Assembly: GCA_051362555.1 (NCBI GenBank)
Contig: CM120640.1
Coordinates: 20,026,001-20,090,000, forward strand
DNA: 64,000 bases
DNA from: Lingula anatina
Taxonomy: Eukaryota; Animalia; Brachiopoda
Reading direction: 5' to 3'
The notes beneath the pieces were generated by a model. That model worked only from the letters and a program-made list of their open reading frames with translations, was not told the origin of the DNA and made no database searches. Each line of letters begins with the position of its first letter. Position 1 is the first letter of the stretch. The position numbers were made by a program, and so were the translations under genes. This document shows, in pieces, positions 1 to 64,000 of the stretch.

Positions 1-1176
1 TTGAAGGTAGCTGTATGTATGTTATCCTAGGTAAAAACATAGATATCAGTCAAGTAGTAGTTTGTTGCCGACACGACAGAACTGTCACACAATTAAATTT
101 AAAGGTCTTAACTTGGACGATGATTTTATGATTGTCCAGGTTGTGTTAGGTGAGAAATTACACTGCTAAGAGGTGTGCAACATATGAAGCGATGTCGCAC
201 GTGCTCTGCGGCGGTCATTTATTTCTTACTGGCAGAGTGAACAGCTCAGATGGTCATGACCGTCTCTGGGCAGCCAGTTGACAGCGGATAATGGATATTC
301 TTTTAGTTTTTCACCAGTTCAGTTTAGTACAGCTCAGTACCCAGTAAGCCTAACAGTTCTGTACACTGTGTGAATAAACAGCATTTCATATCCAGCGATG
401 ACTCTTCGTCTTTCTTACTCGTGGTCTGCTACGTGGTCTGTAACGGGTGATGTGACGTTTTTCATAGATCAGCTGCTTGAAAATATTCTATTACACTGGA
501 TGATAGTTAGTCAAGAAAAAAGACATTCACGGATTCGGAATGTATTATTATAACTCGGACTCTAAATAATTTTACCAAACTTAGACAAATAACTTGATTT
601 AAAATACAAATGGAAGTTTCTGAAATTTAATTTGGCCATGAATTCACCAATAATGACGATGGGTGTTAGTTCTGTTGTTAATTGTAAAAGGGTGAAATAT
701 TCAAGAGACTGCAATTTAAATGTTGCGAGGAATAATAAACAATCTGAAGACTGACTTGATATTTATTTTGTAGCCTATGCATGATTCACGCGTCCCGCAG
801 TAAGGTCCTACTCATATAATTCAATTGCATGAACATTCGCTTAGAAAAAATTTGATCGTAAAGGAAATTTGTGGGTGTCGTGAAAGTTTTCAAAGACGTC
901 ACGTTTTCTCGAAAAATTGATACGAAATTAATATGGCAGGAGTACAAAGTAAGAGATTTGAAAGCACTTGAAGCAGAAAAGATAAAACTGCATTTCAGAA
1001 AAAAAAATTGTGGCGTATGCCCATTAAGTCTTGATAAGAAAAGCAAACTTCTTTCCATCATCTGGTCATACATGTATTCTGAGGGCGTTGATTTATTTTT
1101 AAACTATGTAAAATCGTGTAACATTATGTGCACGACAAACAATGACGACACCATGTGTTTCTTTTCTGCTAACAAT

Positions 1177-1771
1177 CAGGGCCGTAGCCTGAGCGAAATG
1201 CCAGGGGGGGGGGGGGCAGTAGGTGGACACGAGGGGGCAAAGCCCCCTAGGTGGGAGGGGGTGTCCCCCTCCCACGGTGGGGAAAATTTTTAAAAACTGT
1301 ATGTATAATACTGCATTCTGGTGCATTTTAACTGTTATTTATTGCTAAATCGGAAATCAGAAATTGTGGGTTCATTTTGTCATAAGTACAGTCATTTTTT
1401 CAACACAACACTTCATTTCGTAGATTGTCTCAGGATCAGGAATAACGTTTCAAAACAGCCCTCCCAGCTTTGTTGGGCAAACACTCAGGGTGAACAATAA
1501 CCTGATAACAGCCTGGGGGATAGCTCCCTAAGGGAGGGTGAGCTTTTTTGGCATGAACTGAGTTGGCTAAAAACAGTACACCTTTGTAAACAGATTGTTG
1601 AATGATTGTTTGGTGGCCATGAGTGCATTTTCTCACAGAATTGATACCAACTTTGCAATTATTTTTTTTTTACCTTTGCGATTATTATTATTATTATTAT
1701 TATTATTTTGCACCTCAAATCCCAGGGGGGGGGGGGGGGGGGGCAGCTGCCCCCCGGAGGCTACGGCCCTG
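1177..1771. mobile_element. Non-autonomous DNA transposon (MITE), 595 bp, hAT-like termini, 5-bp TSD
   Basis: Perfect 14-bp TIRs: CAGGGCCGTAGCCT at 1177-1190 and AGGCTACGGCCCTG at 1758-1771. Flanked by direct ACAAT at 1172-1176 and 1772-1776. Poly-G tracts near both ends and an internal hairpin GTGGGAGGGG..CCCCTCCCAC (1251-1275). No transposase ORF. The superfamily call (CAGG- ends, hAT-like) is inference. Confidence 0.85.
1681..1707. repeat. (ATT)n microsatellite inside the MITE
   Basis: Direct reading: about 9 ATT units. Confidence 0.9.
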
Positions 1772-2212
1772 ACAATACTGTCTTGCCTGTCGCTTTATCA
1801 GTTTTTATCATTATTAAAGAATTAGTATGACAATATAAATGACAACGGACCTAAGCAATCTACGTGATAGATAATCGATCGATACCGCGAAATCAAATCC
1901 CAGATTTAATTAAAACATTTTCATTAAAAAGAGACGTGATTGTTGTTATCATGCCAACGGACTAAAAATAATCCTTTCGTTGACAACGCACGGCAAGAAA
2001 AACTGCATTGCTGCTATCTTTTGTAACGGGCTACATCTTTGCAAACGGTGTATAACACTAATCTATGTCACCACACCTCTTTCTCCAAGATAGCTCTGTC
2101 TTGGGTGTACTTGAAATGGCGCCTAATTTTACATCATTTATTCACAGTACAATGGGAGACAAAACTGGGTGTGTTCTTTTTACTGTGATTCGGTATATAT
2201 TGGTTGTTGGTA

Positions 2213-2214
<2 letters not shown>

Positions 2215-2297
<83 letters not shown>

Positions 2298-2304
2298 TTT
2301 TTTT
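2215..2304. repeat. (AT)n microsatellite followed by poly-T
   Basis: About 33 AT units to 2280, then a T run to 2304. Confidence 0.95.
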
Positions 2305-2689
2305 CTACCAACAACCAAAGAAGATTTCTCGGCCTGAAAATAATTGTCTCCTAAAGCTTCATGACCCATGGTAGAAGTCAATCTAAACACAATCAGCTCA
2401 ATATTTTCGTTATTCCGATCCTCCCTAGGGGAAATGTGACAGAGTGAAGAATAATTGGAGTATATTTCAGTCGAATCAAATGTGTGAAATTATTTCCTTT
2501 TTGAAATAATATGTATTATGATGAAATGAGCCCCGAGCAAAGAATGACCTTTGCATAATGTTTAAATCTGAAATGTGACAAGCATGGTTCCAGACTTATT
2601 TGTCTGCTTTTTGCTTAGCGCATTTCAGAATTTTGTTAGTGAATAATACTTTCCTGCCGAAGGGCTGGGTGCCTCTGTTTACTGTGTTT

Positions 2690-2820
2690 ACATGGCGCTG
2701 ACGTAAGAGAAGGGAACGTCGTGCAGAAATCCCGCTATAATGTACCAGGCAAGTGACGTAACGACTACAGATCCCTTTTCTCCCTGTTAGAACCACAAGT
2801 GATGGTTATCTGACGCATTA
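2690..2820. promoter_or_regulatory. Possible promoter-like motif cluster (ACTACAnnTCCC, CRE-like TGACG, YY1-like ATGGCG)
   Basis: ACTACAGATCCC at 2764-2775 matches the ACTACAnnTCCC promoter motif associated with ZNF143/THAP11 in vertebrates. TGACG cores near 2699, 2754 and 2811, and CATGGCG at 2691, lie in a locally CpG-richer patch. Motif match only. Confidence 0.25.
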
Positions 2821-3236
2821 GCATCGTTTACTTCGGTAAATTTGTACTGGTGCTTTTGTCTGACTGTCCAGTCACGCCTCCGCGTGTAGAAATTGGGAGT
2901 AAATTGATTCCATAACAGACATCTGTAAATTGGCACACAGACGGACAGCTTCTTCTGGTAACAAGGGGGACTGGCACCACGCGCACATGTTTACACGAGT
3001 GAAAATAAAACAAGTTCTGAAGGCATCCATTTGACGGCAGTAGTTAACTAAAGTGAACTAGGTCCCCCAGTCAAGCAATGGGACACAAAAATTTGTTGTC
3101 TGCTTTTAGGTTTGTCGCCACCCCACTCCGTCCTTTTTCCTTTATGAAATATTGAGTAAAGATTTTTCTTTTAAGCTCTGGTTATTTCTATGCTGAAATA
3201 CTGCAATTGATAAACTACAGGTAGCCCATCAATGCA

Positions 3237-3286
3237 ACTCTGTCGAAGAGACTAACATTCTACTCTGTCGAAGAGACCAACATTCT
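3237..3286. repeat. 25-bp tandem duplication (2 copies)
   Basis: ACTCTGTCGAAGAGACTAACATTCT followed by ACTCTGTCGAAGAGACCAACATTCT, one mismatch. Confidence 0.9.
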
Positions 3287-6200
3287 AGTCATCAACGAGT
3301 TATGTCTCGGGCGTGTCGGTATTTAGCTATGGACTGATAGTCATTCTGTGAACGAGTCTAGAGTACGCCCTGATATCATATTGAAAATTACGTTAAATAT
3401 ACTATCCACCTTCCTAATCGCTACTTTCCTAATAGCTTATAATACAGAACTATTATATAGGCGCTGAAAGCATTATTGTACCGGCAGGTGAGTACAGGCG
3501 ACAGGGTGAGGTGACATGTGGTTTAACAGAATGATGACTTGACACGAACTACTGGGTAGTGTGACTAACCTCAGTGGAAATTGGCATCAGCAGTTTATAA
3601 CTGGAGGAATATAAGCAGAACTAGTACGATGTGAATTTTACTAAGGCTGTTTTGTTATTGGTTAAAAAGTAAATAAATAAATAAAGGCCTGTCGGATGCT
3701 ATGGACACAGGGATCACTCTAAAAATGAAAAGTTGCCACCGACTCGCTATATTGATTCAGCCTAATCATTATTCGTAAACCTTGGTCGATTTTTCCTTAG
3801 ATTAGTAGCTTTTTACCGGAAGGTGGGATAACGTAATCTATTTTACTAATAAAAGTACAAACACTACCTGTGTGCTGAAGGATCACAACATCACCCAAGG
3901 CTATTTGATAAGATAAATGGATAAACTGCTAATATATTAAACGGCTTTCGTGCCAAAAGTTAGAATTTATAAAAATATCATTTTACCACCCTTCACATTG
4001 GCTTGTAGATTGGATACAGACAAATTCGTGCATGTTATTATTATTTTTGTCTTTCATAGTTGTTCATTATTTACGAAATATTTCAAACGACGTTTTGAAA
4101 TAATCAACGAGGACTCTTTTATTGTTAACATTCTAGGGGCGTGAACTTTGATATAAAAACATAAAAGATAATGAATTCTTTATGAAAAGTTATTGAATGC
4201 ATTTGTATATTATGTTAGGGTTTGTGACAAGCATTCTTTTATTGGAGATCTTTTAAATATTTGTTGACCGATTTTTAAGGAGAAAAATTTGGGTAAAAGG
4301 GATGTTATTTGTGGGTTGAACCGCCGAATTCGAAGTTCTCGGATTGCACTGCGACTTGCGTGCAGGTTGATTGTTGAGCGCACGATCAGGTCGCATTCCT
4401 GTGACGTGCGATCGTTTAGGGCTGTTCATGTTACCAGGTCGATATCTTCGTCGTAATTGCCATTGTTCTGCGTATTTGGTATTGTTATCATTTTATATGT
4501 ATATCACTCATATCAGAACGTGGTCAAGGCCTCCATTATCGACTATTTTTCATTTGTCTTTTTCCATTATATAAATCGTTTTAAACTATGTCCAGTAGCA
4601 CTACGCTGTTCTGTTCAAGTATTAATTGTGACACCGACACCGCGCCATTATGCATAAACTAGAAAAATGCAATGATATATGTTGACAAAAATTGCTTGTA
4701 AAGAGATTTAGATGGACAAGGGCCAAAATGTGGTTGCCCTCTGGTCGTATGAATATTGTTGCGCCTTACAATGGGTCAGTGATGATGAAGGGTCAAGTGG
4801 CCAGATGGGTGAAATGTCACCACCCTCCCACGGGCCGAGTGTAACGCGTGCCTGTTATTCGATAAAAAAGAAAGTAGGCAACAAGTTGCTTTTATTTAAA
4901 AGCAAAGAACAAATTTGCAACATGTTTGCTCATGGCTTTAACTTCATTATGGCGTGTGTTGAAGCGACTCCTTATACCGAAGAGTAAAGGTTAAAAACAT
5001 AATGAAAACTACACCGTAATGTATTAGATTGTTCTTTAAACAAGCTAAGAAAGGGAAACCGCGCCTGGCAAGCTTTATCTTTGAATGCGCTTACTGTTTC
5101 TTTTGAAAACGTATTCGTGACGGTGTATCAGTATTTCCGATTTCAAACCTACGTTGTCTTCCATGGCTGTACGTTGTTAGGTGTGGGACCCTTTTAGCGG
5201 CCAATGAACAGCGAGATTTTATATTGCATCCCCCCGCACAGATGTAAAGTTAAATAACTGCATATTTGCAGGGAAAAGGGCAACTAAAGCACCTATAGTA
5301 CATTTGTCGACACTTTTGCTCAAGTACAAAAACTATTTAGTATTTGTTCATTCATTTAGGCCATAGTACTAAGGGTCAGCCTTTGCTGATATTACTTTTA
5401 TAGACGATTTCTTATCTTGACCATGAACCAAGAGGCTGCGAGTTAGTCCAGAAAGAAACGACGAACCAAACCTCGTAGGAGTACCTGTTGCTTTATAGGC
5501 TCCACGTTAACATGACAGATTTTTTTCGATGAAGAAATCACAAGGGCGAGAGAGGAATTTCTCCAGATGAATTTAGTTTAATTGGAAACTACGCATTTGT
5601 CACCCTCTGGGGATAACACATACAAAATAGGGGGATTTGCACAACGTCCCAAAGGCGTGGGCCCTCACGCCCTCTCACAACGCACAGGTAGGGAATTATA
5701 CTATAAATGAATTTGTGTCAGTCTGTCTTTTTATTTTTGTGACTAATTCGAATTTGCTTACACTTGTGGATCGCTACTTTGTTGACTGATGATAAATAAG
5801 AAAGCGCACCAAGATATGGATAACGGTACGGGACATTTATTACACGTTGTAGTTGGGATTCTTTATTGATGAAAATGATGAAAAAGAACGTAAAACACGT
5901 TTTGTTTCTGGTGATAAATGAATAGACCAAAACATCAAAATGAACTGAACAAAACTTACACACCAGGTGTGGATAATACGTTAACACGAAACATATTGAC
6001 ATAAAGCGTTGTTTTCGTATTTCAGGAAAAATAGTGTCTTTGAAATGTACTCGCGCGTGTTTATTTATCGATATTTGTTTGGGACTTCCAACAAAATATC
6101 AAGTGCTGTCGGTGGTTGCGCATTGTAAGCAGTATTGTGGAAACTTTCATGGAGCAACTATTGCTTGTCTCTAGAGTACACAGCTCTGTCTTTCTTCGAT

Positions 6201-9027
6201 AGCGATGGTAGGTTCTAAAGTCAGCATTTGAATCGTGAATACATAATATATTAATATTGGGATTATTCTGTTCAGCTGAAGACAATCATGTATGTTCGAA
6301 ATGCCGCAGTTACCAATAATATTCATCTCGGCGTGAAAAGTCAACAGCAGTAAAACTGTCCTTCAGTCTGTAGATAAAAACCCATCTGGAAACATGGACC
6401 ACGATCATCAAGAATTCGTACAAAGAAGACTTTTTTGCAACGTTTTATTGGTGAATGGGCAATCTGTTTCAAAGCATTTGGGTGCATGGTCCTATTGCGG
6501 CAAGTCAGGCTAATCGAAAGTTTTGTTTTGGAATGTGTATACTATAGTGGGAACAAAAAGCACGCACTGGCTTGTCATTGAGGGAAAACCACCTATTGAT
6601 TCCAGATGAAAGTTAGTCTGGGGAGGTTAGCGCTTTGGATGAGCAGTCACCGAATTGGTCATTTAACGCACTGACCATTCCGCATGGCTTGGAATTGCAT
6701 TTAATTCGCGTATTGAGTAAGTTCACTGCGATTTGTATGTCTTGCAGGTGTCGGTCGCTCTGCTCATGTACCGGTATACGCCTACATTCACTGCCGCAAA
6801 TAATGTTGATTTTGCGTACTTCAAGTTGATATGCATGTGTGGCTCTCTCCACAGTTGGGCCCATATTACAAAAGTCGGCTGAAAGAGAGATTTTACGCTT
6901 AATCGAATTATGTTATAATCCTCCCTTATCATATCATGCGAAGTATTACACCACTCTGAAAATATAGAATGTTTGACATAGCTGGGGAATAAGACTGTGA
7001 GACTAAATGAAAATCAACATAACCTTATGTGAAGCAGTTTTTCAAGTATATACAGGTGTGTCCATGTCCCCATTTTCGAAATTCGTCTTATTGACTGATG
7101 TGACCACCTTAATATTGGCCCACGCCTTGTTGTGCATTGTCATTTGAAACAAATGGTAACGTTATTTGACAGTACAGTTTAATACTTTGCGTTTGGAAAA
7201 CTTAAGTAGCTTGCAGGGCATTTTAAATGAAATTACTTGGACATTTAAAATCTGAACAGTCTTAAAAATGTTTCGATGCAAGCTTGAAGGTGCAAAAGAG
7301 GTAAAACCTAAAGGCTGCATTACATTGTAAATCGCAGACTTAGGGCCTTGAAAAGAGTATATCGATAATTTCTCTCTTACTCATTGTATGGAAAAGGACA
7401 AAGAACAGAAGATCTGCATGATAGAGTGTATTAGCATGCAGCAAGAAGGGTAGGGGTTATCCATTCCATCAGAAAAGAAAAAAATTAAGGGATAAACGTT
7501 TTCGACTCACCACGCCCAATTATATAAAAAATGTTTTCGTTCACGGTTCATTTCTGGTGCAGGTAAATTGATCAAAACGTAAACAACCCGACAAGGACAC
7601 CTGGTTGCTCTACTCAGGCAAGCGATATTTATTAATGGACCCGGAGGCTTCATCTATATTATTAAATCACCCCCCCCCCCCTCAAAAAAAAAAAAGAAAG
7701 AAAAAAGTCCAATTGCTATTCATGAACACGCATTTTAAATGTAGCCTGGGGAAATAAATTCGTCGCATAATAGCAACTATGGTCAGGTAATAATACCTGT
7801 TACACAGCGCTTTGATACGGTTAAATTCACGGTGGAAGTAAAGGGCTTTTTTCTATTCATTTCAAACATGATGTTTCGGGGTTAACTGCCTGTGTTAGCT
7901 CCTAAAAGAAAATGTGCTTAGACTGAAACACGTTCATCAATTGTCAGCATAAGTGTAGTGTTGAGCAGAAACGCTTTTACTGACACGTCTTGAATACTCA
8001 GTGCGTGCTTCTTACATTTGATAATGATTCAAATAAGAAGAAACGCGTGGGAAAGGGTTTTCATAACACCGATTTAAACGCAAGTGCTCATGTCGGACCT
8101 GAAATACCCTATACAAATTTTTCCTAATTATGTTAAGCATATAAGATTATACCTCCGCGTTTAACCTGAAATGAACGATACGGTGAGTGAAATATTTTGA
8201 ATAAGTTAGTCAGTAACAGTCCTGCACCATGGGTAAAGGTTTAACTCTTGTTGAATTTTTAAAATTTTTTTTTTTAAATTGGAAATGAAAATATAGAGAC
8301 AAAACGCAAAACCCGAAAAGATAACATTGTATCTTGGCAAATAAAAATTTAACAGTGACTTATGTAGGGTAGGTGGTTGATGCGCAAGGTCTATGTTACC
8401 TTCCTCAATTTTGCTTCTCCCACTCCACCACCCCCAACCTTTCAGCGACTGCAATGGCTCGTGTACGTATTGCGCGGTTTTCTAACTACCTACATGTATA
8501 CTAGTATTTATATGGACTTGGGTCATTTACATCTAACTTGCCATATGTTGGATCCCAGACTTAACTGTTATAAGAACATTTGTGTTTGTGATGTATAGGA
8601 GGAATATGTTAAAAATACCAATCCATCGTGTGAATGAAAAAAAAGGGCCATACCTCAACTCACTCATATTACACCTTGTAGGTCTGAAATATACAATCAT
8701 TTCTCTCATCATATACTTGTATTTAAAACCACGCCTTCACTGTAAACAACAGTGTGAAACTTGTTTTCTGCATGTAAAACATAAGAAAACTGTGCTCAAA
8801 TCATGCCCTATCTCACACCTATTAGGTAGTGTGAGTGGCGTCCACTTGAACCAGGCACATGCCTTTTTTCATTGTTCTGGCATACATTTAATTACGGATA
8901 TACCTCTCTCCCTAAGGCGATGGGTGTCACTTTTCAAAAGGAAGCAGCATTTACGATGCGTAATGATAATCCGAAGCAACCACCCTGAATTTCAGAACAC
9001 CTTGGAAAACGCTCACTTTGGGGCTTA

Positions 9028-9060
9028 CTTAAGCCAAGAAGTTATAACTTCTTGCTTAAG
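9028..9060. repeat. Near-perfect 33-bp palindrome
   Basis: CTTAAGCCAAGAAGTTA|TAACTTCTTGCTTAAG is self-complementary apart from a 1-nt bulge. Confidence 0.85.
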
Positions 9061-12000
9061 CAGCCATTCACACAAACAGTGACGGAAAGTGCAGGGTAAG
9101 ATAAGTCACCGACGGTGCTGTGAGGCTCAAAAGGCCGCTATGTGACTGATACTTGAAAAGTGGTTGCTCAGCACGAAGGTACATCTACGCGACACAGTGG
9201 TACCGATTATCATACCTAGCGTCTCAGTTACATGTTCTCAGTTAAGAACACGACCTATAGGATAAATCTACCTCTTACCGTCAACGCAGTGAAATAATGT
9301 GCTCCCCAAAGCAAATTTGAAGTTTAAACACTGGTTGATATGGCCATCCTTTTGTGTGCTTGATTTACGGGGCACTTACAACCTGCCAATATTTTTCACA
9401 CGGCAAAGTATAAAAGGGGTATAGATTTCACTATATTTCATGATATCGACTGCTTATTTTGTTTGTAAGCGTCAAAACAGTGTTTAGCAAACCTACACTA
9501 ATATAAGAATATAAGTGCTAATATAAGTGCTACATGTATAGGGAGCAATCTAAAATTTTCAAGAAACCCGGAATCAACGCTTGGTAAGTACATGTAGGAC
9601 GTTGGAGCGTGCTCGTGTCCCTTGCCTATAAACAATTAATATTAATAACTGTACACTTTGACAAATACTAAATCGTTTTTTTCGTCCAAGCTGTACACAA
9701 TAATTTGATATGTTAATAAGGTTGGTCCGCGTTTTTCTCAAAGAAAAGTAATCTTACTTTTTGTATTGCCAAGTCTTAACCTGTCGTGTAAAAGATAAAG
9801 AGCACATAAATTTTCATTTTGATTTGGAAAAAAACTCTTCATCTCGGTGCGTGTTTGGGCGAGTTTTTTAAACCCTTTGTGTACTCCATAAATGCAAAAC
9901 GTATTATAACCCAGGATCGAAAAAGATGTAAATCACTGGTGAATAGGGACACTGATGCAATTAATGTACTTGATCTGGAAATACAGTTTTGACTGTTTCC
10001 GTCATATCAAAGTTGCCGTTTACACAGTAAATCTCATTGTTGATTTGTAAATACACACTTTGATAAACTTTCGTTCCTGCTTGTAAGATGTAGATTGGGA
10101 ATCAACTCAATCAGTTCAAGTCAAGTTCAGATAAGTCAAGTTCAAACAACACGTTACAAAATAACGTCATTTAGAAGCTGATAAATTTGTTCATTATTCT
10201 TTACTGGATTAACCGTAGAAAAGCAGTGCATGTAGCTGGCTGTTTACCCTTTACAGGGGTTCCAGATTGATTTTTCACAAGATATCCACAGACGTGTCTA
10301 TGGCTAATTATGTGCACATTTCTGCACTGTATCCAGCGATAATTTTCGGATTTTTTGCACAAAATTGGCTTCATCACTGAGGTGGTCTCTAACAGAGAGT
10401 ACTGAAAGTCCAAGATCTTCGTTTTTCGCCCCAATCCCCCAATGATGAATTAAAGATGGCTCTTTGGATCTCAGGACGTAACTTTTCTCTTTGTCTTTTC
10501 GTGTGTATGGTGGGTGGGTTCACTTGTTGTCTTGCATCTACCGGTATGAAAATGTCATTTCATTGAAGGTTCTTTGAAACCGGTAAAACTGGTACGCTAA
10601 AAACGTACTATTGTCTGACGAAAAAAGTTTTGTAGAGCAACATATTGAGAATATGGAATGGTAGATGAATAAAGGTGAAATATGGAGACCCGACGTATTC
10701 TAGAATAACAAATACTTTACACGCCTCAAGTCCTCTGATAAGCAGCTGGTCTCACCGCTTGCCTAAAATTGTTCATGGTAGATGCTGATCTAGACATCAC
10801 AAATAAGGGTTTGGGTTTGATATCAATAAAGGTGGTTGAATTTTTTTTACAATTGTCTGGGATTTCATCCTACAAGTTCGAGAATCTCGAAGAGAAAACT
10901 ACTAGTAAGGCCTACTCAGTGACTGTCTTAACGGAAAGAAAAAAGACAAGATGGCAATTTTTCTTTTTTTATAAGAACCACGTACCTTGTTACTAAGATG
11001 GGTCATTAAAAAACGAGAAAAATAAACACAAATGGATAGCTGTTTCGCACAAGTGGATGGGAAACTCTATCCAGACAATGATTTCGTTTAGACTAAGTGT
11101 CATTTAACATATATTATTATCGAAAACGACAACAAAAGTCCTCAGCTTCACGTGAATCGATCAAAAGTTCATCTACGCACTGTAAGCGTTTTATATTGGT
11201 ATAATAGCAGAATGCTGGACAGAAAAACAACAACGACAACAATACCGACGTCTGTACAAGAGGGTAAAAATAAGCGTGAATTAGACTCTACGTAAGCACA
11301 TCTGTTATTTGTACAGCGCACGCCTTAGTGTATTAGATGACAACCGCGAATAAACTCATATTTTATTGTATAAGGTCAATTTTATGAGGTCACGGGCAGA
11401 TCGCTTTTATTCAAATATTGACATTTCTTTCATTTAATGTGTAATAATGGAGGGTGGAGCTGATTTTGTGAATAAATGAAATAGGGAAAATAAAAACAAT
11501 TTCAGATTGGCCGTCTAATATTTAAAAAAAACCTTGGTTTTCAATCAGGGAAAGGTTTGAACTGAATATTTTCCAAACCCCATGCTGAAACTACTATGGC
11601 AGAAAGACCACCCCATGCAGTGAAAATATTAGCAGAAAGCGGCACCTTTAAAAATAATTTTACCTCTATTTAGAGAAAACGTCGGATGCGGCCTGTAATC
11701 ACAAAATAAAACGGTGAATTTGCTCTCAGGAAGAAATTTAAAAACCTTACAGATCTACAGTTTGCATTGTTTTCAGCACGGAGTTATATGTAGATTTGCA
11801 ACCTTGTTTTGACTCAATTAAAAAAAGCTTGTTGCACAATTATTGTCAATTTATCTTAAGTCGTTCATTGTAATAGACCTATCACTTGCTAGTACTGTAT
11901 TACTACTTACAACTATTTCTGGTATACTGGTAAAAAATTAATTCAACTGTTTTTATCTCATTTAAGTGTCATTCAGTAGAAAATTGCAGTGTCAAAATAA

Positions 12001-12880
12001 AAAAGCCCTGTAAGATTGGTCCAAGTTGTAACCTACTTTATCATATAAATTAGGGATGGGTATAGCTAAACTGATCAATTGCCAATTAGCAACTGGGCAA
12101 TTTACGTAAAAACGATGGCTGATATAGGCCTAAAATAAAACACCTGTATTTAGTTCAATGTGAGTGTCTGGTCGATCTTCTCTACAAATCTGGTGACTTG
12201 CATGATTGGAAATCAAGATATCAGATGCATGTTGCTGTTTCTACTCCATACAAAATGAATGAATAAATTTATTTTTCACACCGTTCCCTCGGCGAGACAA
12301 AAAACCTAAAAGGCCTATCATTTGATGAAATCGAAAATGCCCCACCTTTCCGCATTTTAGGGATCTTGGTATATCACACTTTTAGTTTGGACAGGTGCCC
12401 AAATTAAGCTACCCAAAATACGAAAAAAAAAAGACATTCCTGTAGGCTAGTAGGCCTACTAGTAGGCCTAGGCCCTACGTTTGGTCATCATGTAGAAGGC
12501 CTACAGATAGGGGGGGCCTATTTTGTTTTTAATCATTAACGAGCCTCAAAACACCGATATAATTCAAGGAAGTGTACAGAAAAATTCATCTTCAATTGTT
12601 TACTACCTTATTTTGAATGAAAAAAATGTAGCCTAGCCTATTCTTGAACGACGCGATCGCATCCGAAGACGCACTGTATTTGCTTGCGCAATAAAACTGA
12701 ATGAGTTGCTTTTTATTGCGCTAGTTGAGAAAACACAGCCATTGCACATCCTCACTAAAACGAATTGTGTTATTCACTAGCCGAATCGTGAATGTGCCAC
12801 ACTATCGCAACCAGAATGTCAGCATACTAGTAAGCCTGTTCTTCGTTGTGTTCCTCTATATCCTCATTTATCTCTTACAG

Positions 12881-13024
12881 AATATCACTGCAGGAAGCGA
12901 CCACAACGACGACAAAGTTCCACGGTCGTCTGCAACAAGGGAGTTGAAAATGGAAGAAGAAGAGCGAATTCATCCAGCCGATGTCAGCTGGTCATCAGTG
13001 TTTTCACAACGTGGGTTTGCCTAA
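12881..13024 (+). CDS. Candidate internal exon (phase 1-1, 144 bp) of the giant repeat-protein gene, encoding a basic region plus the hydrophobic core of a signal peptide/anchor
   Basis: Strong acceptor (ttcctctatatcctcatttatctcttacAG ending 12880) and consensus donor GTAAGT at 13025. Only the phase 1-1 frame is stop-free: xYHCRKRPQRRQSSTVVCNKGVENGRRRANSSSRCQLVISVFTTWVCL. Splicing to 16783 is in frame (A+GT=Ser) and gives ...CQLVISVFTTWVCLSQIVQG-TSATSS. There is no Met in this frame, so an upstream exon is needed. Confidence 0.5.
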   Translation, partial: NITAGSDHNDDKVPRSSATRELKMEEEERIHPADVSWSSVFSQRGFA

Positions 13025-13190
13025 GTAAGTCATATCGCAGTCTACATGCTCACATTTTAAAAGTTATAGAGAATAACTTACATCATGAGGGGATGTATCG
13101 AGAATAATTGTGACAAGAAGAAAACAACAACTAGTGTGTGTGTGTTGGGGGTGATTTGGAAAATAGATGTAAAGGAAAGCATATCATACT

Positions 13191-13257
13191 GTTAAGTTCA
13201 CAAATATAATCCCCAGATTTGTTAAATAACTTTAATGGAGTTGCTTCTTGTACAATT
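13191..13257 (+). repeat. ~67-bp diverged direct repeat, copy 1 (copy 2 at 15784-15851)
   Basis: gttaagttcacaaatataatccccagatttgttaaataactttaatggagttgcttcttgtacaatt versus gttcagttaacaaatataatccccagacttgttatttaattttaatggagttgcttgcttgtgcactt. Confidence 0.8.
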
Positions 13258-13417
13258 CTGCGTGAGAACACGAGATTTTGCGGGATTTGAAGTTTCAAGG
13301 GGCAAGTGTGGAGTGTACATGACTGACGCCATATCGACGAGTGCTCGTTTCGATCTGAATTTTCAAGGATTTGTAACATGATAACACCTGATTTTTTTTC
13401 GAAAACACATTCATGCG

Positions 13418-13873
13418 AGTACTTGGAATAGAAATTTAACGGACGTACCTGATGACTTTTCCAAGAAAGAACTGAAAACGTATCTCATAGACAGCAAGGA
13501 TAGGACATACGATAAGAAATTTGTGCGGACATTCAAAAGTCTGAAACTTATTATTCAAGATGGATATGTGCAGAAAATCTACACAACAGCTTTAGTGGAC
13601 CACTCTGTGTCACCAGAAAACTGCCATGTTTAAAGCTAGACGAAAACAACAGGCCATATTTGAATCAGAACCATAGCTTGCCTACTTCACTCAAGTCCAG
13701 GGTCAAATGGCTGTGCACAACATTCATGTGTATGATTTTGTTTTGTGCATAGAGAAGGATCTCTTCATTGAATCTGTTCTGTTTGATGCTGTTCATTGGG
13801 TATCTGTGGTTCCTAAACTGACCAGTTTTTACAAGACATTCATTTTGACAGAGTTGGTGTACACTACTATTAA
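13418..13873 (+). pseudogene. Frameshifted remnant of transposon YqaJ-like (lambda-exonuclease fold) protein
   Basis: Three pieces in different frames: STWNRNLTDVPDDFSKKELKTYLIDSKDRTYDKKFVRTFKSLKLIIQDGYVQKI / LPCLKLDENNRPYLNQNH / AYFTQVQGQMAVHNIHVYDFVLCIEKDLFIESVLFDAVHWVSVVPKLTSFYKTFILTELV. The last matches the H-x-Y-Y-x-Q-V-Q-G-Q-M...(C)DFV...FD...W....PKL..FY...IL.EL pattern of eukaryotic YqaJ domains. Recognised by eye, not by HMM. Confidence 0.8.
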
Positions 13874-14691
13874 ACATTTTTTTTCATTTTTTTTCATTCA
13901 AAAATTCAAGCTTTATTCTACACATGCATTAAATACCAAACTGAGAATATGTGCAATATTATTCTGCATTGTGATCTTGGGTTGTGAAAATCTTTAGTGT
14001 TTTATTTTCATGCTGTTATAATAATCCTTGCATGATAATAGTCTTTTTTTTTTTTTTTTGAAAAATATTTTTTCTTTTGTGTATTTAACATGGATATAGA
14101 TATTGAATAACACTGTGATAAAGTAAATGTTTTAAAATATGGTTGTATCAGATGGTGCTTTTATATAGGTTTTACTGGAATACAGTAGAAAGGAAATGGT
14201 TCTCAGGAGTGAACTTTCATCTTTTTAGACTAGATTTTTATTTTATTGATCAGTTGATGCAGGATTCAAGTGCAGTTTCTATATATTTTATGTATTTAGC
14301 AGTGCAATGGATATTTAATTACATTGTGATATAGTAATGTTTTTAATTATAACTTGGTCTCAGATGATGGTGCTTTAAATTAATATTTCCCATGTAGGTT
14401 GGTTTAATTTTACTCAGGTTTTAATGTGCAGCTTTTTTAGATTAATTTTAACTGGAAGATGGCACGATGCTAGTGCATTTACTAGTACAGTAATTTATTT
14501 GCAGCAACAGCTCAGCAGTGAACAAATCAAATATCTCTGTGATTATATTTTTGTACGCAGTTTTACTTTTCTAAATAAAACGATGAAAGAAAGTAAATGT
14601 GCTGTGATCAGCTTCTTCAATATAATTTTTCTACTCTCCGCCGCTTCGGCCCATGTCGCACTTGAAATACTGTTTAGCCATTTTGTGTGAC

Positions 14692-14979
14692 TTTGGTAAA
14701 TCAGCTGATGGTACTGCATCAATAGTCATACTATCTTTCCTGTTTGGTTTCCCGGATTGGAAGTGACAGCCACATACTTTGAAGTTGTCAGTTATATTTT
14801 GCAATGAAATGTTCGAACGACCAGCAGCACTAATCCATAGCAATTTCAGATGTCTGGCCTTTGGAAATACAAAAAAAAAAAGAAAAAAAAAGAAAAAAGA
14901 AAAAAAAACTACAAACATTGTCTATTCTACCTCTCCGGTGGCTGCAGTTATACACACAGCAGTTGTCATGACTACCCAT
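14692..14979 (-). pseudogene. THAP zinc-finger domain remnant (transposase N-terminus), frameshifted by an A/T-rich tract
   Basis: MGSHDNCCVYNCSHRRGRIDNVCSF /frameshift in T-rich tract 14871-14908/ VFPKARHLKLLWISAAGRSNISLQNITDNFKVCGCHFQSGKPNRKDSMTIDAVPSADLPK. This has the C2CH ligands, the conserved P, W and F, and the AVP box of THAP domains. Confidence 0.85.
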
Positions 14980-15243
14980 TACCGATAAATGCGAAGAGCG
15001 GGATATCTACTTTACATCGTGACAGCCGTCCATGAAGGCCCCTTCAACTCTTGCCCCCTGAGAAACAGTCCCGCACAAAATGGCGCGAACTGCGCATGCA
15101 CACGATTTCGTGGAAAACACTCTATTAGATAAGTATATGCACTCTTTGCCATGCTGTTTGTTGATGATTCTATTGAAAGACTAAACACTCAAAGACTCAA
15201 ATCAATATCAAAGACTTTAAAACATAAGGTGCTCAATTGCCTG

Positions 15244-15583
15244 CACTAGTAGGCTTGATTTGGTCTTGAAGTGCAATTTAAGATCACAAATAGTCTTACA
15301 TGATCGTAAACCTTGATTCAGACCATTTCTGCACTGACAGCCAATTAAGTTGTCTCCCCTTACTCATTCTCCCATTGTGAGCAGAGGTGTCCTCTATTGT
15401 GAGGAGAGGTATCCCCCATTGTGAGGAGAGGAAGCTGCTTGATTACGTAAGTGGATGTTAGATCATTTTTAATCTTAAAAGCAGATTCAGTCCATTTTAA
15501 GACTACTGCTGTAATGATCAAGACAGTGTTAGATCATTTGTGATCTTAAATTGCACTTTAAGACCAAATCCAGCCCACTAGTG
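15244..15583. mobile_element. 340-bp MITE with CACTA termini and 3-bp TSD (CACTA/EnSpm-like)
   Basis: ~50-bp imperfect TIRs: CACTAGTAGGCTTGATTTGGTCTTGAAGTGCAATTTAAGATCACAAAT versus the reverse complement of ATTTGTGATCTTAAATTGCACTTTAAGACCAAATCCAGCCCACTAGTG. CTG on both flanks (15241-15243, 15584-15586). Internal 3x22-bp repeat at 15368-15433 and a repeated subterminal GTTAGATCATTT..ATCTTAAA. Confidence 0.88.
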
Positions 15584-15783
15584 CTGGTTTCCCTATATTG
15601 ATAATGAAAGATATAAATTAAAGGGTTTTATCCCAGGTTTTCCCCAGAGCCTGTCCATAAAGTGTTCTTTTATTAATATGTTTTGCTTTGTTTATATTCT
15701 AAATATTATATGTAGAGTGAATGTCTCCAACATGTTTAATGAAAAAAAAGATGTTTTTTTATTCTGGTAAAAAATGAAGGCAT

Positions 15784-15851
15784 GTTCAGTTAACAAATAT
15801 AATCCCCAGACTTGTTATTTAATTTTAATGGAGTTGCTTGCTTGTGCACTT
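15784..15851 (+). repeat. ~67-bp diverged direct repeat, copy 2
   Basis: Aligns by eye to 13191-13257, with shared cores acaaatataatccccaga and tttaatggagttgctt. Confidence 0.8.
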
Positions 15852-16617
15852 GACTCATTTTATGGCATTATATAATGCATTTTAATGTGTGCAATTTGAA
15901 TAATTAAATTAGTATACACCACAAAATAGTGCAGCATTGAATCCAACTTGGATAAGGAATTTGTATATAAGATGTTCTGAAGTAATATCTGGGGAGTTCG
16001 GAGAGAGGAGATTTAGAGTAACTGCTTGGGTTTCAGGTGGCTAGTATCATCCTTTTTGACATGAAATTTGTACTGAAGTAATATTGTTAGGTGAATTTCA
16101 CATGGCTTAATTTTATGCCCTGCAGTTGCAGTCATTCTTAACACAACAATTTAAATATAAGGGTTCATACTGTTTTCTGCACAAGTGACATCAAGTGCCC
16201 CAAACTAAGAACAATTACATCGTGCATGAGCCATTAATAAATCGACAAATGACTATGTACCTATTTGCAATATAAAGGGTAATGCGCCTTCTTGATGAAT
16301 GCCAAATTTCACATTCATTCAGCAATCCACTTTACAGAGCAAGACAAGAGAAATATAATTTTTTGTTCAAAATATATGTACTGTACATTATTATTCTTTA
16401 TTTTATTTTATTGAATGTGAATATTTATATACTAAGCTATCAAAGCTGTGTATTTTTTAAAAGAATTTAAACTCTCAAATGCATCATACTATTCTTTGAG
16501 CCTAAGAGAGAAAGACAGGAAAAACAAACAGTTAAAAGGAGAGCTGTGCTTAGCTCACACACCCCATTTCTTTGAAAAAATATCACTTTTTCTTTATCTC
16601 TTTTAATAGATAGTAAC

Positions 16618-16620
<3 letters not shown>

Positions 16621-16680
<60 letters not shown>
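16621..16680. repeat. (AT)30 microsatellite
   Basis: Direct reading, about 100 bp upstream of the giant exon's acceptor. Confidence 0.95.
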
Positions 16681-16683
<3 letters not shown>

Positions 16684-16760
16684 AAATCATGTGAAGAGTA
16701 AAATTAGACATTCACATTCTCAAATCAAGCTATTCTTTATGAATCCACCATCAATAAGAC

Positions 16761-16782
16761 CTTTATTTTCCCTTTATAATAG
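16761..16782 (+). other. 3' splice acceptor of the giant exon
   Basis: Polypyrimidine tract ctttattttccctttataat followed by AG at 16781-16782. An in-frame TAA at 16755-16757 and no ATG before the repeats show that the frame must be entered by splicing. An alternative CAG lies at 16785-16787. Confidence 0.75.
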
Positions 16783-19700
16783 GTCAGATAGTTCAAGGAA
16801 CAAGTGCAACATCATCGGCTGCTGACTCAGTTACAGCTCAGTTCACTGCAGCAGTGACAGACAGTGGTCTCTCTACTGACTCTGCTGCTGTTTCAGCTAC
16901 TGACAGTGCAAGTACTGCAACCTCTGATGTAACATCAACCACAGCTGTAGCATCCACTAAGTCATCCTCCATACTAGCAACTTCTACAACATCAGCTGCT
17001 GACTCAGTTTCAACTCAGTTCACAGCAGCATTGACAGACAGTGGTCTCTCTACTGATTTTGCTGCTCTAACAGCTACTGACAGTGCAAGTACTGCAACTT
17101 CTGATGTAACGTCAACCACAGCTGTCACTACGGGAACAATATCTACCATAACATCAAGTGAGTCATCCTCAATACTGGCAAGTGCTACAACATCAGCTGC
17201 TGACTCAGTTTCAACTCAGTTCACTGCAGCAGTGACAGACACTGGTCTCTCTACTGACTCTGCTGCTGTTTCAGCTACTGACATTGCAAGCAGTGCAACC
17301 TCTGATGTAACGTCAACCACAGCTGTCACTACAGGAACAATATCCACTGAGTCATCCTCCATACTGGCAAGTGCTACAACATCAGCTGCTGACTCAGTTT
17401 CAGCTCAGTTCACTGCAGCTGTGACAGACAGTGGTCTCTCTACTGACTCTGCTGCTGTTTCAGCTACCGACAGTGCCAGTAGTGCAACATCTGATGTAAC
17501 GTCAACCACAGCTGTCATTACGGGAACAATATCTACCATAACATCAAGTGAGTCATCTTCCATACTGGCAAGTGCTACATCATCAGCTGCTGACTCAGTT
17601 TCAACTCGGTTCACTGCATCTGTGACAGACGGTGGTCTTTCTACTGACTCTGTGGCTGTTTCAGCTACTGACAATGCAAGTACTGCAACCTCTGATGTAA
17701 CGTCAACCACAGCTGTAGAATCCAGTGAGTCATCCTCCATACTGGCAACTGCTACAACATCAGCTGCTGACTCAGTTTCAACTCAGTTCACAGCAGCATT
17801 GACAGACAGTGGTCTCTCTACTGATTCTGCTGCTCTATCAGCTACTGACAGTGCAAGTACTGCAACTTCTGATGTAACGTTAACCACAGCTGTCACTATG
17901 GGAACAATATCTACCATAGCATCCACTGAGTCATCCTCCATACTGGCAAGTGCTACAACATCAGCTGCTGACTCAGTTTCAGCTCAGTTCACTGCAGCAG
18001 TGACAGACAGTGGTCTCTCTACTGACTCTGCGGCTATTTCAGCTACTGACAGTGCAAGTACTGCAACCTCTGATGTAACGTCAACCACAGCTGTATCATC
18101 CAGTGAGTCATCCTCCATACTGGCAACTGCTACAACATCAGCTGCTGACTCAGTTTCAACTCAGTTCACAGCAGCATTGACAGACAGTGGTCTCTCTTCT
18201 GATTCTGCTGCTCTATCAGCTACTGACAGTGCAAGTACTGCAACTTCTGATGTAACGTCAACCACAGCTGTCACTACGGGAACAATATCTACTATAGCAT
18301 CCACTGAGTCATCCTCAATACTGGCAAGTGCTACAACATCAGCTGCTGACTCAGTTTCAACTCAGTTCACTGCAGCAGTGACAGACACTGGTCTCTCTAC
18401 TGACTCTGCTGTTGTTTCAGCTACTGACATTGCAAGCAGTGCAACCTCTGATGTTACGTCAACCACAGCTGTCACTACAGGAACAATATCTACCATAGCA
18501 TCCACTGAGTCATCCTCCATACAGGCAAGTGCTACAACATCAGCTGCTGACTCAGTTTCAGCTCAGTTCACTGCAGCAGTGACAGACACTGGTCTCTCTA
18601 CTGACTCTGCTGCTGTTTCAGCTACCGACAGTGCAAGTAGTGCAACATCTGATGTAACGTCGACCACAGCTGTCACTATGGAAACAATATCTACCATAAC
18701 ATCAAGTGAGTCATCTTCCATACTGGCAAGTGCTACATTATCAGCTGCTAACTCAGTTACAGCTCAGTTCCCTGCAGCAGTGACAAACAGTGGTCTCTCT
18801 ACTGACTCTGCTGCTGTTTCAGCTACTGACAGTGCAAGTACTGCAACTTCTGATGTAACGTCAACCACAGCTGTCACTACGGGAACAATATCTACTATAG
18901 CATCCACTGAGTCATCCTCAATACTGGCAAGTGCTACAACATCAGCTGCTGACTCAGTTTCAACTCAGTTCACTGCAGCAGTGACAGACACTGGTCTCTC
19001 TACTGACTCTGCTGTTGTTTCAGCTACTGACATTGCAAGCAGTGCAACCTCTGATGTAACGTCAACCACAGCTGTCACTACAGGAACAATATCTACCATA
19101 GCATCCACTGAGTCATCCTCCATACAGGCAAGTGCTACAACATCAGCTGCTGACTCAGTTTCAGCTCAGTTCACTGCAGCAGTGACAGACAGTGGTCTCT
19201 CTACTGACTCTGCTGCTGTTTCAGCTACCGACAGTGCAAGTAGTGCAACATCTGATGTAACGTCGACTACAGCTGTCACTATGGAAACAATATCTACCAT
19301 AACATCAAGTGAGTCATCTTCCATACTGGCAAGTGCTACATTATCAGCTGCTGACTCAGTTACAGCTCAGTTCCCTGCAGCAGTGACAGACAGTGGTCTC
19401 TCTACTGACTCTGCTGCTGTTTCAGCTACTGACAGTGCAAGTACTGCAACCTCTGTAGTAACGTCAACCACAGCTGTATCATCCAGTGAGTCATCCTCCA
19501 TACTAGCAACTGCTACAACATCAGCTGCTGACTCAGTTTCAACTCAGTTCACAGCAGCATTGACAGACAGTGGTCTCTTTACTGATTCTGCTGCTCTATC
19601 AGCTACTGACAGTGCAAGTACTGCAACTTCTGATGTAACGTTAACCACAGCTGTCACTACGGGAACAATATCTACCATAGCATCCACTGAGTCATCCTCC

Positions 19701-22700
19701 ATACTGGCAAGTGCTACAACATCAGCTGCTGACTCAGTTTCAGCTCAGTTCACTGCAGCAGTGACAGACAGTGGTCTCTCTACTGACTCTGCTGCTGTTT
19801 CAGCTACTGACAGTGCAAGTACTGCAACCTCTGATGTAACGTCAACCACAGCTGTATCATCCAGTGAGTCATCCTCCATACTGGCAACTGCTACAACATC
19901 AGCTGCTGACTCAGTTTCAACTCAGTTCACAGCAGCATTGACAGACAGTGGTCTCTCTTCTGATTCTGCTGCTCTATCAGCTACTGACAGTGCAAGTACT
20001 GCAACTTCTGATGTAACGTCAACCACAGCTGTCACTACGGGAACAATATCTACTATAGCATCCACTGAGTCATCCTCAATACTGGCAAGTGCTACAACAT
20101 CAGCTGCTGACTCAGTTTCAACTCAGTTCACAGCAGCATTGACAGACAGTGGTCTCTCTTCTCATTCTGCTGCTCTATCAGCTACTGACAGTGCAAGTAC
20201 TGCAACTTCTGATGTAACGTCAACCACAGCTGTCACTGCGGGAACAATATCTACCATAGCATCCAGTGAGTCATCCTCCATACTGGCAAGTGCTACAACA
20301 TCAGCTGCTGACTCAGTTTCAACACAGTTCACTGCATCAGTGACAGGCAGTGGTCTTTCTACTGACTCTGCTGCTGTTTCAGCTACTGACATTGCAAGTA
20401 CTGCAACCTCTGATGTAACGTCAACCACAGCTGTAGCATCCAGTGAGTCATCCTCCATACTGGCAAGTGCTACATCATCAGTTGCTGACTCAGTTACAGC
20501 TCAGTTCACTGCAGCAGTGACAGACAGTGGTCTCTCTACTGACTCTGCTGCTGTTTCAGCTACTGACAGTGCAAGTACTGCAACCTCTGATGTAACATCA
20601 ACCACAGCTGTATCATCCAGTGAGTCATCCTCCATACTGGCAACTGCTACAACATCAGCTGCTGACTCAGTTTCAACTCAGTTCACTGCAGCAGTGACAG
20701 ACACTGGTCTCTCTACTGACTCTGCTGTTGTTTCAGCTACTGACATTGCAAGCAGTGCAACCTCTGATGTAACGTCAACCACAGCTGTCACTACAGGAAC
20801 AATATCTACCATAGCATCCACTGAGTCATCCTCCATACAGGCAAGTGCTACAACATCAGCTGCTGACTCAGTTTCAGCTCAGTTCACTGCAGCAGTGACA
20901 AACAGTGGTCTCTCTACTGACTCTGCTGCTGTTTCAGCTACCGACAGTGCAAGTAGTGCAACATCTGATGTAACGTTGACCACAGCTGTCACTATGGAAA
21001 CAATATCTACCATAACATCAAGTGAGTCATCTTCCATACTGGCAAGTGCTACATTATCAGCTGCTGACTCAGTTACAGCTCAGTTCCCTGCAGCAGTGAC
21101 AGACAGTGGTCTCTCTACTGACTCTGCTGCTGTTTCAGCTACTGACAGTGCAAGTACTGCAACCTCTGTAGTAACGTCAACCACAGCTGTATCATCCAGT
21201 GAGTCATCCTCCATACTGGCAACTGCTACAACATCAGCTGCTGACTCAGTTTCAACTCAGTTCACAGCAGCATTGACAGACAGTGGTCTCTCTTCTGATT
21301 CTGCTGCTCTATCAGCTACTGACAGTGCAAGTACTGCAACTTCTGAGTTAACGTCAACCACAGCTGTCACTACGGGAACAATATCTACTATAGCATCCAC
21401 TGAGTCATCCTCAATACTGGCAAGTGCTACAACATCAGCTGCTGACTCAGTTTCAACTCAGTTCACAGCAGCATTGACAGACAGTGGTCTCTCTACTGAT
21501 TCTGCTGCTCTAACAGCTACTGACAGTGCAAGTACTGCAACTTCTGATGTAACGTCAACCACAGCTGTCACTATGGGAACAATATCTACCATAGCATCCA
21601 CTGAGTCATCCTCAATACTGGCAACTGCTACAACAGCAGCTGCTGACTCAATTTCAACTCAGTTCACAGCAGCATTGACAGACAGTGGTCTCTTTACTGA
21701 TTCTGCTGCTCTATCAGCTACTGACAGTGCAAGTACTGCAAGTTCTGATGTAATGTTAACCACAGCTGTCCCTACGGGAACAATATCTACCATAGCATCC
21801 ACTGAGTCATCCTCCATACTGGCAAGTGCTACAACATCAGCTGCTGACTCAGTTTCAGCTCAGCTCACTGCAGCGGTGACAGACAGTGGTCTCTCTACTG
21901 ACTCTGCGGCTATTTCAGCTACTGAGAGTGCAAGTACTGCAACCTCTGATGTAACGTCAACCACAGCTGTATCATCCAGTGAGTCATCCTCCATACTGGC
22001 AACTGCTACAACATCAGCTGCTGACTCAGTTTCAACTCAGTTCACAGCAGCATTGACAGACAGTGGTCTCTCTTCTCATTCTGCTGCTCTATCTGCTACT
22101 GACAGTGCAAGTACTGCAACTTCTGATGTAACGTCAACCACAGCTGTCACTGCGGGAACAATATCTACCATAGCATCCAGTGAGTCATCCTCCATACTGG
22201 CAAGTGCTACAACATCAGCTGCTGACTCAGTTTCAACTCAGTTCACTGCATCAGTGACAGGCAGTGGTCTTTCTACTGACTCTGCTGCTGTTTCAGCTAC
22301 TGACATTGCAAGTACTGCAACATCTGATGTAACGTCAACCACAGCTGTAGCATCCAGTGAGTCATCCTCCATACTGGCAAGTGCTACATCATTAGTTGCT
22401 GACTCAGTTACAGCTCAGTTCACTGCAGCAGTAACAGACAGTGGTCTCTCTACTGACTCTGCTGCTGTTTCAGCTACTGACAGTGCAAGTACTGCAACCT
22501 CTGATGTAACATCAACAACAGCTGTAGCATCCACTGAGTCATCCTCCATACTAGCAACTGCTACAACATCAGCTGCTGACTCAGTTTCAACTCAGTTCAC
22601 AGCAGCATTGACAGACAGTGGTCTCTCTACTGATTCTGCTGCTCTAACATCTACTGACAGTGCAAGTACTACAACTTCTGATGTAACGTCAACCACAGCT

Positions 22701-25700
22701 GTCACTACGGGAACAATATCTACCATAGCATCCAGTGAGTCATCCTCCATACTGGCAAGTGCTACAACATCAGCTGCTGACTCAGTTTCAACTCAGTTCA
22801 CTGCATCAGTGACAGGCAGTGGTCTTTCTACTGACTCTGCTGCTGTTTCAGCTACTGACAGTGCAAGTACTGCAACCTCTGATGTAACGTCAACCACAGC
22901 TGTAGCATCCAGTGAGTCATCCTCCATACTGGCAAGTGCTACATCATCAGCTGCTGACTCAGTTACAGCTCAGTTCACTGCAGCAGTGACAGACAGTGGT
23001 CTCTCTACTGACTCTGCTTCTGTTTCAGCTACTGACAGTGCAAGTACTGCAACCTCTGATGTAACATCAACCACAGCTGTGGCATCCACTGAGTCATCCT
23101 CCATACTAGCAACTGCTACAACATCAGCTGCTGACTCAGTTTCAACTCAGTTCACAGCAGCATTGACAGACAGTGGTCTCTCTACTGATTCTGCTGCTCT
23201 TACAGCTACTGACAGTGCAAGTACTGCAACTTCTGATGTAACGTCAACCACAGCTGTCACTACGGGAACAATATCTACCATAGCATCCACTGAGTCATCC
23301 TCAATACTGGCAAGTGCTACAACATCAGCTGCTGACTCAGTTTCAACTCAATTCACTGCAGCAGTGACAGACACTGGTCTCTCTACTGACTCTGCTGCTG
23401 TTTCAGCTACTGACATTGCAAGCAGTGCAACCTCTGATGTAACGTCAACCACAGCTGTCCCTACAGGAACAATATCTACCATAGCATCCACTGAGTCATC
23501 CTCCATACTGGCAAGTGCTACAACATCAGCTGCTGACTCAGTTTCAGCTCAGTTCACTGCAGCTGTGACAGACAGTGGTCTCTCTACTGACTCTGCTGCT
23601 GTTTCAGCTACCGTCAGTGTAAGTAGTGCAACATCTGATATAACGTCAACCACAGCTGTCATTACGGGAACAATATCTACCATAACATCAAGTGAGTCAT
23701 CTTCCATACTGGCAAGTGCTACATCATCAGCTGCTGACTCAGTTTCAACTCGGTTCACTGCATCAGTGACAGACAGTGGTCTTTCTACTGACTCTGCGGC
23801 TGTTTCAGCTACTGACAATGCAAGTACTGCAACCTCTGATGTAACATCAACCACAGCTGTAGAATCCAGTGAGTCATCCTCCATACTGGCAACTGCTACA
23901 ACATCAGCTGCTGACTCAGTTTCAACTCGGTTCACAGCAGCATTGACAGACATTGGTCTCTTTACTGATTCTGCTGCTCTATCAGCTACTGACAGTGCAA
24001 GTACTGCAACTTCTGATGTAACGTCAACCACAGCTGTCACTACGGGAACAATATCTACCATAGCATCCAGTGAGTCATCCTCCATACTGGCAAGTGCTAC
24101 AACATCAGCTGCTGACTCAGTTTCAACTCAGTTCACTGCATCAGTGACAGGCAGTGGTCTTTCTACTGACTCTGCTGCTGTTTCAGCTACTGACAGTGCA
24201 AGTACTGCAACCTCTGATGTAACGTCAACCACAGCTGTAGCATCCAGTGAGTCATCCTCCATACTGGCAAGTGCTACATCATCAGCTGCTGACTCAGTTA
24301 CAGCTCAGTTCACTGCAGCAGTGACAGACACTGGTCTCTCTACTGACTCTGCTTCTGTTTCAGCTACTGACAGTGCAAGTACTGCAACCTCTGATGTAAC
24401 ATCAACCACAGCTGTAGCATCCAGTGAGTCATCCTCCATACTGGCAAGTGCTACATCATCAGTTGCTGACTCAGTTACAGCTCAGTTCACTGCAGCAGTG
24501 ACAGACAGTGGTCTCTCTACTGACTCTGCTGCTGTTTCAGCTACTGACAGTGCAAGTACTGCAACCTCTGATGTAACATCAACCACCGCTGTATCATCCA
24601 GTGAGTCATCCTCCATACTGGCAACTGCTACAACATCAGCTGCTGACTCAGTTTCAACTCAGTTCACAGCAGCAATGACAGACAGTGGTCTCTCTTCTGA
24701 TTCTGCTGCTCTATCAGCTACTGACAGTGCAAGTACTGCAACTTCTGATGTAACGTCAACCACAGCTGTCACTATGGGAACAATATCTACTATAGCATCC
24801 ACTGAGTCATCCTCAATACTGGCAAGTGCTACAACATCAGCTGCTGACTCAGTTTCAACTCAGTTCACTGCAGCAGTGACAGACACTGGTCTCTCTACTG
24901 ACTCTGCTGCTGTTTCAGCTACCGACAGTGCAAGTAGTGCAACATCTGATGTAACGTCGACCACAGCTGTCACTATGGAAACAATATCTACCATAACATC
25001 AAGTGAGTCATCTTCCATACTGGCAAGTGCTACATTATCAGCTGCTGACTCAGTTACAGCTCAGTTCCCTGCAGCGGTGACAGACAGTGGTCTCTCTACT
25101 GACTCTGCTGCTGTTTCAGCTACTGACAGTGCAAGTACTGCAACCTCTGTAGTAATGTCAACCACAGCTGTAGCATCCACTGAGTCATCCTCCATACTAG
25201 CAACTGCTACAACATCAGCTGCTGACTCAGTTTCAACTCAGTTCACAGCAGCATTGACAGACAGTGGTCTCTCTTCTCATTCTGCTGCTCTATCAGCTAC
25301 TGACAGTGCAAGTACTGCAACTTCTGATGTAACGTCAACCACAGCTGTCACTGCGGGAACAATATCTACCATAGCATCCAGTGAGTCATCCTCCATACTG
25401 GCAAGTGCTACAACATCAGCTGCTGACTCAGTTTCAACACAGTTCACTGCATCAGTGACAGGCAGTGGTCTTTCTACTGACTCTGCTGCTGTTTCAGCTA
25501 CTGACATTGCAAGTACTGCAACCTCTGATGTAACGTCAACCACAGCTGTAGCATCCAGTGAGTCATCCTCCATACTGGCAAGTGCTACATCATCAGTTGC
25601 TGACTCAGTTACAGCTCAGTTCACTGCAGCAGTGACAGACAGTGGTCTCTCTACTGACTCTGCTGCTGTTTCAGCTACTGACAGTGCAAGTACTGCAACC

Positions 25701-28700
25701 TCTGATGTAACATCAACCACAGCTGTATCATCCAGTGAGTCATCCTCCATACTGGCAACTGCTACAACATCAGCTGCTGACTCAGTTTCAACTCAGTTCA
25801 CAGCAGCAATGACAGACAGTGGTCTCTCTTCTGATTCTGCTGCTCTATCAGCTACTGACAGTGCAAGCAGTGCAACCTCTGATGTAACGTCAACCACAGC
25901 TGTCACTACAGGAACAATATCTACCATAGCATCCACTGAGTCATCCTCCATACAGGCAAGTGCTACAACATCAGCTGCTGACTCAGTTTCAGCTCAGTTC
26001 ACTGCAGCAGTGACAGACAGTGGTCTCTTTACTGATTCTGCTGCTGTTTCAGCTACCGACAGTGCAAGTAGTGCAACATCTGATGTAACGTCGACCACAG
26101 CTGTCACTATGGAAACAATATCTACCATAACATCAAGTGAGTCATCTTCCATACTGGCAAGTGCTACATTATCAGCTGCTGACTCAGTTACAGCTCAGTT
26201 CCCTGCAGCAGTGACAGACAGTGGTCTCTCTACTGACTCTGCTGCTGTTTCAGCTACTGACAGTGCAAGTACTGCAACCTCTGTAGTAACGTCAACCACA
26301 GCTGTAGCATCCACTGAGTCATCCTCCATACTAGCAACTGCTACAACATCAGCTGCTGACTCAGTTTCAACTCAGTTCACAGCAGCATTGACAGACAGTG
26401 GTCTCTCTACTGATTCTGCTGCTCTAACAGCTACTGACAGTGCAAGTACTGCAACTTCTGATGTAACGTCAACCACAGCTGTCACTATGGGAACAATATC
26501 TACCATAGCATCCACTGAGTCATCCTCAATACTGGCAACTGCTACAACAGCAGCTGCTGACTCAGTTTCAACTCAGTTCACAGCAGCATTGACAGACAGT
26601 GGTCTCTTTACTGATTCTGCTGCTATATCAGCTACTGACAGTGCAAGTACTGCAAGTTCTGATGTAACGTTAACCACAGCTGTCCCTATGGGAACAATAT
26701 CTACCATAGCATCCACTGAGTCATCCTCTATACTGGCAAGTGCTACAACATCAGCTGCTGACTCAGTTTCAGCTCAGTTCACTGCAGCAGTGACAGACAG
26801 TGGTCTCTCTACTGACTCTGCGGCTATTTCAGCTACTGACAGTGCAAGTACTGCAACCTCTGATGTAACGTCAACCACAGCTGTATCATCCAGTGAGTCA
26901 TCCTCCATACTGGCAACTGCTACAACATCAGCTGCTGACTCAGTTTCAACTCAGTTCACAGCAGCATTGACAGACAGTGGTCTCTCTTCTGATTCTGCTG
27001 CTCTATCAGCTACTGACAGTGCAAGTACTGCAACTTCTGATGTAACGTCAACCACAGCTGTCACTACGGGAACAATATCTACTATAGCATCCACTGAGTC
27101 ATCCTCAATACTGGCAAGTGCTACAACATCAGCTGCTGACTCAGTTTCAGCTCAGTTCACTGCAGCAGTGACAGACACTGGTCTCTCTACTGACTCTGCT
27201 GCTGTTTCAGCTACCGACAGTGCAAGTAGTGCAACATCTGATGTAACGTCGACCACAGCTGTCACTATGGAAACAATATCTACCATAACATCAAGTGAGT
27301 CATCTTCCATACTGGCAAGTGCTACATTATCAGCTGCTGACTCAGTTACAGCTCAGTTCCCTGCAGCAGTGACAGACAGTGGTCTCTCTACTGACTCTGC
27401 TGCTGTTTCAGCTACTGACAGTGCAAGTACTGCAACCTCTTTAGTAACATCAACCACAGCTGTATCATCCAGTGAGTCATTCTCCATACTGGCAACTGCT
27501 ACAACATCAGCTGCTGACTCAGTTTCAACTCAGTTCACAGCAGCATTGACAGACAGTGGTCTCTCTACTGATTCTGCTGCTCTAACAGCTACTGACAGTG
27601 CAAGTACTGCAACTTCTGATGTAACGTCAACCACAGCTGTCACTATGGGAACAATATCTACCATAGCATCCACTGAGTCATCCTCAATACTGGCAACTGC
27701 TACAACAGCAGCTGCTAACTCAGTTTCAGCTCAGCTCACTGCAGCGGTGACAGACAGTGGTCTCTCTACTGACTCTGCGGCTATTTCAGCTACTGAGAGT
27801 GCAAGTACTGCAACCTCTGATGTAACGTCAACCACAGCTGTATCATCCAGTGAGTCATCCTCCATACTGGCAACTGATACAACATCAGCTGCTGACTCAG
27901 TTTCAACTCAGTTCACAGCAGCATTGACAGACAGTGGTCTCTCTTCTCATTCTGCTGCTCTATCAGCTACTGACAGTGCAAGTACTGCAACTTCTGATGT
28001 AACGTCAACCACAGCTGTCACTGCGGGAACAATATCTACCATAGCATCCAGTGAGTCATCCTCCATACTGGCAAATGCTACAACATCAGCTGCTGACTCA
28101 GTTTCAACTCAGTTCACTGCATCAGTGACAGGCAGTGGTCTTTCTACTGACTCTGCTGCTGTTTCAGCTACTGATATTGCAAGTACTGCAACCTCTGATG
28201 TAACGTCAACCACAGCTGTAGCATCCACTGAGTCATCCTCCATACTAGCAACTGCTACAACATCAGCTGCTGACTCAGTTTCAACTCAGTTCACAGCAGC
28301 ATTGACAGACAGTGGTCTCTCTACTGATTCTGCTGCTCTAACAGCTACTGACAGTGCAAGTACTGCAACTTCTGATGTAACGTCAACCACAGCTGTCACT
28401 ATGGGAACAATATCTACCATAGTATCCACTGAGTCATCCTCAATACTGGCAACTGCTACAACAGCAGCTGCTGACTCAGTTTCAACTCAGTTCACAGCAG
28501 CATTGACAGACAGTGGTCTCTCTTCTGATTCTGCTGCTGACATTGCAAGCAGTGCAACATCTGATGTAACGTCGACCACAGCTGTCATTATGGAAACAAT
28601 ATCTACCATAACATCAAGTGAGTCATCTTCCATACTGGCAAGTGCTACATTATCAGCTGCTGCCTCAGTTACAGCTCAGTTCCCTGCAGCAGTGACAGAC

Positions 28701-31700
28701 AGTGGTCTCTCTACTGACTCTGCTGCTGTTTCAGCTACTGACAGTGCAAGTACTGCAACCTCTGATGTAACGTCAACCACAGCTGTATCATCCAGTGAGT
28801 CATCCTCCATACTGGCAACTGCTACAACATCAGCTGCTGACTCAGTTTCAACTCAGTTCACAGCAGCATTGACAGACGGTGGTCTCTCTTCTGATTCTGC
28901 TGCTCTATCAGCTACTGACAGTGCAAGTACTGCAACTTCTGATGTAACGTCAACCACAGCTGTCACTACGGGAACAATATCTACTATAGCATCCACTGAG
29001 TCATCCTCAAGACTGGCAAGTGCTACAACATCAGCTGCTGACTCAATTTCAACTCAGTTCACTGCAGAAGTGACAGACACTGGTCTCTCTACTGATTCTG
29101 CTGCTCTATCAGCTACTGACAGTGCAAGTACTGTAACGTCAACCACAGCTGTCACTATGGGAACAATATCTACCATAGCATCCACTGAGTCATCCTCAAT
29201 ACTGGCAACTGCTACAACAGCAGCTGCTGACTCAATTTCAACTCAGTTCACAGCAGCATTGACAGACAGTGGTCTCTTTACTGATTCTGCTGCTCTATCA
29301 GCTACTGACAGTGCAAGTACTGCAAGTTCTGATGTAACGTTAACCACAGCTGTCCCTACGGGAACAATATCTACCATAGCATCCACTGAGTCATCCTCGA
29401 TACTGGCAAGTGCTACAACATCAGCTGCTGACTCAGTTTCAGCTCAGTTCACTGCAGCGGTGACAGACAGTGGTCTCTCTACTGACTCTGCGGCTATTTC
29501 AGCTACTGAGAGTGCAAGTACTGCAACCTCTGATGTAACGTCAACCACAGCTGTATCATCCAGTGAGTCATCCTCCATACTGGCAACTGCTACAACATCA
29601 GCTGCTGACTCAGTTTCAACTCAGTTCACAGCAGCATTGACAGACAGTGGTCTCTCTTCTCATTCTGCTGCTCTATCAGCTACTGACAGTGCAAGTACTG
29701 CAACTTCTGATGTAACGTCAACCACAGCTGTCACTGCGGGAACAATATCTACCATAGCATCCAGTGAGTCATCCTCCATACTGGCAAGTGCTACAACATC
29801 AGCTGCTGACTCAGTTTCAACTCAATTTACTGCATCAGTGACAGGCAGTGGTCTTTCTACTGACTCTGCTGCTGTTTCAGCTACTGACAGTGCAAGTACT
29901 GCAACCTCTGATGTAACGTCAACCACAGCTGTAGCATCCAGTGAGTCATCCTCCATACTGGCAAGTGCTACATCATCAGCTGCTGACTCAGTTACAGCTC
30001 AGTTCACTGCAGCAGTGACAGACAGTGGTCTCTCTACTGACTCTGCTGCTGTTTCAGCTACTGACAGTGCAAGTACTGCAACCTCTGATGTAACATCAAC
30101 CACAGCTGTGGCATCCACTGAGTCATCCTCCATACTAGCAACTGCTACAACATCAGCTGCTGACTCAGTTTCAACTCAGTTCACAGCAGCATTGACAGAC
30201 AGTGGTCTCTCTACTGATTCTGCTGCTCTAACAGCTACTGACAGTGCAAGTACTGCAACTTCTGATGTAACGTCAACCACAGCTGTCACTACGGGAACAA
30301 TATCTACCATAGCATCCACTGAGTCATCCTCAATACTGGCAAGTGCTACAACATCAGCTGCTAACTCAGTTTCAACTCAATTCACTGCAGCAGTGACAGA
30401 CAGTGGTCTCTCTACTGACTCTGCTGCTGTTTCAGCTACCGACAGTGCAAGTAGTGCAAGATCTGATGTAACGTCAACCACAGCTGTCATTACGGGAACA
30501 ATATCTACCATAACATCAAGTGAGTCATCTTCCATACTGGCAAGTGCTACATCATCAGCTGCTGACTCAGTTTCAACTCGGTTCACTGCATCAGTGACAG
30601 ACAGTGGTCTTTCTACTGACTCTGCAGCTGTTTCAGCTACTGACAATGGAAGTACTGCAACCTCTGATGTAACGTCAACCACAGCTGTAGAATCCAGTGA
30701 GTCATTCTCCATACTGGCAACTGCTACAACATCAGCTGCTGACTCAGTTTCAACTCAGTTCACAGCAGCATTGACAGACAGTGGACTCTCTACTGACTCT
30801 GCGGCTATTTCAGCTACTGACAGTGCAAGTACTGCAACTTCTGATGTAACGTTAACCACAGCTGTCACTTCGGGAACAATATCTACCATAGCATCCACTG
30901 AGTCATCTTCCATACTGGCAAGTGCTACAACATCAGCTGCTGACTCAGTTTCAGCTCAGTTCACTGCAGAAGTGACAGACAGTGGTCTCTCTACTGACTC
31001 TGCGGCTATTTCAGCTACTGACAGTGCAAGTACTGCAACCTCTGATGTAACGTCAACCACAGCTGTATCATCCAGTGAGTCATCCTCCATAATGGCAACT
31101 GCTACAACATCAGCTGCTGACTCAGTCTCAACTCAGTTCACAGCAGCATTGACAGACAGTGGTCTCTCTACTGATTCTGCTGCTGTTTCAGCTACTGACA
31201 TTGCAAGCACTGCAACCTCTGATGTAACGTCAACCACAGCTGTCACTACAGGAACAATATCTACCATAGCATCCACTGAGTCATCTTCCATACTGGCAAG
31301 TGCTACAACATCAGCTGCTGACCCAGTTTCAGCTCAGTTCACTGCAGCAGTGACAGACAGTGGTCTCTCGACTGACTCTGCGGCTGTTTCAGCTACTGAC
31401 AGTGCAAGTACTGGAACCTCTGATGTAACGTCAACCACAGCTGTATCATCCAGTGAGTCATCCTCCATACTGGCAAGTGCTACAACATCAGCTGCTGACT
31501 CAGTTTCAACTCAGTTCACTGCATCAGTGACAGGCAGTGGTCTTTCTACTGACTCTGCTGCTGTTTCAGCTACTGACAGTGCAAGTACTGCAACCTCTGA
31601 TGTAACGTCAACCACAGCTGTAGCATCCAGTGAGTCATCCTCCATACTGGCAAGTGCTACATCATCAGCTGCTGACTCAGTTACAGCTCAGTTCACTGCA

Positions 31701-34700
31701 GCAGTGACAGACAGTGGTCTCTCTACTGACTCTGCTGCTGTTTCAGCTACTGACAGTGCAAGTACTGCAACCTCTGATGTAACATCAACCACAGCTGTAG
31801 CATCCACTGAGTCATCCTCCATACTAGCAACTGCTACAACATCAGCTGCTGACTCAGTTTCAACTCAGTTCACAGCAGCATTGACAGACAGTGGTTCTTC
31901 TACTGATTCTGCTGCTCTTACAGCTACTGACAGTGCAAGTACTGCAACTTCTGATGTAAAGTCAACCACAGCTGTCACTACGGGAACAATATCTACCATA
32001 GCATCCACTGAGTCATCCTCAATACTGGCAAGTGCTACAACATCAGCTGCTGACTCAGTTTCAACTCAATTCACTGCAGCAGTGACAGACACTGGTCTCT
32101 CTACTGACTCTGCTGCTGTTTCAGCTACTGACATTGCAAGCAGTGCAACCTCTGATGTAACATCAACCACAGCTGTCCCTACAGGAACAATATCTACCAT
32201 AGCATCCACTGAGTCATCCTCCATACTGGCAAGTGCTACAACATCAGCTGCTGACTCAGTTTCAGCTCAGTTCACTGCAGCTGTGACAGACAGTGGTCTC
32301 TCTACTGACTCTGCTGCTGTTTCAGCTACCGTCAGTGTAAGTAGTGCAACATCTGATGTAACGTCAACCACAGCTGTCATTACGGGAACAATATCTACCA
32401 TAACATCAAGTGAGTCATCTTCCATACTGGCAAGTCCTACCTCATCAGCTGCTGACTCAGTTTCAACTCGGTTCACTGCATCAGTGACAGACAGTGGTCT
32501 TTCTACTGACTCTGCGGCTGTTTCAGCTACTGACAATGCAAGTACTGCAACCTCTGATGTAACGTCAACCACAGCTGTAGAATCCAGTGAGTCATCCTCC
32601 ATACTGGCAACTGCTACAACATCAGCTGCTGACTCAGTTTCAACTCGGTTCACAGCAGCATTGACAGACAGTGGTCTCTTTACTGATTCTGCTGCTCTAT
32701 CAGCTACTGACAGTGCAAGTACTGCAACTTCTGATGTAACGTTAACCACAGCTGTCACTACGGGAACAATATCTACCATAGCATCCACTGAGTCATCCTC
32801 CATACTGACAAGTGCTATAACATCAGCTGCTGACTCAGTTTCAGCTCAGTTCACTGCAGAAGTGACAGACAGTGGTCTCTCTACTGACTCTGCGGCTATT
32901 TCAGCTACTGACAGTGCAAGTACTGCAACCTCTGATGTAACGTCAACCACAGCAGTATCATCCAGTGAGTCATCCTCCATACTGGCAACTGCTACAACAT
33001 CAGCTGCTGACTCAGTTTCAACTCAGTTCACAGCAGCAGTGACAGACAGTGGTCTCTCTACTGACTCTGCTGCTGTTTCAGCTACTGACAGTGCAAGTAC
33101 CTCAACCTCTGATGTAACATCAACCACAGCTGTATCATCCAGTGAGTCATCCTCCATACTGGCAACTGCTACAACATCAGCTGCTGACTCAGTTTCAACT
33201 CAGTTCACAGCAGCATTGACAGACAGTGGTCTCTCTTCTGATTCTGCTGCTCTATCAGCTACTGACAGTGCAAGTACTGCAACTTCTGATGTAACGTCAA
33301 CCACAGCTGTCACTACAGGAACAATATCTACCATAGCATCCACTGAGTCATCCTCCATACAGGCAAGTGCTACAACATCAGCTGCTGACTCAGTTTCAGC
33401 TCAGTTCACTGCAGCAGTGACAGACAGTGGTCTCTCTACTGACTCTGCTGCTGTTTTAGCTACCGACAGTGCAAGTAGTGCAACATCTGATGTAACGTCG
33501 ACCACAGCTGTCACTATGGAAACAATATCTACCATAACATCAAGTGAGTCATCTTCCATACTGGCAAGTGCTACATTATCAGCTGCTGACTCAGTTACAG
33601 CTCAGTTCCCTGCAGCAGTGACAGACAGTGGTCTCTCTACTGACTCTGCTGCTGTTTCAGCTACTGACAGTGCAAGTACTGCAACCTCTGTAGTAACGTC
33701 AACCACAGCTGTAGCATCCACTGAGTCATCCTCCATACTAGCAACTGCTACAACATCAGCTGCTGACTCAGTTTCAACTCAGTTCACAGCAGCATTGACA
33801 GACAGTGGTCTCTCTACTGATTCTGCTGCTCTAACAGCTACTGACAGTGCAAGTACTGCAACTTCTGATGTAACGTCAACCACAGCTGTCACTATGGGAA
33901 CAATATCTACCATAGCATCCACTGAGTCATCCTCAATACTGGCAACTGCTACAACAGCAGCTGCTAACTCAGTTTCAACTCAGTTCACAGCAGCATTGAC
34001 AGACAGTGGTCTTTTTACTGATTCTGCTGCTCTATCAGCTACTGACAGTGCAAGTACTGCAAGTTCTGATGTAACGTTAACCACAGCTGTCCCTACGGGA
34101 ACAATATCTACCATAGCATCCACTGAGTCATCCTCCACACTGGCAAGTGCTACAACATCAGGTGCTGACTCAGTTTCAGCTCAGTTCACTGCAGCAGTGA
34201 CAGACAGTGGTCTCTCTACTGACTCTGCGGCTATTTCAGCTACTGACAGTGCAAGTACTGCAACCTCTGATGTAACGTCAACCACAGCTGTATCATCCAG
34301 TGAGTCATCCTCCATACTGGCAACTGCTACAACATCAGCTGCTGACTCAGTTTCAACTCAGTTCACAGCCGCATTGACAGACAGTGGTCTGTCTTCTGAT
34401 TCTGCTGCTCTATCAGCTACTGACAGTGCAAGTACTGCAACTTCTGATGTAACGTCAACCACAGCTGTCACTACGGGAACAATATCTACTATAGCATCCA
34501 CTGAGTCATCCTCAATACTGGCAAGTGCTACAACATCAGCTGCTGACTCAGTTTCAACTCAGTTCACTGCAGCAGTGACAGACAGTGGTCTCTCTACTGA
34601 CTCTGCTGTTGTTTCAGCTACTGACATTGCAAGCAGTGCAACCTCTGATGTAACGTCAACCACAGCTGTCACTACAGGAACAATATCTACCATAGCATCC

Positions 34701-37700
34701 ACTGAGTCATCCTCCATACAGGCAAGTGCTACAACATCAGCTGCTGACTCAGTTTCAGCTCAGTTCACTGCAGCAGTGACAGACAGTGGTCTCTCTACTG
34801 ACTCTGCTGCTGTTTCAGCTACCGACAGTGCAAGTAGTGCAACATCTGATGTAACGTCGACCTCAGCTGTCATTATGGAAACAATATCTACCATAACATC
34901 AAGTGAGTCATCTTCCATACTGGCAAGTGCTACATTATCAGCTGCTGACTCAGTTACAGCTCAGTTCCCTGCAGCAGTGACAGACAGTGGTCTCTCTACT
35001 GACTCTGCTGCTGTTTCAGCTACTGACAGTGCAAGTACTGCAACCTCTGTAGTAACATCAACCACAGCTGTATCATCCAGTGAGTCATCCTCCATACTGG
35101 CAACTGCTACAACATCAGCTGCTGACTCAGTTTCAACTCAGTTCACAGCAGCATTGACAGACAGTGGTCTCTCTTCTGAGTCTGCTGCTCTATCAGCTAC
35201 TGACAGTGCAAGTACTGCAACTTCTGATGTAACGTCAACCACAGCTGTCACTACGGGAACAATATCTACTATAGCATCCACTGAGTCATCCTCAATACTG
35301 GCAAGTGCTACAACATCAGCTGCTGACTCAGTTTCAGCTCAGCTCACTGCAGCGGTGACAGACAGTGGTCTCTCTACTGACTCTGCGGCTATTTCAGCTA
35401 CTGAGAGTGCAAGTACTGCAACCTCTGATGTAACGTCAACCACAGCTGTATCATCCAGTGAGTCATCCTCCATACTGGCAACTGCTACAACATCAGCTGC
35501 TGACTCAGTTTCAACTCAGTTCACAGCAGCATTGACAGACAGTGGTCTCTCTTCTCATTCTGCTGCTCTATCAGCTACTGACAGTGCAAGTACTGCAACT
35601 TCTGATGTAACGTCAACCACAGCTGTCACTGCGGGAACAATATCTACCATAGCATCCAGTGAGTCATCCTCCATACTGGCAAGTGCTACAACATCAGCTG
35701 CTGACTCAGTTTCAACTCAGTTTACTGCATCAGTGACAGGCAGTGGTCTTTCTACTGACTCTGCTGCTGTTTCAGCTACTGACAGTGCAAGTACTGCAAC
35801 CTCTGATGTAACGTCAACCACAGCTGTAGCATCCAGTGAGTCATCCTCCATACTGGCAAGTGCTACATCATCAGCTGCTGAGTCAGTTACAGCTCAGTTC
35901 ACTGCAGCAGTGACAGACAGTGGTCTCTCTACTGACTCTGCTGCTGTTTCAGCTACTGACAGTGCAAGTACTGCAACCTCTGATGTAACATCAACCACAG
36001 CTATAGCATCCACTGAGTCATCCTCCATACTAGCAACTGCTACAACATCAGCTGCTGACTCAGTTTCAACTCAGTTCACAGCAGCATTGACAGACAGTGG
36101 TCTCTCTACTGATTCTGCTGCTCTTACAGCTACTGACAGTGCAAGTACTGCAACTTCTGATGTAAAGTCAACCACAGCTGTCACTACGGGAACAATATCT
36201 ACCATAGCATCCACTGAGTCATCCTCAATACTGGCAAGTGCTACAACATCAGCTGCTGACTCAGTTTCAACTCAATTCACTGCAGAAGTGACAGACACTG
36301 GTCTCTCTACTGACTCTGCTGCTGTTTCAGCTACTGACATTGCAAGCAGTGCAACCTCTGATGTAACGTCAACCACAGCTGTCCCTACAGGAACAATATC
36401 TACCATAGCATCCACTGAGTCATCCTCCATACTGGCAAGTGCTACAACATCAGCTGCTGACTCAGTTTCAGCTCAGTTCACTGCAGCTGTGACAGACAGT
36501 GGTCTCTCTACTGACTCTGCTGCTGTTTCAGCTACCGTCAGTGTAAGTAGTGCAACATCTGATGTAACGTCAACCACAGCTGTCATTACGGGAACAATAT
36601 CTACCATAACATCAAGTGAGTCATCTTCCATACTGGCAAGTGCTACATCATCAGCTGCTGACTCAGTTTCAACTCGGTTCACTGCATCAGTGACAGACAG
36701 TGGTCTTTCTACTGACTCTGCGGCTGTTTCAGCTACTGACAATGCAAGTACTGCAACCTCTGATGTAACGTCAACCACAGCTGTAGAATCCAGTGAGTCA
36801 TTCTCCATACTGGCAACTGCTACAACATCAGCTGCTGACTCAGTTTCAACTCATTTCACAGCAGCATTGACAGACAGTGGACTCTTTACTGATTCTGCTG
36901 CTCTATCAGCTACTGACAGTGCAAGTACTGCAACTTCTGATGTAACGTTAACCACAGCTGTCACTTCGGGAACAATATCTACCATAGCATCCACTGAGTC
37001 ATCCTCCATACTGGCAAGTGCTACAACATCAGCTGCTGACTCAGTTTCAGCTCAGTTCACTGCAGAAGTGACAGACAGTGGTCTCTCTACTGACTCTGCG
37101 GCTATTTCAGCTACTGACAGTGCAAGTACTGCAACCTCTGATGTAACGTCAACCACAGCTGTATCATCCAGTGAGTCATCCTCCATACTGGGAACTGCTA
37201 CAACATCAGCTGCTGACTCAGTTTCAACTCAGTTCACAGCAGCATTGACAGACAGTGGTCTCTCTACTGATTCTGCTGCTGTTTCAGCTACTGACATTGC
37301 AAGCAGTGCAACCTCTGATGTAACGTCAACCACAGCTGTCACTACAGGAACAATATCTACCATAGCATCCACTGAGTCATCCTCCATACTGGCAAGTGCT
37401 ACAACATCAGCTGCTGACTCAGTTTCAGCTCAGTTCACTGCAGCAGTGACACACAGTGGTCTCTCTACTGACTCTGCTGCTGTTTCAGCTACTGACATTG
37501 CAAGCAGTGCAACCTCTGATGTAACGTCAACCACAGCTGTCACTACAGGAACAATATCTACCATAGCATCCACTGAGTCATCCTCCATACAGGCAAGTGC
37601 TACAACATCAGCTGCTGACTCAGTTTCAGCTCAGTTCACTGCAGCAGTGACAGACAGTGGTCTCTTTACTGATTCTGCTGCTCTATCAGCTACTGACAGT

Positions 37701-40700
37701 GCAAGTACTGCAACTTCTGAAATAACGTTAACCACAGCTGTCCCTACGGGAACAATATCTACCATAGCATCCACTGAGTCATCCTCCATTGTGGCAAGTG
37801 CTACAACATCAGCTGCTGACTCAGTTTTAACTCAGTTCACTGCATTGGTCACAGACAGTGGTTTCTTTACTGACTCTGCTACTGTTACTGCTACTGATAG
37901 TGCAAGTACTGCAACCTCTGATGTAACGTTAACCACAGCTGTAGCATCCACTGAGTCATCCTCCATACTGGCAAGTGCTACAACATCAGCTGCTGACTCA
38001 GTTTCAGCTCAGTTCACTGCAGCAGTGACAGACAGTGGTCTCTCTACTGACTCTGCTGCTGTTTCAGCTCCTGACAGTGCAAGTAGTGCAACATCTGATG
38101 TAACGTCAACCACAGCTGTCCCTACGGGAACAATATCTACCATAACATCAAGTGAGTCATCTTCCATACTGGCAAGTGCTACATCATCAGCTGCTGACTC
38201 AGTTTCAACTCAGTTCACTGCATCAGTGACAGACAGTGGTCTTTTTACTGACTCTGCGGCTATTTCAGCTACTGGCAGTGTAAGTACTGCAACCTCTGAT
38301 GTAACGTTAACCACAGCTGTATCATCCAGTGAGTCATCCTCCATACTGGCAACTGCTACAACATCAGCTGCTGACTCAGTTTCAACTCAGTTCACAGCAG
38401 CATTGACAGACAGTGGTCTCTTTCCTGATTCTGGTGCTCTATCAGCTACTGACAGTGCAAGTACTGCAACTTCTGATGTAACGTTAACCACAGCTGTCCC
38501 TACGGGAACAATATCTACCATAACATCCACTGAGTCATCCTCCATACTAGCAAGTGCTACAACATCAGCTGCTGACTCAGTTTCAGCTCAGTTCACTGCA
38601 GCAGTGACAGACAGTGGTCTCTTTACTGACTCTGCGGCTATTTCAGCTACTGGCAGTGTAACTACTGCAACCTCTGATGTAACGTTAACCACAGCTGTAT
38701 CATCCAGTGAGTCATCCTCCATACTGGGAACTGCTACAACATCAGCTGCTGACTCAGTTTCAACTCAGTTCACAGCAGCATTGACAGACAGTGGTCTCTT
38801 TCCTGATTCTGCTGCTCTATCAGCTACTAGCAGTTCAACTACTGGCAGTGCAACTTCTGATGTAACGTTAACCACAGCTGTCCCTACGGGAACAATATCT
38901 ACCATAGCATCCACTGAGTCATCCTCCATACTGGCAAGTGCTACAACATCAGCTGCTGACTCAGTTTCAACTCAGTTCACTGCAGCAGTGACAGACAATG
39001 GTCTCTCTACTGACTCTGCTGCTGTTTCAGCTTCTGACAGTGCAAGTAGTGCAACATCTGATGTAACGTCAACCACAGCTGTCACTACGGGAACAATATC
39101 TACCATAACATCAAGTGAGTCATCTTCCATACTGGCAAGTGCTACATCATCAGCTGCTGACTCAGTTTCAACTCAGTTCACTGCATCAGTGACAGGCAGT
39201 GGTCTTTCTACTGACTCTGCTGCTGTTTCAGCTACTGACAGTGCAAGTAGTGCAACCTCTGATGTAACGTCAACCACAGCGGTCACTATGGGAACAATAT
39301 CTACCATAACATCAAGTGAGTCATCTTCCATACTAGCAAGTGCTACATCATCAGCTGCCGACTCAGTTTCAACTCAGTTCACAGCAGTATTGACAGACAG
39401 TGGTCTCTCTACTGATTCTGCTTCTCTATCAGCTACTGACAGTGCAAGTACTGCAACTTCTGATGTAACGTCAACCACAGTTGTCACGACGGGAACAATA
39501 TCTACCATAGCATCCAGTGAGTCATCCTCTCTACTGGCAAGTGCTACAACATCAGTTGCTGACTCAGTTTCAGCTCAGTTCACTGCAGCATTGACAGACA
39601 GTGGTCTCTCTACTGATTCTGCTGCTCTATCAGCTACTGACAGTGCAAGTACTGCAACCTCTGATGTAACGTCAACCACAGCTGTCACGACGGGAACAAT
39701 ATCTACCATAGCATCCAGTGAGTCATCCTCCATACTGGCAAGTGCTACAACATCAGCTGCTGACTCAGTTTCAACTCAGTTTACTGCAGCAGTGACAGAC
39801 AGTGGTCTCTCTACTGACTCTGCTGCTGTTTCAGCTACTGACAGTGCAAGTACTGCAACCTCTGATGTAACGTCAACCACAGCTGTAGCATCCAGTGAGT
39901 CATCCTCCATACTGGCAACTGCTACAACATCAGCTGCTGACTCAGTTTCAACTCAGTTCACAACAGCATTGACAGACAGTGGTCTCTCTACTGATTCTGC
40001 TGCTCTATCAGCTACTGACAGTGCAAGTACTGCAACTTCTGATGTAACATCAACCACAGCTGTCACTACGGGAACAATATCTACCATATCATCCAGTGAG
40101 TCATCCTCCATACTGACAAGTGCTACAACATCAGCTGCTGACTCAGTTTCAGCTCAGTTCACTGCAGAAGTGACAGACAGTGGTCTCTCTACTGACTCTG
40201 CGGCTATTTCAGCTACTGACAGTGCAAGTACTGCAACCTCTGATGTAACGTCAACCACAGCTGTATCATCCAGTGAGTCATCCTCCATACTGGCAACTGC
40301 TACAACATCAGCTGCTGACTCAGTTTCAACTCAGTTCACAGCAGCATTGACAGACAGTGGTCTCTCTACTGATTCTGCTGCTGTTTCAGCTACTGACATT
40401 GCAAGCAGTGCAACCTCTGATGTAACGTCAACCACAGCTGTCACTACAGGAACAATATCTACCATAGCATCCAGTGAGTCATCCTCCATACTGACAAGTG
40501 CTACAACATCAGCTGCTGACTCAGTTTCAGCTCAGTTCACTGCAGCAGTGACACACAGTGGTCTCTCTACTGACTCTGCTGCTGTTTCAGCTACCGACAT
40601 TGCAAGCAGTGCAACCTCTGATGTAATGTCAACCACAGCTGTCACTACAGGAACAATATCTACCATAGCATCCACTGAGTCATCCTCCATACTGGCAAGT

Positions 40701-43700
40701 GCTACAACATCAGCTGCTGACTCAGTTTCAGCTCAGTTCACTGCAGCAGTGACAGACAGTGGTCTCTTTACTGACTCTGCGGCTATTTCAGCTACTGGCA
40801 GTGTAAGTACTGCAACCTCTGATGTAACGTCAACCACAGCTGTATCATCCAGTGAGTCATCTTCCATACTGGCAAGTGCTACATCATCAGCTGCTGACTC
40901 AGTTTCAACTCAGTTCACTGCATCAGTGACAGGCAGTGGTCTTTCTACTGACTCTGCTGCTGTTTCAGCTACTGACATTGCAAGCAGTGCAACCTCTGAT
41001 GTAACGTCAACCACAGCTGTCACTACAGGAACAATATCTACCATAGCATCCACTGAGTCATCCTCCATACTGGCAAGTGCTACATCATCAGCTGCTGACT
41101 CAGTTTCAACTCAGTTCACTGCATCAGTGACAGACAGTGGTCTTTTTACTGACTCTGCTGCTGTTTCAGCTACTGACAGTGCAAGTACTGCAACCTCTGA
41201 TGTAACCTCAACCACAGCTGTAGAATCCAGTGAGTCATCCTCCATACTGGCAACTGCTACAACATCAGCTGCTGACTCAGTTTCAACTCAGTTCACAGCA
41301 GCATTGACAGACAGTGGTCTCTCTACTGATTCTGCTTCTCTATCAGCTACTGACAGTGCAAGTACTGCACCTTCTGATGTAACGTCAACCACAGTTGTCA
41401 CGACGGGAATAATATCTACCATAGCATCCAGTGAGTCATCCTCCAGACTGGCAAGTGCTACAACATCAGCTGCTGAATCAGTTTCAACTCAGTTCACTGC
41501 AGCAGTGACAGACAGTGGTCTTTCTTCAGAATCTGCTGCTGTTTCAGCTACTGACATTGCAAGTAGTGCAACATCTGATATAACGTCAACCACAGTTGTC
41601 ACTACAGGAACAATATCTACCATAGCATCCAGTGAGTCATCCTCCATACTGGCAAGTGCTACAACATCAGCTGCTGACTCAGTTTCAACTCAGTTTACTA
41701 CAGCAGTGACAGACAGTGGTCTCTCTACTGACTCTGCTGCTCTATCATCTTCTGACAGTGCAAGTACTGCAACTTCTGATGTAACGTCAACCACAGCTGT
41801 CACTACAGGAACAATATCTACCATAGCATCCACTGAGTCATCCTCCATACTGGCAAGAGCTACAACATCAGCTGCTGACTCAGTTTCAACTCAGTTCACT
41901 GCAGCTGTGACAGGCACTGGTTTCTCTACTAACTCTGCTGCTGTTTCAGCTACTGACATTGCAAGCAGTGCAACCTCTGATGTAACGTCAACCACAGCTG
42001 TCACTACAGGAACAATATCTACCATAGCATCCACTGAGTCAACCTCCATACTGGCAAGTGCTACAACATCAGCTGCTGACTCAGTTTCAGCTCAGTTCAC
42101 TGCAGCAGTGACAGACAGTGGTCTCTCTACTGACTCTGCTGCTGTTTCAGCTACTGACAGTGCAAGTACTGCAACCTCTGATGTAACGTCAACCACAGCT
42201 GTATCATCCAGTGAGTCATCCTCCATACTGGCAACTGCTACAACATCAGCTGCTGACTCAGTTTCAACTCAGTTCACAGCAGCATTGACAGACAGTGGTC
42301 TCTCTTCTCATTCTGCTGCTCTATCAGCTACTGACAGTGCAAGTACTGCAACTTCTGATGTAACGTCAACCACAGCTGTCACTGCGGGAACAATATCTAC
42401 CATAGCATCCAGTGAGTCATCCTCCATACTGGCAAGTGCTACAACATCAGCTGCTGACTCAGTTTCAACTCAGTTTACTGCATCAGTGACAGGCAGTGGT
42501 CTTTCTACTGACTCTGCTGCTGTTTCAGCTACTGACAGTGCAAGTACTGCAACCTCTGATGTAACGTCAACCACAGCTGTAGCATCCAGTGAGTCATCCT
42601 CCATACTGGCAAGTGCTACATCATCAGCTGCTGACTCAGTTACAGCTCAGTTCACTGCAGCAGTGACAGACAGTGGTCTCTCTACTGACTCTGCTGCTGT
42701 TTCAGCTACTGACAGTGCAAGTACTGCAACCTCTGATGTAACATCAACCACAGCTGTAGCATCCACTGAGTCATCCTCCATACTAGCAACTGCTACAACA
42801 TCAGCTGCTGACTCAGTTTCAACTCAGTTCACAGCAGCATTGACAGACAGTGGTCTCTCTACTGATTCTGCTGCTCTTACAGCTACTGACAGTGCAAGTA
42901 CTGCAACTTCTGATGTAAAGTCAACCACAGCTGTCACTACGGGAACAATATCTACCATAGCATCCACTGAGTCATCCTCAATACTGGCAAGTGCTACAAC
43001 ATCAGCTGCTGACTCAGTTTCAGCTCAGTTCACTGCAGCTGTGACAGACAGTGGTCTCTCTACTGACTCTGCTGCTGTTTCAGCTACCGTCAGTGTAAGT
43101 AGTGCAACATCTGATGTAACGTCAACCACAGCTGTCATTACGGGAACAATATCTACCATAACATCAAGTGAGTCATCTTCCATACTGGCAAGTGCTACAT
43201 CATCAGCTGCTGACTCAGTTTCAACTCGGTTCACTGCATCAGTGACAGACAGTGGTCTTTCTACTGACTCTGCGGCTGTTTCAGCTACTGACAATGCAAG
43301 TACTGCAACCTCTGATGTAACGTCAACCACAGCTGTAGAATCCAGTGAGTCATTCTCCATACTGGCAACTGCTACAACATCAGCTGCTGACTCAGTTTCA
43401 ACTCATTTCACAGCAGCATTGACAGACAGTGGACTCTTTACTGATTCTGCTGCTCTATCAGCTACTGACAGTGCAAGTACTGCAACTTCTGATGTAACGT
43501 TAACCACAGCTGTCACTTCGGGAACAATATCTACCATAGCATCCACTGAGTCATCCTCCATACTGGCAAGTGCTACAACATCAGCTGCTGACTCAGTTTC
43601 AGCTCAGTTCACTGCAGAAGTGACAGACAGTGGTCTCTCTACTGACTCTGCGGCTATTTCAGCTACTGACAGTGCAAGTACTGCAACCTCTGATGTAACG

Positions 43701-45866
43701 TCAACCACAGCTGTATCATCCAGTGAGTCATCCTCCATACTGGGAACTGCTACAACATCAGCTGCTGACTCAGTTTCAACTCAGTTCACAGCAGCATTGA
43801 CAGACAGTGGTCTCTCTACTGATTCTGCTGCTGTTTCAGCTACTGACATTGCAAGCAGTGCAACCTCTGATGTAACGTCAACCACAGCTGTCACTACAGG
43901 AACAATATCTACCATAGCATCCACTGAGTCATCCTCCATACTGGCAAGTGCTACAACATCAGCTGCTGACTCAGTTTCAGCTCAGTTCACTGCAGCAGTG
44001 ACACACAGTGGTCTCTCTACTGACTCTGCTGCTGTTTCAGCTACTGACATTGCAAGCAGTGCAACCTCTGATGTAACGTCAACCACAGCTGTCACTACAG
44101 GAACAATATCTACCATAGCATCCACTGAGTCATCCTCCATACATGCAAGTGCTACAACATCAGCTGCTGACTCAGTTTCAGCTCAGTTCACTGCAGCAGT
44201 GACAGACAGTGGTCTCTTTACTGATTCTGCTGCTCTATCAGCTACTGAAAGTGCAAGTACTGCAACTTCTGAAATAACGTTAACCACAGCTGTCCCTACG
44301 GGAACAATATCTACCATAGCATCCACTGAGTCATCCTCCATTGTGGCAAGTGCTACAACATCAGCTGCTGACTCAGTTTTAACTCAGTTCACTGCATTGG
44401 TCACAGACAGTGGTTTCTTTACTGACTCTGCTACTGTTACTGCTACTGATAGTACAAGTACTGCAACCTCTGATGTAACGTTAACCACAGCTGTAGCATC
44501 CACTGAGTCATCCTCCATACTGGCAAGTGCTACAACATCAGCTGCTGACTCAGTTTCAGCTCAGTTCACTGCAGCAGTGACAGACAGTGGTCTCTCTACT
44601 GACTCTGCTGCTGTTTCAGCTCCTGACAGTGCAAGTAGTGCAACATCTGATGTAACGTCAACCACAGCTGTCACTACGGGAACAATATCTACCATAACAT
44701 CAAGTGAGTCATCTTCCATACTGGCAAGTGCTACATCATCAGCTGCTGACTCAGTTTCAACTCAGTTCACTGCATCAGTGACAGACAGTGGTCTTTTTAC
44801 TGACTCTGCGGCTATTTCAGCTACTGGCAGTGTAAGTACTGCAACCTCTGATGTAACGTTAACCACAGCTGTATCATCCAGTGAGTCATCCTCCATACTG
44901 GCAACTGCTACAACATCAGCTGCTGACTCAGTTTCAACTCAGTTCACAGCAGCATTGACAGACAGTGGTCTCTTTCCTGATTCTGCTGCTCTATCAGCTA
45001 CTGACAGTGCAAGTACTGCAACTTCTGATGTAACGTTAACCACAGCTGTCCCTACGGGAACAATATCTACCATAACATCCACTGAGTCATCCTCCATACT
45101 AGCAAGTGCTACAACATCAGCTGCTGACTCAGTTTCAGCTCAGTTCACTGCAGCAGTGACAGACAGTGGTCTCTTTACTGACTCTGCGGCTATTTCAGCT
45201 ACTGGCAGTGTAAGTACTGCAACCTCTGATGTAACGTTAACCACAGCTGTATCATCCAGTGAGTCATCCTCCATACTGGGAACTGCTACAACATCAGCTG
45301 CTGACTCAGTTTCAACTCAGTTCACAGCAGCATTGACAGACAGTGGTCTCTTTCCTGATTCTGCTGCTCTATCAGCTACTGGCAGTTCAACTACTGGCAG
45401 TGCAACTTCTGATGTAACGTTAACCACAGCTGTCCCTACGGGAACAATATCTACCATAGCATCCACTGAGTCATCCTCCATACTGGCAAGTGCTACAACA
45501 TCAGCTGCTGACTCAGTTTCAACTCAGTTCACTGCAGCAGTGACAGACAATGGTCTCTCTACTGACTCTGCTGCTGTTTCAGCTTCTGACAGTGCAAGTA
45601 GTGCAACATCTGATGTAACGTCAACCACAGCTGTCACTACGGGAACAATATCTACCATAACATCAAGTGAGTCATCTTCCATACTGGCAAGTGCTACATC
45701 ATCAGCTGCTGACTCAGTTTCAACTCAGTTCACTGCATCAGTGACAGGCAGTGGTCTTTCTACTGACTCTGCTGCTGTTTCAGCTACTGACAGTGCAAGT
45801 AGTGCAACCTCTGATGTAACGTCAACCACAGCGGTCACTATGGGAACAATATCTACCATAACATGA
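16783..45866 (+). CDS. Giant exon, part 1: Ser/Thr/Ala-rich acidic mucin/proteoglycan-like tandem-repeat protein, up to the in-frame TGA
   Basis: 9670-aa ORF in the track. Its 'start' at 16854 is an internal GTG, and the frame extends back to the acceptor as xQIVQGTSATSSAADSVTAQF. Unit consensus TDSGLSTDSAAVSATDSASTATSDVTSTTAV[TTGTISTI]ASSESSSILASATTSAADSVSTQFTAAV. No frameshift in 29 kb. Confidence 0.88.
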
Positions 45867-48800
45867 AGTGAGTCATCTTCCATACTAGCAAGTGCTACAT
45901 CATCAGCTGCCGACTCAGTTTCAACTCAGTTCACAGCAGTATTGACAGACAGTGGTCTCTCTACTGATTCTGCTTCTCTATCAGCTACTGACAGTGCAAG
46001 TACTGCAACTTCTGATGTAACGTCAACCACAGTTGTCACGACGGGAACAATATCTACCATAGCATCCAGTGAGTCATCCTCCATACTGGCAAGTGCTACA
46101 ACATCAGCTGCTGAATCAGTTTCAACTCAGTTCACTGCAGCAGTGACAGACAGTGGTCTTTCTTCAGAATCTGCTGCTGTTTCAGCTACTGACATTGCAA
46201 GTAGTGCAACATCTGATATAACGTCAACCATAGTTGTCACTACAGGAACAATATCTACCATAGCATCCAGTGAGTCATCCTCTCTACTGGCAAGTGCTAC
46301 AACATCAGTTGCTGACTCAGTTTCAGCTCAGTTCACTGCAGCATTGACAGACAGTGGTCTCTCTACTGATTCTGCTGCTCTATCAGCTACTGACAGTGCA
46401 AGTACTGCAACCTCTGATGTAACGTCAACCACAGCTGTCACGACGGGAACAATATCTACCATAGCATCCAGTGAGTCATCCTCCATACTGGCAAGTGCTA
46501 CAACATCAGCTGCTGACTCAGTTTCAACTCAGTTTACTACAGCAGTGACAGACAGTGGTCTCTCTACTGACTCTGCTGCTGTTTCAGCTACTGACAGTGC
46601 AAGTACTGCAACCTCTGATGTAACGTCAACCACAGCTGTAGCATCCAGTGAGTCATCCTCCATACTGGCAACTGCTACAACATCAGCTGCTGACTCAGTT
46701 TCAACTCAGTTCACAACAGCATTGACAGACAGTGGTCTCTCTACTGATTCTGCTGCTCTATCAGCTACTGACAGTGCAAGTACTGCAACTTCTGATGTAA
46801 CATCAACCACAGCTGTCACTACGGGAACAATATCTACCATATCATCCAGTGAGTCATCCTCCATACTGACAAGTGCTACAACATCAGCTGCTGACTCAGT
46901 TTCAGCTCAGTTCACTGCAGAAGTGACAGACAGTGGTCTCTCTACTGACTCTGCGGCTATTTCAGCTACTGACAGTGCAAGTACTGCAACCTCTGATGTA
47001 ATGTCAACCACAGCTGTATCATCCAGTGAGTCATCCTCCATACTGGCAACTGCTACAACATCAGCTGCTGACTCAGTTTCAACTCAGTTCACAGCAGCAT
47101 TGACAGACAGTGGTCTCTCTACTGATTCTGCTGCTGTTTCAGCTACTGACATTGCAAGCAGTGCAACCTCTGATGTAACGTCAACCACAGCTGTCACTAC
47201 AGGAACAATATCTACCATAGCATCCAGTGAGTCATCCTCCATACTGGGAACTGCTACAACATCAGCTGCTGACTCAGTTTCAACTCAGTTCACAGCAGCA
47301 TTGACAGACAGTGGTCTCTCTACTGATTCTGCTGCTGTTTCAGCTACTGACATTGCAAGCAGTGCAACCTCTGATGTAACGTCAACCACAGCTGTCACTA
47401 CAGGAACAATATCTACCACAGCATCCAGTGAGTCATCCTCCATACTGGCAAGTGCTACAACATCAGCTGCTGACTCAGTTTCAGCTCAGTTCACTGCAGC
47501 AGTGACACACAGTGGTCTCTCTACTGACTCTGCTGCTGTTTCAGCTACTGACATTGCAAGCAGTGCAACCTCTGATGTAACGTCAACCACAGCTGTCACT
47601 ACAGGAACAATATCTACCATAGCATCCACTGAGTCATCCTCCATACAGGCAAGTGCTACAACATCAGCTGCTGACTCAGTTTCAGCTCAGTTCACTGCAG
47701 CAGTGACAGACAGTGGTCTCTTTACTGATTCTGCTGCTCTATCAGCTACTGACAGTGCAAGTACTGCAACTTCTGAAATAACGTTAACCACAGCTGTCCC
47801 TACGGGAACAATATCTACCATAGCATCCACTGAGTCATCCTCCATTGTGGCAAGTGCTACAACATCAGCTGCTGACTCAGTTTTAACTCAGTTCACTGCA
47901 TTGGTCACAGACAGTGGTTTCTTTACTGACTCTGCTACTGTTACTGCTACTGATAGTGCAAGTACTGCAACCTCTGATGTAACGTTAACCACAGCTGTAG
48001 CATCCACTGAGTCATCCTCCATACTGGCAAGTGCTACAACATCAGCTGCTGACTCAGTTTCAGCTCAGTTCACTGCAGCAGTGACAGACAGTGGTCTCTT
48101 TACTGACTCTGCGGCTATTTCAGCTACTGGCAGTGTAAGTACTGCAACCTCTGATGTAACGTCAACCACAGCTGTATCATCCAGTGAGTCATCCTCCATA
48201 CTGGCAACTGCTACAACATCAGCTGCTGACTCAGTTTCAACTCAGTTCACAGCAGCATTGACAGACAGTGGTCTCTCTACTGATTCTGCTTCTCTATCAG
48301 CTACTGACAGTGCAAGTACTGCAACTTCTGATGTAACGTCAACCACAGCTGTCACGACGGGAACAATATCTACCATAGCATCCACTGAGTCATCCTCCAT
48401 ACAGGCAAGTGCTACAACATCAGCTGCTGAATCAGTTTCAACTCAGTTCACTGCAGCATTGACAGACAGTGGTCTCTCTACTGATTCTGCTGCTCTATCA
48501 GCTACTGACAGTGCAAGTTCTGCAACTTCTGATGTAACGTCAACCACAGCTGTCACGACGGGAACAATATCTACCATAGCATCCACTGAGTCATCCTCCA
48601 TACAGGCAAGTGCTACAACATCAGCTGCTGACTCAGTTTCAGCTCAGTTCACTGCAGCAGTGACAGACAGTGGTCTCTCTACTGATTCTGCTGCTCTATC
48701 AGCTACTGACAGTGCAAGTACTGCAACTTCTGATGTAACGTCAACCACAGCTGTCTCGACGGGAACAATATCTACCATAGCATCCACTGAGTCATCCTCC

Positions 48801-51800
48801 ATTGTGGCAAGTGCTACAACATCAGCTGCTGACTCAGTTTCAAATCAGTTCACTGCAGTAGTGACAGACAGTGGTCTCTCTACTGACTCTGCGGCTATTT
48901 CAGTTACTGACAGTGCAAGTACTGCAACCTCTGATGTAACATCAACCACACCTGTATCATCCAGTGAGTCATCCTCCATACTGGCAACTGCTACAACATC
49001 AGCTGCTGACTTAGTTTCAACTCAGTTCACAGCAGCATTGACAGACAGTGGTCTCTCTTCTGATTCTGCTGCTCTATCAGCTACTGACAGTGCAAGTACT
49101 GCAACTTCTGATGTAACGTCAACCTCAGCTGTCACTACGGGAACAATATCTACCATAGCATCCAGTGAGTCATCCTCCATACTGGCAAGTGCTACAACAT
49201 CAGCTGCTGACTCAGTTTCAACTCAGTTCACTGCATCAGTGACAGGCAGTGGTCTTTCTACTGACTCTGCTGCTGTTTCAGCTACTGACATTGCAAGCAG
49301 TGCAACCTCTGATGTAACGTCAACCACAGCTGTCACTACAGGAACAATATCTACCATAGCATCCACTGAGTCATCCTCCATACTGGCAAGTGCTACATCA
49401 TCAGCTGCTGACTCAGTTTCAACTCAGTTCACTGCATCAGTGACAGACAGTGGTCTTTTTACTGACTCTGCTGCTGTTTCAGCTACTGACAGTGCAAGTA
49501 CTGCAACCTCTGATGTAACCTCAACCACAGCTGTAGAATCCAGTGAGTCATCCTCCATACTGGCAACTGCTACAACATCAGCTGCTGACTCAGTTTCAAC
49601 TCAGTTCACAGCAGCATTGACAGACAGTGGTCTCTCTACTGATTCTGCTTCTCTATCAGCTACTGACAGTGCAAGTACTGCACCTTCTGATGTAACGTCA
49701 ACCACAGTTGTCACGACGGGAATAATATCTACCATAGCATCCAGTGAGTCATCCTCCAGACTGGCAAGTGCTACAACATCAGCTGCTGAATCAGTTTCAA
49801 CTCAGTTCACTGCAGCAGTGACAGACAGTGGTCTTTCTTCAGAATCTGCTGCTGTTTCAGCTACTGACATTGCAAGTAGTGCAACATCTGATATAACGTC
49901 AACCACAGTTGTCACTACAGGAACAATATCTACCATAGCATCCAGTGAGTCATCCTCTCTACTGGCAAATGCTACAACATCAGTTGCTGACTCAGTTTCA
50001 GCTCAGTTCACTGCAGCATTGACAGACAGTGGTCTCTCTACTGATTCTGCTGCTCTATCAGCTACTGACAGTGGAAGTACTGCAACTTCTGATGTAACGT
50101 CAACCACAGCTGTCACGACGGGAACAATATCTACCATAGCATCCAGTGAGTCATCCTCCATACTGGCAAGTGCTACAACATCAGCTGCTGACTCAGTTTC
50201 AACTCAGTTTACTACAGCAGTGACAGACAGTGGTCTCTCTACTGACTCTGCTGCTCTATCATCTTCTGACAGTGCAAGTACTGCAACTTCTGATGTAACG
50301 TCAACCACAGCTGTCACTACAGGAACAATATCTACCATAGCATCCACTGAGTCATCCTCCATACTGGCAAGAGCTACAACATCAGCTGCTGACTCAGTTT
50401 CAACTCAGTTCACTGCAGCTGTGACAGGCACTGGTTTCTCTACTAACTCTGCTGCTGTTTCAGCTACTGACATTGCAAGCAGTGCAACCTCTGATGTAAC
50501 GTCAACCACAGCTGTCACTACAGGAACAATATCTACCATAGCATCCACTGAGTCAACCTCCATACTGGCAAGTGCTACAACATCAGCTGCTGACTCAGTT
50601 TCAGCTCAGTTCACTGCAGCAGTGACAGACAGTGGTCTCTCTACTGATTCTGCTGCTCTATCAGCTACTGACAGTGCAAGTACTGCAACTTCTGATGTAA
50701 CGTCAACCACAGCTGTCACGACGGGAACAATATCTACCATAGCATCCACTGAGTCATCCTCCATTGTGGCAAGTGCTACAACATCAGCTGCTGACTCAGT
50801 TTCAAATCAGTTCACTGCAGTAGTGACAGACAGTGGTCTCTCTACTGACTCTGCGGCTATTTCAGTTACTGACAGTGCAAGTACTGCAACCTCTGATGTA
50901 ACATCAACCACACCTGTATCATCCAGTGAGTCATCCTCCATACTGGCAACTGCTACAACATCAGCTGCTGACTTAGTTTCAACTCAGTTCACAGCAGCAT
51001 TGACAGACAGTGGTCTCTCTTCTGATTCTGCTGCTCTATCAGCTACTGACAGTGCAAGTACTGCAACTTCTGATGTAACGTCAACCTCAGCTGTCACTAC
51101 GGGAACAATATCTACCATAGCATCCAGTGAGTCATCCTCCATACTGGCAAGTGCTACAACATCAGCTGCTGACTCAGTTTCAACTCAGTTCACTGCATCA
51201 GTGACAGGCAGTGGTCTTTCTACTGACTCTGCTGCTGTTTCAGCTACTGACATTGCAAGCAGTGCAACCTCTGATGTAACGTCAACCACAGCTGTCACTA
51301 CAGGAACAATATCTACCATAGCATCCACTGAGTCATCCTCCATACTGGCAAGTGCTACATCATCAGCTGCTGACTCAGTTTCAACTCAGTTCACTGCATC
51401 AGTGACAGACAGTGGTCTTTTTACTGACTCTGCTGCTGTTTCAGCTACTGACAGTGCAAGTACTGCAACCTCTGATGTAACCTCAACCACAGCTGTAGAA
51501 TCCAGTGAGTCATCCTCCATACTGGCAACTGCTACAACATCAGCTGCTGACTCAGTTTCAACTCAGTTCACAGCAGCATTGACAGACAGTGGTCTCTCTA
51601 CTGATTCTGCTTCTCTATCAGCTACTGACAGTGCAAGTACTGCACCTTCTGATGTAACGTCAACCACAGTTGTCACGACGGGAATAATATCTACCATAGC
51701 ATCCAGTGAGTCATCCTCCAGACTGGCAAGTGCTACAACATCAGCTGCTGAATCAGTTTCAACTCAGTTCACTGCAGCAGTGACAGACAGTGGTCTTTCT

Positions 51801-54800
51801 TCAGAATCTGCTGCTGTTTCAGCTACTGACATTGCAAGTAGTGCAACATCTGATATAACGTCAACCACAGTTGTCACTACAGGAACAATATCTACCATAG
51901 CATCCAGTGAGTCATCCTCTCTACTGGCAAATGCTACAACATCAGTTGCTGACTCAGTTTCAGCTCAGTTCACTGCAGCATTGACAGACAGTGGTCTCTC
52001 TACTGATTCTGCTGCTCTATCAGCTACTGACAGTGGAAGTACTGCAACTTCTGATGTAACGTCAACCACAGCTGTCACGACGGGAACAATATCTACCATA
52101 GCATCCAGTGAGTCATCCTCCATACTGGCAAGTGCTACAACATCAGCTGCTGACTCAGTTTCAACTCAGTTTACTACAGCAGTGACAGACAGTGGTCTCT
52201 CTACTGACTCTGCTGCTCTATCATCTTCTGACAGTGCAAGTACTGCAACTTCTGATGTAACGTCAACCACAGCTGTCACTACAGGAACAATATCTACCAT
52301 AGCATCCACTGAGTCATCCTCCATACTGGCAAGAGCTACAACATCAGCTGCTGACTCAGTTTCAACTCAGTTCACTGCAGCTGTGACAGGCACTGGTTTC
52401 TCTACTAACTCTGCTGCTGTTTCAGCTACTGACATTGCAAGCAGTGCAACCTCTGATGTAACGTCAACCACAGCTGTCACTACAGGAACAATATCTACCA
52501 TAGCATCCACTGAGTCAACCTCCATACTGGCAAGTGCTACAACATCAGCTGCTGACTCAGTTTCAGCTCAGTTCACTGCAGCAGTGACAGACAGTGGTCT
52601 CTCTACTGACTCTGCTGCTGTTTCAGCTACTGACAGTGCAAGTACTGCAACCTCTGATGTAACGTCAACCACAGCTGTAGCATCCAGTGAGTCATCCTCC
52701 ATACTGGCAACTGCTACAACATCAGCTGCTGACTCAGTTTCAACTCAGTTCACAACAGCATTGACAGACAGTGGTCTCTCTACTGATTCTGCTGCTCTAT
52801 CAGCTACTGACAGTGCAAGTACTGCAACTTCTGATGTAACATCAACCACAGCTGTCACTACAGGAACAATATCTACCATATCATCCAGTGAGTCATCCTC
52901 CATACTGACAAGTGCTACAACATCACCTACAGACTCACTTTCAACTCAGTTCACAGCAGCATTGACAGACAGTGGTCTCCCTACTGACTCTGCTGCTGTT
53001 TCAGCTACTGACAGTGCAAGTACTGCAACCTCTGATGTAACGTCAACCACAGCTGTAGCATCCAGTGAGTCATCCTCCATACTGGCAACTGCTACAACAT
53101 CAGCTGCTGACTCAGTTTCAACTCAGTTCACAACAGCATTGACAGACAGTGGTCTCTCTACTGATTCTGCTGCTCTATCAGCTACTGACAGTGCAAGTAC
53201 TGCAACTTCTGATGTAACATCAACCACAGCTGTCACTACGGGAACAATATCTACCATAGCATCCAGTGAGTCATCCTCCATACTGACAAGTGCTACAACA
53301 TCACCTACTGACTCACTTTCAACTCAGTTCACAGCAGCATTGACAGACAGTGGTCTCTCTACTGACTCTGCTGCTGTTTCAGCTACGGACATTGCAAGTA
53401 GTGCAACATCTGATATAACGTCAACCACAGTTGTCACTACAGGAACAATATCTACCATAGCATCCACTGAGTCATCCTCCATACAGGCAAGTGCTACAAC
53501 ATCAGCTGCTGAATCAGTTTCAACTCAGTTCACTGCAGCATTGACAGACAGTGGTCTCTCTACTGATTCTGCTGCTCTATCAGCTACTGACAGTGCAAGT
53601 TCTGCAACTTCTGATGTAACGTCAACCACAGCTGTCACGACGGGAACAATATCTACCATAGCATCCACTGAGTCATCCTCCATACAGGCAAGTGCTACAA
53701 CATCAGCTGCTGACTCAGTTTCAGCTCAGTTCACTGCAGCAGTGACAGACAGTGGTCTCTCTACTGATTCTGCTGCTCTATCAGCTACTGACAGTGCAAG
53801 TACTGCAACTTCTGATGTAACGTCAACCACAGCTGTCACGACGGGAACAATATCTACCATAGCATCCACTGAGTCATCCTCCATTGTGGCAAGTGCTACA
53901 ACATCAGCTGCTGACTCAGTTTCAAATCAGTTCACTGCAGTAGTGACAGACAGTGGTCTCTCTACTGACTCTGCGGCTATTTCAGTTACTGACAGTGCAA
54001 GTACTGCAACCTCTGATGTAACATCAACCACACCTGTATCATCCAGTGAGTCATCCTCCATACTGGCAACTGCTACAACATCAGCTGCTGACTTAGTTTC
54101 AATTCAGTTCACTGCATCAGTGACAGGCAGTGGTCTTTCTACTGACTCTGCTGCTGTTTCAGCTACTGACATTGCAAGCAGTGCAACCTCTGATGTAACG
54201 TCAACCACAGCTGTCACTACAGGAACAATATCTACCATAGCATCCACTGAGTCATCCTCCATACTGGCAAGTGCTACATCATCAGCTGCTGACTCAGTTT
54301 CAACTCAGTTCACTGCATCAGTGACAGACAGTGGTCTTTTTACTGACTCTGCTGCTGTTTCAGCTACTGACAGTGCAAGTACTGCAACCTCTGATGTAAC
54401 CTCAACCACAGCTGTAGAATCCAGTGAGTCATCCTCCATACTGGCAACTGCTACAACATCAGCTGCTGACTCAGTTTCAACTCAGTTCACAGCAGCATTG
54501 ACAGACAGTGGTCTCTCTACTGATTCTGCTTCTCTATCAGCTACTGACAGTGCAAGTACTGCACCTTCTGATGTAACGTCAACCACAGTTGTCACGACGG
54601 GAATAATATCTACCATAGCATCCAGTGAGTCATCCTCCAGACTGGCAAGTGCTACAACATCAGCTGCTGAATCAGTTTCAACTCAGTTCACTGCAGCAGT
54701 GACAGACAGTGGTCTTTCTTCAGAATCTGCTGCTGTTTCAGCTACTGACATTGCAAGTAGTGCAACATCTGATATAACGTCAACCACAGTTGTCACTACA

Positions 54801-57800
54801 GGAACAATATCTACCATAGCATCCAGTGAGTCATCCTCTCTACTGGCAAATGCTACAACATCAGTTGCTGACTCAGTTTCAGCTCAGTTCACTGCAGCAT
54901 TGACAGACAGTGGTCTCTCTACTGATTCTGCTGCTCTATCAGCTACTGACAGTGGAAGTACTGCAACTTCTGATGTAACGTCAACCACAGCTGTCACGAC
55001 GGGAACAATATCTACCATAGCATCCAGTGAGTCATCCTCCATACTGGCAAGTGCTACAACATCAGCTGCTGACTCAGTTTCAACTCAGTTTACTACAGCA
55101 GTGACAGACAGTGGTCTCTCTACTGACTCTGCTGCTCTATCATCTTCTGACAGTGCAAGTACTGCAACTTCTGATGTAACGTCAACCACAGCTGTCACTA
55201 CAGGAACAATATCTACCATAGCATCCACTGAGTCATCCTCCATACTGGCAAGAGCTACAACATCAGCTGCTGACTCAGTTTCAACTCAGTTCACTGCAGC
55301 TGTGACAGGCACTGGTTTCTCTACTAACTCTGCTGCTGTTTCAGCTACTGACATTGCAAGCAGTGCAACCTCTGATGTAACGTCAACCACAGCTGTCACT
55401 ACAGGAACAATATCTACCATAGCATTCACTGAGTCAACCTCCATACTGGCAAGTGCTACAACATCAGCTGCTGACTCAGTTTCAGCTCAGTTCACTGCAG
55501 CAGTGACAGACAGTGGTCTCTCTACTGACTCTGCTGCTGTTTCAGCTACTGACAGTGCAAGTACTGCAACCTCTGATGTAACGTCAACCACAGCTGTAGC
55601 ATCCAGTGAGTCATCCTCCATACTGGCAACTGCTACAACATCAGCTGCTGACTCAGTTTCAACTCAGTTCACAACAGCATTGACAGACAGTGGTCTCTCT
55701 ACTGATTCTGCTGCTCTATCAGCTACTGACAGTGCAAGTACTGCAACTTCTGATGTAACATCAACCACAGCTGTCACTACAGGAACAATATCTACCATAT
55801 CATCCAGTGAGTCATCCTCCATACTGACAAGTGCTACAACATCACCTACAGACTCACTTTCAACTCAGTTCACAGCAGCATTGACAGACAGTGGTCTCCC
55901 TACTGACTCTGCTGCTGTTTCAGCTACTGACAGTGCAAGTACTGCAACCTCTGATGTAACGTCAACCACAGCTGTAGCATCCAGTGAGTCATCCTCCATA
56001 CTGGCAACTGCTACAACATCAGCTGCTGACTCAGTTTCAACTCAGTTCACAACAGCATTGACAGACAGTGGTCTCTCTACTGATTCTGCTGCTCTATCAG
56101 CTACTGACAGTGCAAGTACTGCAACTTCTGATGTAACATCAACCACAGCTGTCACTACGGGAACAATATCTACCATAGCATCCAGTGAGTCATCCTCCAT
56201 ACTGACAAGTGCTACAAAATCACCTACTGACTCACTTTCAACTCAGTTCACAGCAGCATTGACAGACAGTGGTCTCTCTACTGACTCTGCTGCTGTTTCA
56301 GCTACGGACATTGCAAGTAGTGCAACATCTGATATAACGTCAACCACAGTTGTCACTACAGGAACAATATCTACCATAGCATCCACTGAGTCATCCTCCA
56401 TACAGGCAAGTGCTACAACATCAGCTGCTGAATCAGTTTCAACTCAGTTCACTGCAGCATTGACAGACAGTGGTCTCTCTACTGATTCTGCTGCTCTATC
56501 AGCTACTGACAGTGCAAGTTCTGCAACTTCTGATGTAACGTCAACCACAGCTGTCACGACGGGAACAATATCTACCATAGCATCCACTGAGTCATCCTCC
56601 ATACAGGCAAGTGCTACAACATCAGCTGCTGACTCAGTTTCAGCTCAGTTCACTGCAGCAGTGACAGACAGTGGTCTCTCTACTGATTCTGCTGCTCTAT
56701 CAGCTACTGACAGTGCAAGTACTGCAACTTCTGATGTAACGTCAACCACAGCTGTCACGACGGGAACAATATCTACCATAGCATCCACTGAGTCATCCTC
56801 CATTGTGGCAAGTGCTACAACATCAGCTGCTGACTCAGTTTCAAATCAGTTCACTGCAGTAGTGACAGACAGTGGTCTCTCTACTGACTCTGCGGCTATT
56901 TCAGTTACTGACAGTGCAAGTACTGCAACCTCTGATGTAACATCAACCACACCTGTATCATCCAGTGAGTCATCCTCCATACTGGCAACTGCTACAACAT
57001 CAGCTGCTGACTTAGTTTCAACTCAGTTCACAGCAGCATTGACAGACAGTGGTCTCTCTTCTGATTCTGCTGCTCTATCAGCTACTGACAGTGCAAGTAC
57101 TGCAACTTCTGATGTAACGTCAACCTCAGCTGTCACTACGGGAACAATATCTACCATAGCATCCAGTGAGTCATCCTCCATACTGGCAAGTGCTACAACA
57201 TCAGCTGCTGACTCAGTTTCAACTCAGTTCACTGCATCAGTGACAGGCAGTGGTCTTTCTACTGACTCTGCTGCTGTTTCAGCTACTGACATTGCAAGCA
57301 GTGCAACCTCTGATGTAACGTCAACCACAGCTGTCACTACAGGAACAATATCTACCATAGCATCCACTGAGTCATCCTCCATACTGGCAAGTGCTACATC
57401 ATCAGCTGCTGACTCAGTTTCAACTCAGTTCACTGCATCAGTGACAGACAGTGGTCTTTTTACTGACTCTGCTGCTGTTTCAGCTACTGACAGTGCAAGT
57501 ACTGCAACCTCTGATGTAACCTCAACCACAGCTGTAGAATCCAGTGAGTCATCCTCCATACTGGCAACTGCTACAACATCAGCTGCTGACTCAGTTTCAA
57601 CTCAGTTCACAGCAGCATTGACAGACAGTGGTCTCTCTACTGATTCTGCTTCTCTATCAGCTACTGACAGTGCAAGTACTGCACCTTCTGATGTAACGTC
57701 AACCACAGTTGTCACGACGGGAATAATATCTACCATAGCATCCAGTGAGTCATCCTCCAGACTGGCAAGTGCTACAACATCAGCTGCTGAATCAGTTTCA

Positions 57801-60800
57801 ACTCAGTTCACTGCAGCAGTGACAGACAGTGGTCTTTCTTCAGAATCTGCTGCTGTTTCAGCTACTGACATTGCAAGTAGTGCAACATCTGATATAACGT
57901 CAACCACAGTTGTCACTACAGGAACAATATCTACCATAGCATCCAGTGAGTCATCCTCTCTACTGGCAAATGCTACAACATCAGTTGCTGACTCAGTTTC
58001 AGCTCAGTTCACTGCAGCATTGACAGACAGTGGTCTCTCTACTGATTCTGCTGCTCTATCAGCTACTGACAGTGGAAGTACTGCAACTTCTGATGTAACG
58101 TCAACCACAGCTGTCACGACGGGAACAATATCTACCATAGCATCCAGTGAGTCATCCTCCATACTGGCAAGTGCTACAACATCAGCTGCTGACTCAGTTT
58201 CAACTCAGTTTACTACAGCAGTGACAGACAGTGGTCTCTCTACTGACTCTGCTGCTCTATCATCTTCTGACAGTGCAAGTACTGCAACTTCTGATGTAAC
58301 GTCAACCACAGCTGTCACTACAGGAACAATATCTACCATAGCATCCACTGAGTCATCCTCCATACTGGCAAGAGCTACAACATCAGCTGCTGACTCAGTT
58401 TCAACTCAGTTCACTGCAGCTGTGACAGGCACTGGTTTCTCTACTAACTCTGCTGCTGTTTCAGCTACTGACATTGCAAGCAGTGCAACCTCTGATGTAA
58501 CGTCAACCACAGCTGTCACTACAGGAACAATATCTACCATAGCATTCACTGAGTCAACCTCCATACTGGCAAGTGCTACAACATCAGCTGCTGACTCAGT
58601 TTCAGCTCAGTTCACTGCAGCAGTGACAGACAGTGGTCTCTCTACTGACTCTGCTGCTGTTTCAGCTACTGACAGTGCAAGTACTGCAACCTCTGATGTA
58701 ACGTCAACCACAGCTGTAGCATCCAGTGAGTCATCCTCCATACTGGCAACTGCTACAACATCAGCTGCTGACTCAGTTTCAACTCAGTTCACAACAGCAT
58801 TGACAGACAGTGGTCTCTCTACTGATTCTGCTGCTCTATCAGCTACTGACAGTGCAAGTACTGCAACTTCTGATGTAACATCAACCACAGCTGTCACTAC
58901 AGGAACAATATCTACCATATCATCCAGTGAGTCATCCTCCATACTGACAAGTGCTACAACATCACCTACAGACTCACTTTCAACTCAGTTCACAGCAGCA
59001 TTGACAGACAGTGGTCTCCCTACTGACTCTGCTGCTGTTTCAGCTACTGACAGTGCAAGTACTGCAACCTCTGATGTAACGTCAACCACAGCTGTAGCAT
59101 CCAGTGAGTCATCCTCCATACTGGCAACTGCTACAACATCAGCTGCTGACTCAGTTTCAACTCAGTTCACAACAGCATTGACAGACAGTGGTCTCTCTAC
59201 TGATTCTGCTGCTCTATCAGCTACTGACAGTGCAAGTACTGCAACTTCTGATGTAACATCAACCACAGCTGTCACTACGGGAACAATATCTACCATAGCA
59301 TCCAGTGAGTCATCCTCCATACTGACAAGTGCTACAAAATCACCTACTGACTCACTTTCAACTCAGTTCACAGCAGCATTGACAGACAGTGGTCTCTCTA
59401 CTGACTCTGCTGCTGTTTCAGCTACGGACATTGCAAGTAGTGCAACATCTGATATAACGTCAACCACAGTTGTCACTACAGGAACAATATCTACCATAGC
59501 ATCCACTGAGTCATCCTCCATACAGGCAAGTGCTACAACATCAGCTGCTGAATCAGTTTCAACTCAGTTCACTGCAGCATTGACAGACAGTGGTCTCTCT
59601 ACTGATTCTGCTGCTCTATCAGCTACTGACAGTGCAAGTTCTGCAACTTCTGATGTAACGTCAACCACAGCTGTCACGACGGGAACAATATCTACCATAG
59701 CATCCACTGAGTCATCCTCCATACAGGCAAGTGCTACAACATCAGCTGCTGACTCAGTTTCAGCTCAGTTCACTGCAGCAGTGACAGACAGTGGTCTCTC
59801 TACTGATTCTGCTGCTCTATCAGCTACTGACAGTGCAAGTACTGCAACTTCTGATGTAACGTCAACCACAGCTGTCACGACGGGAACAATATCTACCATA
59901 GCATCCACTGAGTCATCCTCCATTGTGGCAAGTGCTACAACATCAGCTGCTGACTCAGTTTCAAATCAGTTCACTGCAGTAGTGACAGACAGTGGTCTCT
60001 CTACTGACTCTGCGGCTATTTCAGTTACTGACAGTGCAAGTACTGCAACCTCTGATGTAACATCAACCACACCTGTATCATCCAGTGAGTCATCCTCCAT
60101 ACTGGCAACTGCTACAACATCAGCTGCTGACTTAGTTTCAACTCAGTTCACAGCAGCATTGACAGACAGTGGTCTCTCTTCTGATTCTGCTGCTCTATCA
60201 GCTACTGACAGTGCAAGTACTGCAACTTCTGATGTAACGTCAACCTCAGCTGTCACTACGGGAACAATATCTACCATAGCATCCAGTGAGTCATCCTCCA
60301 TACTGGCAAGTGCTACAACATCAGCTGCTGACTCAGTTTCAACTCAGTTCACTGCATCAGTGACAGGCAGTGGTCTTTCTACTGACTCTGCTGCTGTTTC
60401 AGCTACTGACATTGCAAGCAGTGCAACCTCTGATGTAACGTCAACCACAGCTGTCACTACAGGAACAATATCTACCATAGCATCCACTGAGTCATCCTCC
60501 ATACTGGCAAGTGCTACATCATCAGCTGCTGACTCAGTTTCAACTCAGTTCACTGCATCAGTGACAGACAGTGGTCTTTTTACTGACTCTGCTGCTGTTT
60601 CAGCTACTGACAGTGCAAGTACTGCAACCTCTGATGTAACCTCAACCACAGCTGTAGAATCCAGTGAGTCATCCTCCATACTGACAACTGCTACAACATC
60701 AGCTGCTGACTCAGTTTCAACTCAGTTCACAGCAGCATTGACAGACAGTGGTCTCTCTACTGATTCTGCTTCTCTATCAGCTACTGACAGTGCAAGTACT

Positions 60801-63800
60801 GCACCTTCTGATGTAACGTCAACCACAGTTGTCACGACGGGAATAATATCTACCATAGCATCCAGTGAGTCATCCTCCGGACTGGCAAGTGCTACAACAT
60901 CAGCTGCTGAATCAGTTTCAACTCAGTTCACTGCAGCAGTGACAGACAGTGGTCTTTCTTCAGAATCTGCTGCTGTTTCAGCTACTGACATTGCAAGTAG
61001 TGCAACATCTGATATAACGTCAACCACAGTTGTCACTACAGGAACAATATCTACCATAGCATCCAGTGAGTCATCCTCTCTACTGGCAAATGCTACAACA
61101 TCAGTTGCTGACTCAGTTTCAGCTCAGTTCACTGCAGCATTGACAGACAGTGGTCTCTCTACTGATTCTGCTGCTCTATCAGCTACTGACAGTGGAAGTA
61201 CTGCAACTTCTGATGTAACGTCAACCACAGCTGTCACGACGGGAACAATATCTACCATAGCATCCAGTGAGTCATCCTCCATACTGGCAAGTGCTACAAC
61301 ATCAGCTGCTGACTCAGTTTCAACTCAGTTTACTACAGCAGTGACAGACAGTGGTCTCTCTACTGACTCTGCTGCTCTATCATCTTCTGACAGTGCAAGT
61401 ACTGCAACTTCTGATGTAACGTCAACCACAGCTGTCACTACAGGAACAATATCTACCATAGCATCCACTGAGTCATCCTCCATACTGGCAAGAGCTACAA
61501 CATCAGCTGCTGACTCAGTTTCAACTCAGTTCACTGCAGCTGTGACAGGCACTGGTTTCTCTACTAACTCTGCTGCTGTTTCAGCTACTGACATTGCAAG
61601 CAGTGCAACCTCTGATGTAACGTCAACCACAGCTGTCACTACAGGAACAATATCTACCATAGCATCCACTGAGTCAACCTCCATACTGGCAAGTGCTACA
61701 ACATCAGCTGCTGACTCAGTTTCAGCTCAGTTCACTGCAGCAGTGACAGACAGTGGTCTCTCTACTGACTCTGCTGCTGTTTCAGCTACTGACAGTGCAA
61801 GTACTGCAACCTCTGATGTAACGTCAACCACAGCTGTAGCATCCAGTGAGTCATCCTCCATACTGGCAACTGCTACAACATCAGCTGCTGACTCAGTTTC
61901 AACTCAGTTCACAACAGCATTGACAGACAGTGGTCTCTCTACTGATTCTGCTGCTCTATCAGCTACTGACAGTGCAAGTACTGCAACTTCTGATGTAACA
62001 TCAACCACAGCTGTCACTACAGGAACAATATCTACCATATCATCTAGTGAGTCATCCTCCATACTGACAAGTGCTACAACATCACCTACAGACTCACTTT
62101 CAACTCAGTTCACAGCAGCATTGACAGACAGTGGTCTCCCTACTGACTCTGCTGCTGTTTCAGCTACTGACAGTGCAAGTACTGCAACCTCTGATGTAAC
62201 GTCAACCACAGCTGTAGCATCCAGTGAGTCATCCTCCATACTGGCAACTGCTACAACATCAGCTGCTGACTCAGTTTCAACTCAGTTCACAACAGCATTG
62301 ACAGACAGTGGTCTCTCTACTGATTCTGCTGCTCTATCAGCTACTGACAGTGCAAGTACTGCAACTTCTGATGTAACATCAACCACAGCTGTCACTACGG
62401 GAACAATATCTACCATAGCATCCAGTGAGTCATCCTCCATACTGACAAGTGCTACAACATCACCTACTGACTCACTTTCAACTCAGTTCACAGCAGCATT
62501 GACAGACAGTGGTCTCTCTACTGACTCTGCTGCTGTTTCAGCTACGGACATTGCAAGTAGTGCAACATCTGATATAACGTCAACCACAGTTGTCACTACA
62601 GGAACAATATCTACCATAGCATCCAGTGAGTCATCCTCTCTACTGGCAAGTGCTACAACATCAGTTGCTGACTCAGTTTCAGCTCAGTTCACTGCAGCAT
62701 TGACAGACAGTGGTCTCTCTACTGATTCTGCTGCTCTATCAGCTACTGACAGTGCAAGTACTGCAACTTCTGATGTAACGTCAAGCACAGCTGTCACGAC
62801 TGGAACAATATGTACCATAGCATCCAGTGAGTCATCCTCCATACTGGCAAGTGCTACAACATCAGCTGCTGACTCAGTTTCAACTCAGTTCACTGCAGCA
62901 GTGACAGACAGTGGTCTCTCTACTGATTCTGCTGCTCTATCATCTTCTGACAGTGCAAGTACTGCAACTTCTGATGTAACGTCAACCACAGCTGTCACTA
63001 CAGGAACAATATCTACCATATCATCCAGTGAGTCATCCTCCATACTGAGAAGTGCTACAACATCACCTACAGACTCACTTTCAACTCAGTTCACAGCAGC
63101 ATTGACAGACAGTGGTCTCCCTACTGACTCTGCTGCTGTTTCAGCTACTGACAGTGCAAGTACTGCAACCTCTGATGTAACGTCAACCACAGCTGTAGCA
63201 TCCAGTGAGTCATCCTCCATACTGGCAACTGCTACAACATCAGCTGCTGACTCAGTTTCAACTCAGTTCACAACAGCATTGACAGACAGTGGTCTCTCTA
63301 CTGATTCTGCTGCTCTATCAGCTACTGACAGTGCAAGTACTGCAACTTCTGATGTAACGTCAACCTCAGCTGTCACTACGGGAACAATATCTACCATAGC
63401 ATCCAGTGAGTCATCCTCCATACTGGCAAGTGCTACAACATCAGCTGCTGACTCAGTTTCAACTCAGTTCACTGCATCAGTGACAGGCAGTGGTCTTTCT
63501 ACTGACTCTGCTGCTGTTTCAGCTACTGACATTGCAAGCAGTGCAACCTCTGATGTAACGTCAACCACAGCTGTCACTACAGGAACAATATCTACCATAG
63601 CATCCACTGAGTCATCCTCCATACTGGCAAGTGCTACATCATCAGCTGCTGACTCAGTTTCAACTCAGTTCACTGCATCAGTGACAGACAGTGGTCTTTT
63701 TACTGACTCTGCTGCTGTTTCAGCTACTGACAGTGCAAGTACTGCAACCTCTGATGTAACCTCAACCACAGCTGTAGAATCCAGTGAGTCATCCTCCATA

Positions 63801-64000
63801 CTGGCAACTGCTACAACATCAGCTGCTGACTCAGTTTCAACTCAGTTTACAGCAGCATTGACAGACAGTGGTCTCTCTACTGATTCTGCTTCTCTATCAG
63901 CTACTGACAGTGCAAGTACTGCACCTTCTGATGTAACGTCAACCACAGTTGTCACGACGGGAATAATATCTACCATAGCATCCAGTGAGTCATCCTCCAG
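45867..64000 (+). CDS. Giant exon, part 2: same-frame continuation of the repeat protein (~6040 codons), open at the window end
   Basis: The same units continue in the same frame (codon starts at 16854 and 63951 are both 0 mod 3). The ORF track reports no terminated ORF here, consistent with no further stop. Coding status depends on whether the TGA at 45864 is real. Confidence 0.7.
48360..62620 (+). repeat. Higher-order repeat, period 3120 bp (12 long + 4 short units)
   Basis: The diagnostic SNQF variant recurs at 48843, 50805, 53925, 56844 and 59964. Spacings are 1962, 3120, 2919 (=3120-201) and 3120. Rows 55081, 58201 and 61321 are identical. Confidence 0.9.

What the first reader, a model, noticed from the sequence alone, without database searches (positions are those of the whole stretch)
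16783..64000. A single exon of >47 kb encoding >15,700 aa of Pro-poor, acidic Ser/Thr/Ala repeats
Seen: one frame from the acceptor at 16782 to the window end, with no intron-like sequence, no frameshift and one stop. Units have 5 Asp + 1 Glu, almost no Lys/Arg/Pro, and no Trp or Tyr that I saw. Established: mucin PTS domains typically sit in single large exons but are Pro-rich, and the largest well-known vertebrate coding exons are around 20 kb. Inference: an exceptionally large secreted or membrane-tethered glycoprotein that is not a canonical PTS mucin. Short-read assemblies and annotation would probably collapse or miss it.
Basis: partly seen in the sequence, partly recalled or inferred. 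Interest (0 to 1): 0.85.

Follow-up and report, generated by a model that had tools for sequence, protein, structure and literature searches.

The report
Giant proline-free MUC4-like mucin exon
A lamp-shell (Lingula) gene has a transcribed stretch of at least 47,000 bases, likely one unbroken exon, encoding 245 repeats that are acidic, half serine/threonine and almost free of proline; it is likely the missing, probably sugar-coated stalk of a MUC4-type cell-surface mucin, which makes it an unusually large example of a known kind of gene.

Summary
One frame is open from an acceptor at 16782 to the window end (15,738 codons, 245 units of 59/67 aa, one TGA, no frameshift). It behaves as coding: every indel is a multiple of 3, and stops and Trp/Tyr/Cys are depleted, while most other amino-acid changes are tolerated. 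It is expressed: 1 of 8 RNA runs laid gave 4,417 sense-strand reads, with depth starting in the bin that opens at 16783; the other seven gave 0-5. The only hit among 1.84 billion proteins is a Lingula anatina gene model that starts, without a signal peptide, in degenerate copies of this unit. It continues with NIDO, AMOP-like, vWD (GDPH), EGF repeats and a membrane helix. So the array is most likely the stalk of a MUC4-like tethered mucin; the physical link lies beyond 64000 and is inferred. The stalk fails the PTS proline criterion (0.4%), but two related models also have proline-poor acidic repeats. The size is no record: human MUC12 alleles reach 23,080 aa. The stop looks like a recent allele or an assembly error.

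The parts
16760..16782 (+). Splice acceptor (pyrimidine tract, TAG), phase 1
   Evidence: Sequence. Run X6 has depth 0 over 16684-16782 and mean depth 11 in the bin 16783-16793. The upstream partner exon was not among the loose ends shown.
16783..64000 (+). Giant exon, open to the window end: 15,738 codons, about 1.5 MDa of unmodified polypeptide; 3' end outside the window
   Evidence: sense-strand RNA
16818..64000 (+). Tandem array of 245 units (67-aa long and 59-aa short forms, 93-96% identical to consensus on average); 49% S+T, net charge -0.089 per residue; one S-G or T-G position per unit with Gly in 239 of 239 scored units
45864..45866 (+). Single in-frame TGA after 9,693 codons of the exon; the only difference between this unit and its sister unit at 39153
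36429..46081 (+). Recent internal duplication with offset 6,552 bp (about 36.4-39.5 kb copied at about 43.0-46.1 kb); the second copy carries the stop
   Evidence: exact runs of 1,163 and 483 bp; 5 mismatches over 44500-46081
48757..63800 (+). Young higher-order repeats (offsets 3,120, 2,919 and 1,962 bp; one 3,460-bp exact match at 54104-57563 versus +3,120)

Best explanation
The array is a transcribed, frame-preserving repeat exon that likely encodes the giant O-glycosylated stalk of a MUC4-like, membrane-tethered mucin of the brachiopod Lingula, whose C-terminal part is likely the RefSeq model LOC106179759. Shown: open frame, frame-preserving evolution, sense-strand RNA that begins at the acceptor, strong restriction to one sample, and homology of the unit to the start of that model. 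Inferred: an upstream exon supplies a signal peptide; the array runs past 64000, degenerates and continues into NIDO, AMOP, vWD, Ca-binding EGF repeats, a membrane helix and a short tail. By analogy to MUC4, the precursor would cleave itself at GDPH into a huge glycosylated subunit held on an anchored subunit. About 7,700 Ser/Thr would be candidate O-glycan sites and about 1,400 Asp/Glu add negative charge, giving an extended, hydrated brush of micrometre length (about 4 um at 0.25 nm per residue, a recalled figure) on a secretory epithelium, probably also shed into mucus. Selection acts on the frame and bulk composition rather than on exact sequence; length changes by unequal crossing-over in multi-unit blocks. 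The TGA is likely a recent loss-of-function or truncating allele of this haplotype, or an assembly error.
For: Frame: 5 distinct indel events among 244 units (24, 12, 12, 12, +6 nt), all multiples of 3; two further in-frame variants seen only in RNA (39-nt skip, 9 reads; 171-nt unit, 5 reads); no small indel at 1% or more of reads. Of 191 single-base changes, 1 made a stop (5.7 expected, P=0.02) and 1 made W/Y/C (8.3 expected, P=0.002). RNA: X6 4,417 of 8.39 million records (526 per million), about 3,600 versus 3-4 depth by strand; allele frequencies at 29 listed variants match the array (r=0.99) and fit a 0.59/0.43 mix of units before and after the stop, whose shares are 0.61/0.39. Unit-to-exon-start depth of about 330 (95% range 180-660) fits 245 or more units in the message. 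Homology: 1 hit among 1.84 billion proteins, XP_013418963.1 (E 5e-5). Its first 110 residues align in register with the unit (score 255; 0 of 2000 composition-preserving shuffles reached it, mean 139); the 10 other homologues tested gave z of 0.8 or less. Domains: NIDO 444-655, C8-3_MUC4 1048-1079, 12-13 EGF_CA; GDPH at 816 and a hydrophobic helix at 2078-2098; 812-1045 matches Pfam-called vWD regions of P0003 and P0004 (E 2e-56, 8e-33) and 690-813 matches the corresponding region before GDPH in SUSD2, which Pfam calls AMOP (E 3e-7). MUC4 has a large uninterrupted repeat, then NIDO, AMOP, vWD with GDPH, EGF and TM (PMC6780288, passages). [quoted passage not shown]
Against: The join between the array and the MUC4-type domains was not seen: no genome is held and the model's repeats are only about 43-45% identical to the unit, so it could be a paralogue. 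No signal-peptide exon was found in 1-16782. The frame as assembled has a stop. Amino-acid changes are close to neutral (133 non-synonymous observed, 138.6 expected), and the 23 changes private to the part after the stop give no test of selection. Pfam did not call AMOP or VWD directly on the model. Glycosylation, translation and tissue are untested; run labels are coded. The RNA is from another, unknown individual and was laid on one collapsed unit, so it does not prove one continuous message. A 3,460-bp exact repeat could reflect assembly uncertainty in copy number.
Confidence: 0.72

Rival explanations
1. The array is coding and mucin-like but belongs to a different gene than LOC106179759: a paralogue sharing an old repeat, or a secreted protein with another C-terminus.
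For: Only about 43-45% identity to the model's repeats; Lingula is reported to have 15 MUC4-like genes; the 3' end is outside the window.
Against: The model begins at a Met inside the repeat with no signal peptide although it has a type I membrane helix, as expected of a 5'-truncated model. No other protein matched, and two Lingula paralogues carry unrelated repeats.
Confidence: 0.12
2. The stalk is mainly a proteoglycan core: the Asp-Ser-Gly site in most units would carry a glycosaminoglycan chain, making a tethered or shed mega-proteoglycan for the GAG-rich shell layer or the burrow mucus.
For: 233 SG and 203 DSG sites; Gly invariant in 239 of 239 units. Xylosylation uses Ser-Gly near acidic residues (PMC8418075, passages). 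The primary shell layer is described as mostly GAG (PMC13425148 section 8). Only 1 of 29 tryptic peptides is 7-40 aa long, so standard shell proteomics would miss the stalk.
Against: 7 of 67 columns are invariant, about what chance gives (some 9 expected at 2 changes per column); the Ser varies in 21 of 239 units. The site does not match the nematode motif E/D-G/A-S-G and has no acidic cluster; the same review warns that motifs alone do not identify proteoglycans. The model's accessions were not found in the one shell-proteome supplement searched.
Confidence: 0.1
3. The TGA at 45864 is the normal end of the protein, giving a secreted 9,700-residue mucin with the rest of the array as untranslated tail.
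For: The stop is in the assembly; splice variants of human MUC4 give secreted forms.
Against: The stop is one base different from its sister unit in a recent duplication; 6,044 codons after it stay open, with no frameshift.
Confidence: 0.04
4. It is a transcribed non-coding satellite whose frame is open by chance.
For: 608 of 5000 shuffled units have an open frame; synonymous excess is small (57 versus 46.7).
Against: All indels in frame, stop and W/Y/C depletion, RNA start at a canonical acceptor, strand specificity, and in-register homology to an annotated protein.
Confidence: 0.02

Closest known systems
Human MUC4 (PMC6780288 passages; PMC13345508 section 6)
   Same: Very large uninterrupted Ser/Thr repeat followed (in the likely linked model) by NIDO, AMOP, vWD with GDPH, EGF and TM.
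   Different: Unit of 59/67 aa instead of 16; proline 0.4%; acidic; at least 47 kb versus 27.8 kb for the longest human allele; 12-13 Ca-binding EGFs instead of up to three; an extra Cys-rich region (159-392) before NIDO.
Lingula anatina LOC106179759, XP_013418963.1 / XP_013418955.1
   Same: N-terminal 110 residues are degenerate copies of this unit.
   Different: The model lacks the array and a signal peptide; it is automatic, named 'uncharacterized', and its link to this window is inferred.
Lophotrochozoan MUC4-like models: Physella acuta 'mucin-4-like' (P0009) and Lingula LOC106168022 (P0005)
   Same: NIDO, GDPH and EGF repeats together with a proline-poor (0.8% and 0.3%), acidic Thr/Ser/Ala tandem repeat; in P0009 it follows a signal-peptide-like start.
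   Different: Unrelated repeat sequence (z below 0); only 300-400 residues as modelled; in P0005 the repeat lies near the membrane.
Human MUC12 (PMC13345508, passages and section 6)
   Same: One giant repeat exon; alleles of 4,677 to 23,080 aa bracket the size seen here.
   Different: SEA-type tethered mucin (family layout from PMC9080433 passages), not NIDO-AMOP-vWD.
Spider glue AgSp1 (PMC6553539, passages) and flatworm Mlig-ap2 (PMC6410801, passages)
   Same: Giant repetitive invertebrate glycoproteins (42,270 bp coding; 14,794 aa).
   Different: AgSp1 is split over two similar-sized exons and is about 23% Pro and 21% Gly; Mlig-ap2 has 221/255-aa repeats between vWD/TIL and TSP1 domains. No sequence similarity to either was found or tested directly.

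Membership tests
Canonical PTS mucin domain | Ser+Thr at least 40% (PMC4948705, passage) | tested here: met
   49.2%
Canonical PTS mucin domain | Proline often above 5% | tested here: not met
   0.37%
Canonical PTS mucin domain | Tandem repeats in a large exon, varying in copy number | tested here: met
   245 units and higher-order duplications; RNA holds unit variants absent from the window. Length variation between individuals itself not measured.
Canonical PTS mucin domain | Dense O-glycosylation | not testable with these tools
   Needs glycoproteomics
MUC4-like tethered mucins | NIDO domain | tested here: met
   In the likely linked model P0001, 444-655, E 2e-24; not in the window
MUC4-like tethered mucins | AMOP domain | tested here: inconclusive
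   No direct Pfam call; 690-813 matches the region before GDPH of SUSD2 P0004, which has two Pfam AMOP stretches, E 3e-7
MUC4-like tethered mucins | vWD with GDPH cleavage motif and C8-3 | tested here: met
   GDPH at 816; match to Pfam-called vWD of P0003/P0004; C8-3_MUC4 E 6e-9. In P0001 only.
MUC4-like tethered mucins | EGF repeats, one membrane helix, short tail | tested here: met
   in P0001 only
MUC4-like tethered mucins | Repeat exon and these domains in one transcript | not testable with these tools
   Window ends inside the array; no genome held. Inferred from homology of the unit to P0001 1-110.
MUC4-like tethered mucins | N-terminal signal peptide | tested here: inconclusive
   No convincing signal-peptide exon in 1-16782 by simple scans; it may lie further upstream
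Chondroitin/heparan proteoglycan core | Ser-Gly with a nearby acidic cluster | tested here: inconclusive
   203 DSG sites, but no acidic cluster and no E/D-G/A-S-G motif
Folded repeat protein (solenoid type) | Confident regular fold of the unit | tested here: inconclusive
   AlphaFold2 on 4 units: mean pLDDT 31 with a shallow 12-row alignment; no PDB sequence match

The most novel reading that the evidence does not exclude
A membrane-tethered mucin-proteoglycan hybrid of more than 2 MDa of polypeptide, with over 230 glycosaminoglycan attachment sites on a proline-free acidic stalk: the so far unseen core protein of the GAG-rich matrix of the Lingula shell or burrow lining, invisible to trypsin proteomics.
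Probability: 0.1. Interest if true: 0.75.

Novelty: new variant of a known kind. Interest (0 to 1): 0.42.

Why it matters
It supplies the likely missing 85-90% of a Lingula MUC4-like gene and shows that such invertebrate models can hide stalks of tens of kilobases. Mucin finders that require proline, and proteomics that relies on trypsin, would both miss this stalk. One published shell proteome found no secreted acidic proteins (PMC4595640, passage); this protein is acidic and has 28 Lys/Arg in 15,738 residues, so that blank does not exclude it. The gene gives a concrete target for asking what makes brachiopod mucus or the glycan-rich shell layer. The class itself, giant repeat exons in tethered mucins, is known.

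Tried and rejected
No own genome is held, so the 3' end could not be read. No RNA holder was listed by the index; nine runs came by species label, of which eight were laid and X8 was not. Runs X2, X4 and X5 gave 0 reads without a control for the organism, so they are weak negatives. Word-based protein searches with 400 residues of the array found nothing at 701-2000 aa or 220-700 aa. Pfam on the array gave only a sub-threshold hit; PDB gave none. The Atlas gave no answer. Folds of four units and of P0001 159-392 were uninformative (pLDDT 31 and 32), and Pfam found nothing in 159-392, so a Sushi plus C-type-lectin reading of that region is by eye only. Scans for upstream coding exons and tblastn of 12 homologues against 1-16900 found no signal-peptide exon. 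My first guess of an echinoderm, from recalled motif habits, was dropped. Short unit motifs were absent from two Lingula supplements and gave 7 unrelated papers; searches listed no paper describing this exon (listings only). An adhesive pairing with the Lys/Arg-rich giant noted earlier in this genome was considered; nothing here tests it.
Full report
1. Observation. Six-frame translation shows one frame with a single stop between 16758 and 64000, whereas the other five carry 20-149 stops per 4 kb across the array. A pyrimidine tract and TAG end at 16782 and give a phase-1 exon. The 15,738 codons are 26.6% Ser, 22.6% Thr, 19.0% Ala, 7.2% Asp, 0.37% Pro, with no Trp or Tyr. The array has 245 unit starts; of 244 complete units 155 are 201 bp, 84 are 177 bp, 3 are 189 bp and 2 are 207 bp, and 153 are distinct.

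2. Is it coding? An open frame alone proves little: 608 of 5000 shuffled 201-mers are open in some frame when repeated. Indels are more telling. Aligning all 244 units to the long consensus gave five distinct events (24, 12, 12, 12 and +6 nt), all in frame. Among 148 distinct units (239 scored; the 5 odd-length units left out), 191 of 193 changes between codon alleles were single-base: 57 synonymous (46.7 expected), 133 non-synonymous (138.6), 1 to stop (5.7; P=0.02); changes to Trp, Tyr or Cys were 1 against 8.3 (P=0.002). This is selection for an open frame and a bulk composition, with little constraint on exact residues, as expected for a mucin-type stalk (inference).

3. Is it expressed? 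The index listed no RNA holder, but nine runs with the same species label. Eight were laid on 16684-16994, which holds the intron end, the exon start and one unit; 6-30% of each run was read. X6 gave 4,417 of 8.39 million records; X1 2, X3 5, X7 2, X9 1; X2, X4 and X5 none. In X6 the depth was about 3,600 on one orientation and 3-4 on the other, which in most stranded libraries means RNA of the + strand. Depth was 0 over 16684-16782 and 11 in the bin starting at 16783, consistent with use of the acceptor; the partner exon was not among the six loose ends shown (21 were not shown). No small indel reached 1% of reads. Joints of known content were 39, 171, 177 and 180 nt; three joints of 147-149 nt with unknown letters between are reads crossing long units. 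The 39-nt and 171-nt forms and one loose end have no copy in the window, so they come from beyond it or from another allele. Allele frequencies at 29 listed variants within the first 132 bases of the unit match the array (r=0.99; 74 weaker rows were not shown) and fit 0.59 of units before the stop and 0.43 after it. The ratio of unit depth to exon-start depth, about 330 (180-660), fits 245 or more units per message. Because reads were collapsed on one unit and come from another individual, this supports but does not prove one continuous transcript.

4. What gene is it? Word-based searches found nothing. A full HMMER scan of 1.84 billion proteins gave exactly one hit, P0001 (E 5e-5), named Lingula anatina XP_013418963.1, LOC106179759, 2,237 aa. 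This agrees with earlier unreviewed notes that call this genome Lingula. The first 110 residues of P0001 align in register with the unit; the score of 255 was reached by 0 of 2000 shuffles of either side, and ten other homologues scored z of 0.8 or less. The model starts at a Met inside the repeat and has no signal peptide by eye, yet has a membrane helix at 2078-2098, so it is probably cut at its 5' end (inference). After the repeats come a Cys-rich region (159-392, unassigned), NIDO (444-655), an AMOP-like region, GDPH at 816 opening a vWD, C8-3_MUC4 and 12-13 Ca-binding EGFs. That is the order described for MUC4 (PMC6780288, passages) and for cnidarian mucin4-like proteins (PMC9080433, passages). 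The link to the window is inferred, since no genome is held.

5. Mechanism. Shown: frame, selection pattern, RNA, homology. Inferred from MUC4 biology: entry to the secretory path by an unseen signal peptide, dense O-glycosylation of the stalk, self-cleavage at GDPH, display at the cell surface and shedding into mucus. The stalk has no membrane-like segment (maximum 19-residue hydropathy 1.2), net charge -0.089 per residue and 12 N-glycan sequons, and AlphaFold2 gave no confident fold. Unmodified it falls on the compact side of the charge-hydropathy boundary, so an extended form would depend on glycans or other modifications; there are also 250 S-x-E motifs, one per unit, of the kind recalled for Fam20C phosphorylation. 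[quoted passage not shown] Which tissue X6 is remains unknown.

6. The stop. The unit with TGA differs by that one base from its sister unit 6,552 bp upstream, in a block with 5 mismatches over about 1.6 kb. It is therefore recent or an error. The 6,044 codons after it stay open, but the 23 changes private to that part are too few to test selection. If real, this haplotype would give a truncated, unanchored product or a decayed message (inference).

7. Comparison. S+T meets the PTS threshold and proline fails it (PMC4948705, passage), so I do not file the stalk as a canonical PTS domain; it works like one. Proline-poor acidic repeats also occur in a Physella 'mucin-4-like' model and in Lingula LOC106168022. 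The size exceeds the longest human MUC4 allele (27,843 bp) but lies within the range of human MUC12 (up to 23,080 aa) (PMC13345508, passages and section 6). Spider AgSp1 has 42,270 coding bases in two exons (PMC6553539, passages). An unreviewed note of this scan reports a 128.7-kb exon in an octopod MUC4-like gene (not checked). Lineage-specific gain of S/T repeats is a described route to mucins (PMC9417175, passages). Searches listed no paper on this exon; most subscription papers are outside the library.

8. Verdict. A real, expressed, very large repeat exon, most likely the hidden stalk of a MUC4-like mucin: a new variant of a known kind, interest 0.42. The bolder reading, a proteoglycan core with one Asp-Ser-Gly per unit that trypsin proteomics cannot see, is not excluded but has only motif support.

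Noticed in passing
window 14631-14921 (-): THAP-domain remnant (Pfam PF05485, E 1e-6), probably from a decayed DNA transposon upstream of the exon; short transposon-like frames at 13385-13752 (+) gave no significant Pfam hit.
   Followed up: partly
window 15240-15587: MITE-like element: 61-nt inverted arms, 89% complementary, 226 nt apart; also a 57-nt direct repeat at 13190 and 15783.
   Followed up: no
window 1-16782: CpG observed/expected falls from 0.86 (1-13600) to 0.34 (13600-16782) and 0.16 in the array, as expected for invertebrate gene-body methylation starting near 13-14 kb (inference).
   Followed up: partly
window 9386-9590 and 12881-13024 (+): Unverified upstream exon candidates: CCAAT and TATAAAAG at 9386/9409 with a GTAAGT donor at 9584; a 144-nt segment between an acceptor and a GTAAGT donor that is open in the phase 1-1 frame but lacks a signal peptide.
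   Followed up: partly
window 16783-64000: 154 GT[AG]AG words, mostly CCA/GTGAGT once per one or two units, could act as cryptic donors; no joint from them was among those listed.
   Followed up: partly
P0003 (Lingula LOC106158645): A paralogue with two NIDO-vWD(GDPH) modules separated by EGF repeats and a 570-residue Ser-rich linker.
   Followed up: no
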